Of a DNA stretch of 64,000 nucleotides, positions 1 to 64,000 are shown piece after piece. The stretch's first letter is position 1, and the number at the start of each line of letters is the position of its first letter. Source of the stretch: Nitrososphaerota archaeon. Its GTDB lineage: Archaea; Thermoproteota; Nitrososphaeria_A; Caldarchaeales; Caldarchaeaceae. The DNA lies in assembly GCA_041641305.1 (NCBI GenBank), contig JBEPYN010000002.1:352001-416000 (forward strand), read 5' to 3'. A model generated the notes under the pieces. That model had not been told where the DNA came from. It ran no database searches and saw only the letters and a list, made by a program, of their open reading frames with translations. A program made the position numbers and the translations under genes.

Positions 1-300
1 GATTACTGTTCCGACACGGTATCCGAGCCTTCCCCTTTCCTTAGCAACCGTGTAGGCTTCGGGGCCTCCGAGTATCTCTTGTAAAAAGCCTCCTTCGGGG
101 AGCTTTCCTGTAAGCTGTGAGGGGCTAAGCTTCAGACCATCTTTGGTCTTGACTTTGCCAGCGAGAACGTCTTCGAGAAAGGCCTCGATAGGCTTCTCTT
201 TATCAGAGTAGAACTGCTGGACGTATTCGAGCCGCTCAACGGGTAGCCGAACATTTAGGCTTGCAGATGGTTTAGCTGGGACAAAAACCTCCGCATCCAT
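1..300 (-). CDS. Hypothetical protein, runs off the window edge (MDAEVFVPAKPSASLNVRLP...)
   Basis: Open frame read manually from ATG at 300 to the window start with no stop. Confidence 0.6.
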   Translation of the reverse strand, partial: MDAEVFVPAKPSASLNVRLPVERLEYVQQFYSDKEKPIEAFLEDVLAGKVKTKDGLKLSPSQLTGKLPEGGFLQEILGGPEAYTVAKERGRLGYRVGTVI

Positions 301-339
301 AAGTTATCCAACCCTAGCCAAACTACCTTCCTGTTTTAT

Positions 340-573
340 TCAATCAGCAACGACAATCTCCAGCACTTCTCCAGTGAGAAGCTTCTTCAAACTCTCCAAC
401 TCCCTTTGTGCCTTTGGAGAAAGCGACTGAAAAACCTCTTCGTCGAGGTAAACGGGTATTGTGCTACTGCTTGTCTCTAACTCGAGAAGCTCCTGAGCAA
501 CGTCATCACTCACCTCGCATACTTTCTTCCATTCAATCAAATAAACCGCCCTCGTCTTTACCATATCGTTCAC
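340..573 (-). CDS. Small acidic hypothetical protein
   Basis: ORF co-oriented with neighbours, preceded by the GGCC-type promoter at 610-627. Confidence 0.65.
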   Translation of the reverse strand: MNDMVKTRAVYLIEWKKVCEVSDDVAQELLELETSSSTIPVYLDEEVFQSLSPKAQRELESLKKLLTGEVLEIVVAD

Positions 574-609
574 CTACCCTTTCATCACAGGTATAGACCT
601 CTCTCATAC

Positions 610-627
610 ATTTAATCCCATGAGGCC
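610..627 (-). promoter_or_regulatory. GGCC-type promoter GGCCTCATGGGATTAAAT
   Basis: Matches the 18-bp motif recurring upstream of many genes. Confidence 0.65.
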
Positions 628-629
628 AG

Positions 630-1670
630 TTATGGAGCAAGGAGGATAACCCTCTTATGTGTAATGATGGGTTTAGCGAGTGGGGGTTTCGGCAACTCTT
701 TAACAGGCTTCGGTTTGATGTAGAAATCTTCGGTTCTTATCAACTCCTTCGGAGCATCGGCAGGAGGCTCATGAAAGCGGCTGTTAATGCGCCTATGAAG
801 GCGCACATCTATACCTCTATCCCTCAAAATTTTGCAGGCAATCAGGGTTGATAGGTTAGCGGACATGCCGAGCTGAGCTTGGTAATAGTAATAACCCTTA
901 ATTATGTAAACTTTCTCGGCGACGTCGCTGATTTTCTCAACAAGAGCGGATGGAAGGCTTTGGATATCAACTTCATAGAAGCCTGGGGCAATCTCCCGTA
1001 GTTTTCTCACCTCTTCGATAGACCGCCTATATTCCATCAATAAGCGTTCTCTCTGTTCTATCCTTCTCTTCTCTTTATCTGTTAGCGTTCTGTATATATG
1101 AGCCGTGGTGAAGAGGTCTTTCGGAATCCAAATCAAATCAATAAGGTCATAATTCCAACGCCTTGTGAAAACTACTTCAAAGTCCTCGTCTGGTATCTCG
1201 GGATAGGAAACGTCCATGTATCTACTCAGCCTCCTCATATACCGTTTACATTCGTTAAACATTTTCAAGAACTCCTGTTTGCTGACCGTAATAGGCTCGT
1301 TGGGTTTGGTCGGGAAAAAGGGCGGTAAAGCTTCGCCCAATTCAAGATATATGGTTTTGTTATGCATGGATGTTCCTGTGTTTAGAAAAACACGTCCATC
1401 ATACCCTACAAGCTCCGACTGAATTCGGTAAGTTTTGTTTAAACCAAATATTTCAAGCCTGCCATGATAAGGCAGGTAGGCACGCTCTAATTCCCCTCCA
1501 AATAAATAGGGCTTATAGCCAAGGGATAGAGCTTTTTTCAAATAACGCAGTCTCCTTAAATGAGGAGCGATGGAATGAACGAAATCTGGATATATTCTCG
1601 CCTTTTCGAGCCGCTCTCTAAATCTTCTCTCGAAGACCTGCAAAACCTCCTTAGGGTTAACCTCTTCCAT
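630..1670 (-). CDS. Hypothetical protein (346 aa)
   Basis: Long ORF with a GGCC-type element at about 1693-1711; no recognisable motif. Confidence 0.8.
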   Translation of the reverse strand: MEEVNPKEVLQVFERRFRERLEKARIYPDFVHSIAPHLRRLRYLKKALSLGYKPYLFGGELERAYLPYHGRLEIFGLNKTYRIQSELVGYDGRVFLNTGTSMHNKTIYLELGEALPPFFPTKPNEPITVSKQEFLKMFNECKRYMRRLSRYMDVSYPEIPDEDFEVVFTRRWNYDLIDLIWIPKDLFTTAHIYRTLTDKEKRRIEQRERLLMEYRRSIEEVRKLREIAPGFYEVDIQSLPSALVEKISDVAEKVYIIKGYYYYQAQLGMSANLSTLIACKILRDRGIDVRLHRRINSRFHEPPADAPKELIRTEDFYIKPKPVKELPKPPLAKPIITHKRVILLAP

Positions 1671-1752
1671 ACCCTAAAGAAAATAGTTGATTTTTATTAC
1701 CGCTAAAGGCCATATTCATAAAAAAAGGTGAAGGGTTTTAGGGGCTGGGTGT

Positions 1753-1974
1753 TTAGATATCCACCCATGCCCCCACAGTCTTGTCTCTGACATGGACGAT
1801 GGGGTCTCCAGCCGCTGGCTCGACTATTGCTATATCCTCGGGCTTCTCGGCAATCTTCAGAACCTTTTCCCTGATTGGTTTAGGCATGTTTCTGACCTTC
1901 TCTTTGACGCTTTTTGCTCCGCCCTTCTTTCGTCCCGACTTTCTCGCCTTCGTCTTTGTCTTTTTCTTAGTCAT
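1753..1974 (-). CDS. Small Lys-rich basic protein (probable start MTKKKTK at 1974)
   Basis: Basic N-terminus; GGCC-type promoter at 2000-2018 lies about 25 nt before this ATG; T-run after the stop. Confidence 0.65.
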   Translation of the reverse strand: MTKKKTKTKARKSGRKKGGAKSVKEKVRNMPKPIREKVLKIAEKPEDIAIVEPAAGDPIVHVRDKTVGAWVDI

Positions 1975-2024
1975 GGCAGGCGATAATATCTCTCTCAAGT
2001 AAATAACTCTCAGAGGCCCGCTGT

Positions 2025-2040
2025 TGTCAACAAGTTGACA
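2025..2040. repeat. 16-bp palindrome copy TGTCAACAAGTTGACA
   Basis: Direct reading; intergenic. Confidence 0.9.
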
Positions 2041-2052
2041 GCATTTAGGGCC

Positions 2053-3270
2053 TTAGTAGAGCTTTATGAAACCCTTTAGAATGCATTTTATCTTGTGTAT
2101 GAGCTTGGTCTCTACAGTGCCGTTTGCGTATATCACATAGAGCCTTGCCTGCTTGCCTTCACGCGGCCTCATAATCCTTCCTTTTCTCTGCACAAGTTGT
2201 CTAACGCTCTGTCCGCTTGCTATGATAGCGGCTATAGCCACCTCTGGCACGTCCACACCCTCGTCCAAGGCTCTAACAGCTAACAAGACGTTGAAGCTCT
2301 TCCCCCACTCGGAGAATATTCTGCCCCTCTCGCTCATGGATTTATCGCTGTGATACGTTTCTGCCGCGACCCCTTTCTCGGAAAGATACGTCTTCAGCTC
2401 CTCAATGCTGTGTATCGACTCGCTGAACACTATTATCTTCTCATGGGGATGTTGGGTTACGACATTGTATAGGGCATCTTTCTTGGAGGCTATCCTGCTT
2501 AGGAAAATCCGCCTCTCATTGATGAGAACCTTGAGCCTCCGCTCCAGCTCCTCGGCATCTCTTTGAAACGCTTTGGAGTTCTTTAAAAATGAGAGCATGC
2601 TTCTAACTTTCCATATTTCGGCTTGTATCTCCATATACCTTTTCCTCTCTTCCCTGTTCATTTCGGCTGGGATGGGGACGAGCGTTATTGGTGCCACGTA
2701 TCCGTTCTCAACAGCATTCTTCAAGTCCAACGTGTAAACAACCGGCAACTTTGATAGGATGTTGTAGTGTTTACCATCTTCTCTTTTAAGCGTGGCTGTC
2801 AGGCCGAGAACCTTTTTCCCATCAATCTTCGGCAGAATAGTGGAGAACACATCGGCTCCAACATGGTGTATCTCATCAAGAATTATCAGCTCGAAATGGT
2901 TCAGTATCTCGGGATGGCGGCACACGCTGTTATAAATAGCGACCGTGTATCTGCTCAGCCTTTTCTCACCACCATAGAACCTCGTAAACAAAACATCAGC
3001 CTCTCTACCCTTCTTAACCCACTCCACCATCACCCTTTCGTATGGTGTGATTACAAGCGTCGGTAACCCAATCCTCTTAATGGCGTGAAGCCCAATAATC
3101 GTCTTCCCCGTCCCCGTCGGCGCTATAACTACTCCCCTACATCCCCGACCAGCCCATTTCTCGAAAGCCTCGACCTGATATGGTCGGAGAACCCTTCCAC
3201 CGACTGCTTCGTTTTGTGCCTGACTCGGAGAATTTTCCTGCAGAAGAAACTGCTCTAATCGGGACAGCAT
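2053..3270 (-). CDS. xpb: XPB/Rad25-like superfamily 2 helicase
   Basis: LRPYQ, APTGTGKT, DEIHH, GLTAT, LDEGVDVP and QRKGRIMR motifs. Confidence 0.85.
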   Translation of the reverse strand: MLSRLEQFLLQENSPSQAQNEAVGGRVLRPYQVEAFEKWAGRGCRGVVIAPTGTGKTIIGLHAIKRIGLPTLVITPYERVMVEWVKKGREADVLFTRFYGGEKRLSRYTVAIYNSVCRHPEILNHFELIILDEIHHVGADVFSTILPKIDGKKVLGLTATLKREDGKHYNILSKLPVVYTLDLKNAVENGYVAPITLVPIPAEMNREERKRYMEIQAEIWKVRSMLSFLKNSKAFQRDAEELERRLKVLINERRIFLSRIASKKDALYNVVTQHPHEKIIVFSESIHSIEELKTYLSEKGVAAETYHSDKSMSERGRIFSEWGKSFNVLLAVRALDEGVDVPEVAIAAIIASGQSVRQLVQRKGRIMRPREGKQARLYVIYANGTVETKLIHKIKCILKGFIKLY

Positions 3271-3324
3271 CGTGGCTAAACTTGCAAAAATAGCAATAAA
3301 ACCGGCTAAGGCCAGAGGCCCTGC

Positions 3325-3672
3325 TCACATAACAGCCCTGTAAAAAACGGTTACCCCGAAGGGATAGTCATCATCCTCATAACCTACATATACATATCCA
3401 TCCCATCCTGTTTCGATGATTTCTCCAGCTTTCTCGAAAATAGCCTCATAAACCAGCTCATCCTCATCCAAGCCTGTTGGAAGCTTTTCAGCGACGCATT
3501 CAATAGACCAGCCCTCAGCCCATACCTCATACAAATCCCCATCCTCTACCTGAACCAAAACAGGCTGGAAAAGAGGCAAAGCAGAGCTGGCTATGGCGTT
3601 CTCCAGCTCCTCTTCAGACAAACTCTGTAGCCTGATTATCGTTTTAGTTTCTTCGAATTCACGGACAACCAT
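3325..3672 (-). CDS. Acidic hypothetical protein
   Basis: ORF overlapping the upstream gene, operon-like. Confidence 0.65.
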   Translation of the reverse strand: MVVREFEETKTIIRLQSLSEEELENAIASSALPLFQPVLVQVEDGDLYEVWAEGWSIECVAEKLPTGLDEDELVYEAIFEKAGEIIETGWDGYVYVGYEDDDYPFGVTVFYRAVM

Positions 3673-3844
3673 GTTCTATGAAATCCTCAGCATCCGGGTC
3701 ATAAGTGCCTACATACATAAACTTGTGTTCGAATTCCTTGCCACAGCTACACTTCACTTTGACGACGCCGATTTTCTCCCACCAGTCAACTTGGAATTCA
3801 CCGGTTAGAGGCAGCCCCTCTCCGCAGTATGGGCATTCGACCAT
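3659..3844 (-). CDS. Small zinc-ribbon protein
   Basis: CPYC...CSC motif. Confidence 0.65.
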   Translation of the reverse strand: MVECPYCGEGLPLTGEFQVDWWEKIGVVKVKCSCGKEFEHKFMYVGTYDPDAEDFIEHGCP

Positions 3845-3850
3845 GAAATA

Positions 3851-4066
3851 TCACCCCAACCACAGCCTGAGCTCATCTGTTGTCGGCAGCATCTCCCCAA
3901 GCTGTATGCCTGCGCTTCTGGCCCATATATGTAGGTCAAGGAGAAACTGAACAAGCATAGTTGTATTAGCTGTCAAGTTCTCGAGCTTCAGTTGCAAAAA
4001 TTTTGGCGCATTTAGCTGGGTAAGACGATTTGTCAGGTCAGTTTTCCATGTTTCAAAACTTCTCAT
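3851..4066 (-). CDS. Small hypothetical protein (probable start MRSFETWK)
   Basis: ATG at 4066 overlaps the end of the upstream ORF and follows a GTGGTG Shine-Dalgarno-like sequence. Confidence 0.55.
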   Translation of the reverse strand: MRSFETWKTDLTNRLTQLNAPKFLQLKLENLTANTTMLVQFLLDLHIWARSAGIQLGEMLPTTDELRLWLG

Positions 4067-4583
4067 GTGATACACCACTTTCACCTCTCTTATAACATTT
4101 AGAGGCCATGTAGGAATTGAATGCTTCTTCAAAGTCCTCGAAATCGGGCAGTTTTCCAGTCTTCAGCCATTTCTGAAAGATGTGGCTGGCGAGCTGCTCC
4201 AATCTGGCGTCTGAGACCGAGTAGTGTTTGTTTCCTGTGTTGCTTGAAACCAAGGTGATGTGTTGGATGTCGTGTTGAGAAGGGTGAATGTAGAATTTTT
4301 CCCCATGTGTGCCGGCTTTTGAGGACCTGCTGTAGTCTGGTCTTAGGGGACGATAACATGTGAAACATACGACATAAACCGAAGTAATTCCTCCCATCCT
4401 TGTATGCCGCCAATCAAATATCAGAACGTTTTCAGGTTCGACTGGTTTTTCAATCATTTCCCACACCACCTCATACGCATTTCGTGTTTGGGGAGAAATA
4501 TAACCAGATGAGGCCATCATAGTTTCTGAAATAGCGAACTCATGTTTAAAATCTGGAGGCTTTGACGAAGTTACATAAGGCAT
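4053..4583 (-). CDS. Hypothetical protein
   Basis: 176-aa ORF heading a minus-strand run. Confidence 0.65.
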   Translation of the reverse strand: MPYVTSSKPPDFKHEFAISETMMASSGYISPQTRNAYEVVWEMIEKPVEPENVLIFDWRHTRMGGITSVYVVCFTCYRPLRPDYSRSSKAGTHGEKFYIHPSQHDIQHITLVSSNTGNKHYSVSDARLEQLASHIFQKWLKTGKLPDFEDFEEAFNSYMASKCYKRGESGVSHEKF

Positions 4584-4691
4584 GAGGACCAGCCGCAGTC
4601 AAGACAGGTCACGCATCTACCTTGGTTTATGATACGCTCTGACTCGCACTCTGGGCATTTTCGCGGGAAATTCATCCGACCATCCATAAAC

Positions 4692-4707
4692 TGTCAACAT
4701 GTTGACG
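4692..4707. repeat. 16-bp palindrome copy TGTCAACATGTTGACG
   Basis: Direct reading; divergent intergenic region. Confidence 0.9.
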
Positions 4708-4770
4708 GAAATAAAGAGGTTTAAGGCCCTACTATAACGGGATAAATCAAGGCGCTTCATCTGAAAAGTC

Positions 4771-5175
4771 ATGGTAGAAAATCACGGGATTTCCCGGGAG
4801 CTGCTGGTTCGCGGCGACCGTAGAGCCATGTCGATGTTCAGGGCCCGGCTCCGAAAATTGGCGAGTAAAGGGCTTTGGGAGGAGTGGGACAGGTTTCTCG
4901 ACAGCCTTGAGCCGGTGGCGAGGTATTGGCTGGCGAGCGAAACATGTGGCGAGTATACGGAGCTGCTTCACTTGGGTGAGGTGATTTTCTTTATCGAGGT
5001 TGGTGTAGATGGGGCGGTGAGTGTAACTGGTCTCAGGTGGGATACACGTCTTTCCAGAATTGGGGTGCAGTTGAAGCACTATCTATTAGAGCACTGCTTC
5101 AAGGAGATTAAGCGCCAAGCTACCTCCCAAACCAGTAACGTCCGTTTAAACCATGCTGCATCAGCAGGGCCGTGA
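4771..5175 (+). CDS. Hypothetical protein
   Basis: ORF with a GATAAAT box about 24 nt upstream. Confidence 0.6.
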   Translation: MVENHGISRELLVRGDRRAMSMFRARLRKLASKGLWEEWDRFLDSLEPVARYWLASETCGEYTELLHLGEVIFFIEVGVDGAVSVTGLRWDTRLSRIGVQLKHYLLEHCFKEIKRQATSQTSNVRLNHAASAGP

Positions 5176-5974
5176 AAAGCTTTCCAACACGCTGGTCGAA
5201 TGAATAGTCCACGCTCAGCTCCTCTCCCAGAGCATTTGCGAGATAAGTCATGTTCATTCCCCTGATGTGTAGGGTTTCTCCATAGACCATGTCAGGCCTG
5301 ACCCTTCCCAAAGCATCAAAAATCTGCATCAAGTCACCTTCCACGTCAGGTCTTAGCCTGCACGGCGGTAGAATAGGAGCGATGATTACACCTGTCCTGA
5401 GCCCCGCCTCTCGCGCCTGTCTGATTATGTCAAGCCTTCTCTGCGGCGTAGTAACTCGCGGCTCAATAGCCCTCGCCAGCTCCGTGCTGAACGTTGCCAC
5501 GGAGACCTGAACCCTTACCTGCTCCCTGTATTTCTCGAGTAAGTCAAGGTCTTCGAGGACGAGCGGCGACCTTGTCTGGATGCAGAACCTCACCCCGCAT
5601 CGCAAGCCGTGCTCAAGGATTTTCCTCGTCCATCCAGCAAGCTGAGGTAGATAGGGGTCATGTGTTGAACTGAGGAGAACCTCCTCGCCGCGCCACCTGC
5701 TCCATGGTGTTTGCTCGATAACCTCGTCTAAGTTGGTTGGTGTAGCAAAATAATATCCCCAGTCCTTATCGACCAGCCGCCCCGCTCTCGGAGAGGAGTA
5801 TAGCTTATGTATCGAGTCCACGTAGCAGAACCTACATCCAAAAGTGCACCCAATCGCATAGTTAGCGACCCAGCCGTCGGAAAGCCCCTTACCCACGCCC
5901 CCCTTCTCCTCAACCGTCAGCTTCGAGGGCTTGACCAGAGGCGGCTTAATCCTATACCTTCCAAACTCTATCAA
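5120..5974 (-). CDS. Radical SAM protein, spore photoproduct lyase (SplB/Rv2578c)-like
   Basis: GCTFGCRFCY (CxxxCxxC), SSTHDPY, QTRS, IEPR...P..RL motifs. Confidence 0.85.
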   Translation of the reverse strand: MIEFGRYRIKPPLVKPSKLTVEEKGGVGKGLSDGWVANYAIGCTFGCRFCYVDSIHKLYSSPRAGRLVDKDWGYYFATPTNLDEVIEQTPWSRWRGEEVLLSSTHDPYLPQLAGWTRKILEHGLRCGVRFCIQTRSPLVLEDLDLLEKYREQVRVQVSVATFSTELARAIEPRVTTPQRRLDIIRQAREAGLRTGVIIAPILPPCRLRPDVEGDLMQIFDALGRVRPDMVYGETLHIRGMNMTYLANALGEELSVDYSFDQRVGKLFTALLMQHGLNGRYWFGR

Positions 5975-5999
5975 CTCAACCTATATTGTTTTGGTGGGG

Positions 6000-6017
6000 A
6001 TTTAAACGGATAAGGCC
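6000..6017 (-). promoter_or_regulatory. GGCC-type promoter GGCCTTATCCGTTTAAAT
   Basis: 25 nt before the TTG start of the radical SAM gene. Confidence 0.7.
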
Positions 6018-6096
6018 AAGATAAAAAATGGTCAAAGGCTCCTGAAGACCATCCAAATAAACCACGGCATATGGGCCGGGGGTTTTGAAACCCCGA

Positions 6097-6202
6097 TGGA
6101 CCGAACGGGACTTGAACCTTATCGGCCAGCTCAATTTCTTGGAGCTGACTCGCGACCTCCCGCAAGCCAAGCGGGCGCTCTTCCATGTTGAGCTACCGGC
6201 CC
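6097..6202 (-). tRNA. tRNA-Ala(GGC) with a 32-nt intron at position 51/52 (6119-6150)
   Basis: Cloverleaf folded by hand: acceptor GGGCCGG/TCGGTCC with G3:U70, D stem GCTC/GAGC, anticodon arm CCCGC-TTGGCTT-GCGGG, T arm GCG^GG-TTCAAGT-CCCGT; junctions form a relaxed bulge-helix-bulge; 74 nt after splicing; no encoded CCA. Confidence 0.9.
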
Positions 6203-6262
6203 ATGCTGTCGCTTCGGCTTGCTGGCTAAAGAACCTTCATGGCCAAGCACTGCTTGGCTTAT

Positions 6263-6970
6263 CTACTGGCTGGCTATTGACCATAGGCGGTCAAACTCCT
6301 CCACGAATTGCTTAGCTACGTCTTCGGATAGTATCGCGACGAGGTTTTCGTCATTAGCCTCCTCAGCCGCTCCCGACCAGTTGTAGCTACCGGTTGCCAC
6401 GATTCTTTCGTCGATAACCATGAACTTGTGATGCATAAGCGCAGAGTTGCCGTCGAGCCTGATGTCTAAGCCCGCCTCCTTTAGGCGCTGGTATTCGGAG
6501 CCTCGTATCTCGGCTGACTCGGCTTCGAGCACCACCTTCACATCCACGCCCCTATTGTGAGCGGCTATCAAAGCGTTGGCGAGCCTATCGTTTGTGAATA
6601 CGTATACTGCTACGAGAATACGTCTCTGCGCCGCGTTGATGAGGGTTTCCAACATTGATTCGCAGACCATGGGCCTTGAGAAGCAGACCGCTACGCCTGA
6701 GTGGTTGTATAGCTGAGGTATTTCGGGGATGATTGAAGTGGTAACCGTGACTGTTCTCGTAGAAGTTAGTGTGGTGGGCTGTGTTGCTGTTGTCGTAGAT
6801 GTTACGGTGTAACTGGCTGTCGCGGTTAGCACGCGTGTGGAGACCGCGGTTGCCGTGGTTGTGAACGTGGTGGCAACCCTTTCCCTCGGGCTTAGGGTTA
6901 AGCCAGCGGCAAGTCCCGCGAATAACCCAATCAATAGAAGGACAACAGGGACCACAACGCTTCTATTCAT
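6263..6970 (-). CDS. Membrane-anchored phospholipase D-family nuclease (Nuc-like) with Thr-rich linker
   Basis: N-terminal hydrophobic helix, Thr-rich stalk, single HKD motif HHKFMVID...GSYNW...NDEN. Confidence 0.85.
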   Translation of the reverse strand: MNRSVVVPVVLLLIGLFAGLAAGLTLSPRERVATTFTTTATAVSTRVLTATASYTVTSTTTATQPTTLTSTRTVTVTTSIIPEIPQLYNHSGVAVCFSRPMVCESMLETLINAAQRRILVAVYVFTNDRLANALIAAHNRGVDVKVVLEAESAEIRGSEYQRLKEAGLDIRLDGNSALMHHKFMVIDERIVATGSYNWSGAAEEANDENLVAILSEDVAKQFVEEFDRLWSIASQ

Positions 6971-6973
6971 GTC

Positions 6974-7771
6974 TCAGACCCCCATGACGCATTCCATAAC
7001 TATCTTGAGAGGGTCTATCTGCTCGTAAGGTATCGGGACCACTACCGCGAAGCCGCTGTTATGAACGAATGTTTTCGGGTATGATGTCGCCTTTGGTATA
7101 AACTTCCCCTCATTAGCCTGTATCAACATGGTGCCTCCATCCCTTGAAGGCATCACAGCTCCTATGATGTGTTTGTCTGCGTGAGCCTCACGGATATAGG
7201 TGAGGTTGAGGGGTTTGGGTGAGAACACTACGTAGCCGAGGGGTGTTGGAAAGAGCTTGACGCCGTTTTTGGCGAATAGGAAGTCGTCAAGCAAGGCAAG
7301 AACGGATTCTCCGACACATCTCATGATATAATGGAGTGGATGCTCTGGAGAAAGCAACGTGATTGTCGAGAAGTACTTCAGCATCGCCCTCTCCACAAGA
7401 CCACGGTCTTCATCCATATTCAGAACCTTCTTAGCCACGTAGGCCCCAAACCTATCCCGCAGGTCAATATACCTAAAGTCCGTCGGTAGATTCTCGCTAT
7501 CTATTCCGAAGAAGTCTCTTAGCACGAGGATGAAGCTGCTTGGCAGGTCTTCGTCTTGGTGATGGTCGAAGAAAATTCTGCCGTCGTATCTCTTGCCTAC
7601 ATCGACGACTATCTCACCTTCCTCAGGCTCGCCGGTGAAGTCGGGGACTCTAATAACAACGGCGTCAGGATACTTGTGTAGCAGAAGGCTTACCGCCAAG
7701 AACTCGTCTGAGTGAGCCGGCCCAGAATGCGTGATAATCTTTTTGACGGCTAAAGGCTCCAGACTTTGCAA
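6974..7771 (-). CDS. MYG1-family metal-dependent hydrolase/exonuclease
   Basis: THSG.AH.DE, VDVG..YD, FDHHQ motifs. Confidence 0.8.
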   Translation of the reverse strand: MQSLEPLAVKKIITHSGPAHSDEFLAVSLLLHKYPDAVVIRVPDFTGEPEEGEIVVDVGKRYDGRIFFDHHQDEDLPSSFILVLRDFFGIDSENLPTDFRYIDLRDRFGAYVAKKVLNMDEDRGLVERAMLKYFSTITLLSPEHPLHYIMRCVGESVLALLDDFLFAKNGVKLFPTPLGYVVFSPKPLNLTYIREAHADKHIIGAVMPSRDGGTMLIQANEGKFIPKATSYPKTFVHNSGFAVVVPIPYEQIDPLKIVMECVMGV

Positions 7772-7797
7772 CGGTAACTCAGCCTCATCTCAAGCCA

Positions 7798-7968
7798 TCA
7801 GAGGTCAAGCCAGCCTCCGACAACTTTACCATTCACTATCAGTAGAGGGTCTAGCCCGACTCGCCTAATCTCATAGCTTTCAATATGCACAGGCTCGAGG
7901 GCTTTCTGCAGAGCTTTTGGCACCTCTTCTGGTAGTTTTTTCTCCTGTTTGACAACTACTTGGCTCAT
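7798..7968 (-). CDS. Small hypothetical protein (probable start MSQVVVK)
   Basis: Promoter GGCCTTATCCGGTTAAAT (7992-8009) lies 23 nt before this ATG. Confidence 0.6.
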   Translation of the reverse strand: MSQVVVKQEKKLPEEVPKALQKALEPVHIESYEIRRVGLDPLLIVNGKVVGGWLDL

Positions 7969-7993
7969 GGCTATACCTTCATGCATCATAGAT

Positions 7994-8668
7994 TTAACCG
8001 GATAAGGCCTTATCCAAAGCCTCTAACAGGTTCTCCAATTCTCCATGCATCTCCGCTCCATATTTCTCCATTTTGTGGCTAAGCTTGGCTGAAAGAGGCG
8101 TCAGGTGGACCGGCCTGCCGAGCCTAATCGCGGACCATGCGGTTGATTCTGAGTCGCCCCCCTCATCCGCCTCCACGACCACGACGATGTCAGAAATCAG
8201 GGCTATCGTCATGTTTCTGAGGATAAAGTCTCTGGGCTGCGTCCTGTGTCCATCAGGGAATTGGCTGACCGCGAGGTGCTCGCTCATGATGAGGCTTTGT
8301 AGGCCTTTGTTTTCTGGTGGATAGACACGGCTTAATGGTGTGCCGAGAACGGCGGCCGTCTCCCCGCCGCTGCGGACGGCTTCTAAATGAGCCGCGGTGT
8401 CAATCCCTTTCGCGAGGCCGCTGACAATAATCACCCGTTGTCTGCAGAGCCATTTGACTAGCTCCCGTGCATAGTTCAGACCTTCTTCGCTTGCGTTCCT
8501 TGTTCCCACGACGGCTACACGGGGGGTCTGAAGAGGGATACGCATTTTTCCGCAGACGTAAAGCCTGTTTGGGGCGAGTCTCCTCTCGACGCGGTTTAGC
8601 GGTCTTCCGAGGAGCTGCTCCACCGTGATGCTACGTGCCTGTCTGTAGGCTCTGGATTGCGTCGTCAT
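7994..8668 (-). CDS. dprA: DNA-processing protein DprA/Smf
   Basis: VAVVGTR, IVSGLAKGID.AAH, AVLGT, YP.EN, F..RN, VVVEA motifs. Confidence 0.9.
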   Translation of the reverse strand: MTTQSRAYRQARSITVEQLLGRPLNRVERRLAPNRLYVCGKMRIPLQTPRVAVVGTRNASEEGLNYARELVKWLCRQRVIIVSGLAKGIDTAAHLEAVRSGGETAAVLGTPLSRVYPPENKGLQSLIMSEHLAVSQFPDGHRTQPRDFILRNMTIALISDIVVVVEADEGGDSESTAWSAIRLGRPVHLTPLSAKLSHKMEKYGAEMHGELENLLEALDKALSG

Positions 8669-9668
8669 CCACTAGAACCACTCTCGAGCCCTCGGATACA
8701 ATCCTTGCGGGCCTTATTTCGAGATGCAGAAACTTCCGTGGAAACAGTACGAGATACCTGCTGTTCAGCGGGTATCTTGTCCTAAGATGAATCACTAGGC
8801 CATACTTGTTCAATGGCTGGATGAAGTTATAGTGGAAAACCACGCCGCGCAGGGATAGGAGCCTGGCAGCCGCCAGCACGTCTATCGGTGAGCGGGTGGA
8901 GAGCTGTATAAGGTTGCCGACCGCGTCTCTATCCACCACAGCTATTCTTCCTAAACTACCTATCCAAAGGTTTTCAGGCCATAAAATCTCCTGAAGCAGC
9001 TTTTCTGAGAGGAAGGTTACTTGCTGGCTGTTTAGGCCCAGCTTGTCGCGTACATAGAAGCTGTGGTGGCCGAAGAGCGAGAGCAGGACCGGGTTGTATA
9101 TCTGTACGAGGTCGGGGTGGCTGAACGCGGCCGCTTTCGTCAAGTAGATTTCTTCGAAAACCATCAACTCCTCGATTGAGGGGAGATACTGCGTGAGCTG
9201 GTAAGCGGAGAAGCTTCTCCTCATGTATTCGAGCGGCTCTTTAAGGGAGTCAATGGTGTAGACCCGCAGCTCATATGAGTTGATTTTTTCCAGCCTCGTG
9301 GGCCTCAGCTCGAACGGCTCCTGCTCTTCTCCTTCAATTTTTGCAAAAATTCCTCCAATGATGGGGATGTAGTAGGAGCTGTTTATCTGGTAGACGTTTG
9401 TTAGTGAGCCTAATATGGAGAAAGCTTGCCAGACCTTTGGAGGGTATGGATGTGAAGCAGGCTTGAAAGGCATCTTGGATGCAAGAATGACATGGAACCC
9501 CGCGTCCCTAAGCCTCCGAACCAAGGAAAGGAGACGAGCAATCGGCTCAAGCTCTTGCAGGAGGCTCGGCATATAAGCCGCTTTTCTAAGCTTTTTCACA
9601 AATGTTTCCTGTATTTCTGCAAGCAGGTGTTCGACGTCTCCCTCCATGGTCATGGGGATGCTGGACAT
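8631..9668 (-). CDS. Hypothetical protein (345 aa)
   Basis: Long ORF within an operon-like run. Confidence 0.75.
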   Translation of the reverse strand: MSSIPMTMEGDVEHLLAEIQETFVKKLRKAAYMPSLLQELEPIARLLSLVRRLRDAGFHVILASKMPFKPASHPYPPKVWQAFSILGSLTNVYQINSSYYIPIIGGIFAKIEGEEQEPFELRPTRLEKINSYELRVYTIDSLKEPLEYMRRSFSAYQLTQYLPSIEELMVFEEIYLTKAAAFSHPDLVQIYNPVLLSLFGHHSFYVRDKLGLNSQQVTFLSEKLLQEILWPENLWIGSLGRIAVVDRDAVGNLIQLSTRSPIDVLAAARLLSLRGVVFHYNFIQPLNKYGLVIHLRTRYPLNSRYLVLFPRKFLHLEIRPARIVSEGSRVVLVDDDAIQSLQTGT

Positions 9669-9671
9669 GGA

Positions 9672-10217
9672 TTAGGGTCTTTGAGGCCTTGTTAGCGGGA
9701 GTCTATGTCTTGTGAGGAAACCGAACCATTTATCAAGCTCAGCGGCCCTCTCGCGCTCGAAAGGCAGCACAGCCGCAGTAGCGCCTAACTCCCTCAGTTT
9801 ATTGGCCGCAATCTCAGCCCCCTTCAAATCCGAGAACACTAGGACATCATCGTTGAAGAATTTCGCTATGCCTGTGCATAGGCCGGCTGAGGCTGTGTAT
9901 AGTGTCGCGGCGGTGTGGATGAGCCCAGCCCGGCATTCGTTTAGGGCTGTTGCTGTGTAGACTCTTACATCGTCTGGATGATAGACGATTACACATGAGC
10001 CGGCGTGGAGCCTTCCCCATCGCCTGCATTCGCATCTTTCCTTAACCATGTCGAGAAGCATGTTGTTGACAGACTCGAAGCCGATGAACCCGTTCGCCTC
10101 AACCCCGTCAACCTTCTGGTCTTCCACGAGTCTATACTCGTCTATCAGGCCTTCAAACATGGATAGGTAGCTGGCGAAGCTTTCTAAATACATGGGGTTT
10201 ACTCTGAACTTTATCAT
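9672..10217 (-). CDS. Hypothetical protein
   Basis: ORF with a GGGGCGTGA Shine-Dalgarno-like sequence, tightly packed. Confidence 0.7.
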   Translation of the reverse strand: MIKFRVNPMYLESFASYLSMFEGLIDEYRLVEDQKVDGVEANGFIGFESVNNMLLDMVKERCECRRWGRLHAGSCVIVYHPDDVRVYTATALNECRAGLIHTAATLYTASAGLCTGIAKFFNDDVLVFSDLKGAEIAANKLRELGATAAVLPFERERAAELDKWFGFLTRHRLPLTRPQRP

Positions 10218-10220
10218 GTT

Positions 10221-10541
10221 TCACGCCCCCGTGGTCTGCTGGCTTGCTTGTAGATGTCTGCGTCTTAGGAAGCGTTTTCCCCCGCTTTCGGTAACCTCGT
10301 AAACATACTCCCCAATCTTTACCCCGCCCTTGGCCGAGGCCTTTTCGACAAGGTCTGGAGGAGCTTGGTCTGCGAAGACCCATTCGCCGCGGCCGTCACG
10401 GTATTGTCTCCACGGCAGGTTGTCGAAGCCTGTCTCCCCCTCCTCTCTAAGAAGGTCCCTGAGCTGTTTCAATATATCCAGCTCTTTCTCGAGCTGTTTT
10501 ATTCTCTCGTCGAGGAAGGCGCGTAGTTTATCGCTGCTCAT
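10221..10541 (-). CDS. Hypothetical protein with N-terminal coiled coil
   Basis: Coupled to nrdJ; heptad pattern followed by an aromatic-rich small domain. Confidence 0.7.
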   Translation of the reverse strand: MSSDKLRAFLDERIKQLEKELDILKQLRDLLREEGETGFDNLPWRQYRDGRGEWVFADQAPPDLVEKASAKGGVKIGEYVYEVTESGGKRFLRRRHLQASQQTTGA

Positions 10542-12783
10542 GAGCCAGCACCTGCTCCTTCCCGAGGCCGAGGACCTCCAATGTCCTGTTTCTCACCTGT
10601 CTCCTCACCTTGACTGAGGGGGCGTGTAGGACTTGAACGCCTTTGGATGTGTCTCTGAACACGGTTATCCCTTTGACTCCTATTTTTTCAGCCGCGACGT
10701 ATGCGTTTAGGACGTCCTCAACCGTTGCCTCTGCCGGCATGTTGATTGTCTTGCTCACAGAGCTGTCAACCCACTTCTGTATCTCATACTGGGCCCTGAG
10801 ATGGTCCCACCAAGCAATTTCCCTAGCTGTGACGAAGACGTCCCGCATATCCTCAGGTATCTCGTCTATCCCTTGTACGGAGCCGCCGTTTTCGGAGACT
10901 TTTTTGAGCAGCTCCATGGAGTAAAGCCCACGCTCCTTCAACTGCCTCTCAAACTCTATGTCGACATAGTAGAACCGCCCCACTGTGACATGTTTTTCAT
11001 AGACAAGCGCGAACTGTGGCTCTAGCCCGGCCGATACATCGAATATCATGGATATGCTGCCTGTGGGGGCTACCGTGGTGACGTGGCTGTTTCTAAGCCC
11101 CACCCGCTTCACGCGTTCCGACACTTCTCTCCAGTCCATTGTCCACATCTCGGGGTGATAGAAGCCCTCTACGGCAAGCAGCCCCTGTGTGTAGAAGCTG
11201 GCGTCATACAATGGGAATCTGCCCTTCTCCTCCGCAAGGCTTGACGATGCCATGTAGGCGTGGTAGGAGATGAACTCCATCACCCTGCTCATGGTGCTGA
11301 AGCCTTCTTCGCTGTCATAGGGTATGCCGAGGGCGTAGAGCATGTCCGCTAACCCCATTATGCCTAGCCCAATCCTCCGGTGTCGCCGGTTCTCCTCTGT
11401 TAGGCGCGGGAACGGATGTCTGTTGACGTCTATCGCGTTGTCTAGGAATCTTACAGAGGTTTCAACGGATTCTCTCAGCTTTTCCCAGTCGATTTTTCTG
11501 GCTTCCCTGTCCACGTGCTCGTAAAGGTTGATGCTGCCTAGGTTACAGGACTCATATGGATAGAGCGGCTGCTCCCCGCATGGGTTGGTGCATACTATAT
11601 CGCCCAAAGCTTGTCGGAGAGGGTTTCTCCTGTTTATATGATGCTTGAACAATAGCCCCGGGTCGCCTGTCATCCACGCCTGTCTAGCTATCTCCTGTAA
11701 GAGTGTTCTGGCGTTCACCTCCCCCACCTTCATCCCTGTCCTTGGGTTTATCAGAGGATAGCTGGAGTTGGAGTGGTAGCTTCGCCAGAACTCCTCATCA
11801 GTCATGACGGATATGTTGAAGTTCTCGAACCCGCCGTTTTCCTTGCATGTTATGAACTTCATGACATCTGGGTGCCATGCCTCGAGTATGCCCATGTTGG
11901 CTGCTCTTCTTCTACCGCCTTGCTTGATAACATCGGCTACCTTATCTATCAGGCTCATGAATGAGACCGGTCCGGATGCGACACCACCGCTTGAAGATAC
12001 AACGTCACCTTCCGGTCTCAGCTTTGAATAGTTTATTCCAACTCCTCCGCCTGTCTTGAAAATCAACGCAGCCCCCTCAGCAGCCCTCATAATCGAGGAA
12101 ATATCATCCTCGACGTCGAGCACAAAGCATGCGCTGAGCTGGCCGAGCCTAGCTCCTGCGTTGAAGAGCGTCGGGCTGTTGGGTAGAAAGCGTTTCTCGA
12201 ACAAAAGGTTGGCGAACCTGTGGAAAGACTCCACCGCCTTTTCGGGAAGCGGCTTGCCCCTTATGTGGATGTATTGGTTTGTCACGAAGTTTTCTGGAAT
12301 ATTGTATGTTAGGGCTCCGCCCTTGTCTGCGACGGCTATGGCTGAAGCAACGCGGTACACCATTCCCTCGGGGGTTTCGATAATCCTGCCCTCCTCATTC
12401 CGTAGAAGATACCTCGAAGCAAGCAGCCTAACCGCGTTGACGGATAGCGCTTTCTTGGTCCATCTCTGAGGCTCCACCCCAAGTATGGATTTCTTCTCAG
12501 CTCTCTCCTGCTCCCTTCTGTGCCTGTAGGTTATGTAGGCTTTGGCAACGTCGTAGAGGCCATGCCTCATTAATGAAAGCTCGACAATATCTTGTATCCG
12601 CTCGACGTGAGGCTTTTCATCACCCTGTGTCTCCAATATCGAGACCACTTCAGCGGTCACTTTCTTGGCGGACACGGTGTCAACACGCCCAACCTCTCTC
12701 ATTGCCCCGAGTATGGCTTTCTCTATACGTGAAGGGTCGAAATCCTCAAGCCTTCCATCCCTCTTCACAACAGCCTTCAACAT
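10528..12783 (-). CDS. nrdJ: Class II (B12-dependent) ribonucleotide reductase with ATP cone
   Basis: VVKRDG ATP cone, PNSPTLFN, LSACFV, TNPCGEQ, CNLGSIN, VAPTGSIS, SVSKTIN motifs. Confidence 0.93.
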   Translation of the reverse strand: MLKAVVKRDGRLEDFDPSRIEKAILGAMREVGRVDTVSAKKVTAEVVSILETQGDEKPHVERIQDIVELSLMRHGLYDVAKAYITYRHRREQERAEKKSILGVEPQRWTKKALSVNAVRLLASRYLLRNEEGRIIETPEGMVYRVASAIAVADKGGALTYNIPENFVTNQYIHIRGKPLPEKAVESFHRFANLLFEKRFLPNSPTLFNAGARLGQLSACFVLDVEDDISSIMRAAEGAALIFKTGGGVGINYSKLRPEGDVVSSSGGVASGPVSFMSLIDKVADVIKQGGRRRAANMGILEAWHPDVMKFITCKENGGFENFNISVMTDEEFWRSYHSNSSYPLINPRTGMKVGEVNARTLLQEIARQAWMTGDPGLLFKHHINRRNPLRQALGDIVCTNPCGEQPLYPYESCNLGSINLYEHVDREARKIDWEKLRESVETSVRFLDNAIDVNRHPFPRLTEENRRHRRIGLGIMGLADMLYALGIPYDSEEGFSTMSRVMEFISYHAYMASSSLAEEKGRFPLYDASFYTQGLLAVEGFYHPEMWTMDWREVSERVKRVGLRNSHVTTVAPTGSISMIFDVSAGLEPQFALVYEKHVTVGRFYYVDIEFERQLKERGLYSMELLKKVSENGGSVQGIDEIPEDMRDVFVTAREIAWWDHLRAQYEIQKWVDSSVSKTINMPAEATVEDVLNAYVAAEKIGVKGITVFRDTSKGVQVLHAPSVKVRRQVRNRTLEVLGLGKEQVLAHEQR

Positions 12784-12785
12784 GC

Positions 12786-12980
12786 CTAACCTGCCTCCGC
12801 CTTGGATATAACTGGATGAGGCCTTGTGCTGGTTTCGAGCCGGTTCCTCTTCCTTCTCGGCTTCTTTCTCAACAGCGTGCCGCAGTCAGGGCATCTAATG
12901 GCCCTTGTCTTGAAGTATGTCCTGCATCTCGAGCAGAAGCGGTATCCAAGGGCATAGCAGCCGTATCCGCTTCTAATCAC
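12786..12980 (-). CDS. Small C4 zinc-finger protein, family copy 1
   Basis: GYRFCSRC...RCPDCG..LR.KPR. Confidence 0.75.
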   Translation of the reverse strand: MIRSGYGCYALGYRFCSRCRTYFKTRAIRCPDCGTLLRKKPRRKRNRLETSTRPHPVISKAEAG

Positions 12981-13369
12981 TGCGCCTCACCCACCTTGGG
13001 GATGAACAGCATTAGTTTCTGTTCTATTGAGCCTTTGACTGTTATCTCGAAAACCTCGCCGTATATGGGCGGGCATAGCACCCGGATAAATGTGCCCCTC
13101 TGTGGAGGTACGAAAACCGCGTGGACCTGTTCATGTTCTCCTGTGATATTTTTGCAGATGGCCTCCCGCACCTCTACGAACCTGTCTGAGTAGAGCCACA
13201 GCCATAGGTAGGAGCCCATAAGTCTAATATCTGCGAGACTAGCCTCTAAGCGGGGCGGCGCCGATTCTTCTGGGAACATGTCCAAAACAGGTCCCCTAGA
13301 GCTTGTAACCGCTAAAACCGCCGCCCCTATGCCGAGTATAACCATGAGTAAAACGGCGCGCCTCATCAA
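12977..13369 (-). CDS. Membrane-anchored or secreted hypothetical protein
   Basis: N-terminal hydrophobic helix; promoter at 13391-13408. Confidence 0.7.
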   Translation of the reverse strand: MMRRAVLLMVILGIGAAVLAVTSSRGPVLDMFPEESAPPRLEASLADIRLMGSYLWLWLYSDRFVEVREAICKNITGEHEQVHAVFVPPQRGTFIRVLCPPIYGEVFEITVKGSIEQKLMLFIPKVGEAQ

Positions 13370-13390
13370 AATCTTCTCGGAGGCGCATAC

Positions 13391-13408
13391 ATTTATTCCG
13401 ATGAGGCC
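13391..13408 (-). promoter_or_regulatory. GGCC-type promoter GGCCTCATCGGAATAAAT (heads the run containing nrdJ and dprA)
   Basis: 24 nt before the ATG at 13366. Confidence 0.7.
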
Positions 13409-13492
13409 ATTTAGCTAATGGACCATCCAGCCACAACCGCTACCCACGACCTCATGAAAACCATGAGCTAATCGAAGAATTTAATTGATAAA

Positions 13493-13510
13493 GGCCCTAT
13501 CCGCTTAAAT
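13493..13510 (+). promoter_or_regulatory. GGCC-type promoter GGCCCTATCCGCTTAAAT
   Basis: 24 nt before the ATG at 13535. Confidence 0.7.
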
Positions 13511-13534
13511 TATTAAACGGCCTCTGCCAATAAC

Positions 13535-13744
13535 ATGGAAGTGAGGAAAACAGCTAGGAACAGCTATGCAATGGGTTACAAGTTTTGTAGAAGATGCCAC
13601 CTATATGTGAAAACGGAGTCAAGGATTTGCCCAATCTGCCACAATCATGTGCGAAGCGGCCCGAGGAGCAGAAGGTTGAAGCAAAAAATTCGTCTAGATA
13701 AAATGGAGAATGTAGGCTCAACATCCCTCAATCCATCAGCGTAA
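13535..13744 (+). CDS. Small C4 zinc-finger protein, family copy 2
   Basis: GYKFCRRC...ICPICH..VR.GPR. Confidence 0.75.
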   Translation: MEVRKTARNSYAMGYKFCRRCHLYVKTESRICPICHNHVRSGPRSRRLKQKIRLDKMENVGSTSLNPSA

Positions 13745-13960
13745 TACCTTCCACCTATTTTCGGTCACAGGATAATCCGCTCTAATTCGCCAAAATTTCG
13801 GCTTTCTACAGGGAGGGCTTGACCATATATGGTCAAAGCAGCCCTCACGTATCTTGAAGCGTAATACTTCTTGGGTAATTTCGGTCGCCAGATAATTGGG
13901 CCTAATTCCCGGAAATTTCGCCTCTCCACGGATACTCGTTGACCATATATTGTCAAAAAA
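13738..13960. repeat. Imperfect tandem repeat with a 120-bp period, each unit containing TTGACCATATAT(G/T)GTCAA
   Basis: Blocks AGCGTAATAC, TTTCGGTC, GATAAT, CTAATTC, AAATTTCG and the palindrome recur exactly 120 bp apart (palindromes at 13819-13836 and 13939-13956). Confidence 0.85.
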
Positions 13961-14020
13961 TAGCAAATTTTTTCCGACTTGCCCTCATTTTCTTATATCC
14001 ACCTAGTCTAATCTAAACAA

Positions 14021-14386
14021 TTGGTTATGAATCCGGTGTTCTTTGAAGACATTTCCGTGGTCAAGTATTGCTCCAACTGTGGAGTGCACATGTATTTCGC
14101 GGGTGATGAATGTCCGGGTTGCTCTGAACTTCTCATCGTCGAGTTTCATACTCGTAGGAAAAACCGCCTCCCAGTGTATCTGGTGAGGAAAGGGGGAAGG
14201 TATAGACATGGTTTCAAGTATTGCTGCTCCTGCAGGCTCCACATATGGCTGGAAGGAGGTTTACAAAGGTGCCCGTTCTGTAAAAGACTTGTTCGTAACG
14301 GTCCACGGGGCAAACACAATGGAGATGGGAAACCGAGAGTAGATATATCCACTTTGGAAGAGGAAGAATACGGCTCTATGTTTTAA
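14021..14386 (+). CDS. Double C4 zinc-finger protein, family copy 3
   Basis: KYCSNC..CPGC and GFKYCCSC..RCPFC..VR.GPR. Confidence 0.75.
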   Translation: MVMNPVFFEDISVVKYCSNCGVHMYFAGDECPGCSELLIVEFHTRRKNRLPVYLVRKGGRYRHGFKYCCSCRLHIWLEGGLQRCPFCKRLVRNGPRGKHNGDGKPRVDISTLEEEEYGSMF

Positions 14387-14801
14387 CCTCTATGAGATTA
14401 TCCTCTACATGAAGGCCTTCATCAATTAGTTTTTCGCTCAGTTCTTTGGCTCTCCGCGCTATTCTAATCATCCTCTCCCTAGGAGATTCAAGAGCTATGA
14501 GCCTGAAGCTAGCCGGCTGCTTAGCCACCTCATCGATGCTCTCGATAGCTGCTGCCAAGAGCGCGGCCTTGGTAAGCGGCATGGTTATAGGCAGCTTGAG
14601 GAGCCAATTGTCGCCGCTTCTCTCCAGTAGACATCTGCCTGCTTCACCTGTTGCTTGGAGGCGGCTCAGGGATATGTTCTCTAGGATGTCTGTGTTCCCG
14701 TAGAGGGCTCCGAATATCTGCTTATCAGAGACTTCTCCGTCGACCTTGATGGAGAAAACCAACGTGGACTCATGTTTGTAGCTGTTCTGAATGCTCTGCA
14801 T
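14376..14801 (-). CDS. Stand-alone homologue of the archaeal DnaG N-terminal domain (no TOPRIM)
   Basis: DGEV...IFGALYGNT, LQATGEAGR, ALLAAAIESIDEV and RAKEL resemble the recalled archaeal DnaG N-terminus (GVV.KPDVVGAIFGQTE, LQ.TGRIGR, A.LAA.LE.IDRVGP, RAK.I). Confidence 0.7.
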   Translation of the reverse strand: MQSIQNSYKHESTLVFSIKVDGEVSDKQIFGALYGNTDILENISLSRLQATGEAGRCLLERSGDNWLLKLPITMPLTKAALLAAAIESIDEVAKQPASFRLIALESPRERMIRIARRAKELSEKLIDEGLHVEDNLIEVKT

Positions 14802-14802
14802 G

Positions 14803-14970
14803 TCACCACCTCCTAACTACCTGTTTTCCACCGTTTCTTTTATCACGGTTGTTTCCGTTGAATGGTCTAAACAGCCTCATGAAAAAGAGGCCCAACGCAA
14901 ACCTTGCTTTTCGGCTAATCATGAGGAAGAGGACGACGGCCATGGCGATGACGAGTAATGGTAGACTCAT
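14803..14970 (-). CDS. 55-aa small membrane protein not in the ORF track (MSLPLLVIAMAVVLFLMISRKAR...)
   Basis: Manual translation; promoter GGCCTCATCCCCTTAAAT (14994-15011) lies 23 nt upstream; its 3' end contains the AGGAGGTG Shine-Dalgarno of the next gene. Confidence 0.7.
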   Translation of the reverse strand: MSLPLLVIAMAVVLFLMISRKARFALGLFFMRLFRPFNGNNRDKRNGGKQVVRRW

Positions 14971-14995
14971 GGTTTTAGGGATTATAATGATGGAT

Positions 14996-17338
14996 TTAAG
15001 GGGATGAGGCCTCTGTCGCTACAACATCATGTATGTTTACTGTCATCGCTCCATCTATTCTTATGAAGGATGCTATGGCCTTGAATGTCTTCCCTTTCTT
15101 GAGAAGGTCCCGTGGCCCTTGATAGGTTGCTGGCTCCAGCCTAGCCCTGAAGCTATCATCGACAACCACTACCGCGAAACCGGGGTAAACCTTCTCAACC
15201 CTGATGGTGTGAACCTTGGATGGAGCTTTGGCTGCTTTCACCGCAGCTTTCGCCACATACCTGTCACCAGCCTTCACCACCAGCCCCTCGCCGACAAGCC
15301 TGTTGATGGACATTCTCACGATATCCGGGTCGTATTCGACAGCTTGCAGGGCATCGGCAAAGGATAATCCTTTTTCCCCAGAGTTAAGTATCAGCTCGTA
15401 GAGCCTCTTCCTGCATGCAAATAGCTCGCCGTGGGATATCTTACGCGCGGTTACATAAACAGGTTCGCCGTCCTCGGCCTGAACATATTCTGTCGGCTTG
15501 GTCTGCCTAAGCCATGGCCATGGCTTACCCGGCTCAGGCTCCGGCCCCTTCCTACCCAGCTTGAACCCCTCTAGTTTCTTAGCTACTTTCTCCAACAGCT
15601 TCGCCATCTTCTTCGCCCTCCGGTAGCCCTCGGCGAAGTAGTATTCGTCAACCGTGTCTTCGGCGAGGAGGATGGTCACCTTGCCCGGCAGCCTTCGGCC
15701 GGTTCTGCCCCTTCTCTGGATGTAGCGTATCCCCGATATCGCCGGCTCGTAGAAAATCACGTATCCGCACTCCGGTATGTCTAGCCCCTCCTCTCCAATG
15801 GATGTGGCGACGAGTATGTTGAACTCTCCTTCCCTGAACCCTTTCAGCACCCTCATCTGCTCCTCTTGGCTCATCTTGGGCCCTTCCTTGCCCTCGCCCT
15901 TGCCGACGAACATCTTAGCCCTGTAGCCGAGCTGGCTGAGCCTCCACGTAACCACCTCAGCCGTGTTCCTGATGTTAGCGAAGACCATGACCCTGTCGCC
16001 GGGTTTCTCGCTGAAGTGCTGCGACAGCCTGTTGAGCAAAGCCTCTACCTTTGGATGGTCTAGGCTGCATTTCTCCGCCAGCTCAGCTATTCTATGGAAG
16101 TCCCCGCTTGACGCGAGCATTCTATGGCTCCTCAGCTCCGAGGACTTTACGTCGTTGAGGTATTGCCTCAGGCTGTATACATGCTGGCTCTCTATCAGCT
16201 CTAGCGCATGGTATAGGCTGAGGACCTCGGATATCATGGCCATGTAATGCATGTTCCGCCCCTTTATTCCAGAGCTTATCTCGGCCCTCAGCCTATTCAT
16301 CGCCTGCACGAGGGCGGCTCTGGTGACGTTTTTCAGAGGCATCCTCACTACGCCGAAGCCCTGTAGCTGTCTTACCCTGTTCTCTATCGCTGCCTTGATT
16401 GCTGACCTTATCTCCTCATACTCCTTTGGTAGCTTGACCCTGACCCAGTCAACCTTCACCCCGGGTATGTAGCTCGATACTTCTTCATGCTCCTCGCTCC
16501 TCCACGATATCTTTTCTATCCATAGGTTCTTCACAACCTCCATCACCCTGTCCTCGTCGCTTCCGGGGCTGGCTGTGAGAGCAAGGATGCGGGGCCATGG
16601 GCAGCTTCTGACGTATTCTGAAGCCAGCCTAGTGTATGCGTACCGGCTTCTGCTTCTATGGCACTCGTCAAAGACTAGAAGCGCGAACTCCTCAAGCCTT
16701 ACCCAGCCGCGCCTATAGTCGTTGTAAGCCGTCTGGGGTGTGGAGAACACTATCCTGACGGATGGGCTGCCCCAAGCCATTTTCCTGACGCTTTCACCGG
16801 TTTCCCCAGTTACTGCGACAGCCTCGTCCTCCGAAATGTTTAGGTGTTTGAGGAAGCTCTGCCTGTGCTGGAGGACTAGAGGTTTTGTAGGTGCCATAAC
16901 AAGTATCCTGCAGCCGGGGTGCCTGTGAAGTAGTTCGGCTGCAGCTAGCTCAGCTATCACAGTTTTCCCCAATGCCGTTGGCAGAACCACCAATGTATTG
17001 TTTTTGAGAGCTTCCTCAACCATGTTCCTCTGGTATTCTCGGTCCTCTATTGTGTCCGGCTTAACCATCGGATGGCTGACAAACACATGCCTATCAAGAG
17101 GCTGCTCAACAACTTTCCTATCCTTTTTCTTCTCCGCCTCTGTCTTCTTCGGGGGCGGTGGAGTTGTTAACAGGCCTTCAGCAACCTTAACCGCGTAAAT
17201 ATGCTTACAGTCTCTTACCAACTTTTTTGCTCTGAAGACATAGTCTGGGCATGTGCATGAGAATTTTTCACCATCAAAAGTCACCCTATAGATTTTTGTG
17301 GGGTCTTCTTGGCTGGGTATGTCCCAGTGGACCGGCAT
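14996..17338 (-). CDS. Hef/FANCM(Mph1)-like helicase with N-terminal SWIM finger and no ERCC4 nuclease domain
   Basis: REYQ, LPTALGKT, DECHR, LTASPG, ATSIGEEGLDIP, QRRGRTGR motifs; SWIM CTC...CKH at the N-terminus. Confidence 0.88.
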   Translation of the reverse strand: MPVHWDIPSQEDPTKIYRVTFDGEKFSCTCPDYVFRAKKLVRDCKHIYAVKVAEGLLTTPPPPKKTEAEKKKDRKVVEQPLDRHVFVSHPMVKPDTIEDREYQRNMVEEALKNNTLVVLPTALGKTVIAELAAAELLHRHPGCRILVMAPTKPLVLQHRQSFLKHLNISEDEAVAVTGETGESVRKMAWGSPSVRIVFSTPQTAYNDYRRGWVRLEEFALLVFDECHRSRSRYAYTRLASEYVRSCPWPRILALTASPGSDEDRVMEVVKNLWIEKISWRSEEHEEVSSYIPGVKVDWVRVKLPKEYEEIRSAIKAAIENRVRQLQGFGVVRMPLKNVTRAALVQAMNRLRAEISSGIKGRNMHYMAMISEVLSLYHALELIESQHVYSLRQYLNDVKSSELRSHRMLASSGDFHRIAELAEKCSLDHPKVEALLNRLSQHFSEKPGDRVMVFANIRNTAEVVTWRLSQLGYRAKMFVGKGEGKEGPKMSQEEQMRVLKGFREGEFNILVATSIGEEGLDIPECGYVIFYEPAISGIRYIQRRGRTGRRLPGKVTILLAEDTVDEYYFAEGYRRAKKMAKLLEKVAKKLEGFKLGRKGPEPEPGKPWPWLRQTKPTEYVQAEDGEPVYVTARKISHGELFACRKRLYELILNSGEKGLSFADALQAVEYDPDIVRMSINRLVGEGLVVKAGDRYVAKAAVKAAKAPSKVHTIRVEKVYPGFAVVVVDDSFRARLEPATYQGPRDLLKKGKTFKAIASFIRIDGAMTVNIHDVVATEASSP

Positions 17339-17394
17339 CTGAGTGGAAGAAGGCCCTAGACTCTTAAATATTTTGAGTGACCTAGTGACTTCGG

Positions 17395-17682
17395 ATGAGT
17401 TATAGAAAAGGCCGGAGATTCGAGTATGAGGTTAGGGATTATTTTGAGAGGAGAGGATGGCTTGTTATCAGGGCTGCTAGAAGCAGGCCCGTTGACTTGG
17501 TGTGTATAAAGGATGGGAAAGTTATGCTGGTTGAATGCAAGTACGCTGGAGGCAGGGTTCAAAAAGATGAGCGGAAAGCTCTTGAGAAAATGGGTGAAAA
17601 ACATGGAGTGGATGTGGCTGTTGTGCGGAGAAAGAGGAGAGGCGTGATAGAGATTGAGCCGCTCTATTCCGGAGGCGTGTAG
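17395..17682 (+). CDS. hjc: Holliday junction resolvase, Hjc family
   Basis: YRKGRRFE, VIRAARS..VDL, LVECK (PD-(D/E)xK); promoter GGCCCTAGACTCTTAAAT at 17352-17369. Confidence 0.85.
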   Translation: MSYRKGRRFEYEVRDYFERRGWLVIRAARSRPVDLVCIKDGKVMLVECKYAGGRVQKDERKALEKMGEKHGVDVAVVRRKRRGVIEIEPLYSGGV

Positions 17683-18056
17683 GGCTCTATCCTTGTTTCG
17701 CATCCACAGCGTGGACAGGGCGGCCTAGTCTTGCCAACTATCTCAGGCCACCTGTGTCCACATTGTTGGTCTGTGCAGACTGCTGTGACGACTTGAAGCT
17801 CCCCCTGCTCTCTCATCTTATGAATCTCCCAGTCTTCATACATCTGGGCCGGTGACATTGTTGTGAAGCTTTCACTAGAGGGGTATTCAGCGTAGCATTT
17901 AGGGCATCTATAGGATGAGCTGACAAGTTTCCAATATTTACTCCCATGGTGGTCGATGCTCAGCAGATACTCCTGTGTAACAACGAGCGTGTGTAGGGTG
18001 GAGTTGCAGTTCGGGCATTTGAGAACCTTCTCAAACCTCGGAGGGCCTATCATCAT
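17664..18056 (-). CDS. Multi-zinc-ribbon protein
   Basis: Four Cys pairs. Confidence 0.65.
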   Translation of the reverse strand: MMIGPPRFEKVLKCPNCNSTLHTLVVTQEYLLSIDHHGSKYWKLVSSSYRCPKCYAEYPSSESFTTMSPAQMYEDWEIHKMREQGELQVVTAVCTDQQCGHRWPEIVGKTRPPCPRCGCETRIEPYTPPE

Positions 18057-18098
18057 GGATATGCTTAGCTGTCCCTGCTTTGGTTAAAAACCTGTCGG

Positions 18099-18416
18099 TT
18101 ATATTTCCAGCGCCTCTCCGCCTTCTTCGGAAGCCGGGTTGAGTCTCTCTATTGCGTCTAGAACCTCTTCAAGCCTTTTATCTTCTAGTAGCCTTCTGAA
18201 CCTCTCCAGCTCATCACGTCTCCTCAGCATGAGGCCTCGTCTCTTAGTAGGCGCCCCGTCTTCTCCGACAGGGTTGACCTCGACCAGTAGTGAAGCAGAC
18301 CTGCCACGCGAGGCCGGAGCCTTCACCACGAATATTCCCGGAGAGCCTTTGACTGGGACACGCTGCCAGTCCTTACCTGTCTCAAGAAACCTCTCAAGCG
18401 CGTCCGTCATAGCCAT
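18099..18416 (-). CDS. Conserved-looking archaeal hypothetical protein
   Basis: FL..GKDW, G.FVVK.P, EVNP...G.P.KRRGL pattern recalled from archaeal hypotheticals; function unknown. Confidence 0.65.
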   Translation of the reverse strand: MAMTDALERFLETGKDWQRVPVKGSPGIFVVKAPASRGRSASLLVEVNPVGEDGAPTKRRGLMLRRRDELERFRRLLEDKRLEEVLDAIERLNPASEEGGEALEI

Positions 18417-18448
18417 GGCTTCAATGCTTCAAAGCAGGAGATAACCTT

Positions 18449-19069
18449 TCAAGGCCACCTGTTTTCGGCACGTATAGTTTGGAAGGCTACCGCGAGTATG
18501 ATGTATCCTGCGATTGAGATATACACGCCCACGAATACTAGGGCCAGCACCGCTCCCAAAAACAGTAACAGCCCGCTCGTCTTGAACGTTTTAATACCCA
18601 GTCTGTCGCCCACTATGTCGAGCGATTTCTTGAGGAGGAAAGCTGATGCAATGGTGAATATTGCGGATATCCCAATCACGGCTATGGCTCCGAATAGATA
18701 ATACGAAGGAAACGTGAACGCGTACGTGTAGGGGTCGGGGGAGCCCAGCACCGAGGCGTAGGCTGGAGGCCACGCCAGCATCAGCAGAACCACAGCAACC
18801 ATTCCAGCAACCGTAGCCGCGGCGCTGTATAGCGCAAACCTGTATATTTCGGGTTGTTTAACAGCCTCTGATATACGCTTCAACGCTATTACGACAGCTA
18901 TAATCCCAGCAGTTGTCAGCGGCCCTCCGATAGCAATCGTGACAATCGGTATGTAGGCCAGCAGCATGGAAAACAGCAGGCCGACTGTGGATATGATTGC
19001 TCCGGTTGAGCCAATCTTCCGAGCGTTAGCCAACATTGCCGCCTCCATACCACAGCAAATCATGCTCAC
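18449..19069 (-). CDS. DUF996-like integral membrane protein
   Basis: Several TM helices with an ALKRIS...IYR and F.T.GLL.F.GA pattern. Confidence 0.65.
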   Translation of the reverse strand: MSMICCGMEAAMLANARKIGSTGAIISTVGLLFSMLLAYIPIVTIAIGGPLTTAGIIAVVIALKRISEAVKQPEIYRFALYSAAATVAGMVAVVLLMLAWPPAYASVLGSPDPYTYAFTFPSYYLFGAIAVIGISAIFTIASAFLLKKSLDIVGDRLGIKTFKTSGLLLFLGAVLALVFVGVYISIAGYIILAVAFQTIRAENRWP

Positions 19070-19124
19070 GGATAAAATCGTTTAACGCGTTTATCAGCTT
19101 ATTTGCGCGCGTCGCGTAGAACAG

Positions 19125-21926
19125 TTGATGGGCAGGGCGCTGAGGCGTGGTCTCTATATCTCCTCAATCGTGTTGGCAGCTCTCTGGGCAGCGGCCACCG
19201 TGTACCCGGTGCAGCTCTCCATAGCCGAGGAATGGTACGAGGAGTGGGATAGGGGTATGGTCTATCTAACCGCTAACAGGCAACCGGTGTACGTCATGGC
19301 TGTGTACTCCGTCGACTTCACCGGCAACGGGACCTTAGCCTTCAACTGGACGGTAATCGACCCACGGCTCTATGCGGACGTTGTTACCCATATGTCGGGC
19401 ATCATACGGTTCATGGAGCCATACGAGCGTGTGCCAATGGTTGCGGACGAGGTTGTCCTCTTCCAGAGAAGGGGTGAAGTAGCACTATGGCTGCCGGGCG
19501 TGGTTGAGCCGTTTGACACAGGTCTTCTTCTCGGCCGGCCGGCGGTAGCAAACTCTACTCATCTATACTTCGCGGGCCCCACCAAGCTGTGCGAGGGCCT
19601 GTTCTCAGGTGAGCGGGTTCCGGTGTATTGTCGCCCGTATAGGGGCGGGAGGCTTTTCCACCTAGCCGTCAACGGCAGCGTACTCGGGCTCTCCATTGTA
19701 AACGGCTCCGCTTGGCTCGTCAAGATGGTTAAACGGGGTGAGACATGGCATACCATACCTGTTTACAGGCTCGGCGCCGGCATGGTTCCGACCTCGCTGT
19801 CCGCGGGCCATGGAGTGGTCGTCGCCTCAGCCTCCGCCGTAGAGTCTGGCAAAATATGGTCAACTATCCTGGTTGAGGCTGGTGGAAACGTTTCGGTGGT
19901 TAAGCGGCCTCTGGACATCAGGGATGCTAAGGTGATGCCCGAGGGATACGTGGCGTTGGCTTACACCAACGCTAGCGGCGGCTATGTCGAGGTGTTCGGC
20001 ACCGCCAGAGGATATAGGGCGGTTAAGCAGTTGGATATGAGGCCGTATTTTATCAAGCCGCTGGTGGGCGACCGCCTGCTGGTAGGCGGCTCATCCAGCA
20101 ACGGCGCAGCTCTTCAGATACTTAGGCTGGAGAAGCCTGTTAAGGTCTTCGAGGTTCTCCGCGACTACTACATTATTCTCACGGGGGCCGTGGTTGTGTT
20201 TGCCGTGGTTTCGTTGTCTCTTGTTTTGAGGTCGCGTTCAGAGCTTGCCGCCGTGGCTCTTATACCCGCTCTAATAAACATCGCTCCACCTGTGCAGCCT
20301 CAGAGCCAGTTCTCTATCGTGGAGGATTTGGACAGGGAGCTGAGGGGGCTGGAGGCTGTGCTCTCCGCCGCCGACTCCTTCATGGTGTCCACGTATCTGC
20401 TGAGAGCTCTGGACAGGTTGGGTGACGAGCCCCTCAAACTATACCTTAAGCTGCTGAGCTCGAGGGCCCGGGATGCGATTCTCGCGGGTAACGTGCTTGA
20501 GGCCGAGTACACTCTCTACACGGTCTCCAAGATGCTGGAATTATCCGGCGCGGACCGTAGGCTGTTGCTGGACAGCGTCAGGCGAGGGGCCTATGCTCTG
20601 GCGCTCATGCCGTATGTCACCGACGCCGAATTCGCCGAATACATGAACGAGGTTGAGAGAAGGTCGGCCGAGGTGGGCCGCATAGTCGAGGAGATGAGAG
20701 CCAGAGGCTTCGAGGTCCGGTTTGAGGTAAGGGTTGTCGGCGGCTCGCCGATTGTATTCCTGCTGGTGGTGAACATTGTCTACGCCGGGCTGGTTGCCTA
20801 CGGCGTTTACAGCTTTATCGCCGACGCCTTCATCGACAGGATAATCCAGTACGGGTATGCCCTTGCTGGGATAAGGCTGTCTCATGCCGAGTATGTTGGG
20901 ATGCTGGCGGCCGATACAGCGGTCGAGACCATGGAGGCATTAAGCGATGTGAAGGGTGTGACTTCCATGGTGCGCCGGCTCAACGACGAGAAGATTATGC
21001 AGACATGGTACAGGGTCATGGACGGCAGCCCTCTCAGAGAGCTGGAGAGGTTTGAGCAGATAGGGAGCCCGGTGGCTAGGAGGGAGCTGGCTGATAGGCT
21101 TAGGGAGTTCTGCGAAACACTGAGTCCTGAGATTAGGGGCAGTATCTGTGGCTTGTCGGGTTTTGCGTCTGACATGGAGCACTTCGTGGCAGAGGTTCTG
21201 GAGGAGGTTATGCATATCGATAAAAGGCGTCAGCGAGCGGTGTATGATGAATTCCGTGAAAAGGTTGTACAAGAGTTACTTGAATTTGCGAAAAACCTTG
21301 CCGCGGATGTTGTATTGAAGAGAACAGGCCTCGCCCGGATGCATGCTCTCATGCATAACCCCGTTCTAAGCGAGATGGGTTACCTTGTCGAGGAGCTTGG
21401 GTCGCCGTTGGATTTCTTCAGACAGAAGCTGTACCTGATGCTGTTCCTCAGAAACTTCATGGCGTATCTCAGGGGAGAGGTGGAGCAGCAGCCGCTTATA
21501 CCTGTGGTTTTCACTGTCACGGCTCTTGAGAACAAGCATGGCTGCAGGTTTGGCGATATGATGACGTATCTGCTTCCCCCGGTCTATGTTAGCGGCACGG
21601 AGGAGGTTGAGGTGGATGCCGGCGTCAGGGTGAGGTATGTATCGCTTCACGGCACCTATGTCGTCAGGGTAGAGGACACGATGAAGTGCTCTAGCGGGCA
21701 TGAGGACGAGCCTGACTACGACGACCTGATACTGCACATTGTCCCCCAAGGGGTCAACGAGTATGAGGTGGCGACGGCGTATGCGGAGCGGGTGTGGGAG
21801 ATGACCGCCGCCATAGGGCCGTTTGGGCGCAACATAACCCTCACCAACAATGACCTGCTGCTCAAGATACATGAGCCTGCTAAGGTGTTTACCTATCCAA
21901 AGCTCTACGGGGAGGTGGTGAGGTGA
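19125..21926 (+). CDS. Large multi-domain membrane protein (933 aa)
   Basis: Signal peptide, beta-rich ectodomain, internal TM helices, helical region. Confidence 0.8.
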   Translation: MMGRALRRGLYISSIVLAALWAAATVYPVQLSIAEEWYEEWDRGMVYLTANRQPVYVMAVYSVDFTGNGTLAFNWTVIDPRLYADVVTHMSGIIRFMEPYERVPMVADEVVLFQRRGEVALWLPGVVEPFDTGLLLGRPAVANSTHLYFAGPTKLCEGLFSGERVPVYCRPYRGGRLFHLAVNGSVLGLSIVNGSAWLVKMVKRGETWHTIPVYRLGAGMVPTSLSAGHGVVVASASAVESGKIWSTILVEAGGNVSVVKRPLDIRDAKVMPEGYVALAYTNASGGYVEVFGTARGYRAVKQLDMRPYFIKPLVGDRLLVGGSSSNGAALQILRLEKPVKVFEVLRDYYIILTGAVVVFAVVSLSLVLRSRSELAAVALIPALINIAPPVQPQSQFSIVEDLDRELRGLEAVLSAADSFMVSTYLLRALDRLGDEPLKLYLKLLSSRARDAILAGNVLEAEYTLYTVSKMLELSGADRRLLLDSVRRGAYALALMPYVTDAEFAEYMNEVERRSAEVGRIVEEMRARGFEVRFEVRVVGGSPIVFLLVVNIVYAGLVAYGVYSFIADAFIDRIIQYGYALAGIRLSHAEYVGMLAADTAVETMEALSDVKGVTSMVRRLNDEKIMQTWYRVMDGSPLRELERFEQIGSPVARRELADRLREFCETLSPEIRGSICGLSGFASDMEHFVAEVLEEVMHIDKRRQRAVYDEFREKVVQELLEFAKNLAADVVLKRTGLARMHALMHNPVLSEMGYLVEELGSPLDFFRQKLYLMLFLRNFMAYLRGEVEQQPLIPVVFTVTALENKHGCRFGDMMTYLLPPVYVSGTEEVEVDAGVRVRYVSLHGTYVVRVEDTMKCSSGHEDEPDYDDLILHIVPQGVNEYEVATAYAERVWEMTAAIGPFGRNITLTNNDLLLKIHEPAKVFTYPKLYGEVVR

Positions 21927-21927
21927 T

Positions 21928-22953
21928 ATGAACCTTCTCGGGCTTAAGCTCAAGATGTATCTGGTGTTCTCCCTGATTATGGCTTACATAGCCTTCGGAC
22001 TTGGTGTACACTATGCGGTTGTATGGTTTCTCTCCAGCATAGAGGGGCTTGAGCTCTTGGTGACGATATACAATATCCTCATCATGGTCATGGTGGCTGC
22101 ATTCTTTATGCCTTGGCTGTTCTCTGAAGGGCTGTTCACCAAGGTGCTGTACGCTGACATTGGTCAGGTTTACCACGCTAAGCTTATCCTTGCGGTTATG
22201 AAGGTGTCGAATTTATTCGGCATGGATACGCCTAAGGTGGCTTATTCGCGGAAGCTTATCCCCAACGCGTTCGCCTTCCATGGATTGGGAGGGCCTGTTG
22301 TAGGGGCTACTGATGCCCTCGTGAGAACGCTTCCAGATGATGAGCTGGAGGCGGTGATGGCTCATGAGCTGGCGCATATCAAGAACCGTGACGCGTTATT
22401 TGTGACATCGATAGGTTTGGGTCTGGCCGCTGTTTACACGATTAGCTACCGCGTTATACCTGCTCTGGGAGGCAGGCGGGCCAAGTCGCTGGCGCTGCTC
22501 CTTATGCCGAGCTGGTTCATAGGCCTTGTCGGGATTCCCGTTAGGATGCTTTTCTTCTACTTTAGCAGGCTCAGGGAAGAATACGCGGATGCGGTGGCTG
22601 CTCTGACCCTGCCCGATGGGGCTGACAAGCTTCAGCGGGCGCTCTCCCGCATATACCTGCTCAACCAGAGGCTGGAAAATGCTCCACTTGTTTCAGACCG
22701 TTCTTTCCTGAACGAGTTTTACAAGGAGCTTACGGTCTTTTTGACGCTGGAGAGCTCTGTACCACTCTCTGACGACCCAATGAGAATCATTTTCCACATA
22801 CCTGATGAGGAGGTTCAGCGTGCGGTGGAAAATCTGAAGATGTATAAGCCAAGCATCTGGGAGAGGATTAAGCCGAAGCGCACCCATCCACATATATCGG
22901 ATAGGATAAGGAAGCTGGAAAAACTCAAGCTTCGGCAAGCCCCTCTCCCATGA
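21928..22953 (+). CDS. htpX: HtpX-like M48 membrane zinc protease
   Basis: PNAFA, ELEAVMAHELAHI, SRLREEYAD, THP...RI motifs. Confidence 0.88.
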   Translation: MNLLGLKLKMYLVFSLIMAYIAFGLGVHYAVVWFLSSIEGLELLVTIYNILIMVMVAAFFMPWLFSEGLFTKVLYADIGQVYHAKLILAVMKVSNLFGMDTPKVAYSRKLIPNAFAFHGLGGPVVGATDALVRTLPDDELEAVMAHELAHIKNRDALFVTSIGLGLAAVYTISYRVIPALGGRRAKSLALLLMPSWFIGLVGIPVRMLFFYFSRLREEYADAVAALTLPDGADKLQRALSRIYLLNQRLENAPLVSDRSFLNEFYKELTVFLTLESSVPLSDDPMRIIFHIPDEEVQRAVENLKMYKPSIWERIKPKRTHPHISDRIRKLEKLKLRQAPLP

Positions 22954-23142
22954 GAACATCGCATTCTCAATACTGGCTATTGTGGAGTGTAAGGACCTCG
23001 CTCACATTACCGTGAATTAATGACATGGATTAAAGAGTATGAGGCCATCCTCCGACCTCTGCTAAACATGTCTCTGAGTTGCAGCGTTACAGAAGTGGTA
23101 AACGTTTTACTACAACCTTCTACACATAGTATGTGAAGAGCT

Positions 23143-23289
23143 GTGGCGGGCAAGAAGGCTGCTAAGAAGATGGGGTCGAAGCCGGCGAAGAAGAAGGTGA
23201 AGGCTAAGAGAAAGGCTAAACCTAAACCCGCTCCGCCAGCTCCCTCCGAGAAGCGGGCGGAGTCTGCTGCTGAAGCGCCGGCGATGTAG
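23143..23289 (+). CDS. 48-aa Lys/Ala/Pro-rich histone H1-tail-like protein not in the ORF track
   Basis: Manual translation MAGKKAAKKMGSKPAKKKVKAKRKAKPKPAPPAPSEKRAESAAEAPAM; T-rich run after the stop. Confidence 0.55.
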   Translation: MAGKKAAKKMGSKPAKKKVKAKRKAKPKPAPPAPSEKRAESAAEAPAM

Positions 23290-23836
23290 CCCCAACCCCA
23301 CCCTCATTATTTTTTACATGTATCCCGAGCTTCTCTCTCATTATCTTGGACTTTCGGCATACAGCTACTGTTGAGAAACCGGATGCTCTGGTCACCTCGG
23401 TCAAGGAGCAGCTTGGTGCGGCTGCAATATACAGGGCCGCGGTGGCGGCGATGTATGTGTGTTCTCCATATCTATGCAGGATGCTCGCTGCCTCGTCTAC
23501 GTAGGTCTCTAGACCAAGCTTGGTGGCTAGCATCCTTAGGAAGAGTTGTGCTGACTGTCTCTGGTCAGCCACGGTGCTGTAGCCAAGTGCCTCCGACACC
23601 TTTCTCAGCGTCTTCAGGAAGCCCCTCTTCCTCTGGAGTATTTCCTTTAGCTGGATAGGGTACTGGTTATGTTTGCAGACAATGTAGAGAACCGCGGCCA
23701 CTAGGGTCTCCCCATTCCTTCCCTGCGACAAACCCATTCTCCTGAGCCTTTCCAGCATCTGTCTAGCCAAGTCTACGAGGTGGCTGGGTAACGAGAGGGT
23801 CTCGGCGTAGCTTGTCAGCAGCTCGTCGAGCCTCAT
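23222..23836 (-). CDS. Transcription factor B core homologue (two cyclin folds, no Zn ribbon or B-reader)
   Basis: L.LP....A, QGRNGETLVAAVLYIVCK...PI.LKEI, second repeat AALYIAA and HTH-like SLTEVTRASGFSTVAV. Confidence 0.8.
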   Translation of the reverse strand: MRLDELLTSYAETLSLPSHLVDLARQMLERLRRMGLSQGRNGETLVAAVLYIVCKHNQYPIQLKEILQRKRGFLKTLRKVSEALGYSTVADQRQSAQLFLRMLATKLGLETYVDEAASILHRYGEHTYIAATAALYIAAAPSCSLTEVTRASGFSTVAVCRKSKIMREKLGIHVKNNEGGVGATSPALQQQTPPASRRELAERV

Positions 23837-24016
23837 CCAGTCTTTTTAAACACCTCATGGATAAAAGCTGATGTGGATGCCATCCATAAAACTTGAAATC
23901 ATGTTATCTAACGCCGGTTTCATGGATGGATATGTGGATAATGAGGGGGTGAAGGTGGTTAGTGGAATCGAAGCAGATGATTCGGTTTAAACTCTCTGGT
24001 CTAAACCATTTTTAGC

Positions 24017-24702
24017 ATGTGGGAAAACATTTTGACTGGGATGGTTAAACCATACGCTAAGCTTTACATTCCTGCTTGGATGGCTGTCTATGATAGGCTT
24101 AGACGTGCTAAGGGTAGGCCTTTTAAGACGACTTTGCTGTCGGAGGAGCTGGGGATACCTAGGACGTCGGTGAATCAGGCGCTTCTAGCGCTCCGTGTTA
24201 AAGGGCTCGCCCGCAAGACATCCAATGGCTATGTTTACGATGTCTTCCAAACCGAGCCTGTGAGCAACGGGGGAATTCCATGTTATTCATGTGGCTCTAA
24301 AAGCTATAGGACGGTCTCCGTCACCGTGGCAGGCTCTGAGAAGCTTCTCTGTCTTAATGTCTCTCCCATATCGTTGAACTAGCTCTGAGAATCGCAGGCC
24401 GGCTCAAGAACCTTGAAGGCGGAGACATCCAGAGGCATACAAAGCGGGAAAAGGCTGCGATATATGGCAGGTTTGTAGGGCGTCTCATCTCCTTGGTTGG
24501 GCGTCGGGGTAGGGTTTGCGCCACCTCCCTTGGTCTTCGTCATGGGCTGTCGAAGAGAGAGGTTAGGAGAGTATTGGATAAGATGGCTCCAAAAATGGGC
24601 TGGGTTATTGAGCGGAGGTCTGGCCATCTCTATGTGAGGCCCGGGGAATCTCTTAGGGAGCCGGAGCAGGTTATCGCATCGACTATAAATGGTCAGGGAT
24701 AG
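24017..24702 (+). pseudogene. wHTH - zinc ribbon - HTH protein split by a 1-nt frameshift near 24357
   Basis: ORF 24017-24382 ends ..LLCLN; the -1 frame from 24358 reads CLSHIVELAL... open to 24702 and restores a second CxxC. Confidence 0.65.
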
Positions 24703-26177
24703 CTCCCCCATCTTGTTAAAAGGTCTTTGCCGACACTTGCCACATCCGCTTCTTTATCCACTACGCAGATAACAGGCCTCTGTATCTTGAGCGCGTGTCC
24801 CTTGTATATGCAGTATCCTCTGGGCAGTAGCCTTGCGGAGTAGGCTATATCGCTTCCCACTATGCTCCTAAGCCTCTCAAGGTCCACGTCCTCAACCCTG
24901 AAGGCGAATATGTTCTGGCCCATCTGTGTTGATATGAATTTGTCCACTTCCGAGAGTCTCTGCGTGGCTATGAAGAGTGGCATGCCGTTTCTGGGGCCTG
25001 TTGTCGCTATCAGCTTCATGACCGGTATCATCATGTCGTATGCTTCTCTGCTTGCCGCGCCTTCATGTGGTGATTGTGGGGCGAAGTTATGGACCTCGTC
25101 TATGAAGACGGCGACTCCGAATGTCGGGTCTGTTCTTGCCTTGGCGTAGCAGGCATCCAGCATCTCTCTGCTCTTGTTGATTATCTCGTCCCAGTTCGAG
25201 GCGTCTGAGAAATCTGCGTGAACCAACGCGTTGGACCTTACCGCTTCGACGATATCTAATCCATTCTCCTCCGGAGCGTGTTGGAAGATGTTTCTCCCCA
25301 AGTCTTCGAGGCGTTTCTTCACATCCTCTGATTCAACCATGGACAGTATGGTGTCGAGGCCTTGCTGAGACCATTCTATCGAGCTGACCCCCATCTCCTC
25401 CAGCTTTTTGGCTATGGCGTATAGCGTTCTCGCCTCTCTCGCGTTTCCCGAAAGACCTGCGAGGGCTCTGAAGCTGCTGTACCAGTTTACCGGGCTCATG
25501 TTTTTCTCCTTCCGCGCAAGTTTAGTGGATGCGGTTACCTTCATGTAGCCTCCATGTTCCTGCGCTGTTTTCTCTAAGACATCGCTTCTAAACTCTCCAT
25601 CCCAGTCTATCAAGAGTATGTGGGGGTTTCTAACGTTTTTCAGTATTTTCAGCATCATTGACATGAGGAGCGTGCTTTTCCCTGTCCCAACTCCTCCAAC
25701 GACCAGAGCACCCTGCCTAAACAGTGTCTTGAGGCTGAGGTTTAGCCTGACATCGGTTGGGTAAATTGTTCCCAGCGATATGCTGGGGCCCTCTGGGCTG
25801 ATGAATGAGGCTAAAGCCTCTGGGCTAGGTCTATAGACTGGTGTGAGAGGCGGTATCGGTGTGAGCAGGGACTTGACGATACCATTCTCCTCGTATCCGA
25901 CCTGCCAGCAGACAGCTTTTCCCACTATCTTTTCGGGGTCTTGCACAGCGTCTCCGTCTCTCAGCATCTTCTCATCGTAGCTGGAGCTAGGCCTCTTCAT
26001 GAAGGCTGCTTCGACCTGTATGAAGACGGGCTTGTCCTCGGTCGGATGCTTTATGCAGAGGTACTCTCCTCTATGTACCGATTTGTTAGCCAATAGTGTT
26101 ATCTCTGCTCTGTCTGAGCCGTAGCTCCCCTCCGTCGAGTGGACGTAGCCGACTATTTCTCTGAAGATGTTTACCAT
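24693..26177 (-). CDS. herA: HerA-family ATPase/translocase
   Basis: N-terminal HAS-barrel-like region, GGVGTGKS, IDWDGEF, IDEVHNFAP, ATQR motifs; adjacent to nurA. Confidence 0.88.
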   Translation of the reverse strand: MVNIFREIVGYVHSTEGSYGSDRAEITLLANKSVHRGEYLCIKHPTEDKPVFIQVEAAFMKRPSSSYDEKMLRDGDAVQDPEKIVGKAVCWQVGYEENGIVKSLLTPIPPLTPVYRPSPEALASFISPEGPSISLGTIYPTDVRLNLSLKTLFRQGALVVGGVGTGKSTLLMSMMLKILKNVRNPHILLIDWDGEFRSDVLEKTAQEHGGYMKVTASTKLARKEKNMSPVNWYSSFRALAGLSGNAREARTLYAIAKKLEEMGVSSIEWSQQGLDTILSMVESEDVKKRLEDLGRNIFQHAPEENGLDIVEAVRSNALVHADFSDASNWDEIINKSREMLDACYAKARTDPTFGVAVFIDEVHNFAPQSPHEGAASREAYDMMIPVMKLIATTGPRNGMPLFIATQRLSEVDKFISTQMGQNIFAFRVEDVDLERLRSIVGSDIAYSARLLPRGYCIYKGHALKIQRPVICVVDKEADVASVGKDLLTRWGSYP

Positions 26178-27112
26178 ATCTTCTCACCCCATCTCGGGAC
26201 AAGCGGGGCCCATAGCTTACGTGGAACATTCGACAAAACTCTATGGATGCATGACTTGTATAGGTCTGTGACCAGTCTTCTGCTTATCTTGACCTCTTCG
26301 TCGGCCTTCATGATTAGGGCGGGTGGTCCATGCACGGGGTCCGAACTGTATGTGATGTACTCCAGTATCTCTAGGGCTCGGCTATCATCGATGTATGGTG
26401 GTGTATCTATTCGGAAGACCCCGGCCTCCGGCTCGTTCAATAACTTGATGTAGGTGTATTTCGCATCTGTTTTCTCGGTCGGCGGTGTGGCGGGAGGCCA
26501 TGGACAGGCTTCATTCTTCTCGAGGGTGGCTGAGAGAAGCGACCTATCTGTCCCAAGCGTCGAGAGATACCTGCTCTGCGGCCTCTTCACAAACCCAGCC
26601 ACCATGACATCTCTCTCTTTACAGAGCTCTATCAGTGACTTGAGCTGGTAAACATATTCTCCGACATATTTTGGTCGGGGAATCAAAGGCCCATCCACGA
26701 TAAGCAAATCTGGTTTATTCTCCTCCACAACCTTTTGCGCCAGCATCAGCAGCATAGTCTCTCTTTCTATGTCAAGCCTGTCGCTAAACTCGCCATCATC
26801 TTCTCCATATTCTTGGATGAGGAGCTTAGGCTCCATTATTCTGCGCCTGTGTTCATCATCATGTATGACTGCAAGTGCTGCCGCGAAGCCCACGTTGACG
26901 TCTGCGAATGGGAGGATGCTGCTGCCCCCGTCCACGGCCGCAACCCTCCAGTTCTTGCGGGATGGGGAGATGATTATTCTACGCGGTGGAGTAAACATGC
27001 TGACGGCGCTGGCGAATTTTTCAGCCTCTGTATCCATGAAATGTGTAAGCCTGTCCTCAAGCCTCCTGATAAGCTGGCTGTAGGTTTTTACCTCTTCCTC
27101 TTCCTGAGCCAA
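26171..27112 (-). CDS. nurA: NurA-family nuclease
   Basis: AAVDGGS, IVDGPL, GFVKRP, P..L.KAD motifs; GGCC-type promoter at about 27139-27156. Confidence 0.85.
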   Translation of the reverse strand: MAQEEEEVKTYSQLIRRLEDRLTHFMDTEAEKFASAVSMFTPPRRIIISPSRKNWRVAAVDGGSSILPFADVNVGFAAALAVIHDDEHRRRIMEPKLLIQEYGEDDGEFSDRLDIERETMLLMLAQKVVEENKPDLLIVDGPLIPRPKYVGEYVYQLKSLIELCKERDVMVAGFVKRPQSRYLSTLGTDRSLLSATLEKNEACPWPPATPPTEKTDAKYTYIKLLNEPEAGVFRIDTPPYIDDSRALEILEYITYSSDPVHGPPALIMKADEEVKISRRLVTDLYKSCIHRVLSNVPRKLWAPLVPRWGEKIW

Positions 27113-27191
27113 ACCAATTTAGTAATCTGAGTTGAGGGCTTTAAACTCTCGAGGCCTAGAAAACCTTATTGAAGGAGGCATGTAGAATGCT

Positions 27192-27398
27192 CTAAACCGC
27201 TTCAACCCCCTTTTCTATGGGTTCCGCATCATCCGGCTTAACAAGTATAACGTTCACGTCTTTCTTCTTTTTCTTTGGTTTGCTTCTCATGGTGACGCCG
27301 CATTCTGGACATCTATGGGCGTCGGTCTTCCGGTAAACCATGCATCTACTACAGTATCTGTAGCTGAACACAGCTCTTTTCCAGCCATTCCGTAACAC
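27192..27398 (-). CDS. Small C4 zinc-finger protein, family copy 4
   Basis: YRYCSRC...RCPECG.TMRSKP. Confidence 0.72.
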   Translation of the reverse strand: MLRNGWKRAVFSYRYCSRCMVYRKTDAHRCPECGVTMRSKPKKKKKDVNVILVKPDDAEPIEKGVEAV

Positions 27399-27448
27399 GT
27401 TTTAGGAGAATCTCTGGGTTTTCTGTTGGGAAACCCTTTGATAATAGT

Positions 27449-28543
27449 CTATTTCCTTCTCTCAAACTTTCTTCTTAATGCTATGAATGCTGCTCCTAGT
27501 ATTGGAATACTTACCAATCTCTCGATTACTCCGATATTATCATCCGGCTTTGGGAATTGGAAGTATGCACTAATCCCATCTATTGCTTGTTGAGTTATGC
27601 ATGTTATATCATTTATATCATTACAATTGGTAATAATCCTCAATGCTAAGAATGATATGATTACTATTGGTGTCCACACTACTAGTGGTAAAAATGCACT
27701 CTCTCCATACATCGCTATATATTTGTATAATAGATATGGAATTGACCCTAACTTATCTAATCTATTTCCTCTCCATAATTTTTTTCTTATTGCCTCCATC
27801 TCCCCTATGAAGAAGTGCGATGCTTCATTGAACAATAATCTGGTCTCATAATTCTTCCGCAATTGGTTATATATCTTTGATACCTCTTCATAATTATGAT
27901 TCTTATCAAGGAACTCTTCATCTACTATTATATTCCTCTTTACAAGACCTAAAAACTCAGACCTTTCTCTCCATTCAACATTATAAAACTCGACATTTGT
28001 TAGATCTACTCCTTTAAACGATACTGTTTGTAAACGTAATGGATTATCTGCTTTTCCAATGAACCTAACTTTTTTTCTGAATGTTGAATAATCAAATCTT
28101 ATTGTAATATCATCACTACATTCTAAAGTAAAAATATAGGAAAAATCAACTTCATCCATGAAATCTGTATATGCGAAATTTGCTTCCTTGAATTTTGCTC
28201 CATTGAAATTTGCCTCCTCGAATTCTGCTCCAATGAAATATACAGGTTCTTTAAATTCAATCTTTAAGCCTTTTTCCCTAATAGGCCTAAAATCAAAACT
28301 AGGAAGGTTAAACCCTATACAGAATAACGGTTCCCCCTTTGTAATAGCATCTTCGACAAGCTTATAAAACTCCTTACGTACTTCTTCCTCATGGATGGAG
28401 GAGGATCTCCAATAATCTTTAGCATGAAATATACAATATCCATTACTTATAGGGTTATGAGGACATTTATAATCTTTAAGAGTTCCAACCTTCCTATCCC
28501 GATATTCAATAGTATAGTTGCACATATCTAAAGAGACAAACAT
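27449..28543 (-). CDS. Pentapeptide-repeat protein with C-terminal TM segments; AT-rich
   Basis: C..H (YCIFH) N-terminus, AEFEEANFNGAKFKEANF repeats, Y.QLRKNYE, YGE, TM helices; base composition visibly far more AT-rich than flanks. Confidence 0.8.
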   Translation of the reverse strand: MFVSLDMCNYTIEYRDRKVGTLKDYKCPHNPISNGYCIFHAKDYWRSSSIHEEEVRKEFYKLVEDAITKGEPLFCIGFNLPSFDFRPIREKGLKIEFKEPVYFIGAEFEEANFNGAKFKEANFAYTDFMDEVDFSYIFTLECSDDITIRFDYSTFRKKVRFIGKADNPLRLQTVSFKGVDLTNVEFYNVEWRERSEFLGLVKRNIIVDEEFLDKNHNYEEVSKIYNQLRKNYETRLLFNEASHFFIGEMEAIRKKLWRGNRLDKLGSIPYLLYKYIAMYGESAFLPLVVWTPIVIISFLALRIITNCNDINDITCITQQAIDGISAYFQFPKPDDNIGVIERLVSIPILGAAFIALRRKFERRK

Positions 28544-28549
28544 CTCCTA

Positions 28550-28678
28550 TTAAAATATAATACCATAAAACGCCCTCCCCATCATTGTGCCGCACTCGGG
28601 GCACCTGTCGGACATCACCATCCTATACTCCATACATCTGCTGCAGTATCTGTAGCCGTCCGCATATCTCCGGGCCAT
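28550..28678 (-). CDS. Small C4 zinc-finger protein, family copy 5 (42 aa, not in the ORF track, possibly truncated)
   Basis: Manual translation MARRYADGYRYCSRCMEYRMVMSDRCPECGTMMGRAFYGIIF. Confidence 0.7.
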   Translation of the reverse strand: MARRYADGYRYCSRCMEYRMVMSDRCPECGTMMGRAFYGIIF

Positions 28679-28821
28679 GGGGATATGCTATGTTCAGGTG
28701 CATTTAGCTGGATATGTGGTCAAGAGGCCTCCACCATAGCTGTGTCCTCGTTGCCGAGAAATGAGCTGAGGTATTGTTCTGAAGCGTCTAACTTTGACTA
28801 GGGGCTGGAGTTCGTTGAAGC

Positions 28822-29031
28822 TCATATTCTCGCCTTCAATAGCTTCGCGGCCTCTTCCGGGCTTAGCCCAAGCTTCTTAAAGCTGTTCTGGTAGCCGCAT
28901 CTCGGGCAGACCACGTATACCCACAGCCTTGCCCCTGCTCCGTTTACCGGTACTCCTCCGCTGTGTGGGTAGCTCTCCACGCGGCCGCCTTCGAGGCCGT
29001 CTCCACAGCTTACGCATCTAAGAGTTTTCAT
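28822..29031 (-). CDS. Small zinc-ribbon protein
   Basis: CVSC...CPRC; promoter arm about 23 nt upstream. Confidence 0.7.
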   Translation of the reverse strand: MKTLRCVSCGDGLEGGRVESYPHSGGVPVNGAGARLWVYVVCPRCGYQNSFKKLGLSPEEAAKLLKARI

Positions 29032-29050
29032 GCTCCTACTGTGTTCTGGG

Positions 29051-29090
29051 ATGGATTTATCCGGATTAGGCCTTATCCAGATATATCCAT
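29051..29090. promoter_or_regulatory. Palindromic bidirectional promoter centred on one AGGCCT
   Basis: 40-bp inverted repeat with 3 mismatched pairs; each arm reads GGCCTWATCCRGATAWAT toward a divergent gene. Confidence 0.75.
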
Positions 29091-29112
29091 GGCCAATCTA
29101 TTGGCCGGTGGA

Positions 29113-29535
29113 GTGTCTACTCTGGACGACTATGGCGAGCCCCCTGCCGATACTGGCATTACGGCCGAGTATGTGATGAGGCTTATCGAAAGCGGTCAAG
29201 GTAGACCGGTTAAGATAATGGGTAAAACGGTGGGATACCTTTACCCTACCCGTTTCGGGAAACTCTATGTAACGAAGAGAGCTGATTCGGAGCTTTTCCT
29301 GAAGTATGACAGCTTCGGTATAAGCGACTCGGTGCTCCGCATGGTGGCTGCAAACGGCGCTGAGAAGGTGGCAATCATCCATGCCGGCGTCGATGTATAT
29401 ATGAGCGATGTCCAGCAATGGTTCACAGACGCTATACGGCACTGGTGGGCTGAGGGCCACGAGCTTCAGCTACATCTTCCTAGGAGGCTGATGAAAAAGC
29501 TTCCACGGGAGCGCCAGCTTCAAGAGACATCTTAA
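29113..29535 (+). CDS. Hypothetical protein (probable GTG start at 29113, within the 28963 ORF)
   Basis: Start chosen from promoter spacing. Confidence 0.6.
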   Translation: MSTLDDYGEPPADTGITAEYVMRLIESGQGRPVKIMGKTVGYLYPTRFGKLYVTKRADSELFLKYDSFGISDSVLRMVAANGAEKVAIIHAGVDVYMSDVQQWFTDAIRHWWAEGHELQLHLPRRLMKKLPRERQLQETS

Positions 29536-29878
29536 TCCTGTTTATCATCTCGTCGAGGACCCTTAGCCCCTCTCTCCTCATAGAGACTTCATCTCGTGTT
29601 TTCGATTGGCTCAAGCTTTTCACGAACATGTTTCTGAGTAAAGCCATTTCCCCCTCAAGTATCTGTAGAAGTTTCTGTAACTCTGACGGGTCTCCACCGT
29701 TTCTTAGAATCGAGAGCGCGGCGTTGTAGGCCTCAGCAGCCCTCTCGGTGAAGATGAATAGTCTGTCTCCGGACCTCAACGGATATTGTGGGGGTGTCGG
29801 TAGATTTAACCAGATAAAAAACCGCTCTTCTCGTCTACATTGATTTAATGAGGAACTGAAGGTCGCCATTAATATCAT
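29480..29878 (-). CDS. Hypothetical helical protein
   Basis: ORF in a minus-strand run; start uncertain. Confidence 0.5.
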   Translation of the reverse strand: MILMATFSSSLNQCRREERFFIWLNLPTPPQYPLRSGDRLFIFTERAAEAYNAALSILRNGGDPSELQKLLQILEGEMALLRNMFVKSLSQSKTRDEVSMRREGLRVLDEMINRIKMSLEAGAPVEAFSSAS

Positions 29879-30152
29879 AAACGGCTAGCAGCTTTCCCCC
29901 GCTGCTTTCAGCCCATTTTCTGACCGCCTCGATTATGATGGTTCTCAGGGCGCGCCTGTCTCCTCTCTGATAAGCCCTGAACGCGTTCTCATAGGCTTCT
30001 TGGTCAATTTCATCCAGCAGCTTTATTTCGAGTGGCTCGGGGTGGCCATGTTGCATTCGATAGAGTCTAATGGGGGCTATTAGCTTGACGTGTATGTGGC
30101 TTTCGCTGAAGACGGCGAGGGTGTCAGCCCTCGAGGTCTTTGAAGCAAGCAT
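29835..30152 (-). CDS. Hypothetical protein
   Basis: ORF with an AATAAAT box upstream. Confidence 0.6.
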   Translation of the reverse strand: MLASKTSRADTLAVFSESHIHVKLIAPIRLYRMQHGHPEPLEIKLLDEIDQEAYENAFRAYQRGDRRALRTIIIEAVRKWAESSGGKLLAVYDINGDLQFLIKSM

Positions 30153-30199
30153 TCGCCGTATCTTTGTCGCTGTTGGTGGATTTATTGTTATAAACAGGC

Positions 30200-30436
30200 T
30201 TAGGTAAGCTCGTTGTCTATCGCATTAATCAGCATCCTAATCACGACTAGCCCCCGCCGTCTAAGCCTGTAGGCGCGGCCGCTCTTGACCGAGTCGAGCC
30301 TGAGCTCGGCTACATCCGCTTCTGACGAGAGGAGGTTCCTCAGCCTCCTCATGCTGGCCCTGTCTCTTCTGCGCAGGGCTGCAGCAGCTTCGCGAACATA
30401 CTTGGCCGCATCCTCTGTCAGAATTGCTTCGGTCAC
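30200..30436 (-). CDS. Small Arg-rich hypothetical protein
   Basis: Preceded by the promoter variant AACCTCATAACATTAAAT. Confidence 0.6.
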   Translation of the reverse strand: MTEAILTEDAAKYVREAAAALRRRDRASMRRLRNLLSSEADVAELRLDSVKSGRAYRLRRRGLVVIRMLINAIDNELT

Positions 30437-30484
30437 GCCATAACTACGGGCTGGCCTGCTGGATTTAATGTTATGAGGTTGGCG

Positions 30485-30504
30485 CCTGTCAACATGTTGA
30501 CAGG
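30485..30504. repeat. Palindrome copy extended to a perfect 20 bp, CCTGTCAACATGTTGACAGG
   Basis: Direct reading; divergent intergenic region. Confidence 0.9.
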
Positions 30505-30633
30505 TAAGCGGCCCATGAGATTATTTAAGGGGATAAAAATGCCTGCGCTGGACATAGGGTAGAAGGATTAGACGCAACTGATAGATAGGGCTTTATCCCG
30601 TTAAATCCATCGCAATTATCTGGTTGTTTTGGG

Positions 30634-30882
30634 ATGAGTGTGGAGGAGCTGGAGAGGGAGAGGGCTAGGGAGGAGTTCGTGGCGGATATGCTTCTGCCGC
30701 CGATTTTTATGCTTACAAGCATGCTTTCAGCCCTTGCGGCGGCGCTCCTCATACACCCCATTCTCCCGGCTTTGGGGCTTTATGTGGCCGCTATACCTAT
30801 AGGGGTAGCGGCTGCGGTTACCCTGGTGGTTAGATGGATGTGGAGGAGGAGGATTTCAGCCAGGTACGGGAGGTCTAGCTGA
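30634..30882 (+). CDS. Small two-TM membrane protein
   Basis: Two hydrophobic helices and a basic tail; GGCTTTATCCCGTTAAAT upstream. Confidence 0.65.
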   Translation: MSVEELERERAREEFVADMLLPPIFMLTSMLSALAAALLIHPILPALGLYVAAIPIGVAAAVTLVVRWMWRRRISARYGRSS

Positions 30883-31087
30883 ACCTCTGCCTGCCGCTCA
30901 AGTAGATGTATGCTATGTGGAAGTATATGGTGATGGCGGCGGCTATTACCGCTGTGAACCCAAGCTTCAGAACGGACTCGACAGACTCCGAAAGCCACAT
31001 AACAGCCATGATGAAGATGGCTGCAGCTTCGCTAAGATACATTGCTACTAGGTACTCTTTCAGACCCATCGTGTCAAAATACAGCAT
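30875..31087 (-). CDS. Small two-TM membrane protein
   Basis: Two hydrophobic helices. Confidence 0.55.
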   Translation of the reverse strand: MLYFDTMGLKEYLVAMYLSEAAAIFIMAVMWLSESVESVLKLGFTAVIAAAITIYFHIAYIYLSGRQRFS

Positions 31088-31116
31088 TGGAAGGTAATTA
31101 ATGATTCTTCTGGGAC

Positions 31117-31132
31117 TGTCAACATGTTGACG
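31117..31132. repeat. 16-bp palindrome copy TGTCAACATGTTGACG
   Basis: Direct reading; just after the last gene of the pilus/FtsZ operon. Confidence 0.9.
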
Positions 31133-31150
31133 GTTTCGAGCAGCATAGTG

Positions 31151-31627
31151 TTAGCGCAAGTCTGCCCTGGCCTCTAGCAGCGGCGTCTTGAGGAGCTGTG
31201 GTAGCCGGAACGGGCTGAGGCAGGCTTCGCGTAGGTCCATTATCCTGCCGCCGCTCAGCCTCCTTATCGCGAGGCTATTCTCGTAGCTTTTTATCAAGGT
31301 AGGGGGGTTTTTGAGCCTTATCTCAACACCTTCCTCAAGTGGTGTGGGGATGAGCGTTATGTCTACCATGGTGTAGACACCGTCCCTCACCTGCCTCAGG
31401 CTCTCCAGACTTGGTACATTGATGTTTTTGAAGACTTTGTAGACGCTGTCCCTCTTCATGCTTATGTCGAAGTGGTACTGCGTGGCTGGGCAGTACATCC
31501 TCACCCTCGTCCCACCTCTCTGCACCTCCATGCTTATGGCGCCGAGCTTTTCCTTGACATGGTTCCAGAGTAGCTCGACGCGTCTGTCGCAGTTGATTTT
31601 CCAGAAGCTGAACTCCAGTTCACTCAT
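31151..31627 (-). CDS. Hypothetical protein, last gene of the operon
   Basis: ATGA overlap with the upstream gene. Confidence 0.7.
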   Translation of the reverse strand: MSELEFSFWKINCDRRVELLWNHVKEKLGAISMEVQRGGTRVRMYCPATQYHFDISMKRDSVYKVFKNINVPSLESLRQVRDGVYTMVDITLIPTPLEEGVEIRLKNPPTLIKSYENSLAIRRLSGGRIMDLREACLSPFRLPQLLKTPLLEARADLR

Positions 31628-34600
31628 CCCCCGTCAACCATATCTTCACTTGCCTGTTTATTATCTTCTGAGGCCTTGGCGAGGCCGAGCGCCAGCAACA
31701 CCGCTCTGGCTTCCCTTCTGTCCTGTGATGTTGCAGGCGAGGTAACTGCTTTCAAAGCCTTCTCGAACAGGAACACCAGCCTTTCATCGGCAAGCCTGTC
31801 CATCAGAAGACGTCTAAGGGCGTGGTCGCCTTCTACAAAGGCGTCTGCTAGGCCGGGCAGCAGCGCCTCCGCGGGGGCCAGTAGCTCGAGGTATGGATGT
31901 TTCTCACGTAGCTTTTTCGCCACCTCTTCGACGCCGAAGTCTATCCACACCCTCCGATAGCCAGACGCCTTGAGCTCATCAAGTATCTTGGAATGTGTTA
32001 TCAGCGGGTACCCTCTGGTTAGTGCTATCCTTAGGCCTGAATCCATTATATGCTTCATATACTTGCCGTCGGGCTTGGCTCTCCTGCGGATGAGGTTGGA
32101 TGAGAAGACTGCTAGGGTCACGACAACTATAACAGGCCCTGTTATCTCATCTATTTTGGAGAGTTCGCTGGCCGTTATGACTCGGTAAGGCGCGTCTGAG
32201 AGCAGGTTTTTCATGATTTGGTCAGGCAGGGTCGGGGCCTTCGCGACGTCGTCGACGAGGTATGCGGTCCATTTCTGTGGAGTAGCCTTGAGAAGGTCTT
32301 GGAGCCTCACCTTGGCCCTAGCCTGCTCAGGCCCCTTCTTCTCGGCCTCAGGTACTGGCTTAGGATGACCGGTCTCTCCTTTCTCACTGATAGTCTCCTC
32401 CTCAGCCTGCTCAAGGGCTGCCCTGTATTCGTTTATCGCGAACGGGATTACGGAGCTTAGGCTTGTTATGAAGCTGGCGCGGTCCCCATCTGTTGGGAAC
32501 TCGCGTCTCTGCGCCAGCATGTTGGCGGCCCTGTACGCCGCCTTGTCGACGTCAGGTTCATGGGCCACGCTTTCAACAGCCTGCCTCAGCTCATCTTCAT
32601 CAACCAGCCCCTCTATGTTGTTTATTATCCACCTCGGTATCTCCCACCGCGGCTTTGTAGCGGCTTTGCTCTCGACTTGTTGTGTGGGCTCTGACTCGGC
32701 ACGGCTTTCCACGGTCTCCTGAGTCGGCTTAATCGTCGGGAATTGGACTGGCATGGGCTGGATGATGTGCTCCTGAGCTGGCTTAGATTTTATGGAGTGT
32801 GTCTCTTCTGTGTCGCCGACCTCAGGTGGCTTGGATGGTGTTGGCGGCTGCGGATGCTCTGCGGGGGCAGTCGGCGGCTCCTCATGTGTATGTATAGGCG
32901 GCTTAGATGTTTCGGGCTTTGGCTGGGGAGGCTGTGGTTGTTGAAGTCGTGGTTTTTCAGAGGTCTCAGCGGTTGCCGGGGACGTGGGCTTAGGTATCCT
33001 CGTCCTAAGCTGCGTCAGCATCTCTCTGAGGTGTCTCCCCTCTGCCGCCGCCTCTTTCGCCAATGCTTGTCTCTCGATTAACGCGCCGCAGCTTATGCAG
33101 TACCTTGTCTTCGGAACCGTTTTGCCGCAGTGTGGACACACCGTGTTAACGGCTTTCTCCTCCTTGACTGGTTTGGGTTTCGATGTCTCAGCCTCCTCCG
33201 TCACTCGCCTTTCTTCGACCTGCTCAACCTCCACCTTGGAGGCATGCCGCAGAAGCCTAGTCCCGCATGATATGCAGTAGGCGCTGCCGGGTCTCACCTT
33301 GGCGCCGCATGACGGGCACCTGTTTGAAAGGATGGTTTCGACGACTTCTTCAACGAGCACCGCGATTGGTTTCGGCGGGTTCTGCATCACGTGTTCGACG
33401 CCTTCCACTCGGAGTTCTTCGGAGAGTTCTTCCAGCTCATGTTCCTGTAAAGCCTTCAGCTCCGGGTCTGTCCACAGTAGTTCTATGTTTCTGTCCGCTG
33501 ACTCGCTGCTGCTTACCACGGACATTTTCTTGACCCATGTGTTCAACACCCGCTGGCTCGCGGGAGCGTATCCCCTGTAGGCCAGCAGGGTTGTCAGGAG
33601 GTGTCCCGCCCACATTCCCTGGTTGAACGCCGTCTTCCTACCCATCGCCTCATACTCGTATATCAGGTAGAGCCGTTGGTGGATATCGCGTGCCGCGTCC
33701 AGCTCCTCGAGCAGCTCCGCCATCGCCCCCTCATCTACGGCCTTTAACAACGCCACCAGAGTCCCGGCAGAGAGCGGCCTGTAACGGTCTATCAGCTCGA
33801 GGAGGAGTTTGTAGCCTTGGCTCGCCCATGCGAGATTTGTTTTCAGCACATCGCTAACCCATTTCTCCTCCACCTCTCTGCGGCTCTTCTCCCTTTTCCG
33901 CGAAGACGTAACCATTCTGTAGACCACGGCTGCCGCGGCTGCGGCGCCTCCTCCACCGACCACAAGCGGCAGGTCGTTGAAGTGTAGTAACCGTGTCGAG
34001 CCTATGGCTATGTAGGGGCAGGGGTTCATTTCCTCGAACACGGCTTCTATGGTCACGAATCCCGCTGGCACGTTTATCGCGACGCTCTCTGTGTAAACGG
34101 CCTCCAGCGCCTTCAGCCCGGTCCACTTCACAAGACGGCCGCAGCCCTCGGGCACGGCCTCCAAGTAGACCGTCGTGTCAGGGGCTATCACACCTTCCCA
34201 GCGAGGAGTTCCCAAAACCTCCCCGGTTATCGGTTTCGTCGATACCACGACCTTGCCCGGTCCTCTAGCGATGACGGATAGGTAGGCAAAGTCTATTAGC
34301 TGGGGCGGTGGGCTGGAGCCTTTTCTCTCGGCTGAGAGCGTGAGCGTGCTGTTCTCCTCTGCCGTGAATATGTATACCTCGCTTTTTGACACGGCCTTGT
34401 CGCCCTGCATCCACCCCGCTATGTAGCACTCCTGTGCAGGGGTGGCTGATAGCTCTGCTTGGCTCCCCTTTCTCCACGGCCCGGCTATATATGAGCCGTT
34501 GACATAATTGACAGGCGCGTTTGCGGTCACGTTGGCGACGCAGCCGGGGTTGGTAGGGGTGATTGTTACGTAGACCGGCGGAGGCCTGCTGTATGCAAAA

Positions 34601-34956
34601 GTTATCCTAACAACGTTAACTCCTTTCTTCATGACTACGTCGACGTAGAGTTTGCCCGCCTCTATGAACGGGCTGCGGGCCAGCTCCCCCTCTACAGAGG
34701 CTCTGCAGCTAAGGTCTTTGAGCTGGATTATTATCGAGGCGAGGGCGCCGCTGGATGCGGCGACGTATCTGCCGGGCTCGGCCGGCGTCAACATGTTGCC
34801 GTCCACCACCACGTTTGCCACACATTCGGGCTCGTTGATTATTATCTCCAGCGATGTTTCCTGTGCATGGGATGGGAAGGTTATTACTGGGGCGGCTGCT
34901 AGGATGAGTGTTAGAAGCATTAGAAATATTCTATACATAGAGCCTCGCGCCTCCAA
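31624..34956 (-). CDS. Large bitopic membrane protein: beta-repeat ectodomain, TM, two zinc ribbons, Pro-rich linker, alpha/beta C-terminal domain
   Basis: Signal peptide; L.A.P..C....W repeats (InlB-B/Flg_new-like); CPSCG..C.SCG and CPHCG..C.SCG. Confidence 0.85.
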   Translation of the reverse strand: MEARGSMYRIFLMLLTLILAAAPVITFPSHAQETSLEIIINEPECVANVVVDGNMLTPAEPGRYVAASSGALASIIIQLKDLSCRASVEGELARSPFIEAGKLYVDVVMKKGVNVVRITFAYSRPPPVYVTITPTNPGCVANVTANAPVNYVNGSYIAGPWRKGSQAELSATPAQECYIAGWMQGDKAVSKSEVYIFTAEENSTLTLSAERKGSSPPPQLIDFAYLSVIARGPGKVVVSTKPITGEVLGTPRWEGVIAPDTTVYLEAVPEGCGRLVKWTGLKALEAVYTESVAINVPAGFVTIEAVFEEMNPCPYIAIGSTRLLHFNDLPLVVGGGGAAAAAAVVYRMVTSSRKREKSRREVEEKWVSDVLKTNLAWASQGYKLLLELIDRYRPLSAGTLVALLKAVDEGAMAELLEELDAARDIHQRLYLIYEYEAMGRKTAFNQGMWAGHLLTTLLAYRGYAPASQRVLNTWVKKMSVVSSSESADRNIELLWTDPELKALQEHELEELSEELRVEGVEHVMQNPPKPIAVLVEEVVETILSNRCPSCGAKVRPGSAYCISCGTRLLRHASKVEVEQVEERRVTEEAETSKPKPVKEEKAVNTVCPHCGKTVPKTRYCISCGALIERQALAKEAAAEGRHLREMLTQLRTRIPKPTSPATAETSEKPRLQQPQPPQPKPETSKPPIHTHEEPPTAPAEHPQPPTPSKPPEVGDTEETHSIKSKPAQEHIIQPMPVQFPTIKPTQETVESRAESEPTQQVESKAATKPRWEIPRWIINNIEGLVDEDELRQAVESVAHEPDVDKAAYRAANMLAQRREFPTDGDRASFITSLSSVIPFAINEYRAALEQAEEETISEKGETGHPKPVPEAEKKGPEQARAKVRLQDLLKATPQKWTAYLVDDVAKAPTLPDQIMKNLLSDAPYRVITASELSKIDEITGPVIVVVTLAVFSSNLIRRRAKPDGKYMKHIMDSGLRIALTRGYPLITHSKILDELKASGYRRVWIDFGVEEVAKKLREKHPYLELLAPAEALLPGLADAFVEGDHALRRLLMDRLADERLVFLFEKALKAVTSPATSQDRREARAVLLALGLAKASEDNKQASEDMVDGG

Positions 34957-35947
34957 TAAGTACTGTTACGCTTGTCTTCTCGGCGTCAGGCCTCTTGGCT
35001 AGTAGCGTCTTCATTTCCTTGACCTCTGCTCCAAGAATCGTGGAGAGCTGGCCGGGTATTGCTTCTATGTGTTGTGGCGACATGGTTCCTTTTCCGGTTT
35101 CGATGAAGGCAATGACTCCTAGGCTTCCGCGGCCCCGTACGACGGAGACTAGGGAGCTGGAGTTGTGTTGGGATAGGCTGTGTATCTCGTCGGGTGTAGG
35201 TAGGAGCCACTGCATGGCTAAGACGAGCCCACGCAGCATTCTTCGCAGGTCGCTGCTGTCGATGTCTGTTATCGACCTGCCGCTGCTCATTGTTCGGAGG
35301 AGCGTGGACAATGGTTTAAGCATCTTCTCGTTTACTGTATTCAGCGCCTTGGTGATGTCGATGCTTTGTATCTCTTGGATGAGGTATGAGTTGCTCGCCG
35401 GGATGACCGGAGCATGTTTAGCCGCCTCCTCAAGCGCCTTCACAGCCCGTTTATACGTCTCTCTCCCCTCCCATGGGAAGGGAAGGGTACATATCCCGAG
35501 GATGCATGAACTGGGGTAGTGTTTGACGAGGTCCTGTATCAGGGCTGGTCCCGCGCCCGAGCCGCAGCCGAAGCCAGCCGTGAATATGACTGGTATCAGG
35601 TCTATTCTCTCCATTCCCTTCTCCTCCGCAACTTTCTTCGGCAGCTCAATTATCGCCCTGCGCGAGGGGTGGTCGAGATAATCTCTTCTACCCTTGTCAG
35701 GGTTCATCCCGCTTCCGGTTCCGTCTCCGATGACGTAAAGGTGTTTGTCGACGTAGGCTCTGAGCCTCTCTATGTCTGCTCTGCTGCTGCTTATGCAGAC
35801 GGGCTCGGTGGCTGGAAGCGTGTTTAGGAGGCGCCTGCCGCCGGGGGCGACCCCTTTCACAAGGACTGCCGCGAGCTTGCTTCCACCGCTTCCAACTCCG
35901 TAAACGACGGGAATGGTTAGAGGTTGGTGTGTTTCTCCAATGCTCAT
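34931..35947 (-). CDS. Divergent FtsZ/tubulin-superfamily GTPase
   Basis: T1 GVGSGGSKL, T3 GSGMNPDKG, T4 GFGCGSGAGP (for GGGTGTGAAP), TLPFPWEG, T7 DIDSSD. Confidence 0.85.
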   Translation of the reverse strand: MSIGETHQPLTIPVVYGVGSGGSKLAAVLVKGVAPGGRRLLNTLPATEPVCISSSRADIERLRAYVDKHLYVIGDGTGSGMNPDKGRRDYLDHPSRRAIIELPKKVAEEKGMERIDLIPVIFTAGFGCGSGAGPALIQDLVKHYPSSCILGICTLPFPWEGRETYKRAVKALEEAAKHAPVIPASNSYLIQEIQSIDITKALNTVNEKMLKPLSTLLRTMSSGRSITDIDSSDLRRMLRGLVLAMQWLLPTPDEIHSLSQHNSSSLVSVVRGRGSLGVIAFIETGKGTMSPQHIEAIPGQLSTILGAEVKEMKTLLAKRPDAEKTSVTVLIGGARLYV

Positions 35948-36228
35948 TCGTCGAGCACCTCCATTAACTTGAGAAACGCCTCCAAGTGACCTTGGTAACC
36001 ATCCCTATACATCATCTCGGCCGCTTTCCTGAGAATATGGGAAGCGATGACGTGGGCTGTGAAGGGACGGCTCCGCTCTTCGTTGAAGAAGTGTTTTATC
36101 CGGGTTACCGCTTCCTCGGGCTTGGTGTGCTCCGTGATGTAAAGTATGTCTGGGAGCTTTGGGTAGATGCTTCTACATGCCTCGGCTATGTATGATGATA
36201 GGATGTTTTCATGCACCGGCTTCTGCAT
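35944..36228 (-). CDS. Small helical protein coupled to the FtsZ-like gene
   Basis: ATGA overlap with the GTPase gene. Confidence 0.7.
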   Translation of the reverse strand: MQKPVHENILSSYIAEACRSIYPKLPDILYITEHTKPEEAVTRIKHFFNEERSRPFTAHVIASHILRKAAEMMYRDGYQGHLEAFLKLMEVLDE

Positions 36229-38557
36229 GCAGGCTCACCCCCAGCTTCTGGAGCTTGTTGAGGAAGTTTCTCCAAGCGGCTTCGGGGTTGCCGCCGGAGG
36301 TCACCTGTCTATAGGCTGTGACGTAGAGGTCTCTGGCCTCGCCGTAGCTCATGCCGTTGACAATCTTCTTCGCTATCTCGGCCTCGAAGCCTGGGAAGGT
36401 TTGCCTGAACTCTATCGCCCAAATGCTGTCGAGCGCAAGTTCTGGCGGCGCCCCCTCCTCCAGCATCTCTATGAACGAGGTCACCGTCGCCGAGCCTCTG
36501 AACATCTCCGCCATGTTTACAAGCTCGGTGAACTGGCTGTAGTCAAGTCTCTGCAGCAGGTTCTTCTCCGCGAGCAGGCTAGCCACTATGGCCGGCGTCT
36601 TCGAGCTCGGTATCGGCGGGAAAGTTATCTCGCCTTTTTTGCCGAGGGCTACGATGAGCAGGCGAGCTGACGCGGCTGCTTGCGCAAGCCACGGCGAGCC
36701 ACGTGTCTCGATGACCACTGTGTCGGCACCCTTAGCCAGCTTCTTCAGCTCGGTTGCGGCGGCGTCGGGGCTTGGTGGAAGCACTATGTTTCCTATGAAG
36801 GCGGCTTTTCTCCCCGCTTCTCTGAGAGCCTGTTCAACAGCTCTGCGGGTCAGAAGCTGGTCTCCCACTGCCACGGTTATCAGGCCTACCTTGACACTGC
36901 TCGCAAGCCTCTGAAGCTGCTTAGCCTCTCTCATGTATATGGCCGGCTTCTCGTCCGGTTCAAGCTTCACGTATCCCTCGGCGACTGCGTTGAAGATGTT
37001 CTCGTCGAACCGGGTTAGCTGGAGAAGCGACGAGGGCGCTGTTATCCGCCTATGCCTCTCGACAGCAACCTTCTCCAGCTCCTCGACTTTATCGAGTGTC
37101 TCCAGCTCCTCCTCGGCGAGAGCTGTCTCCTCCTCGTCCGGCTCGCCCTCTTCAACGGGGTTCACCAGATTGACGTTGTCCATCATCTCAGCCAACGGCT
37201 CAGGCGCCTTGAACACCGCTGAGGCGGGCGGCTCGTTGCCCACTTCGATAATCTGTATAGCTGGTGGTCCTCTGTCAATTATGGGTGCGATGCGGCGCCT
37301 CAGCCCGGCAGCCGTCCTCACCCCGCCGGCCACCGCTGCGCGTAGACTGCTTGCCGAGGTTTTTCTCGCGAATATGTAGGAGCCTGCGGCTGCTGATGCG
37401 AATATGGCTATGGGCGACGCCAGCGCGAGGGGATATGGTAGTGTCATGGGCTGTGGGTGGAGCAGAGCCAGTATCCTGTAGCCCGCCTCCGCGAGGCTGT
37501 AGAGGGCTTCGCCGACGACGGGTATGTTCAGTAACGCGGCGTGTCCCTTCGGCTTATACATGAGGGTTATGTAGAGCGGTTTCTCTAGCTTAGCAACCAC
37601 GGTCTCCATCTCCTGTGAAGAGGGTGTGAACAGCCTGTCTCCAACCGATACAGCGGACATGTAGGCCTCCTTCATCGCCGTTGGAGCCTCTACCACGACG
37701 GTCTTCCCCTCTCTATCAATCAGCTTGATTTGGGAGGCTATCACCAGCTCTTTGCCGTTGACGATTACAGAGACCGGCACGGGGGAATCGGCCTCGAGGA
37801 TGTAGGGGACGTATGTGTAGTAGACCGGCTCGATGAGGCTGAGCAGGGGCTCGGGCACGGGCTGGATAGGCAGCGTAACGTTGTATCCCATTATCCTGAT
37901 GGCCTCGGCTCTTTGCACACGTCCATCCGGGAGCTGGATATCGGGGAAGACCGGTCTCTTGAACAGGTAGAGCGGATAGTACTCGTCTAGGAATTTCCTG
38001 TAGGCGTAGAAGTTGGCGACGAGGGTTATGCTCTTGTTCACTTTCATGGATGAGGTTGGCGAGTCTATCCTCAGCCCGTCTGGTCCCTCCCAGTAGAGAA
38101 AGATGTACTTCATGTCGCCTTCGAGCACCTCTCTCTGCACGCTGAACTCGACTGTTTCGCCGGGCCTGACTATCCTCGGCTTAGGCAGGTTCAGCATGGT
38201 AGACGATATGTTGGCCGCGAACGCCACGTACAGCCTCGGTATAACGCTGCCGTTTTCCCTGTAAAGCCTCTCGAAGACCGCGACAGCCTCGATGTTGCCG
38301 AAGACGTAGAAGGTGAACGGGTTGGCAGACACTTCTCTGGGAAGCCCGCCTCCAGAGAAAACCCACTTGGAGAACCGGCACTCGGTCGTCGGCCTCGCCT
38401 CAATCGTCGCCTGCACACCCTCTCTGTAGAGCCCGGCTCCGATGAGGGCGGCGGCGCACTCCGCCGGCGACGCTGAAAGGCTGACGCTGTACTGAGCCTC
38501 TTGCGCAGGTGACAGGGCCGTCGCAATCAGTAGAAGCACCAGCATAACATGTATCAT
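36209..38557 (-). CDS. Large bitopic membrane protein with beta-repeat ectodomain and alpha/beta cytoplasmic domain
   Basis: Signal peptide, G.G.Y.EG..ATIEA.P...RF.KW repeat, TM, acidic linker. Confidence 0.85.
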   Translation of the reverse strand: MIHVMLVLLLIATALSPAQEAQYSVSLSASPAECAAALIGAGLYREGVQATIEARPTTECRFSKWVFSGGGLPREVSANPFTFYVFGNIEAVAVFERLYRENGSVIPRLYVAFAANISSTMLNLPKPRIVRPGETVEFSVQREVLEGDMKYIFLYWEGPDGLRIDSPTSSMKVNKSITLVANFYAYRKFLDEYYPLYLFKRPVFPDIQLPDGRVQRAEAIRIMGYNVTLPIQPVPEPLLSLIEPVYYTYVPYILEADSPVPVSVIVNGKELVIASQIKLIDREGKTVVVEAPTAMKEAYMSAVSVGDRLFTPSSQEMETVVAKLEKPLYITLMYKPKGHAALLNIPVVGEALYSLAEAGYRILALLHPQPMTLPYPLALASPIAIFASAAAGSYIFARKTSASSLRAAVAGGVRTAAGLRRRIAPIIDRGPPAIQIIEVGNEPPASAVFKAPEPLAEMMDNVNLVNPVEEGEPDEEETALAEEELETLDKVEELEKVAVERHRRITAPSSLLQLTRFDENIFNAVAEGYVKLEPDEKPAIYMREAKQLQRLASSVKVGLITVAVGDQLLTRRAVEQALREAGRKAAFIGNIVLPPSPDAAATELKKLAKGADTVVIETRGSPWLAQAAASARLLIVALGKKGEITFPPIPSSKTPAIVASLLAEKNLLQRLDYSQFTELVNMAEMFRGSATVTSFIEMLEEGAPPELALDSIWAIEFRQTFPGFEAEIAKKIVNGMSYGEARDLYVTAYRQVTSGGNPEAAWRNFLNKLQKLGVSLHAEAGA

Positions 38558-38564
38558 CGCCGCG

Positions 38565-40403
38565 TCACCCGTAGTGGAAGATGCTCATCATGGAGTTGCC
38601 CACCGGCACTATGGCGTAGTAGCTGGCGGCGGTCACCAGCATCGCCACAGCTATCCTCAGCATGTTGTAGGGATGTCCGTCGACGGCCCGTCCTATTATC
38701 AGCATGTAGAACAGGGTACCCATGGCTATCATCACCATCCCGGCGTCGGCCATCATCATCATTTCCTCGGGGGTTGTCTGGGCTAGGCCTATTCCTGCTC
38801 CTGCGCCGCCGGCGATGGCGGCTCCCTCGCTCGGTATCTGGAGTATTGAGCCAAGGTTCGCGATTGGCAGAACCATCCCTATCGTGACAGCGGTTATCAG
38901 CGGCATGGCGAGGGCCAGCCATTTGAAGGGCGAGAGCCTGCCCACCATCTTCTCCCTCGCGAGGCTGTAGCCTCTGAGCAGCTCCACCAGCTTGTCCATC
39001 AGGTAGGGGCTGCCGCCGCCCGAGAGGTTTATGCTGTGTAGCAGGAACAGCGATATTCTGAGGAGCCAGCTCCGCGTGATGCCCGCGCCCGCCTCCCAGA
39101 TAGTGAACCCCATCGACATACGCGCCACTATTGCGTCGAGTATTTTCTTGAACTCAGGCGCATACCTGTGTCCTGCTGTCTTGAGGATGGCTGTTGACGG
39201 AGGGTTCCCCAGTCTCCTGAACTCGGTCACGTCCTTGAGCCAGCGGCGGGACTCCGTGTCGCATGCCTTGAGCTCCTTTATCAAAGGCCTCATCTGTATA
39301 TACACGCCTATACACGCCGCGGCGAGGGGTATGGTGAACATAAGCGTCATCGGGGCCTTTGCGAGCATGAGTGGGGGAAGCGTGGCCACAGCCATGGCTG
39401 CGCCAAACGCTACGGCTTTCGGTGTCAGCTTGATGTCGTCGAGATGCTTCGGGCTCTTGCTCCTCACGAAGAAGTACATTAGCATGCCGACCATGGGGAT
39501 TAGCCCGACTGTCATGAACGTGACGAGGGGAGCGGCCTGCGCCGGGCTTGTGACCGCTGTGAGCACTATGCCCATGGGGAGGAGGAGCAGAAGTATTATG
39601 AACGCCTCCATCACCGCTGACACGGTTGTCGCGAAGCGGTCGTATTTTTCCTCGAGGCTTTTAAGCAGCTCCGTCGCCCTGTCCTCCAGCACCGACACCA
39701 TGCTTCCACCCATCCGCCAGACGCTGGTGGCCGCGAACACTAGGTTCTGGAACCCATCGTGGGGGTGTGAGGAGGCGTGGACCTCTAAGCTCTCTATCAC
39801 GCCTCTGCCGGTGAGCTCGGCCATTCTCTGAACATCCTCGGCCTCCTGCGACATCTGGCTGAAGAGACGTTTACCGGTTTTGGTCAACAGCTTCATGCTA
39901 GCGTAAAGCGTGAGCCCGCAGTGTGCTAGAATCGAGGAATATACTGCGAAAAACGGGAGCTCCCACTCGGTCTTCTCCTTCCTCTCACTCGCTTTGCTTC
40001 TGAGAAGTAGCTGATTCATTCCTGCTACTGAGAGGGGTGCAGCGGCTAGGGATGCCAGCAGCATGTGCGGCCCAGGCCCGGCTATGAATAGCGTGTATAT
40101 GCATGCCGCGGCTATGGCTGCCGCGAGGGCTGTTGCCGAGGCTAGGTGGGCGGCCATCTCCTCCGCGACGTCGTAGGGGATGCGCTTCAGCCCCGCCTTC
40201 TCGCAGAGCGTCGTCGCCGTACGCAGAAGCTTCTCCGAAAGCCGGGGAACCGCGGCTGAGCCTGCGGCCACTGCTGCGAAGAAGAGCGGGATGGGTAGCA
40301 GGTATTCCGGGCCGCCGGGGCCAAGTATCTCCATGTAGATTATCCATATGGCGGCTGCGGCTGCTGCAACGATGAGGTAGATTATGCGTGGACTCATCTC
40401 CAA
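38565..40403 (-). CDS. Type IV pilus platform protein (TadC/ArlJ, T2SS-F family)
   Basis: Duplicated ELP.F / G.P..A.. cytoplasmic domains plus multiple TMs; directly follows the ATPase. Confidence 0.85.
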   Translation of the reverse strand: MEMSPRIIYLIVAAAAAAIWIIYMEILGPGGPEYLLPIPLFFAAVAAGSAAVPRLSEKLLRTATTLCEKAGLKRIPYDVAEEMAAHLASATALAAAIAAACIYTLFIAGPGPHMLLASLAAAPLSVAGMNQLLLRSKASERKEKTEWELPFFAVYSSILAHCGLTLYASMKLLTKTGKRLFSQMSQEAEDVQRMAELTGRGVIESLEVHASSHPHDGFQNLVFAATSVWRMGGSMVSVLEDRATELLKSLEEKYDRFATTVSAVMEAFIILLLLLPMGIVLTAVTSPAQAAPLVTFMTVGLIPMVGMLMYFFVRSKSPKHLDDIKLTPKAVAFGAAMAVATLPPLMLAKAPMTLMFTIPLAAACIGVYIQMRPLIKELKACDTESRRWLKDVTEFRRLGNPPSTAILKTAGHRYAPEFKKILDAIVARMSMGFTIWEAGAGITRSWLLRISLFLLHSINLSGGGSPYLMDKLVELLRGYSLAREKMVGRLSPFKWLALAMPLITAVTIGMVLPIANLGSILQIPSEGAAIAGGAGAGIGLAQTTPEEMMMMADAGMVMIAMGTLFYMLIIGRAVDGHPYNMLRIAVAMLVTAASYYAIVPVGNSMMSIFHYG

Positions 40404-42193
40404 CCGCGTCTAGCCTCCGACACGTAGTAGTGGAAGGCCGCGGCGTTCATCCCCTTTCTCACGCCCTCCTCGATTGCGTCGACTCGGTGGATGAGCTGTT
40501 TTGAGACGAACTCCTCGGTGAAACCGGTCGCCTTCATGAACCACTGCAGCTTCGGGCTTTTCCTCAGCACCTCGTACACGTCGTTCGGTGCGAAGCTGTC
40601 GTCGGATGCGTTGTACCTGAATATGTCGATGACGTCCATGCCCTCTGGCTTGGCTGGGTCGGGTAGTATCTCGGACACCGCTATGACGCGGCGCGCTCTT
40701 CCCGTGGGCGTGTCTTGGAAGCTGGTGATGCAGCAGCCCCATAGGAAGCTGAGCATCGCTTCCGACATGCCGGTTTTCCTGAGCATGAGGGCGAGGCGTG
40801 AGTAGAATTCTCTTGGGCTTCCCGCGTGGAAGGTGAAGCCTCCCCCGTGTCCGGTGAAGGCGCTTTTCAGCAGGTAGTAGACCGACTCGTCTTTCCTGAC
40901 CTCGCCTATGACGAGGTAGTCGGGCCTCATCCTCATGGCTATGTCTATGAGCTCGGACTCGCTTATCTCCATCTGCCCAGCCGCTATCATGGCCGACCTC
41001 CTGCCAGTGAGGGGGAGCCAGTGTCTCTGCGGTATGTTTATCTCGAACGTGTCCTCTATCGTGATTATCTTGCTGTTGGGGTCGAGGCAGGCTAGGAGCG
41101 CGGTGAAGAGCGAGGTCTTGCCGCTTGCCGTCGGCCCAGCTATCCCTATCAACGCCTTGTTCTCTAAGGCGAACCATACATAGGCCGCCATGAGCGGGGT
41201 CAGCATCTTCATGCTCACGAGTCTTGGAAGGCTCCAAGGGTCGGTGGGCCACTTTCTTATGGTGAATGTGGGGCCGAAGGCTGACAGCTCTCTGCCAAGT
41301 ATGCCGGCGAACCTGCTGCCGTCTGCGAGCGGGAAGTCGGCGTATGGTTTATGGAGCGTCATGACGGTGTTAGCCCTGTGGGCGTGCCTGTTCATGAAGT
41401 CGTTTATCTCATCATCGGTCTCGAAGACTATGTTGCTCCGCAGGTAGTGGAGGTGGCCGAAGTCTCTATGCGCTATCATGACCGGGATGCCGGGGCCTAC
41501 GCAGGAGATGTCCTCGACAGCCGGGTCGTTGACAGGCACGTCCACCGGCCCATAGCCGAAGACGTTTCTAGTCACGTAGTACTTGACCTCGAGTATCCTG
41601 TCCTGCGTAGGCTCGATACCGAGCCTCTTCAGCTTGTCGGCTATGATGCTGTTTACGAGCTGGTCGAGGGCGAGAGCCTCCGGCCTCTCCTCGGCCCTGC
41701 CAATCCTCATAGGCTGGCGCACGGACTCGACAGCAGGCAGCTTAGCCTCCCTGAATAAGCTGTCCAAGGTCAATGCATACGCGAGTCTTCCCTCGTTTGA
41801 GATGGGTGGCTCGGTGACGAGGTATAGCCCGAAGGTCCCCATCTCCGCTATCCGCACCGAGGCGAGGCCGACATTGTAACGCTTCAGGGTCTTAGCTCCC
41901 TTGACATCCTCCGGCTCCATGAGCGGGCTCGGGAGCGGTAGGTTGGCCATGAGGAACTGCTGGAGAGCCCTCAGAATATTCTCCGCCTTCAGCTCTCCCT
42001 TTACCTTCGGCTTCTCCGCTTTCGTCTTCACAGCTTTCTCAGGCTTCGGGGCCTTTTCCTTGACCTTTGCCTTCTCAGGTGTCTTCTCGGGGGCGGCGAG
42101 ACTCCTGCCACACGTGGGGCAGAAGCGAGAGCCCTCGGGAAGCGCCTCGCCGCAGGAGGGGCATTCTGTGAGAACGGTTTCTGCCCTGCTCAT
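40394..42193 (-). CDS. Type IV pilus/secretion ATPase (TadA/ArlI/VirB11 family) with N-terminal zinc ribbon
   Basis: GYGPVD..DP.VEDIS, FTIRK, GPTASGKT, ITIEDT.E, MRMRPD.LVIGEVR, TGH...TFH motifs. Confidence 0.92.
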   Translation of the reverse strand: MSRAETVLTECPSCGEALPEGSRFCPTCGRSLAAPEKTPEKAKVKEKAPKPEKAVKTKAEKPKVKGELKAENILRALQQFLMANLPLPSPLMEPEDVKGAKTLKRYNVGLASVRIAEMGTFGLYLVTEPPISNEGRLAYALTLDSLFREAKLPAVESVRQPMRIGRAEERPEALALDQLVNSIIADKLKRLGIEPTQDRILEVKYYVTRNVFGYGPVDVPVNDPAVEDISCVGPGIPVMIAHRDFGHLHYLRSNIVFETDDEINDFMNRHAHRANTVMTLHKPYADFPLADGSRFAGILGRELSAFGPTFTIRKWPTDPWSLPRLVSMKMLTPLMAAYVWFALENKALIGIAGPTASGKTSLFTALLACLDPNSKIITIEDTFEINIPQRHWLPLTGRRSAMIAAGQMEISESELIDIAMRMRPDYLVIGEVRKDESVYYLLKSAFTGHGGGFTFHAGSPREFYSRLALMLRKTGMSEAMLSFLWGCCITSFQDTPTGRARRVIAVSEILPDPAKPEGMDVIDIFRYNASDDSFAPNDVYEVLRKSPKLQWFMKATGFTEEFVSKQLIHRVDAIEEGVRKGMNAAAFHYYVSEARRGWR

Positions 42194-42195
42194 GG

Positions 42196-42879
42196 CTACG
42201 CCACCAAGTAGATGTGTGACTCGTAGGCGGCTGCCATCGCGGCCACCAGCACCGCGTAGAGAAACAGCCTATGAGAGCCTCGGTAGGCCTGCGCCAGCCT
42301 TCCTAGTCCATATCCATCGCCGCATAGAGCTTTGGCGGCCACGTATGTCGGAAACGATAGGGACAGGGCCTCGAGCGCCAGCAGCGGAGCCAGTATCGGG
42401 TATTCGGCGCCTACGCCTCCCATGGTGAACCCGTTCACAGCCATGGGTGCGAGCGCTGATACGAGGATGAATTTCTCATGCCTCCTACCTATTGGCTTGG
42501 GGCGGCCTCTTCCCTCCATGACCATGGCGAGCGGCATGACCGCGTGTATCGCCGGAACCAGCGAGATAGGCCTCATGTTGCTGAGCAGTATGGCGGCGAC
42601 CATTGAGGGGGGCGAGGGCTTCGCCGGCTTCTCATATGATGGGTTGATTGCGGCCTCTATTGTCTCGGCAGCCGCCTCGACCTGCCTCGGCACGTCTGGG
42701 ACGATGGATACCCCTGGGGCGACTGTTGTTGACCTCGACAGCGACTGGACGAAGGCTGGAAAGGCTGTGGCGAAGCCTGCTCCGGAAAAGCTGGTGAGGA
42801 GGAGGCTGAAAACGGCTCCAGATGCTATGGAGCCGAGTGTGAGGAATGCTGTTAATATCAGCGCCGTATACAGAGGCAT
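42196..42879 (-). CDS. Membrane protein, SpoIIM-like
   Basis: Multi-TM with conserved-looking N, NG, E and terminal AA.YES. Confidence 0.55.
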   Translation of the reverse strand: MPLYTALILTAFLTLGSIASGAVFSLLLTSFSGAGFATAFPAFVQSLSRSTTVAPGVSIVPDVPRQVEAAAETIEAAINPSYEKPAKPSPPSMVAAILLSNMRPISLVPAIHAVMPLAMVMEGRGRPKPIGRRHEKFILVSALAPMAVNGFTMGGVGAEYPILAPLLALEALSLSFPTYVAAKALCGDGYGLGRLAQAYRGSHRLFLYAVLVAAMAAAYESHIYLVA

Positions 42880-42942
42880 TCACCTCCGTGAATGCCTTAA
42901 CCGCCTAAGGTGTATTTATTGAGATAAGGCGTGGCCGTGTTC

Positions 42943-42958
42943 TGTCAACATGTTGACA
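42943..42958. repeat. 16-bp palindrome copy TGTCAACATGTTGACA
   Basis: Direct reading; upstream of the promoter variant GCCTTATCTCAATAAAT. Confidence 0.9.
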
Positions 42959-42968
42959 GCCCCGCTGT

Positions 42969-43577
42969 TTAGCTGACTGCCTCATATGCCTCGACCGCCG
43001 CCGACAGGGTTAACAGCAGCAGGATTATGGGCAGATACTTTCTAACCATCTTTCTGTACCTCTGTGCGAAGCTGTCGGGCTCCAGCTCAGAGGCCTTGTC
43101 CACGACCGCGGCTGCAAGGAGAACGTGTATGCCCTCAAGCAGCATGAAGGCTGCCGGGCCTCTTACGGCCAGTACCGCGGGTATCTGTACGGCGAAGCCT
43201 GCGACATACATGATGGCTATGACGGCCATCATCCTGCTGTAGAACCTCCATCCCACGTCACCGGACCACTTGTGAAAACGCGTCCCAGCCCATCTCCGGC
43301 TCAGCCGCATTCCGTATGCGGAGTGGATTAGGGGCGGCGACGCCAACACCGCTGCCAAAGCTATCGAGTTGTTGAACATTATTGCGGCAAATGCTGACAA
43401 CAACGTGTTCCCCGTGGCAGGGTACACTATGGAGAAGGCCATCATGGTTCTGCCGATGAGGACCAGCCCCTGGGGCGAGCGTAGTATGATGTCGAGGAAG
43501 TTGGGCGGCCCTATCAACATGCTGGCCGCAGCCGACGCCGCCATGGCGAGCATGAGGCATAGGATTAAGCGCTTCAT
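42969..43577 (-). CDS. Membrane protein, SpoIIM-like
   Basis: IMFNN, LE and LLLLTLSAAVEAY pattern. Confidence 0.55.
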   Translation of the reverse strand: MKRLILCLMLAMAASAAASMLIGPPNFLDIILRSPQGLVLIGRTMMAFSIVYPATGNTLLSAFAAIMFNNSIALAAVLASPPLIHSAYGMRLSRRWAGTRFHKWSGDVGWRFYSRMMAVIAIMYVAGFAVQIPAVLAVRGPAAFMLLEGIHVLLAAAVVDKASELEPDSFAQRYRKMVRKYLPIILLLLTLSAAVEAYEAVS

Positions 43578-44764
43578 GTTCTAAGCCTCTTGAGGATGCT
43601 GGCTATCTTGGGGATTAGCTCGAGCCGCGTCAGCCTGGGTTTCAGAAGCCCCATGGAGTAGAGCGACTGGATGAACATGGTCGACAGGGCTGCGAACCTC
43701 AGCAGCGCCATTGACTGGGTCAGGCTCCACGGCATATGGGGCGCGGGTGTTGAGAACCATGTCAGGAGTATAGCCGTGTTGGAGAGCTCCCATAGGGCGA
43801 AGCCGGGCATCAACAATCCCGAGGCTGGGAGAAACGGTAGGAGGAATATGTTTGTCTGGGGGCTGTACCTCGGCGTGAACAACATGTACGACATGGCGGC
43901 CAGCATCATGAACTTGCCCGGCTCCAGCCTGCTCCTAAGCACGTAAAGGTACAGGATGGATACGCCGATTAGCCCGAAGAGAATGGCTGCTCCGAGGCCG
44001 GGGGCTGTGTTGGGCCCCACGGGAGCGGCTGCGTCGGGGAACAGGTGTACGTACCACGCGTTCTCCAAACTCCATCCAGTCTGGGCCTCTACCACGGCTC
44101 TGTATGCCTCTGGAAAAGCGAGGATGGGTGGCAGGGCTACAGCCGCGAATGTTGCGAGATACTTCAGCCTCTCCCTGCCTTGAAGCCTCAGGATGGCGTA
44201 GGGGAGAAAAAGTATGCTGAGAAGCTTGGTGTGGAACCCTAGGGCTAGAAGAGCCGCTGAAACCGTATACCTGCCTCTGGCGAAGGCTAGGACGGACAGG
44301 GCTGTCAGGGCCGCGAGGAATACGTCATAACCGTATATCCCATATACAACCAAGCTGGGCGCGACTAGGTAGACGAGTGTGTATGCGCTGTCTCCGGAGA
44401 GCTGCGCCGCGGCATACGCCATAGCCACAGCCGACGTGAGCACCATGGCTGAGTAGGCGAGGTAGAACCCTACCATGTCTCCGCCAATGCGCCATGCTAT
44501 GATTGATAACGCTCCTGAAAGAAACGGGTACTCGAAGTGTTTCCCGGTATGGTCAGGCTCCACGTAGGGTATCCTGCCTGCTTCAGCGAAGTCACTCCAG
44601 AAGAAGCCCATGATGTCCGTGTATAGGCTGGGCTGGATAAATGGGGAGTGCAGTAATATGCCCAGCCCGATTGTCGAGCACGCCACCATTATCTGTAGAA
44701 GCGTCTCCCTCATATCCACGGGACCTCGCCTAGTCCTAGGCTTCCGAGGAGCTGTATCAGCCAC
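43574..44764 (-). CDS. GT-C glycosyltransferase (GT87-like)
   Basis: YTDI, IPY, FEYP, YD, K..., SPQ motifs; multi-TM. Confidence 0.75.
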   Translation of the reverse strand: MADTAPRKPRTRRGPVDMRETLLQIMVACSTIGLGILLHSPFIQPSLYTDIMGFFWSDFAEAGRIPYVEPDHTGKHFEYPFLSGALSIIAWRIGGDMVGFYLAYSAMVLTSAVAMAYAAAQLSGDSAYTLVYLVAPSLVVYGIYGYDVFLAALTALSVLAFARGRYTVSAALLALGFHTKLLSILFLPYAILRLQGRERLKYLATFAAVALPPILAFPEAYRAVVEAQTGWSLENAWYVHLFPDAAAPVGPNTAPGLGAAILFGLIGVSILYLYVLRSRLEPGKFMMLAAMSYMLFTPRYSPQTNIFLLPFLPASGLLMPGFALWELSNTAILLTWFSTPAPHMPWSLTQSMALLRFAALSTMFIQSLYSMGLLKPRLTRLELIPKIASILKRLRT

Positions 44765-45969
44765 TCGGGCTTGGCTGGGTAGAACATTATGAACCAGAGT
44801 ATCTGGGCTGCTAGGAATACCTTGAAGGCTATGGGTGGCAGGTGCTTGTCAAAGATGAGGGGAAGGGTTGCTGCGAGTATAGGCGATACTTGGAGGAAGT
44901 AGAAGCTGTATGTCCATCTCTTGGCGACATAGGCTAGGAACGCGAATGCTCCGAAGTTTACCGCGAACCATCCTAGGGAGATTGCTTCGGGGCTTGGGTT
45001 GTGTATCTTCGAGGATTTTATGACTCCGTACGCGATTGGGGCTATCAGCCAGATGCTCCACCAAAGCGGGCTAGAGACTCCCCAGAAAGCGACTGGATGG
45101 TATCCGGGCGGGGATACCGTGTTTACGAAGTATGGCGCAGGCTGCCTAGTTATGGGAGGTATAATCCATGAAAGGGGTAGCTCAACCTTCCATGGCTCGA
45201 AGTACCTCAGGTTTGTGTGGTAGCTCAGCATGAAGTCGAGGTGGTGCAGCGGCGTGGGGAACACATGTGTCTGCGAGTCCCAGAGGGCCACGCCCGCGAA
45301 GAAGACAAGCAGGGCTGGGAAAGCGTAGAGCCTCACACCCCTCCTCAAGGCCTCCACGGCCCTGTCAAGGTCCCTCGTCTTCCCGTACTCGTGTACGGCT
45401 TCCAGCGCCATCAGAGTGGGTATGATTAGTATGCCGCTGCTCTTTGACAGCAGGGAGAGGCCTGCGGCGACTCCTGAGAGAAGCTTCCTGCCCGACACGT
45501 AGAGGTAGGCGGAGAACACCATGAAGAAGATGGAGGGAGGGTCCAGTATTCCTATGCCTCCCACATTGAAGAACGTCACGTCGGTGAATAGCAGGAGCTG
45601 GGCAGCTATGGCGTACCTGTCTCCGCCTAGCCTCCTCGCGACAAGCCCCACCAACGCTATGGTCAGCGCAGAGAAAAGCACCATGGGAATCCTCCAACCC
45701 CACGGGTTGTCCCCCAAAGCCATGATGCCCAGCATGATTACCCACTTGCTGAGAGGGGGGTGCTCAAGGTTCACAGCCTGGCCCATCAGCATCTTCCTTA
45801 CGGCCGGTATGTAGTGGGCCTCGTCGAAGATGAAGCCGCAGCCGTCGAACGGCGGCTCGAGGCACTCTAAAGGATGTTTCAGTGGGCTGGCTAATGGTAT
45901 GAGAGATAGCCTAAGTCCTAGGTATATCAGGGGCACTATAGTCAACCGGATGAGTTGGTTTGGTTTCAT
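44710..45969 (-). CDS. Protein O-mannosyltransferase-like (PMT/GT39)
   Basis: IFDEAHY, EHPPLSK, PWGWR, ILD, SK.SG, W.....P..YF, Y.FY motifs. Confidence 0.85.
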   Translation of the reverse strand: MKPNQLIRLTIVPLIYLGLRLSLIPLASPLKHPLECLEPPFDGCGFIFDEAHYIPAVRKMLMGQAVNLEHPPLSKWVIMLGIMALGDNPWGWRIPMVLFSALTIALVGLVARRLGGDRYAIAAQLLLFTDVTFFNVGGIGILDPPSIFFMVFSAYLYVSGRKLLSGVAAGLSLLSKSSGILIIPTLMALEAVHEYGKTRDLDRAVEALRRGVRLYAFPALLVFFAGVALWDSQTHVFPTPLHHLDFMLSYHTNLRYFEPWKVELPLSWIIPPITRQPAPYFVNTVSPPGYHPVAFWGVSSPLWWSIWLIAPIAYGVIKSSKIHNPSPEAISLGWFAVNFGAFAFLAYVAKRWTYSFYFLQVSPILAATLPLIFDKHLPPIAFKVFLAAQILWFIMFYPAKPEWLIQLLGSLGLGEVPWI

Positions 45970-45970
45970 G

Positions 45971-46699
45971 TTATCGTCGGCCTAAACTATAACCTATACT
46001 CCGATGATTTACTGCTGTAGTAACTATGGATGCTAAAACCGCTGGAACGATGATGGACGCCGCTAAATTCTCCAACGTGTAGTTAGGTATTCTGAGGGCG
46101 TAGGCAGGGCAGGAAATATCGCATTCAACTCGTTTAACCCTAGACAGCCATACAAGGTATACATCAGCGAAGGTTATGTCTAATATTGGCCTTGTTTCAT
46201 CCATCCTGTAGAGCATGAGGTACCTTTCCTTCCCATTCCCGAGGGGTGTGAGGTCGGAAGCTCCAAGTAGATGGCCGAATTCATGCAGGAGTACGGAGCG
46301 AAGCAGCGCGCGGTTGTCGACGATGCTGCTTGCTATTGATATGTTGGCCCCCTTCAACCTAAATGTCTCCTTATCGAAGGCAAGGTTGAACCCGCCGAGT
46401 TCGGGGGACTTGATAGCCCGCTCCGAGAAGTTTATGTTTGCGAAGCAGCCGTCCTTGACAACCTCGATGTAAATACCTTTCAGTTCTCTGAAAACGTTAC
46501 TGAAGGTCTCTAGTGCCTCGTTCCATTTGCTTGCAGCCCATCGTGCATCTTCCTGCACCTCCTCGGGAGCACATACAAGTATCCGATTTGGTATGAAATC
46601 TATGTTGATTTTGAGCTCAATTACGTAGGTTTCTGAAGATGCGTATAGTATGGAAACGGTTGACGGTATCAAGAGTAGGAGGAATGTCAATGAGGTCAC
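45971..46699 (-). CDS. Anchored matrixin-like zinc metalloprotease
   Basis: Signal peptide, HEFGHLLG, Met-turn-like LM, C-terminal TM. Confidence 0.75.
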   Translation of the reverse strand: MTSLTFLLLLIPSTVSILYASSETYVIELKINIDFIPNRILVCAPEEVQEDARWAASKWNEALETFSNVFRELKGIYIEVVKDGCFANINFSERAIKSPELGGFNLAFDKETFRLKGANISIASSIVDNRALLRSVLLHEFGHLLGASDLTPLGNGKERYLMLYRMDETRPILDITFADVYLVWLSRVKRVECDISCPAYALRIPNYTLENLAASIIVPAVLASIVTTAVNHRSIGYSLGRR

Positions 46700-46714
46700 T
46701 TGGCTAATGGCGGG

Positions 46715-47491
46715 TCACCCCCCTCGTACATCGAGTTCTACGTGGAGGGTCAGCGATACCGTGACAGGCCTGTTCTCTTCGGGATAGGAATACCAGTACC
46801 AGAATATGAAGTCGTCACGATATGTCGGGCCGCCAGCCCTGAAAGTGTACCCTGTGTAGTCGCTCCAGCCGTCAACATATCTAACGAGTATTGTATTGCG
46901 GTATTCGCCAGTCCGTATCCACCAAATAAAAGTTGTTCCAGCGGGGGTCATCCAACCGTTGAAGAGGAAGGAGTTCGTGGTTGAGTTCTCGCGGACAACC
47001 TGAACCTTTATCCAAGAGTTTTGGCTGACGGTCACAATCTGGTTCCTCGGGTCGGGTCTGAGGAAGAGAAGGTAGCATTGTATGTTCTTGTCCAATGTAG
47101 CGTTGTAGTCTATGATGTTGTGGCCGAGCTTGAGCTGGTAGACGCCGCAGAGCTGGAATCTCCCTCTCCTCGCAAAATCGTGGTAGGTTTCGACTGGTAC
47201 TGGGAACGGTTCGACGGCCATCACGTTCCAGAACACCAGCCCCGAGACCACCACCGCGAGTCCCGCGATGACGTATTTTCTCTCAGCCTTTCCTATAAAA
47301 ACTAAGGCTGCCAAGACGAGTCCTGGAAGGTTCCAGAATATGTAGATGTTGAACCATCCGGGGAGTTCGGGGAAGATGTGGTTAAGCGGGGCGAGGCGTA
47401 CAGTTCCTATAACCACGGCGATGGCGAACATGGCAAAGTACGCCAGCAACGCAAGCCCTACCTTTCTCAGGTTTTTCCTAACTCGGGACAT
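46715..47491 (-). CDS. Membrane protein with extracellular beta domain
   Basis: Three N-terminal TMs; promoter GGCCTCAAATGATTAAAT at 47518-47535. Confidence 0.75.
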   Translation of the reverse strand: MSRVRKNLRKVGLALLAYFAMFAIAVVIGTVRLAPLNHIFPELPGWFNIYIFWNLPGLVLAALVFIGKAERKYVIAGLAVVVSGLVFWNVMAVEPFPVPVETYHDFARRGRFQLCGVYQLKLGHNIIDYNATLDKNIQCYLLFLRPDPRNQIVTVSQNSWIKVQVVRENSTTNSFLFNGWMTPAGTTFIWWIRTGEYRNTILVRYVDGWSDYTGYTFRAGGPTYRDDFIFWYWYSYPEENRPVTVSLTLHVELDVRGG

Positions 47492-47537
47492 GGTCAGTCA
47501 CTAGGTTTTTTCCAAACATTTAATCATTTGAGGCCAG

Positions 47538-49286
47538 CTAGTCACCTATACAATTTCCCAGACAGGCCCCGTCAAGGACTCCGCAGGTGCAGGTGCGTAT
47601 AGTGGTCGCAACAGTAGTGCTACATGTTGTCCATGTCTCTGTTGTCCATGTGCTGATTATTTGAGTCCACGTGACTGTGTAGTCTGTCCATGTGGCTGTT
47701 TGCCAAATTGTTGTGGTAACTGTTGCGGTTGGGTTGTTGGTTACCGTTATGGTAACCCATGAAGTCAACGTCGTTGTGGTGTAGACATAATCGGCACGCG
47801 CCGAGGGGGTAAGAACTGAGATTACGGCCACCAGGTTCATATACAATATTAGCAGCATGATTGTCGCTAAAACCGTTAGTTGAAGCTTTCTAGAGCGCGT
47901 AGGATACGACATCATCAACAGTAGGCCTAGAAACATGAGGGATGTGGATGGAAAACCGTCATAAATAGGGGTCACCCCGGCAACCTCTGAAGCAAGTCGA
48001 GCATCAGGCCCGCTCGCTTTTTCTCCCAACTCATATCCTTGACATCCCTGCAAACTCTTCCAATAGACACCCTGGGCCGTCTGTGTACATGTTATGGATG
48101 TCCATGTGGTTGCCTTGGTGTACCAAATGTCTGTTGAGGTTATGGTAGAGGTCACTGTAACCCATGTAGTGCCTGTAGCGGTTTCTGTCACCGTGATCGT
48201 AGCGCCTATGTATATGAAGGTTGTCGATGTAACGGTCTCGGTTATCGTATACGTGGTCGTCCCATTTATTGTGGTTGGTGGCTGAGTGGTGGGCCCGGGT
48301 GGTGTGGGTGCTGTGGACGTTGTTGGCTGGTATTCGCAGCCTACGCCATATCCGCCGCTCCATTCAGCGGCTCTGCCCGCCGAGTCTACTACCCTCACGG
48401 TCCATCCATATGAGGCTGGGTCTGGGTAGGCTGACATGCCAACGGTCCAGCCGTAGGAGCCGGAGACGGTGTATGGGCCGAAGCTTCCGCTCGCAAGCTG
48501 CCCGCCCCACATGTTGGAGGCGCTCCATTGCCCTGTTATAATGTATGGTGGAGTCCCCCAGCCGTTTGGGTTGAAGCTGAACTGCACAGATAAGTATGTG
48601 CAATAATTTTCGAGGATTTGCCATGTCAGGGAGGGTGTGCCCCATGGAGGGGGAGCTGTTCTAGTGGTTGTCCACGTGGTGGTGTAGGATGTTGTCGTGG
48701 TGGTCCTGGTTGTTGTGGTGGCTGTCACCGAGGTTGTGGTTGTTGTCACCGTGTAGGTGTCCGTCCTCGTAGTGCCTGTTACGTACACGGCTGGCTTGTC
48801 AGGCCTTCCCCAGAGGCTTACGAAGTCGTTTCCAAGGCTTGTGTGGGCCTGTATGTACTTGATGGCGGCTAGGGCTGTGTAGTAGTCGTCCACCCCGGCT
48901 ATCCCCAGCTCCGACGGTGTGTAGGTCCTGTCCTCGCCTGCCCTTAGCCTTATCGATACCTGCTTCTCCTCAACCCTCCCATCCCTCCAGACTATGAGGA
49001 GGCTGTTTATGGTTGTTTCGCCGCTCCACTCACCTACGAAGCTTATCTTTGTCAGGTTCAGGTACCTGCCGGAGGGCTGCTTTACCGCGTCGAGTCAGAC
49101 GTAGACCCGAACCAGCTCCTTGGCCTTCAGCGCCGCTGTCTCGGCCTGCCCCGCCATCTGGGCCTGCTGCCTCGCGTTAAGCGCAACCATGTACGACATC
49201 CACACAAGGCTACCTATGAGAACCAGTATAATAGCCATCGTGGCCAGAGCCGTTGAAACACCTTTGTTAACACGTTTAGCAATCAT
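47538..49286 (-). pseudogene. Pilin-like Thr-rich adhesin interrupted by an in-frame TGA at 49095-49097
   Basis: Class III signal NKG/VST; frame stays open after the TGA and joins the 451-aa ORF. Confidence 0.75.
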
Positions 49287-49298
49287 TGAACCACCTCT

Positions 49299-50303
49299 CT
49301 AACATGTTGCTGTTCTAGGGTTATAATATGAGCCGTACATTGTGCAATAGCTTGTCTCGGTTAACTGATCACCAGCAGAATCTCTTACAGTCTTAGTTAC
49401 TCGTGCTTGGAGCGGGTCGCCGTATCTTGAGAGTCCGCCTGAGCAGCTTCCGCTGAAGCTTGTTGACGATGTTGTTACTGATATTGTGCAGTAGCTTGTT
49501 ATGGTTATAGTATATGGTGGGGAGCCACCTTGGATGGAGCCCGAGCATGAAATACTCCAACCGCTCCAATACCATGTCGCATATAAGCTACTCCAGTATG
49601 AGTTGGCCTGTGCATCGCATGTGATTGAAAAAACCAAGGGCGGAGTCGTCGTCGTCGTCAGTCTTGGACAACCTGTGCAGACTGCGCTCGTCGTCGTAGA
49701 CGCGGCTCTGACTCTAATGACGATTGTGTCTGTCTGCGTTATCGTTGTTGTCGTGCTGGATGTCTGGGTGGTTGTCGTGGCTGTGTTGGTGCTGTATGTG
49801 GCTGCTATGGCGCCGGCCCATGTACCCCAGCTCAGGTATAGGCTGTTTCCGTCAGACGTGTGGAGTATGAGCTGCTTAATCTCTCTCTTCGCTTTCCAGT
49901 AGTCCCCGTCATAGGATGCGAGCCTTGGGTCGAGCTGGCTCGGAGCAATGGTTACGTTTTCCCCGGGATTGACCGTCAATATGTTGCCGCTTTTCTCCAC
50001 AAGTATCGTGTCGTTCTGAAGCTCGACCAGCAGGTAGTCCACGGTTATCGGCAGCTTTCCGGCTCCGTAGAGGTTTATCAGCGTCTGGTTGGACGGGCCC
50101 CTGAAAGCCGTTGCCCTGAGGTATTTCTTCCCCTCCTCAGCCGCTAGGCTGGCTTGGTTGAGGCCGGCTTGGTGAGAGGCGGTGGCTTGGATGTATGCGC
50201 TGAGCAGCAGCATGGATGAGAGCGCTATGACCGGGACTAGGATGGCGACGGAGACTGCTGCTGAGACACCTTTCTTAGCCCTTGTCTTCAAGGCTCCACG
50301 CAC
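49299..50303 (-). CDS. Minor pilin-like protein with Thr-rich linker and Cys-rich tip
   Basis: KKG/VSAAVSVAIL class III signal. Confidence 0.8.
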   Translation of the reverse strand: MRGALKTRAKKGVSAAVSVAILVPVIALSSMLLLSAYIQATASHQAGLNQASLAAEEGKKYLRATAFRGPSNQTLINLYGAGKLPITVDYLLVELQNDTILVEKSGNILTVNPGENVTIAPSQLDPRLASYDGDYWKAKREIKQLILHTSDGNSLYLSWGTWAGAIAATYSTNTATTTTQTSSTTTTITQTDTIVIRVRAASTTTSAVCTGCPRLTTTTTPPLVFSITCDAQANSYWSSLYATWYWSGWSISCSGSIQGGSPPYTITITSYCTISVTTSSTSFSGSCSGGLSRYGDPLQARVTKTVRDSAGDQLTETSYCTMYGSYYNPRTATC

Positions 50304-50839
50304 CTCCTATCCTCCGTTATAGTCACCACTGTCTCGGGCCTTGGAACAGCGTATCCGCCTATGAATAGGCCTCCTCTGGACGTGTGGACCTGTGCCTGTG
50401 CAAGCGTCATGTACAGCCCGCAGAAGGCTCCGCAGTCGGCTAGAGGCTGGACTATATACTGGCCGGGGAGGAGGCTTCTTTTCTCACTGCTCCGATACAG
50501 TATCAATGCGTCAACGGATACGACGATGCTGTCAACCTCGACGGGTACGTTGCCCGTGTTGACAACAAGCAGCTTCCAGGGCATTGTTAGCTGGGTCAGG
50601 TTTCCGCTGAGAAGCCTGCAGAGGCTGGAGTTGTATATGTATGCGGAGACAACCTCTGGCACCCTCGGCGCCTGCCCTACCTGCGCCTCCTGTTTGACTC
50701 CTGCTGAGAGCCTGTTCTGGACATTTAGGTAGGCGATTGCGTAGAGCATCGTCAACGTGAACGCTATCACGCCTACCACCGCCGCCACCGCGGCTAGCCC
50801 GGCTCTGTCAACGCTCATGGCGGTGGCACTCCGCTGCAC
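50288..50839 (-). CDS. Pilin-like protein
   Basis: RAG/LAAV hydrophobic N-terminus, V.NTG..PV motif. Confidence 0.7.
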   Translation of the reverse strand: MQRSATAMSVDRAGLAAVAAVVGVIAFTLTMLYAIAYLNVQNRLSAGVKQEAQVGQAPRVPEVVSAYIYNSSLCRLLSGNLTQLTMPWKLLVVNTGNVPVEVDSIVVSVDALILYRSSEKRSLLPGQYIVQPLADCGAFCGLYMTLAQAQVHTSRGGLFIGGYAVPRPETVVTITEDRRCVEP

Positions 50840-51519
50840 TGGCTGTCACCTCCTAGGGAGACACGTAGCGATGATGAGGCTGTTGTGCCGTTCTGGTCTC
50901 TAATTGTCACCGTCGCAGTCACCGGGAGGGTTGAGTAGAAATGCTGTGTGAGAAGCACGTGTCCTAGGTAGGTCACCGACCCGCCGTCGCCGAAGTAGAG
51001 GGTGAAGCTGTACGGAGGCTGTCCGCCGTAGGCCAATGCTTGGAAGTATACTGGCATCACCGAGGGGGGGAAGTTGCATCTAAAGTCTACCTGTAGCCCG
51101 CCTCCCGCTCCGCCGGCAGGCGGGGCCGGTCTCTTAACCGTCTCGACCGCAACTGCCCCGTGTCCATCTACATCGACGGCCACTTTCTCGGAGAAGCCTA
51201 CGACGAACTCAGCCCTCTCACCTGGGCCGAGTGTGACTGCTTGAATAGGATGCTCGTGTCCATCGAGGTAGAGCTTGGTTATCTTCACCGGCTGTGTACC
51301 ATCGTTGCTGAGCATGATGACCGGTGGAACATGGTAAACGGTGCTGAGCCTGACGGGTATCTTTTTCTCTCCCTGCGACAGCCTCTCGGCCGCCGCCAGA
51401 GTGGTTGAAGACGCCCTGCCCAAAAGTATGGCCGAGGCTAGGGCTGATATGGCCAGCACTGTAGCCAGCGCCGCTATCGAGGCTACTGCTGTTGAGACGG
51501 CTTTATTATTCCGCGTCAT
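50815..51519 (-). CDS. Pilin-like protein with PKD domain
   Basis: NKA/VST signal; GGQPPYSF...FGDG PKD signature. Confidence 0.8.
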   Translation of the reverse strand: MTRNNKAVSTAVASIAALATVLAISALASAILLGRASSTTLAAAERLSQGEKKIPVRLSTVYHVPPVIMLSNDGTQPVKITKLYLDGHEHPIQAVTLGPGERAEFVVGFSEKVAVDVDGHGAVAVETVKRPAPPAGGAGGGLQVDFRCNFPPSVMPVYFQALAYGGQPPYSFTLYFGDGGSVTYLGHVLLTQHFYSTLPVTATVTIRDQNGTTASSSLRVSLGGDSQCSGVPPP

Positions 51520-52283
51520 GTGTTCCTACACCCTCCCGGTATGTTTAGTGTTGAGGAAACTGCTCTGCCCAGCGCGTCGGTGACTATTATCGACGCGGTG
51601 TATTCGCCGTTTTCGTATACGTGGTTGGTTGTGTATGCTGAGCCGTCCTGTATCGCTGTTTCAACGATTCCGTCTCCGAAATCTACGGTGAAGTTGTAGG
51701 GCCTCGCTCCCTGGTTAACGACGGCCTGAATGTTTACGTGAAGCCTTACCAGCTTCTTATTGCCTATCGACCTAACCTCGCATGAGAAATGTCTCAGCTC
51801 TGGCCCGCCGGGTCCACTGTCTCCCGAGTCTGAGTCACCTCCACCGCTGGGGCCCTGAGACTGTCCTCCACCACCCTCTCCGGGAGCCTCATCGTTCCCC
51901 GAGCCCCCTCCTCCGTTGGGACCCTGGGCGTCTCCCCTACCCGGTCCCGGAACCTGATATGCGAGCCTTACATCTCTACTCTCGCCGCATACGACGTTGA
52001 CGTACCTGCTTACTGCCGGGCCTGTGTAGGTGGCTATCCTGCCTGGAAGGATTTCAGCCGGGCCGGAGAGTAGCCTGTCGCCGGCATAGACTTGGCATCT
52101 GAGGACTTGGCTGGACGGGTTCCTGACGTCCACCAGCAGGTCTCCGCCGACCAGTAGAACGCTTTCAACAACGGGCTTGGGGGTCGGCATCCAGATGTTG
52201 GGCGAGACCGCCGAGGTGGCGAAGACCCCCGCCATCAGGAAGATGGCGGACAGCAGTATAACTAGTGCTGTATGGCTCTCCAT
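51516..52283 (-). CDS. Anchored protein with Gly-rich linker and PKD domain
   Basis: N-terminal TM; PYNFTVDFGDG..H.Y..G.Y. Confidence 0.8.
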   Translation of the reverse strand: MESHTALVILLSAIFLMAGVFATSAVSPNIWMPTPKPVVESVLLVGGDLLVDVRNPSSQVLRCQVYAGDRLLSGPAEILPGRIATYTGPAVSRYVNVVCGESRDVRLAYQVPGPGRGDAQGPNGGGGSGNDEAPGEGGGGQSQGPSGGGDSDSGDSGPGGPELRHFSCEVRSIGNKKLVRLHVNIQAVVNQGARPYNFTVDFGDGIVETAIQDGSAYTTNHVYENGEYTASIIVTDALGRAVSSTLNIPGGCRNT

Positions 52284-52284
52284 T

Positions 52285-53253
52285 CTAGCTCACCACCACC
52301 GAAGTTACAGTCACGGTGGCCGTGGTTGTTGTAGTGACCGTGGGTCTGATGCTTACGCTGGTTGATGTCAATATGTTCCACCAATAGGACATAGTTGTTG
52401 TGGTGTACGTTGTGGTAGAGTATGTTGGGAGTGTGGCTGTCGCAGTGTATGTCGTGGTGACTGTTGTTACGGAGGGTAGTGTTGTCGTTACCTTGGTGAC
52501 GTACCACATGGTCCATGGAGTCGCGAGGGTGTCAAGCGAAGTGGTTGTCGTCGAACCTATCTGCTTGGGTATCACAACCGTTGTAAGGTATGTTGCCGTC
52601 GCTAGGTTAGCTTGGTAGGGCGTATAGTAATAGTAGTAGATATAGGTTCTTGTTGATGTCGTGCCGTAGTAGCAGGATAGGCATAGGGTCAGTTTCTGGG
52701 TTATTGTTGTGGTCGAGTATGTCGTCTGTAGTGTCGGAGCCGTCCAAGTAACGTAGTACGGCGTGTATGTGGTGTAGTATACTGTGGTGCTCCTTGTCAA
52801 GACGTATCTGGTCGTGACGCAGCAGCTCGTCGTGTATGTCGCCGTGGCGACTTGGAGGCCCGGCTTCTCCTTGAGAACCAGCTTGAGGCTCCCCGTGCCC
52901 TCCAGCTCGGCTGCCAGTGCTTGGGCGTCGCCGACTAGGACCGATGCCTTCTGGCCGGGCTGTATGGTTATCGGCGGGTTGAGCACCACTTCCCCCGTCT
53001 CCGTGAAGAGCTTGGTCAAGGTAACCGGCGCCGCCCCGTCGTTGGCTATTATCGCTCTACCATCTATCAGAGCCACTAGGCTCAGCTTGGCTCCGGCCAG
53101 CTTCTCGGCTTCGCCAACCTCCTCAACAGCAGCTCTCTGGACGAAGACCGTGTTGGGCAGGTGCATGGATAACGTGAAGGCAACTATCATAACGGTGGCG
53201 GCTAACGCGACTATCGAGGCAGCCGACTGAGAGATTCCTCTCCTGCTCTTCAC
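52285..53253 (-). CDS. Pilin-like protein with very Thr/Tyr-rich C-terminus
   Basis: RRG/ISQ class III signal. Confidence 0.8.
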   Translation of the reverse strand: MKSRRGISQSAASIVALAATVMIVAFTLSMHLPNTVFVQRAAVEEVGEAEKLAGAKLSLVALIDGRAIIANDGAAPVTLTKLFTETGEVVLNPPITIQPGQKASVLVGDAQALAAELEGTGSLKLVLKEKPGLQVATATYTTSCCVTTRYVLTRSTTVYYTTYTPYYVTWTAPTLQTTYSTTTITQKLTLCLSCYYGTTSTRTYIYYYYYTPYQANLATATYLTTVVIPKQIGSTTTTSLDTLATPWTMWYVTKVTTTLPSVTTVTTTYTATATLPTYSTTTYTTTTMSYWWNILTSTSVSIRPTVTTTTTATVTVTSVVVS

Positions 53254-53693
53254 CTCATGCTCACCTCCACGCTGCCTATGATGAATGTTGGAATGCTTCT
53301 ATGGGTCAGGGCTCTGGCCTCAACTATGTAGACCCCTCCCGAGGAAACGCCAGAGACTATGAAGGTGTCGCTCCACGATGTTGAAGGCTTGAGCGCCTCG
53401 TCAACTCCTCTAACGAATAGTTCGTTGGAGCCGCTGAGGAGCCTTATGCTCTGAAGGGTCACGGGCTCTTTACCGATGTTGTAGACCGTGACGGTCAGCA
53501 GCCCCCCGTCTCCGAAGGGCTCTAGATGAGCTGAGACGAGGAGTCCCGTTGATGTGGCGGCTGGCGCCGTCCTGAAGACGCCGGCCGCAAAAGCAACCGC
53601 CATAGCCACTATGGCGGCAAATGTGAGAACAACAGCCGCGATAACCTCGCTTAAACCATATCTCGGAAAAAAAGAAGAGGAGTTTTTCCTCAT
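53250..53693 (-). CDS. Archaeal type IV pilin
   Basis: RYG/LSEVIAAVVL signal, V.NIG motif. Confidence 0.8.
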   Translation of the reverse strand: MRKNSSSFFPRYGLSEVIAAVVLTFAAIVAMAVAFAAGVFRTAPAATSTGLLVSAHLEPFGDGGLLTVTVYNIGKEPVTLQSIRLLSGSNELFVRGVDEALKPSTSWSDTFIVSGVSSGGVYIVEARALTHRSIPTFIIGSVEVSMR

Positions 53694-53694
53694 C

Positions 53695-54162
53695 CTACAC
53701 CACCGGCACGGATGTCGAGTGCCTGATGGTTCCGCTGGAGCCTGTTCCGGAGGCTTCGATGACTATGAGGTCTCCCCGACCTGCGCCTAACCCTGTCACA
53801 CATGCCGATGCCGACGCTTCAGCCCCCGGCTGGAGGCTTCCTATCGAGCCCACGGAGGCGGTGTTAGTCCCCCATCTTGCGGTTACGGTTATCCCCGTGA
53901 TGGTTGTCGAGCCATCATTCTTCACCTTAGCGTTCACATAAATGCATGTGTCCTGTAAGTAGGACTGCGCCTCTATCACCCTGATGCTCTCAGCCCTAGC
54001 AAACACTCCAATCCTGGCCATGGTCAGGACGCCTACTATGAGTGCGAGAGCGGTGACAATCACGACGAGTATTATGGCTGCGACGGGCTGGCTGAGTCCT
54101 TTCCGAGACCTCCTGCTAGACCTTCCATAAAAAATATGGGAGGATGTTTTGATGAGGCTCAT
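53695..54162 (-). CDS. Archaeal type IV pilin
   Basis: RKG/LSQPVAAIIL signal, VKNDG and L.PG motifs. Confidence 0.85.
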   Translation of the reverse strand: MSLIKTSSHIFYGRSSRRSRKGLSQPVAAIILVVIVTALALIVGVLTMARIGVFARAESIRVIEAQSYLQDTCIYVNAKVKNDGSTTITGITVTARWGTNTASVGSIGSLQPGAEASASACVTGLGAGRGDLIVIEASGTGSSGTIRHSTSVPVV

Positions 54163-54172
54163 TCCCTCACCT

Positions 54173-54631
54173 CTAGATGTGGGCTACCGCCGACTTCTTG
54201 TCGACGACTTGGATGCCTCCTGGGCCTGTGCAGGTGACGATGGCTATGTAGATGTTTCCGCTGTTGAAGCCTGTTACGGCGTTTTCCGTGTAGCTGCCTG
54301 TCTGCCCTGGGTTGAGTGATGTTGGTCCAGCCGGTGTCGATAGGGAGGCTCCTGTCCCGTCCTGCACGTCGACCGTACAGCCGTTGAGGACGCTGCCTCC
54401 GCTGTTCCGGACGTCAACGGTTACGAAGCCGTTTCCGTTGACCGGGTCAACCAGTATGTCGACGCGCTCGATGGTCACCTTGGCCGCCGTCCCCCATCCG
54501 AAGAGGAAGCCGCCTGCCATCGACATGGCTACGATGGTTAGGGCGACTCCTGCTACGACGAGGATGAGGGCGAGGATTGGTGCGCTGAGTCCTTTTCTGG
54601 CGTTTTGTTTGATGCGTTTTTCCGTGTTCAT
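54173..54631 (-). CDS. Archaeal type IV pilin (candidate major pilin, first in operon)
   Basis: RKG/LSAPILALIL signal, VRNSG and LNPG motifs. Confidence 0.85.
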   Translation of the reverse strand: MNTEKRIKQNARKGLSAPILALILVVAGVALTIVAMSMAGGFLFGWGTAAKVTIERVDILVDPVNGNGFVTVDVRNSGGSVLNGCTVDVQDGTGASLSTPAGPTSLNPGQTGSYTENAVTGFNSGNIYIAIVTCTGPGGIQVVDKKSAVAHI

Positions 54632-54727
54632 GGCGATAATCTCCGCTATACGGGTGCATATATTCGGATAACGGCTCGCATGCCTGCGTTATCCGCATAA
54701 ATATTTCAGAACAGCACCTGACGCGGC

Positions 54728-55144
54728 ATGGAGAAAGCGGTTCTAACGGTTATAATTCTTATTGTGGGGCTGGGTATGACATTGGCTGTCCTCGCCACGG
54801 CTTATGGATGGTTGGGGGTCTGGGGCACATCGGAACGGGTGGTGATAAAGTATGCAGACATAACAGTCAATCCCCAAACTGGTCTGAGTTACGTTACCGT
54901 GGAAATTCACAACGCCGGCGGCATCAGGTTGACGGGCTGCCGCGTAAGTGTTTTACCGAACATAGATGTCGACGACGTGTCTACATCCGACCTACCGCCC
55001 GGCGCCAGCGCCACGTTTTTCGAGTCACGTGTTCCCGGCCTACAGCCTTCTCAGGTATACGTGGTGGAAGCCGTTTGCCGGTCGACTAGAGGAGGCCCCT
55101 CGGTAGAAATAATAGACAAGAAGAGCGTTCAGGCTCATGTGTGA
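54728..55144 (+). CDS. Divergently transcribed pilin paralogue
   Basis: Aligns by eye with 54173-54631 (WGT..V.I...DI.V.P..G...VTV...N.GG..L.GC.V; DKKS..AH). Confidence 0.85.
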   Translation: MEKAVLTVIILIVGLGMTLAVLATAYGWLGVWGTSERVVIKYADITVNPQTGLSYVTVEIHNAGGIRLTGCRVSVLPNIDVDDVSTSDLPPGASATFFESRVPGLQPSQVYVVEAVCRSTRGGPSVEIIDKKSVQAHV

Positions 55145-55158
55145 AGTACCATAGCGCT

Positions 55159-55174
55159 TGTCAACATGTTGACG
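55159..55174. repeat. 16-bp palindrome copy TGTCAACATGTTGACG
   Basis: Direct reading; intergenic. Confidence 0.9.
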
Positions 55175-55217
55175 GGGCCAGCTAGGCTATACTGATTTAT
55201 CCAGCTTTTTCTCATCA

Positions 55218-55457
55218 ATGGTTATGCGGTGCCAGTGGCTGGGGGGCGTCTGTGACAGAAGGGCTGATTATACGGTTGAGAACCTGACGAGAGCCGTCAC
55301 ACTAGAGCTGTGCAGGACCCATATGCGTGACTACTTGGAGGGTCTTCGGCTGGATATGGGAGCGGTTGACGTGCTGGAGTTCCGCCGCCGCGGAGGAAAA
55401 ACCCGAAGGCTTGTTGTCGGGAAGCGGGTGCCAGAAATCGAGGTGGCTACGGTTTGA
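55218..55457 (+). CDS. Small C3H zinc-finger-like protein
   Basis: MRCQWL..C....YTV...LC..H, paralogue of 58841-59038. Confidence 0.7.
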   Translation: MVMRCQWLGGVCDRRADYTVENLTRAVTLELCRTHMRDYLEGLRLDMGAVDVLEFRRRGGKTRRLVVGKRVPEIEVATV

Positions 55458-55774
55458 CGGCTAAGGATGTTCACGTGATTCCGGTGGGGAGAAGACGGGC
55501 AAGCTTCTACGCATTGGGCTGCATAGCCGCGGTCGCCAGCGGCTACAGGTCTGTTGTGCTGAAGGCGCGGGGGGCTAGGATAGCCGACGCCGTGAACGTG
55601 TCCCAGCTTGTAACGCGTCTGGCGCCGCATATTCAGGTCTCGAAGGTGGAGATAGGCACCGAGCGGAGGAGCCGCGGCGACAGGGTGGTGGACGTAAGCA
55701 CCATGGAGATAACCCTAGAATCCAAGAGAGACGTTGGGACGAAAGAGGCTAAGAAGCCTGCGAAAAATAAGTAG
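55454..55774 (+). CDS. Alba-family nucleic-acid-binding protein
   Basis: VVLKARG.RI..AV.VS, IGTE, VSTMEI.L motifs. Confidence 0.85.
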   Translation: MTAKDVHVIPVGRRRASFYALGCIAAVASGYRSVVLKARGARIADAVNVSQLVTRLAPHIQVSKVEIGTERRSRGDRVVDVSTMEITLESKRDVGTKEAKKPAKNK

Positions 55775-55814
55775 GTTATCTGGATAAAGCCATGCGTTTG
55801 TGATATTTTACGCG

Positions 55815-64000: not shown

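Follow-up and report, generated by a model that had tools for sequence, protein, structure and literature searches.

A 24-bp block around an ordinary TATA box defines a regulon-specific core-promoter class in an accessory island of Candidatus Caldarchaeum

How archaeal RNA polymerase is directed to particular gene sets is, to our knowledge, poorly understood, and we know of very few regulon-wide promoter codes. Multiple TFB and TBP paralogues choose promoters in haloarchaea, as sigma factors do in bacteria. The BRE is bound by the helix-turn-helix (HTH) of TFB's second cyclin repeat, and in TFIIB/TFB-TBP-DNA structures the cores of this family touch DNA on both flanks of the TATA box. The archaeal BRE consensus is purine- and A-rich; counting from the TATA box, strong versions carry A at -3 and either A or G at -6 (PMC5817253). 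Activator-dependent promoters with an imperfect BRE include that of pf1089 in Pyrococcus furiosus (activated by PF1088) and those with an ARA box or an ArnR box (PMC5817253). The closest analogue of the promoters described here is the Sulfolobales DNA-damage promoter element, A(N)TTTC. In Sulfolobus UV-inducible promoters, a fixed, non-palindromic element lies at -44 to -39 beside a weak BRE (PMC5817253). The Sulfolobales element is bound by Orc1-2 (PMC6061795) and works with TFB3.

The locus analysed here is a 64,000-nt stretch of a Candidatus Caldarchaeum genome (the window; coordinates are window positions unless prefixed C2) within an accessory island of ~88 kb (about C2:347-436 kb). A first-pass annotation had proposed an element-specific promoter class, GGCCYHA-N5-WTAAAT, with a non-canonical BRE. 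The window has nine copies where 0.01 would be expected, a number that none of 100 shuffles reached. All 12 copies in the whole 1.66 Mb genome lie in C2:347,877-399,535 (52 kb). The motif is thus not equally common at promoters outside the island, where there are 0 strict copies, and a site heads 18 of the 56 island transcription units (~1/3) versus 5 of 922 outside (0.5%); the proposed specificity to the element is borne out. In a weight-matrix scan of the genome, all 20 matches of at least 18 bits fell inside the island (5.2% of the genome), although only the eight lying outside the training set are independent, because the matrix was built from island sites. Since the block is found only inside the ~88 kb island, the island has its own transcription signal. 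A scan of viral contigs for the extended motif gave 0 matches.

The consensus is a 24-base block, GGCCTYATCCGN-TTAAAT-CCATSA (alternatively A-n-GGCCTYATCCGn-TTAAAT-cCATsn), which stands at the head of at least 20 island transcription units, or some two dozen genes and about 25 promoters. The spacing within it is rigid: the genome has 17 matches to GGCC-N8-WTAAAT, of which 14 fall in the island, whereas GGCC-N7-WTAAAT and GGCC-N9-WTAAAT each occur three times and never there, leaving N8 as the only form. GGCC sits 8-11 (or 9-12) nt upstream of the TATA box, past the canonical 6-7 nt BRE, while TYATCCGN fills the 8 nt before TTAAAT, in the BRE position. The block continues 3' of the TATA box as CCATSA and so flanks it on both sides. 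The downstream extension was absent from the first-pass annotation.

As a host baseline we used 833 non-island upstream regions. Relative to the start codon, WTAWAT peaks there at -34 to -28, an interval in which TTAAAT ranks among the most enriched hexamers. The TTAAAT part of the block is therefore the host's ordinary TATA box at its ordinary leaderless distance, in keeping with the promoter-like nature claimed for the sites. The island-specific parts are GGCCTYATCC, in place of the host's A-rich BRE, and CCATSA downstream of TATA. In the host, the fourth base 5' of WTAWAT is A in 58% of cases, whereas the island block has C there; across 20 island blocks, C is present at -3 in 13 and at -4 in 13, while A at -6 from the TATA box is retained in 18. 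The block has no purine/A-rich BRE, and the description of this region as non-canonical stands, GGCC..ATCC replacing the A-rich host sequence. From its sequence and position, the block may act as a BRE read by a dedicated factor. Measured from the last T of TAAAT to the start codon of an ORF of at least 40 codons, the distance is 21-28 nt at most sites. Three good sites have no ORF at the usual distance: the strict motif GGCCTCATGGGATTAAAT at 610-627(-), right behind the stop of ORF 630-1670, where the distance to the next ORF (340-573) is an atypical 36 or 45 nt; 13496(-), with 42 nt; and 23046(-), with no less than 58 nt.

The nine strict 18-mers, that one included, all lie at the coordinates and on the strands given previously. 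The copy at 6000-6017(-) lies 25 nt before the TTG start of a radical-SAM gene (5120-5974). The top-scoring site (7992-8009(-), 31.6 bits) falls within a perfect palindrome, GGATAAGGCCTTATCC, 23 nt before a 56-aa ORF that is followed by MYG1 (6974-7771) and PLD-nuclease (6263-6970) genes. At 13391-13408(-) the motif precedes by 21 or 24 nt a 130-aa ORF (12977-13369), after which comes a 64-aa Zn-ribbon gene. The neighbouring divergent pair (13479-13510) shares a central GGCC between a strict arm, 13493-13510(+), heading a 69-aa Zn-ribbon gene (13535-13744), and a variant arm, 13479-13496(-). The most widely conserved instance, 14994-15011(-), is 23 nt before a 55-aa membrane ORF and a 141-aa paralogue of the DnaG N-terminal domain (14376-14801); those at 17352-17369(+) and 47518-47535(-) stand 25 nt before an Hjc-like nuclease gene (17395-17682) and 26 nt before a 258-aa ORF (46715-47491), respectively. 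Both arms of 29051-29090 had been listed. One, 29055-29072(-), is strict and heads a 69-aa ORF (28822-29031); its partner across the common central GGCC of the pair 29055-29086, 29069-29086(+), has ATATAT as its TATA box and is therefore a variant (22.6 bits), heading a 140-aa ORF.

Good sites beyond those first listed are GGCCTCATCTGGTTATAT at 4498-4515(-) (22.3 bits), at the head of an ORF of 134-138 aa ending at 4053; GGCCTCATCCAGTTATAT at 12806-12823(-) (22.0 bits), 22 nt before the ATG of an extra ribonucleotide reductase (RNR) gene (10528-12783); GGCCTCATACTCTTTAAT at 23029-23046(-) (22.7 bits), downstream of the short TFB gene considered below; and the arm ending at 13496(-) (18.5 bits). 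Outside the window, four more lie just to its left and one at window position 80687. The variants proposed earlier proved uneven. GGCTTTATCCCGTTAAAT at 30589-30606(+), given as near 30600, is good (23.4 bits) and lies 27 nt before an 82-aa membrane ORF (30634-30882). Moderate scores were obtained for the divergent pair at 54658-54702, which keeps TTATCCG and lacks GGCC (54675(-), 14.1 bits; 54685(+), 16.7 bits), and for CGCCTTATCTCAATAAAT at 42914-42931(-) (15.6 bits), heading a 227-aa ORF (42196-42879). This ORF is the nearest gene on the upstream side of that for the pilus ATPase, and its site is preceded by a palindrome, CTGTCAACATGTTGACAG. Weak are GGCCTCGAGAGTTTAAAG at 27139-27156(-) (12.5 bits), which lies 26 nt upstream of the NurA-HerA operon (26171-27112, 24693-26177), 3313(-) (11.9 bits), 1711(-) (10.8 bits), 30480(-) (10.5 bits) and the one near 2010; that near 6235 is not convincing.

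Orthologous promoters in at least four further Caldarchaeum species retain the block, which also heads transcription units of homologous smaller islands in other members of the genus. Three genomes (G002, G003 and G004) have 3-6 sites per 11-22 kb homologous contig, and G007 has three in a 48 kb stretch; G002 and G003 retain the block at their orthologous MYG1 promoters. Eleven hot-spring metagenome contigs carry it, one with seven sites in 11 kb; the RNR-orthologue promoter keeps it on contig L080, and the divergent pair at 29055-29086 is conserved in L024. At the promoter of the DnaG paralogue in five species, whose proteins are 39-49% identical, the block is 81% identical versus 28% for the upstream flank. 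Sequences flanking the copies are unrelated, and the block holds at 81% where adjoining DNA is randomised, which suggests that the block itself is under selection at genes with nothing else in common. The island module is present in one form in 5 of 12 genus genomes and in another form in G009, which has no strict motif and only two GGCC-N8-TTAAA[TG] sites; there the Hjc-like promoter retains a GGCC-N8-TTAAAT form, and the NurA-HerA promoter keeps the form of its weak variant. Six genus genomes lack the module, and none of them yielded the motif.

Among the genes headed by the block are extra replication and repair genes (RNR, helicases, Hjc-like, MYG1/PLD and the DnaG N-terminal paralogue), with weaker variants at pilus-region and HerA/NurA promoters. 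Besides the extra RNR, the island carries PolB-like, ParB-N, KaiC/RadA-like and VirB4/HerA-like genes and a second, island-only palindrome in iteron-like arrays. It has the accessory distribution and the replication/partition genes of a mobile element. Signs of integration, such as an integrase or att repeats, were not seen: a search with PF00589 gave no tyrosine recombinase match anywhere in the genome, and the island boundaries have no direct repeat >16 nt and no att-like repeats. Recent integration was rejected on these two grounds.

Like the Sulfolobales element, the block is short, conserved between species and in fixed register just upstream of a TATA/BRE region whose BRE lacks the strong bases. 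If transcription starts at the start codon, it would occupy about -42 to -39, a fixed position beside a weak BRE. As here, the genes that go with the Sulfolobales element include those of a type IV pilus operon, a TFB paralogue that is truncated, and genes for DNA transactions. There are also differences. The sequences are unrelated (A(N)TTTC versus GGCCTYATCC); the GGCC core is palindromic whereas the Sulfolobales element is not; the block covers the BRE and extends downstream of TATA, unlike that element; and its members are in one island, whereas those of S. acidocaldarius are scattered (214 genes). Orc1-2 binds the Sulfolobales element, whereas the Caldarchaeum island has no Orc1/Cdc6 gene, the two in the genome (C2:65 kb and C2:660 kb) both being outside it. 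The TFB paralogue here is truncated the opposite way to TFB3: its Zn ribbon is gone and its DNA-binding core retained. PF1088, the ARA box and the ArnR box offer a further likeness, a sequence-specific site by a weak BRE that is proposed to aid TFB recruitment; those cases are looser and concern single operons or small regulons, in contrast to ~25 promoters with a 24-bp block at invariant spacing.

The block is a real regulon-specific core-promoter class, and we consider it probable that it works as a regulon-specific composite core promoter, an ordinary TTAAAT TATA box set in a conserved 24-bp block. Transcription would begin at or beside the start codon (leaderless). With the host's A-rich BRE displaced, general TFB would probably be recruited poorly, and for that reason the promoters may require a sequence-specific protein with GGCCTYATCC, at about -42 to -33, as its binding site. 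This predicted protein would sit in fixed register with TBP on the TATA box, and the whole island would be switched on together; we infer activation rather than repression.

The opposite possibility is that the block is the operator of an island-encoded repressor lying over the BRE and blocking TFB, so that an integrated plasmid- or virus-like element stays silent until induced. A site covering the BRE has the position known for archaeal repressors (PMC5817253, introduction). The resemblance of the island to an accessory replicon, with its RNR, PolB-like, ParB-N, KaiC/RadA-like and VirB4/HerA-like genes and palindrome arrays, would suit such an element, as would one perfect 16-bp palindrome site and two divergent pairs symmetric around GGCC. 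However, most sites keep a single half-site with random upstream flanks, the island lacks the PF00589 match and att-like boundary repeats, and a repressor would not need a TATA register exact to one base at ~25 promoters and across species. We regard this reading as unlikely. A dimeric operator was rejected: among the unidirectional sites just one forms a complete palindrome, and the upstream flanks of the rest are random. GGCC as a restriction-modification target was dropped because GGCC is not avoided (observed/expected 0.89).

A broader proposal, which we hold to be quite unlikely, is that of a self-contained, replicon-like island with a private two-sided core promoter read by an island-encoded initiation-factor-like protein, possibly a Zn-ribbon-less TFB core with a partner. 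Such a core is encoded at 23222-23836(-). The 204-aa product has two cyclin folds (PF00382 at 6e-13) and a C-terminal HTH; its model has ten helices (pLDDT ~67-95 as 10-residue block means, residues 1-170) and aligns best in the PDB with 1D3U chain B (190 columns, E 2e-6). It starts at the first cyclin repeat, is ~105 residues shorter than the host TFB, and has no N-terminal Zn ribbon, B-reader or B-linker. The recognition helix also differs, reading STVAVCRKSK where the canonical one reads TEVTVRNRFK. A search of genome contigs for loci related to this short TFB found none. A predicted complex of TBP with the short TFB scored 0.00, which weighs neither for nor against.

On the narrower reading that this protein is itself the promoter-selectivity factor, the block would be an alternative BRE on both TATA sides. 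The location of the gene inside the island, the altered helix on a TFB core, the rigid spacing, and the flanking of TATA on both sides, where TFB-family cores contact DNA, all argue for it. As in haloarchaea and bacteria, a general-initiation-factor paralogue is encoded beside a distinct promoter class. Against this, co-occurrence is unsupportive here: G002, G003, G004 and G007 have the block at several promoters and only the two full-length TFB genes, whereas G009 has the short TFB (80% identity, near-identical helix) and 0 strict motifs. The short TFB thus fails as a factor that tracks the motif, and it is not required for motif maintenance. Its own promoter is outside the block class, and GGCC lies beyond the usual 6-7 bp BRE. 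Unlike the haloarchaeal and sigma cases, the paralogue has no RNAP-recruiting domain, and without a Zn ribbon and B-reader, whose roles in RNAP recruitment have been described (PMC13502027), it could not recruit RNAP alone; because of this lack it could instead be a promoter-specific placeholder or inhibitor. We judge the short-TFB reading distinctly unlikely. Highly improbable is a reading with no dedicated factor, in which a general one such as the second full-length TFB uses the block as a strong or alternative core promoter and the copies are alike through common descent or promoter copying within the island: all genomes of the genus encode two full-length TFBs whose recognition helices differ (TEVTVRNRFK and SVLTLRKAIA), and the island has paralogous gene sets (e.g. 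four Zn-ribbon genes) with which promoters could therefore have been copied, but the six island-less genomes have both TFBs and no motif, and the flanks of the copies are unrelated while the block is held at 81%.

Other candidates yielded no reader. A 147-aa wHTH gene to the left of the window, itself headed by the motif, is found only in G000; the small Zn-ribbon family is widespread, with a housekeeping member in most genomes; the 141-aa protein is the DnaG N-terminal domain paralogue and not an obvious DNA-binding regulator; and a conserved 105-aa protein gave a low-confidence model (pLDDT 63) with non-significant PUR/PC4-like matches.

For the composite core promoter that we favour, sequence alone delimits ~25 co-marked promoters with exact geometry, a host baseline, cross-species conservation and few candidate readers. 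On this basis promoter selectivity can be tested directly in the uncultivated Aigarchaeota/Caldarchaeales, and the sites mark out a large island, probably switched as one unit, in which replication, repair and pilus genes are duplicated. An island-encoded, initiation-factor-like reader, if true, would be an archaeal counterpart of element-specific sigma factors. Sampling two raw-read RNA runs at 3% yielded 0 reads. Two metatranscriptome assemblies hold fragments of some island genes, on contigs that carry no 5'-end or strand information. One metatranscriptome contig extends 30 nt beyond the predicted RNR start.

Pattern searching of the window returned nine exact matches to GGCCYHA-N5-WTAAAT, against 0.01 expected, and no shuffle reached nine; the nine lie at coordinates listed by the first-pass annotation. 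The whole source genome (1.66 Mb in four contigs, 52% G+C) carries 12 copies, every one within C2:347,877-399,535, where C2 is the contig holding the window; this stretch belongs to an accessory region of ~88 kb (the island). The spacing of the motif is rigid: of 17 genome copies of GGCC-N8-WTAAAT, the island has 14, whereas it has none of the three copies that each of the N7 and N9 forms has in the genome. At a cut-off of 18 bits, a weight matrix trained on the 12 strict sites gave 20 hits, which all fall within C2:347-433 kb (5.2% of the genome). Since eight of the 20 lie outside the training set, those eight are independent. Among genes of at least 80 aa, with starts set by ORF logic only, about a third of the unit heads in the island have a site, compared with 0.5% elsewhere. 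The host-wide comparison thus bears out the earlier proposal that the motif is element-specific. Below 18 bits there are a few plausible members outside the island, e.g. C1:530535 and C1:136856 on a second contig. Near-identical 26-mers, TAGGCCTCATCYGTTTTTATGCCTGW, are found at C1:530535 (+) and C2:417890 (-), each heading a short hydrophobic ORF; the regulon may include these ORFs as pilin-like members, the C1 one lying outside the island.

To obtain a host baseline, long ORFs were called genome-wide and 833 non-island upstream regions were analysed. These have an AT-rich peak 24-36 nt upstream of the start codon, with WTAWAT hexamers at -34 to -28 and TTAAAT among the most enriched, a placement that reads as the signature of leaderless transcription. 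The bases 5' of generic host TATA boxes are A-rich (58% A at four bases upstream). The island promoters use the same TATA box and, at most sites, the start codon is 21-28 nt away, equal to the host distance, so that the leaderless-type placement noted in the first-pass annotation holds. Its claim of a non-canonical BRE region was also upheld: in place of the host A-rich stretch, the island promoters have GGCCTYATCCGN. The four bases 3' of the TATA box are constrained too; the consensus of the 20 sites is A-n-GGCCT-t-ATCCG-n-TTAAAT-c-CAT, and the fourth base after TAAAT is T in 18 of them. Because both flanks of the TATA box are constrained, the 18-mer is the core of a 24-bp block. A palindromic GGCC is the common centre of two divergent promoter pairs (13479-13510 and 29055-29086), and site 8009 is inside a perfect 16-bp palindrome. 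At most sites the TATA-proximal half alone is conserved.

Strict GGCCTCATCC-type copies were found in four other species of Caldarchaeum (G002, G003, G004 and G007) among 40 related genomes scanned, and these head orthologues of island genes. The homologous contigs of G002, G003 and G004 have 3-6 sites per 11-22 kb, and G007 has three in one 48 kb stretch. At the promoter of a gene for a 141-aa protein, compared across five species, the 24-bp block averages 81% identity versus 28% for the 30 nt upstream; the proteins themselves share only 39-49%. An extended pattern matched one more genome record, a Caldarchaeum MAG contig with matches positioned as in contig C41 of G003 (probably that contig), and eleven contigs from hot-spring metagenomes; on one of these, seven sites fall within 11 kb beside RNR and radical-SAM orthologues. 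The viral contigs scanned with this pattern gave no matches. It follows that selection acts on the block, which is characteristic of Caldarchaeum islands of this type. Four metagenome contigs (L074, L075, L076 and L081) share an identical block, GGCCTTATCCCATTAAATCCATCG. None of them has a start codon within the 34 nt shown 3' of it, and the transcript there may be a non-coding RNA or a leadered mRNA.

Judged by Pfam scans and paralogue counts, the island is a collection of second copies of information-processing genes. It has a PolB-like gene, an RNR (one of three in the genome), XPB-like and SWIM-SNF2-like helicases, HerA-NurA, and genes for an Hjc-like nuclease, MYG1, a PLD-nuclease and DprA. 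The 141-aa protein (14376-14801 (-)) is paralogous to the N-terminal domain of DnaG, being 36% identical to that domain of the genome's own Toprim-containing DnaG-like protein (C3:83088-84236); its true orthologues are confined to motif-bearing genomes. Also present are ParB-N, KaiC/RadA-like and VirB4/HerA-like ATPases, a type IV pilus operon with a tubulin-like gene, and glycosyltransferases. Four small Cys4 Zn-ribbon paralogues (12786-12980 (-), 13535-13744 (+), 14021-14386 (+) and 27192-27398 (-)) share a basic tail and the pattern YCxxC...RCPxCG..R..PRKK; most related genomes have one conserved copy and some have large expansions (19-22 matches). The best-conserved island protein, at 58-67% identity across species, is basic and 105 aa long (18099-18416 (-)); it matched no Pfam family, and its low-confidence model gave non-significant matches to PUR/PC4-like folds. 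A 259-aa gene had no Pfam match, and the island has neither a PF00589 integrase match nor an att-like boundary repeat. A mid-island tRNA (6097-6202 (-); Rfam call, 31.7 bits) was missed by ARAGORN, an intron being the probable cause.

The best-supported reading is that the block is a regulon-specific core promoter. TBP would bind the ordinary TATA box and, given the non-canonical BRE, recruitment of the general TFB would depend on a protein recognizing GGCCTYATCC in exact register; the same putative protein may perhaps recognize the CCAT element too, and the island genes would be co-activated. That the register is exact to one base at ~25 promoters and across species favours a stereospecific contact between this protein and the TBP/TFB complex over a simple roadblock. 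Repression is still a strong competing explanation, since the BRE is covered by the site.

A candidate for the recognizing protein is a short TFB paralogue (23222-23836 (-); PF00382). It consists of the two cyclin repeats alone, its N-terminus coinciding exactly with the start of the first; both the Zn ribbon and the B-reader are missing, the recognition helix is altered and the C-tail is disordered. Its ten-helix model best matched PDB 1D3U chain B, which is the TFB core of P. woesei bound to BRE+TATA DNA. Lacking the Zn ribbon, it could not recruit RNAP alone (PMC13502027). Two full-length TFB genes are present in all members of the genus; the product of the second (C2:490821-491636) is 271 aa long and combines a Zn ribbon with a short linker and a different recognition helix, SVLTLRKAIA. 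The short TFB is a third, limited to the source genome, its close relatives and G009 (a single contig of 1,680,938 bp). Its distribution is at odds with that of the motif: G002, G003, G004 and G007 keep the block and the short TFB was not found there (at 86-95% completeness, a copy could have been missed), and G009 has the short TFB yet only GGCC-N8-TTAAA[TG] at two promoters. Other candidate readers were checked and none was decisive.

Among documented systems, the Sulfolobales DNA-damage network comes closest. Its ups-pilus, tfb3 and other promoters have A(N)TTTC at a fixed position (-44 to -39) next to a weak BRE (PMC5817253), and Orc1-2 binds this element (PMC6061795). As in that network, the island genes include a pilus, a truncated TFB and repair genes. 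However, the motif differs, the island promoters are clustered and the island has no Orc1/Cdc6 gene. By analogy, the block would work like the Sulfolobales system without being a member of it.

A second cis element, the palindrome CTGTCAACWWGTTGACAG, is island-restricted like the GGCC block, with all 17 copies (0-1 mismatch) in C2:354,025-435,435. In the window it occurs at 2025, 4692, 30487, 31117, 42943, 55159, 58087-58308 (five copies) and 62518, and beyond it at C2:429127-429246 (three copies), 432731 and 435435. The arrays of five and three copies have a period of ~59 bp and resemble iterons or a centromere. Some of the 17 copies are 16-21 nt 5' of GGCC-type TATA boxes. In relatives (G009 and metagenome contig L024), the arrays accompany the short-TFB/HerA/NurA module, not the GGCC block.

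Immediately right of the window is a gene for a Type II/IIG-like N6-methylase (C2:419308-421626). GATC is strongly avoided in the whole genome (observed/expected 0.27), and CTAG (0.49) and GTAC (0.46) less so. The SSU rRNA gene spans 3.1 kb, ~1.6 kb beyond the 1478-position model.

What the first reader, a model, noticed from the sequence alone, without database searches (positions are those of the whole stretch)
23222..23836. Ribbon-less TFB with a rewritten BRE-recognition helix: candidate reader of the GGCC promoters
Seen: only the two cyclin folds; the HTH reads SLTEVTRASGFSTVAVCRK against the canonical TQREVAEVA.VTEVT(I/V)RNR, so the conserved Gln and Arg are replaced. Established: this HTH reads the BRE and the Zn ribbon recruits RNAP; Sulfolobus TFB3 is the complementary truncation and works in trans. 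Inference: a sigma-like specificity switch for the element's promoter class (a split TFB), or a dominant-negative inhibitor of host transcription.
Basis: partly seen in the sequence, partly recalled or inferred. Interest (0 to 1): 0.82.

Follow-up and report, generated by a model that had tools for sequence, protein, structure and literature searches.

The report
Swappable half-TFB on archaeal conjugative element
A mobile element in a hot-spring archaeon carries, as optional cargo, a conserved half-copy of the basal transcription factor TFB that lacks the part that recruits RNA polymerase; near-identical elements without it keep all their special GGCC promoters, so it is not their required reader and is more likely a brake on transcription.

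Summary
23222-23836(-) encodes two TFIIB cyclin folds with no Zn ribbon, and the BRE-reading Gln and Arg are replaced. Three orthologs (91, 81, about 49% identical) begin at the same helix; dN/dS is about 0.17, so it is not a broken gene.

The GGCC-N8-TATA promoter class is also real: 18 sites in the ~110-kb element versus 11 in the other 1.54 Mb.

In contiguous sister copies of the element (98.6% and 95% identical flanks), bases 23316-23920 are replaced by a five-gene peptidase cassette, yet all ten neighbouring GGCC promoters persist. The recognition helix is eroded and variable rather than rewritten, GGCC lies upstream of the BRE, and no TFB-type ribbon gene was found in the element.

Best reading (0.45, inferred): an accessory natural TFB-deltaN that competes with host TFB for TBP or promoters and cannot recruit polymerase. 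The GGCC box probably serves an unidentified activator. Virus- and MGE-borne TFBs are published. This scan noted ribbon-less cores before on other DNA, including this gene's C. subterraneum ortholog.

The parts
23222..23836 (-). Ribbon-less TFB-core gene, 204 aa
   Evidence: orthologs
23321..23836 (-). Folded part, residues 1-172: two cyclin folds, under purifying selection
   Evidence: AF2 helices at residues 3-170; dN/dS 0.17 versus C. subterraneum ortholog
23327..23407 (-). C-terminal HTH, residues 144-170; canonical BRE-reading Gln and Arg replaced, positions variable among orthologs
23860..23878 (-). Predicted leaderless promoter of the gene: TATA-like CTTTTATC at -31..-24, element-type spacer CATCAG, but ATCC in place of GGCC; similar in orthologs
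   Evidence: predicted from position only, no transcript data
23316..23920 (.). Exchangeable cargo slot: replaced in sister elements by a 3.4-kb five-gene cassette (S24/S26-like peptidase plus membrane or secreted proteins)
   Evidence: read cover
23143..23289 (+). Conserved 48-aa Lys/Ala/Pro-rich ORF, convergent with and overlapping the TFB-core tail; kept in variants with and without the TFB core
24017..24382 (+). Divergent wHTH (TrmB-like) / Zn-finger gene; 121 aa here, 220 aa in sister elements, absent in other alleles
27139..27156 (-). GGCC-class promoter ahead of nurA-herA; kept in TFB-less variants
23029..23046 (-). GGCC-class site just beyond the gene; kept in TFB-less variants
14994..15011 (-). 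Consensus-like GGCC-class promoter, an example of about 30 in the element

Best explanation
This is an accessory gene of a ~100-kb integrated conjugative element of Ca. Caldarchaeum, and it encodes a natural TFB-deltaN. Shown: it has the two cyclin folds, lacks the ribbon, B-reader and B-linker, has lost the canonical BRE-reading residues, is under purifying selection, has its own predicted promoter, and sits in a slot that sister elements fill with other cargo. Inferred: its well-kept first repeat still engages TBP and the DNA backbone, so it occupies or titrates TBP-TATA complexes without recruiting RNA polymerase. It would then damp initiation by host TFB1/TFB2 with little BRE preference, at host promoters or at the element's own weak-BRE promoters. 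The GGCC box is most likely the site of a separate, unidentified activator that recruits host TFB to a weak BRE.
For: Conserved truncation point in four orthologs, ungapped over 177 aa. dN/dS 0.17 at dS 0.52. Repeat-1 motifs GR, YxxCK and the basic helix (K75, R78) are invariant; their role in TBP/DNA contact is from my own knowledge of TFIIB structures. Best fold match is the TBP-TFBc-DNA complex chain 1D3U_B. The ribbon is what recruits RNAP (PMC7289017), and engineered TFB2-deltaN is a competitive dominant negative in S. acidocaldarius. The gene is dispensable for the element and for its GGCC promoters. Host promoters have an A-rich BRE (A at -3 in 58%; GGCC in 1 of 149) while element promoters mostly have C there and GGCCT at -11..-7, the layout of activator-dependent archaeal promoters (PMC5512572).
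Against: There is no direct evidence of binding or of expression. The repeat-2 GK(D/S)P loop is deleted and a small Ala/Gly position in repeat 1 is Leu/Phe; from memory both lie at the TBP/DNA interface, so ternary-complex formation may be weakened or lost. A broad inhibitor would also hit the element's own genes. dN/dS (0.17) is higher than in neighbouring genes (0.09-0.12).
Confidence: 0.45

Rival explanations
1. Repurposed cyclin-fold protein: it no longer works on promoters but binds a partner of TFB, such as free TBP, an activator that normally recruits TFB, or the machinery that degrades TFB cyclin folds.
For: Loss of BRE residues and of the repeat-2 loop despite purifying selection. Cyclin folds target TFB2 for degradation. 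Long branch, not nested in host TFB1 or TFB2 in a quick tree.
Against: The protein remains basic (25 K/R versus 15 D/E) and keeps the GR motif and an HTH. No partner was identified.
Confidence: 0.27
2. Split TFB: the core works with a ribbon supplied in trans and activates transcription.
For: A distantly related ribbon-less core (P0014; grouped with this clade at SH-aLRT 93 in an unfinished quick tree) is followed by a 71-aa gene hitting PF08271 at E 1.8e-6, just under the cut-off. TFB3 acts in trans. The element has many small Zn fingers.
Against: In this genome only TFB1 and TFB2 pass the PF08271 cut-off; the single element hit is partial, E 0.025. Searches with the TFB1 N-terminus and the 71-aa protein find no ribbon gene in the element. 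No ribbon gene travels with the core in four loci.
Confidence: 0.1
3. One reading: the rewritten helix reads GGCC and switches polymerase to the element's promoters.
For: Gene and motif lie in one element. The P0003 contig also has a GGCC site. The gene's own promoter lacks GG. One MAG (GCA_038827915.1) holds both alleles, so supply in trans is conceivable there.
Against: Nine of ten loci shown for the neighbouring peptidase lack the gene at this slot, and the five of them that I scanned keep the promoters. Depth over the gene's bin is 3.4 versus about 19 in run X8 and 0.24 versus 8.5 in run X17. G002, G003 and G004 (92-95% complete) have the motif but only two TFBs. The helix residues are variable and apolar, and GGCC lies upstream of the BRE.
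Confidence: 0.06
4. Decaying relic of a captured TFB with no present function.
For: Rare (three protein clusters; 2 of 75 genomes of the order), dispensable, with internal deletions.
Against: Intact frame, same start and similar promoter down to about 49% identity with near-saturated synonymous sites; dN/dS 0.17.
Confidence: 0.1

Closest known systems
Archaeal TFB core domain (P. woesei TFBc, PDB 1AIS/1D3U; Pfam PF00382 x2)
   Same: Two cyclin folds with a C-terminal HTH; best sequence and fold match; repeat-1 motifs kept.
   Different: Occurs naturally without ribbon, B-reader and B-linker; BRE-reading Gln and Arg gone; repeat-2 GK(D/S)P loop deleted; about 25-30% identical to host TFBs.
Engineered TFB2-deltaN of Sulfolobus acidocaldarius (bioRxiv 10.64898/2026.09.06.749720)
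   Same: Same truncation logic: promoter-binding half without RNAP recruitment, shown there to act as a competitive dominant negative.
   Different: That protein is artificial and keeps the rest of native TFB2; this one is natural, element-borne, BRE-eroded and untested.
TFB homologs of archaeal viruses and MGEs (Italian rudiviruses, Asgard viruses and MGEs, YNP1; PMC9501531, PMC13700489, bioRxiv 10.1101/2021.07.29.453957; phrog_20431)
   Same: A TFB homolog on a mobile element, with the same open question of promoter preference.
   Different: The PHROG profile is 293 positions and the YNP1 protein 334 aa, against about 172 folded residues here. The passages I read do not describe a core-only form.
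Sulfolobus TFB3
   Same: A non-canonical TFB paralog that cannot replace TFB (PMC7289017).
   Different: TFB3 activates in trans and, from my own knowledge, keeps the N-terminal part; this is the opposite half, and no partner was found.
Activator-dependent weak-BRE promoters (TFB-RF1, ara-box, EarA; PMC5512572)
   Same: A fixed box just upstream of a non-consensus BRE, which fits the GGCC class.
   Different: The GGCC-binding factor is unidentified, and the class spans a whole mobile element.

Membership tests
TFB/TFIIB family (fold homology) | Two cyclin-fold TFIIB repeats | tested here: met
   Repeat 1 over the Pfam cut-off; ten helices in the model; 1D3U_B aligned over 187 columns. Repeat 2 is too diverged for Pfam TFIIB on its own.
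Canonical functional TFB | N-terminal Zn ribbon | tested here: not met
Canonical functional TFB | B-reader and B-linker | tested here: not met
   The protein starts at the first core helix in all orthologs
Canonical functional TFB | BRE-reading HTH motif TQ..(V/I)A....VTEVT(I/V)RNR | tested here: not met
   Leu145, Thr156, Ala158, Cys160; variable among orthologs
Canonical functional TFB | Forms a ternary complex with TBP and TATA DNA | not testable with these tools
   Needs EMSA or pull-down; sequence signs are mixed (repeat 1 kept, repeat-2 loop deleted)
Promoter-specificity factor for the GGCC class | Present wherever the promoter class is maintained | tested here: not met
   the rest of the long TFB-less contigs could not be scanned
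Promoter-specificity factor for the GGCC class | Conserved base-reading residues in the recognition helix | tested here: not met
   STVAVCRK / SVVAICRR / SIAALSNK in three orthologs
Split TFB (core plus separate ribbon) | A co-inherited TFB-type ribbon gene | tested here: not met
   None in the element or beside orthologs; such a pair exists beside distant P0014
Dominant-negative TFB-deltaN | Core without the RNAP-recruiting N-terminus | tested here: met
Dominant-negative TFB-deltaN | Competes with full-length TFB and lowers transcription | not testable with these tools
   Needs in vitro transcription or expression
MGE-encoded TFB homolog | Lies in a mobile element and is patchy among hosts | tested here: met
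   Element with ParB, VirB4/coupling-type ATPases, a PCNA-like gene and pilin-like genes; 2 of 75 genomes

The most novel reading that the evidence does not exclude
Archaeal conjugative elements carry natural dominant-negative TFB cores as interchangeable cargo, acquired more than once (this clade and the separate P0021/P0038 clade). They act as global or element-directed transcription brakes, for example to mute host responses or to shut down the activator-dependent GGCC regulon of the same or a rival element.
Probability: 0.3. Interest if true: 0.65.

Novelty: new variant of a known kind. Interest (0 to 1): 0.4.

Why it matters
Whether mobile-element TFB homologs redirect or block host transcription is an open question (PMC9501531). 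This case offers a natural experiment: near-identical elements with and without the gene. It shows that an element-wide private promoter class does not depend on the element's TFB homolog. If the protein inhibits, it would be a natural counterpart of the engineered TFB-deltaN and an anti-initiation factor acting at the TBP/TFB step rather than on polymerase (as RIP and TFS4 do). The separate and still open question is what binds the GGCC box.

Tried and rejected
1. Complex prediction of host TBP with the core gave 'no answer' (score 0.00); not used as evidence either way.
2. Frameshift or mis-called start hiding a ribbon: none in the forward frames, and the upstream DNA differs between orthologs.
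3. A second cyclin-fold gene in the element as the alternative reader: none found.
4. The neighbouring wHTH as GGCC reader: rejected, since it is shortened here and absent in the L038 allele, which keeps the promoters. The wHTH at C2:349600 was not found with this query in five relatives. ParB has a close relative only in G002.
5. Host TFB2 as reader: unlikely, since 1 of 149 host promoters has GGCC at that position.
6. Palindromic (dimer-type) symmetry around GGCC: only at a few sites, so not general.
7. RNA run X20 had four small contigs elsewhere in the stretch and none on this gene; contigs cannot show absence.
8. Scans of viral and metagenome contigs with the core alignment found nothing. 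The junction pattern was not in genome contigs. Whole-record search of the TFB-less contigs was unavailable.
9. Distant elements (homologs of the 105-aa gene at about 55% identity) show no clear GGCC signal.
10. Literature searches for ribbon-less TFB, for Caldarchaeum TFB and for the BRE contact residues returned nothing.
11. The tree is the quick version only and cannot name a donor.

Full report
Setting. The window is C2:352001-416000 of a 1.66-Mb, 99% complete genome. Its relatives are named Ca. Caldarchaeum by the sources. The window lies inside an integrated element of roughly C2:346-455 kb with a PCNA-like gene, ribonucleotide reductase, HerA/NurA, Hjc, a tubulin/FtsZ-like gene, pilin-like genes, ParB and VirB4/coupling-type ATPases. 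The host has two full-length TFBs outside the element: TFB1 with a canonical HTH, and a second TFB whose HTH is also non-canonical. A changed HTH is therefore not unusual for a paralog.

The observation. ORF 23222-23836(-) is real. It hits Pfam TFIIB at E 6e-13. The AF2 model has ten helices over residues 3-170 and a disordered tail, and its best Foldseek match is P. woesei TFB core, 1D3U_B. A stop lies three codons upstream and no forward frame holds a ribbon. Orthologs P0001 (91%), P0002 (C. subterraneum, 81%) and P0003 (about 49%) align without gaps over 177 residues from the same first helix. Against P0002, dN/dS is 0.17 at dS 0.52; neighbouring genes give 0.09-0.12 at dS 0.65-1.7. A predicted leaderless promoter is similar in the orthologs. 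The gene is thus maintained and is not a broken TFB. The tail is largely the antisense of a conserved Lys-rich 48-aa ORF.

The helix. Among orthologs the recognition helix reads STVAVCRK, SVVAICRR and SIAALSNK. It is small, apolar and variable, and its segment has the highest dN/dS against P0002 (0.27-0.36, few sites). This looks like loss of base reading, not a new code. Repeat 1 keeps GR, YxxCK and a basic helix, while repeat 2 has lost the GK(D/S)P loop. That these features lie at the TBP/DNA interface is from my own knowledge, not tested here.

The promoters. GGCC-N8-TTA(A/T)A occurs 18 times in 110 kb of the element and 11 times in the other 1.54 Mb, with no excess at other spacings. A weight matrix finds about 30 element sites, many with a start codon 29 nt after the TATA hexamer. 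Host promoters have an A-rich BRE and only 1 of 149 has GGCC there. In the element class GGCC sits at -11..-8 from the TATA box, upstream of a BRE that usually has C at -3. This is the layout of activator-dependent weak-BRE promoters such as those of TFB-RF1, the ara-box factor and EarA (PMC5512572).

The co-occurrence test. Among 75 genomes of the order only G000 and G009 have the gene. G002, G003 and G004 (92-95% complete) have related elements with GGCC promoters and only two TFBs. In run X8 a contig about 99% identical over 13904-23298 turns into unlike sequence at 23298, and depth over the gene's bin falls to 3.4 against about 19. In run X17 a contig turns off at the same point and depth falls to 0.24 against 8.5. 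Contiguous assemblies show why: nine of ten loci shown for the neighbouring peptidase have a different cassette in place of the gene. In L164 the flanks are 98.6% and 95.2% identical to the window, bases 23316-23920 are replaced by 3.4 kb, tblastn finds no TFB core, and all ten GGCC promoters between 12.8 and 29.1 kb are kept. The replacing cassette includes an S24/S26-like peptidase. Caveats: these assemblies may come from few springs or campaigns, I could not scan the rest of the long contigs, and one MAG holds both alleles.

Split TFB. No PF08271 ribbon beyond TFB1 and TFB2 passes the cut-off, and none travels with the gene. A distant ribbon-less core, P0014, is followed by a 71-aa ribbon-like gene. 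Split forms may therefore exist elsewhere, which keeps this rival at about 0.1.

Mechanism. The ribbon recruits RNAP (PMC7289017), so the protein cannot start transcription by the known route. An engineered N-terminally truncated TFB2 is a competitive dominant negative in S. acidocaldarius. The best reading is therefore a natural, BRE-blind TFB-deltaN that competes for TBP or TBP-TATA complexes (0.45). The rivals are a repurposed cyclin-fold binder (0.27), a split TFB (0.10), a relic (0.10) and the GGCC reader (0.06). All binding and inhibition steps are inferred.

Comparison and novelty. It belongs to the TFB fold family but fails the tests for a canonical TFB, for a GGCC specificity factor and for a split TFB. 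TFB homologs on archaeal viruses and MGEs are published, with function open. Core-sized TFIIB-repeat clusters of 179-211 aa appear in the ESM Atlas for archaea and viruses. A second ribbon-less lineage, P0021/P0038, sits beside genes resembling those of this element and falls elsewhere in a quick tree. This scan has noted ribbon-less cores several times on other DNA. I found no paper describing a natural core-only TFB, in a limited library. Verdict: new variant of a known kind, interest 0.4.

Noticed in passing
window 610-47535 and beyond (C2:347.9-432.7 kb): The GGCC-N8-TATA promoter class (about 30 sites) is element-specific, shared by related Caldarchaeum elements, and its reader is unidentified. 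This may be the more interesting open question.
   Followed up: partly
window 23143-23289 (+): 48-aa Lys/Ala/Pro-rich peptide, histone-H1-like in composition, conserved in every element variant examined here that covers this slot.
   Followed up: partly
window 24017-24702 (+): wHTH-Zn gene is 121 aa here but 220 aa in sister elements; the C-terminal part continues in another frame (ORF 24493-24702), which suggests a frameshift.
   Followed up: partly
L164:11464-14769 (-): Alternative cargo of the slot: five genes with an S24/S26-like signal peptidase, three small proteins with N-terminal hydrophobic leaders and a 479-aa protein with a Zn ribbon; similar genes in G003:C41.
   Followed up: partly
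L177:6854-7680 (+), GCA_053940465.1: Ribbon-less TFB core (P0014) directly followed by a 71-aa gene hitting the TFB Zn ribbon (PF08271, E 1.8e-6): a candidate split and permuted TFB in another organism.
   Followed up: partly
L054:580-1203 and L093:1077-1688: Second ribbon-less TFB-core lineage (P0038, P0021), next to an AAA gene 71% identical to one in this element and to a protein resembling a doubled form of the 105-aa gene.
   Followed up: partly
window 18099-18416 (-): 105-aa gene widely shared by hot-spring elements (54 loci); no Pfam or PHROG hit; by eye it resembles the PC4/Sub1 ssDNA-binding pattern (untested).
   Followed up: partly
G000:C1:530535: One high-scoring GGCC-class promoter outside the element; possibly a remnant of a related element.
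   Followed up: no
G007:C2:218.7-223.2 kb: About 5-kb element remnant (helicase plus three GGCC sites) between host-like genes.
   Followed up: partly
G000:C2:490.8-491.7 kb: Host second TFB (271-aa frame) has a ribbon, a short linker and a non-canonical HTH, and evolves fast within the genus.
   Followed up: partly

Follow-up and report, generated by a model that had tools for sequence, protein, structure and literature searches.

Prokaryotic members of the tubulin superfamily serve in cell division (FtsZ), cell shape (CetZ) and DNA segregation (TubZ, PhuZ). In the Sulfolobales, Ups pili aggregate cells for Ced-mediated DNA exchange; to our knowledge, neither a tubulin homologue nor giant bitopic proteins have been described in the ups and ced loci. 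A genomic link between CetZ and type IV pili (T4P) has been in the literature since 2007, and its mechanism has never been worked out. FtsZ-family genes (CetZ, arCOG02202) are found in archaeal T4P loci of Thermococci and Halobacteria (PMC4858521; PMC13705601). According to Szabo et al. 2007, as relayed in PMC4858521, the clade 1 T4P locus of the Thermococcales carries the arCOG02202 gene together with a squalene cyclase. Inspection of the locus of Thermococcus radiotolerans showed the cyclase, then CetZ, then pilin-like genes. CetZ1 has been implicated in the positioning of the archaellum and motility machinery (PMC11621097), while Makarova et al. pointed out that the CetZ neighbourhood in T4P loci may reflect co-regulation only (PMC4858521). 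An earlier note on the DNA examined here named no tubulin homologue described as a pilus-operon component; these loci provide the precedent.

Organization of the pilus operon and its island

The window, a stretch of 64,000 nucleotides from a hot-spring archaeon, Candidatus Caldarchaeum, contains a pilus operon within a mobile gene island. Eight open reading frames, all on the minus strand, run from 42879 to 31151. From the first gene to the last, the junctions are +2, -10, +7, -20, -4, -26 and -4 nt (minus signs denote overlaps), so that the description of a tightly coupled eight-gene run in the earlier note holds, with nothing wider than a 7-nt gap and overlaps of up to 26 nt. The first gene (42196..42879) encodes a 227-aa membrane protein with homologues in two related loci, L034 and L036. 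It has no family match in Pfam or NCBIfam, and its former label, SpoIIM-like, is unsupported by either. The next two genes provide the core of an archaeal T4F system. A 599-aa FlaI/PilB-type secretion ATPase with an N-terminal Zn ribbon (40394..42193) matches PF00437 (T2SSE) with 85.9 bits and NCBIfam FlaI with 213 bits. It is followed by a 612-aa PilC/TadC/UpsF-type platform protein with about 10 TM segments (38565..40403), which matches PF00482 (T2SSF, the family of PilC/FlaJ-type platforms) and has UpsF as its best named match (NCBIfam, 200.9 bits). The operon contains no evident retraction ATPase of the PilT type.

The remainder of the operon is built around a GTPase gene. The fourth gene (36209..38557) encodes a 782-aa bitopic protein, Fam782, with a signal peptide, an InlB-B-repeat-like ectodomain and a TM segment near residues 377-395. 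Its long cytoplasmic part includes a degenerate AAA+-like domain without Walker A; structure comparison with RuvBL, Orc1 and RFC gave borderline Z scores of 8-9.6. The fifth gene (35944..36228) encodes a 94-aa protein (P0020) without a TM segment. Most homologues are acidic, with isoelectric points of 4.7-6.3 in six of eight and 6.3 for P0020 itself, and a gene of this type lies directly 5' of the GTPase gene in every Caldarchaeum-clade locus examined on that side. The sixth gene (34931..35947) encodes the 338-aa FtsZ/CetZ-like GTPase, FtsZl (P0001), which matches PF00091 with 34.7 bits against a cut-off of 33. The seventh (31624..34956) encodes a second bitopic protein, the 1110-aa Fam1110. 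A signal peptide and an Ig-like and InlB-B-repeat-like ectodomain are followed, near residues 331-349, by a weak TM segment rich in G and A; the long cytoplasmic part contains a double Zn ribbon and a Pro/Glu-rich linker as well as a C-terminal domain that is conserved. The true start of Fam1110 is more likely the ATG at 34938, giving an 8-nt overlap as in locus L063, than the TTG at 34956. The last gene (31151..31627) encodes a 158-aa basic cytoplasmic protein that is conserved in both types of locus described below. The cytoplasmic parts of the two giants are acidic (pI 5.1-6.1). When the profile of Fam1110 (A5) was compared with that of the cytoplasmic domain of Fam782 (A3), no relation was detected (probability 0.3%), and the InlB-B-repeat-like motif of the ectodomain is the only feature common to both. 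Neither the 158-aa protein nor Fam1110 nor the small-protein family gave a useful match when searched by sequence against solved structures. As had been noticed earlier, the GTPase gene thus stands between the genes of two bitopic giants within a type IV pilus-type operon.

Further surface genes lie upstream on the same strand. Four pilin genes (52285..54631), about 10 kb from the operon, were recognized by reading of the sequence; their products gave no HMM match and have class III signal peptide-like N-termini, in which a charged stretch, K/R-G and L/I-S precede a hydrophobic helix. No Peptidase_A24 match representing the class III signal peptidase (PibD/FlaK) was found among the locus proteins scanned. 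A cluster at 42969..45969 (minus strand) encodes a 202-aa six-TM protein and GT87-like and PMT-like GT-C glycosyltransferases; the six-TM protein travels with the module, and in type B loci its gene is immediately before the small-protein gene. Additionally, a 709-aa surface protein with a C-terminal anchor, Fam709, is encoded at 59603..61732 (minus strand), and its homologues are directly upstream of FtsZl in L046, L066 and L067.

An 18-bp perfect palindrome (16-18 bp) at 42942..42959, with the core GTCAACATGTTGAC at 42944-42957, immediately precedes a promoter-like box, GGCC...AATAAATA, and the first operon gene. A second copy with a 14-bp perfect core occupies 31116..31133 (core GTCAACATGTTGAC at 31118-31131), between the unit and the next gene. 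The earlier observation of a palindrome at both ends of the operon is therefore correct as to the sites, but they are not specific to the operon: the core occurs at 13 sites in the window, compared with 0.01 expected by chance, and 19 of the 20 sites in the genome fall within 82 kb (G000:C2:354026-435449). With its copies beside promoters, the palindrome is an operator-like site of the whole island. Consequently, nothing ties a filament to palindrome-marked DNA, and that part of the earlier proposal is unsupported. Genes for VirB4-like, VirD4/TrwB-like, ParB, Hel308 and RadA-like proteins are located 14-32 kb past the end of the window and share the same palindrome. A tyrosine integrase (PF00589) was not found in the genome.

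FtsZl as a member of the FtsZ/tubulin superfamily

The AlphaFold model of FtsZl (pLDDT 91.8, pTM 0.92) contains both the GTPase and the activation domain. Structural comparison with CetZ and FtsZ chains gave Z scores of 29-32 across about 300 residues, in keeping with the characteristic fold of the superfamily, in which helix H7 connects a Rossmann-like GTPase domain to a C-terminal activation domain, and the values for CetZ1, CetZ2 and FtsZ were 31.6, 31.3 and 30.9, respectively. Foldseek TM scores against FtsZ were 0.75-0.8. Among 26 family members, the T1 GSGG, T3 GxGSGMxPxxG, T4 G-x-G-x-G-S-G and T5 PFxxEG motifs and N186 are invariant or nearly so, and the T6 loop is likewise conserved. 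In the T7 synergy loop, the acidic residues D230 and D233, which correspond to E. coli D209 and D212 by reading of the alignment, are invariant in all 26 sequences. The T4 box has the family form G-[FH]-G-[CFT]-G-S-G (GFGCGSG in FtsZl) and differs from the signature [SAG]GGTG[SA]G / GGGTG[ST]G by two substitutions, G to F/H and T to C/F. Because of these two departures, nucleotide handling may differ in FtsZl. Moreover, the N-T-D of FtsZ is replaced by SSS, again conserved in the family. FtsZl is without a C-terminal tail, since the chain stops at residue 338, four residues past the last strand. The altered motifs and the missing tail, both remarked on from the single sequence, are therefore genuine, and the former are properties of the family.

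FtsZl is an FtsZ/tubulin-fold protein and not a canonical division FtsZ. It shares with FtsZ the two-domain fold and both acidic T7 residues, but the FtsZ_C domain (PF12327) gave no match and there is neither a linker nor the C-terminal anchor-binding peptide. Its score to TIGR00065 (ftsZ) is 35.8 bits, far below the cut-off of 295.2. A separate canonical FtsZ is encoded in the same genome (C2:247824, L044), scores 163 bits to PF00091 and falls inside the FtsZ clade. Trees were constructed with FastTree and, for a smaller set, an IQ-TREE quick run; outgroups were labelled only by ftsZ score and by one named Thermococcus CetZ (P0194), as NCBIfam has no CetZ model. The FtsZl family formed its own small clade (SH-aLRT 97), separate from the FtsZ clade (99) and with the single named CetZ outside it, in trees whose deep branches did not resolve. 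Family members score at least 289 bits and the next proteins at most 87 bits. The protein did not cluster with canonical division FtsZ, the outcome that the earlier note had named as a refutation.

When the family profile was compared with the PDB, the best match was the Methanosaeta thermophila CetZ (3ZID, 118 bits, E 4e-33); the scores were 85 bits for FtsZ, 60-68 bits for CetZ1 and CetZ2 of Haloferax volcanii and 38 bits for TubZ. Like CetZ (PDB 4B46/4B45 for H. volcanii CetZ1/CetZ2; 3ZID), FtsZl is an archaeal non-division GTPase of the tubulin fold, and the structural Z scores to CetZ are the highest, although tied with FtsZ. However, FtsZl has no match to CetZ_C (PF21011) at E <= 0.01, whereas the Thermococcus CetZ carries this domain. 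FtsZl differs further from CetZ in the missing tail, the altered T4 box and a pI of 9.2 compared with 5.0 in the Thermococcus CetZ; its gene, moreover, is found in Thermoproteota, lies on a mobile island and is coupled in translation to the genes of bitopic giants. FtsZl1 and FtsZl2 are likewise divergent FtsZ-like families whose membrane-associated partners were predicted from gene context (PMC2875224). FtsZl1, however, is about 1000 aa long, contains a coiled coil, carries an unrelated domain at its C-terminus and has vWA, OmpA and P-loop GTPase genes as linked neighbours (Makarova and Koonin 2010), whereas FtsZl is compact, has a complete FtsZ fold and has other neighbours. No description of the FtsZl clade was found in the literature searched. 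The best explanation is that FtsZl is the founding member, as seen here, of a small, distinct FtsZ/CetZ-like family in Thermoproteota, and the clade is a distinct addition from that phylum to the FtsZ/tubulin family tree.

Conservation of the gene linkage

On at least 10 independent contigs, from Caldarchaeum and a Bathyarchaeota MAG and with identities down to 33%, FtsZl is directly behind homologous giant membrane proteins, and the pilus ATPase and PilC are upstream of it wherever those contigs extend far enough. Two gene orders are found, type A in the window, L063, L034 and L036, and type B in L001-3 and L064. The Bathyarchaeota MAG (L052) has the order ATPase, PilC, Fam782, Fam1110, FtsZl, and giants are directly upstream of FtsZl in L048, L056, L046, L066 and L067. 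The linkage that the earlier note asked to be sought in relatives is thus conserved down to about 33% identity in two gene orders. Type A and type B islands share backbone genes that are 91-97% identical, whereas the pilus module is only 25-43% identical; FtsZl, at 64%, is the most constrained part of the module.

FtsZl is dispensable, since only 3 of 10 other genomes of the same genus carry it. In L035 and L065, the small-protein and FtsZl genes occur as a pair without nearby pilus genes. A third subclade (Methanomethylicia, Nezhaarchaeales and a virus-like contig) lacks the pilus linkage, and no T2SSE ATPase adjoins the Methanomethylicia and Nezhaarchaeales genes in the neighbourhoods checked; a role at the pilus therefore does not extend to the family as a whole. 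The virus-like contig is 100 kb long and its family member is in the replication module.

Possible function and comparison with known systems

The conserved arrangement in distant relatives suggests an internal filament linked to a surface pilus or adhesion machine. We give about an even chance to the reading that FtsZl works in the cytoplasm as a dedicated part of a type IV pilus and adhesion machine that is Ups-like and encoded on the island. FtsZl would form GTP-dependent head-to-tail oligomers or filaments, a proposal prompted by the retention of both catalytic T7 aspartates. Because FtsZl is tail-less and basic (pI 8.2-10 in the pilus-linked clades), its attachment to the membrane would depend on the acidic cytoplasmic domains of the co-translated giants, Fam782 and Fam1110 and elsewhere Fam709; the cytoplasmic domains of coupled membrane-spanning proteins are the obvious candidate tethers. 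The small, mostly acidic upstream protein could modulate FtsZl. Complex prediction for the two proteins (alignments A1 and A4) gave a score of 0.00, which argues neither for nor against binding. Tethered FtsZl would gather the pilus platforms and the surface adhesin domains into clusters, set their position or brace them mechanically, and the pilus would probably serve cell-to-cell contact for the DNA-transfer genes of the island. Polymerisation, tethering to the giants and the role in contact are what we infer.

The possibility that FtsZl and the giants act as a mating-junction or membrane-remodelling device was also considered; they would shape or stabilise a cell-to-cell bridge for DNA transfer by the conjugative island, with the pilus merely gathering cells. 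The VirB4-like and VirD4-like ATPases, ParB and recombination genes of the island are under the same operator, the giants have adhesin-like ectodomains, and the pilus module is hypervariable between near-identical backbones, as expected of a determinant of contact specificity. However, no fusion or bridge proteins were recognised and simple positioning of the pilus fits the arrangement equally well, and we regard a bridge as rather unlikely. Similarly doubtful is a regulatory switch, in which FtsZl, activated as a dimer, would act on the pseudo-AAA+ domain of Fam782 to gate the assembly or retraction of the pilus. The altered T4 box, the missing tail and the lack of an evident PilT-type ATPase accord with a switch, as does the resemblance of the Fam782 domain to a Walker-A-less AAA+ module, although at Z 8-9.6 that match is only borderline. 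Against a switch, the T7 loop and the complete C-terminal domain are conserved, and these form the longitudinal-contact apparatus that is the hallmark of polymer-dependent GTPases.

Two further readings seem decidedly improbable. As with TubZ/TubR/tubC and PhuZ, a mobile element here carries a tubulin homologue that is immediately preceded by a small gene, the pair stands alone in L035 and L065, and a family member is found in the replication module of the virus-like contig; FtsZl might therefore be a DNA-segregation filament and the small protein a TubR-like adaptor. Yet the family profile scores only 38 bits to TubZ compared with 118 bits to a CetZ, and FtsZl has neither a C-terminal tail nor a long H11 helix. 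No HTH match was found for the small protein, which is acidic in most homologues, the island has its own ParB, and the flanking intergenic sequence that was read showed no direct-repeat (iteron) array. Moreover, in two subclades FtsZl is wedged between membrane-protein genes with overlapping starts and stops. FtsZl could instead act elsewhere, for example in cell shape like CetZ, and share only a promoter with the pilus genes, a reading that Makarova et al. offer for the CetZ genes of T4P loci (PMC4858521) and that is consistent with the other neighbours of the third subclade. Against it stands the retained place of FtsZl between the two giants, where stops and starts overlap, over a range of about 33-97% identity and in both gene orders. 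Moreover, since most genomes of the genus lack it, FtsZl is no housekeeping shape factor.

The dedicated pilus component remains the preferred reading. In an extended form, which we consider unlikely, FtsZl and the giants would be a transmembrane coupler joining a GTP-driven cytoplasmic filament to surface adhesin domains, with which a conjugative island would build or brace a mating junction for the transfer of DNA. If true, such a contact organelle, powered by the cytoskeleton, would be without described parallel in prokaryotic conjugation. Since FtsZl is compact and tail-less, is coupled to the giants and is encoded with a pilus motor on a DNA-transfer island, the role of a tubulin homologue at a pilus can be tested here with few soluble domains.

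Compared with the Ups/Ced system, the T4P platform of the present locus best matches UpsF and is encoded on DNA that also carries VirB4-like and VirD4-like transfer ATPases, but the FtsZl system is island-borne. In the T4P locus of the Thermococcales, a tubulin-superfamily gene is found among genes for class III signal-peptide proteins, as here. However, no PF00437 or PF00482 match is recorded within 10 kb in T. radiotolerans, the tubulin homologue belongs to another clade, and homologues of Fam782, Fam1110 and Fam709 are absent. Furthermore, the Thermococcales locus is chromosomal and occurs in 'most Thermococci', whereas the FtsZl locus is patchy within its genus. The FtsZl locus is thus a much tighter and more explicit case of a tubulin homologue at a pilus machine.

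Composition of the pilus operon and fold of its GTPase

The host genome (1.66 Mb, 99% complete) carries the window at C2:352001-416000 of G000, and the nearest database proteins are labelled Candidatus Caldarchaeum sp., a hot-spring lineage of Aigarchaeota / Nitrososphaerota. The run of eight minus-strand genes described in the earlier note was confirmed; all eight ORFs are present from 42879 to 31151, with successive junctions of +2, -10, +7, -20, -4, -26 and -4 nt (negative values are overlaps). The ATPase is of the FlaI/PilB type (PF00437; NCBIfam FlaI, 213 bits) and bears a Zn ribbon at its N-terminus; the platform protein is of the PilC/UpsF type (PF00482; NCBIfam UpsF, 200.9 bits). Both giants, the 782-aa and the 1110-aa protein (families Fam782 and Fam1110), combine a signal peptide and an InlB-B-repeat-like ectodomain with a single membrane span and a long cytoplasmic portion, and the 1110-aa protein has a double Zn ribbon in addition. 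The first gene (227 aa) had been called SpoIIM-like, a label that is unsupported; the protein has no family match. Upstream, also on the minus strand, are four genes for pilins whose N-termini resemble class III signal peptides (52285-54631), and pilin-like proteins and two GT-C glycosyltransferases are encoded between these and the ATPase. The pilus locus therefore spans about 23 kb, with the eight-gene operon as its assembly end. At least three further strong T2SSE ATPases are found elsewhere in the genome, and the GTPase occurs only with the window's system.

The AlphaFold model of the 338-aa GTPase (FtsZl, 34931-35947, minus strand), built on a 26-sequence family alignment, had a pLDDT of 91.8 and a pTM of 0.92 and contains both the GTPase domain and the C-terminal activation domain. 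It stops 4 residues past the last strand, in agreement with the earlier view that the protein lacks a C-terminal tail. Foldseek aligned the model to many FtsZ structures with TM scores of 0.75-0.8, and the top VIA-align ranks were H. volcanii CetZ1 (Z 31.6) and CetZ2 (Z 31.3), tied with FtsZ (30.9). The family alignment also bore out the altered motifs: T4 reads G-[FH]-G-[CFT]-G-S-G versus GGGTG[ST]G, and SSS or NSS stands where FtsZ has N-T-D. Invariant or nearly so are T1 GSGG, T3 GxGSGMxPxxG, T5 PFxxEG, N186 and the T7 pair D230/D233. Because the T7 acidic pair and the entire C-terminal domain are retained, FtsZl would be expected, by established FtsZ/tubulin biochemistry, to be activated through head-to-tail contact.

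FtsZl is distinct from division FtsZ. It scored 35.8 bits against the ftsZ equivalog model (cut-off 295), exceeded the PF00091 cut-off of 33 by a small margin (34.7 bits) and had no Pfam match to FtsZ_C or CetZ_C; a separate canonical FtsZ is encoded in the same genome at C2:247824 (163 bits). Among 1.8 billion representatives searched exhaustively, only 21 clusters matched at E <= 1e-10, and the family profile scored members at 289 bits or more and ordinary FtsZ at 87 bits or less. Both FastTree and IQ-TREE recovered the FtsZl family as one clade (SH-like / SH-aLRT 97), apart from an FtsZ clade (support 99) into which the canonical FtsZ of this genome falls, and also from the one named CetZ included (Thermococcus), with deep branches weakly placed. 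Against solved structures the profile scored Methanosaeta CetZ 3ZID at 118 bits, the best FtsZ at 85, H. volcanii CetZ2 at 68 and CetZ1 at 60, followed by RepX (57), TubZ (38) and tubulins (35). From its tree position and the profile preference for 3ZID, FtsZl is provisionally taken to be CetZ-like but not CetZ, the trees having included a single named CetZ. Separately, at three loci of other Thermoproteota (L011, L012 and L023, from G339, G191 and G345), divergent FtsZ-like genes of about 325-345 aa stand in tandem pairs and form their own clade adjacent to canonical FtsZ.

Conservation and limits of the linkage

The association of the GTPase with pilus genes and giants is kept in relatives, down to 33% FtsZl identity, and as judged from sequence this conservation is far above chance. 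The window's gene order (type A: 227, ATPase, PilC, Fam782, the small 94-aa protein, FtsZl, Fam1110, 158) recurs in L063, with FtsZl identity of 83%, and in L034 and L036 (62-64%). A second order (type B: ATPase, PilC, Fam782, Fam1110, a 6-TM protein, small protein, FtsZl, 80, 163-187) was found in L001-3 and L064. On a Bathyarchaeota MAG contig (L052), where FtsZl identity falls to 33%, ATPase, PilC, Fam782, Fam1110 and FtsZl are present, and on the shorter contigs L048, L056, L046, L066 and L067 one or two giants end at the FtsZl start. The recurring partners belong to three families, Fam782, Fam1110 and the surface-protein family Fam709. The window's Fam709 gene (709 aa, 59603-61732) is 24 kb from FtsZl. 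It is part of a second surface-protein set between 59080 and 63951, together with genes for a 742-aa protein with Ig/CarboxypepD_reg-like repeats and a 178-aa Zn-ribbon membrane protein; in other organisms, FtsZl genes are adjoined by homologues of the Fam709 and 742-aa proteins (L046, L066, L067, L053).

When type A and type B islands were compared (L001 with window 24017-29878 and 31151-43577), the backbone of HerA-like, NurA and neighbouring genes was 91-97% identical. The pilus module differed in order and was 25-43% identical, except for FtsZl at 64%. The module has the look of a cassette that is swapped or evolves fast, and the GTPase is its most constrained part.

The linkage has limits. 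Of 10 other genomes of the genus, only 3 have the FtsZl gene, and one of these copies (G206:C36; L037 4608-5586) is interrupted by TAG and is probably a pseudogene. The small protein and FtsZl are also found as a pair apart from pilus genes (L035, L065); in one same-genus genome a second pair lies at G050:C41 (L035 6271-7556) with pilus genes absent nearby. A third FtsZl subclade, composed of Methanomethylicia and Nezhaarchaeales singletons and a virus-like-contig member, has no pilus linkage. At L070:9980-10984 (IMG/VR UViG_3300027899_001695, 100 kb, 34.5% GC) a member 94.6% identical to protein P0035 and scoring 366 bits to the family profile is set in a virus-like replication module with DnaB, DnaG-type primase, PolA, RecA, a PD-(D/E)XK nuclease and RNR, which suggests that another branch of the family is used in a PhuZ/TubZ-like way.

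Palindrome and mobile island

The window contains 13 copies of the palindrome core GTCAACATGTTGAC against 0.01 expected, and 19 of the 20 sites in the whole genome fall inside C2:354026-435449. One copy (42942-42959) directly precedes both a GGCC...AATAAATA box and the start codon of the operon's first gene. Because of this clustering and the copy at a promoter-like box, the palindrome appears to be the operator of a regulon that spans the island. The earlier note had taken the copies at the operon ends as possible marks of DNA linked to a filament; they do flank the transcription unit, but on the operator reading through their place in intergenic promoter regions and not as marks of DNA that the filament moves. 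A one-mismatch copy, GTCAACATGTTGCC (34787-34800), within the 5' part of the 1110-aa gene and about 130 nt past the FtsZl stop, could act as an internal operator or have arisen by chance.

Beyond the window, further copies flank RadA-like, ParB and Hel308 genes. After these genes, G000:C2:436001-448000 (L061) encodes a VirB4-like protein (936 aa; DUF87 and AAA_10), a 771-aa protein resembling VirD4/TrwB/HerA, and a protein of 1328 aa that matched no family. From the spread of the palindrome and these ATPases it follows that the pilus operon and DNA-transfer genes are on one mobile, conjugation-type island, and a regulator is probably common to both. No integrase (PF00589) was found in the whole genome.

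Possible role of the GTPase and known systems

The cytoplasmic C-terminal 288 residues of Fam782 are predicted to form an alpha/beta domain with a helical lid (pLDDT 82). The top structural matches were all AAA+ (RuvBL, Orc1/Cdc6, RFC, DnaA; borderline Z of 8-9.6), but the Walker A motif is absent, so the domain was tentatively assigned as a degenerate AAA+-like scaffold. The cytoplasmic part of Fam1110 comprises two Zn ribbons, a linker rich in Pro and Glu, and a conserved domain at the C-terminus for which relatives were not detected; double Zn-ribbon proteins were previously noted in thaumarchaeal T4P loci (PMC4858521). Zn-ribbon modules are repeated on the cytoplasmic side of the system, in the ATPase N-terminus (gene 40394-42193), Fam1110 (31624-34956) and the 178-aa membrane protein (59080-59616), and may be a common interaction theme. 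The pI of FtsZl is 8.2-10 in pilus-linked clades, that of the giants' cytoplasmic parts is 5.1-6.1, and the small upstream protein is mostly acidic; electrostatic docking of FtsZl to acidic partners would fit these values.

It is proposed that FtsZl would assemble in a GTP-dependent manner on the cytoplasmic face. Because it has no tail, the giants' cytoplasmic domains would keep it at the membrane, and the small acidic protein would tune it. The assembly would organise or brace the pilus platforms and adhesin ectodomains, and the Ups-like contact pilus would serve the island's DNA-transfer system. This reading as a whole is given an even chance of being right. The possibility was also considered that FtsZl is part of a device that remodels the mating junction, which the island setting would accommodate but which is unlikely; a GTPase switch that forms no filament, set against the retained T7 pair and C-terminal domain, is improbable to the same degree. 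Less probable still is a TubZ-like segregation filament, a use that the virus-like context suggests for another branch, and equally so that FtsZl is merely a co-regulated neighbour of pilus genes, for which the other surroundings of the third subclade have to be weighed against the conserved gene orders.

The earlier note named no precedent for a tubulin homologue as a pilus-operon component, but such genes have already been reported (PMC4858521, PMC13705601). According to PMC4858521, which cites Szabo et al. 2007, most Thermococci have an FtsZ-family gene (arCOG02202) in their clade 1 T4P loci, and in Halobacteria such a gene adjoins loci of subclade 4F. Direct inspection confirmed the Thermococcus neighbourhood of CetZ at a T4P locus. 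The 4F locus co-localises with CetZ2 (PMC13705601), and CetZ1 is implicated in the positioning of motility machinery (PMC11621097). The Thermoproteota FtsZl family, its giant partners and its island context are undescribed in the papers searched, which were the T4P papers PMC4858521, PMC13705601 and PMC11621097, an FtsZ/tubulin survey (PMC9871819), the FtsZl1/2 paper (PMC2875224) and a thaumarchaeal mobile-element survey (PMC6563490). Because FtsZ-family and CetZ genes at T4P loci are already published, the pilus linkage of FtsZl is not a categorically new idea; the linkage is real and conserved, and is attractive for experiment.
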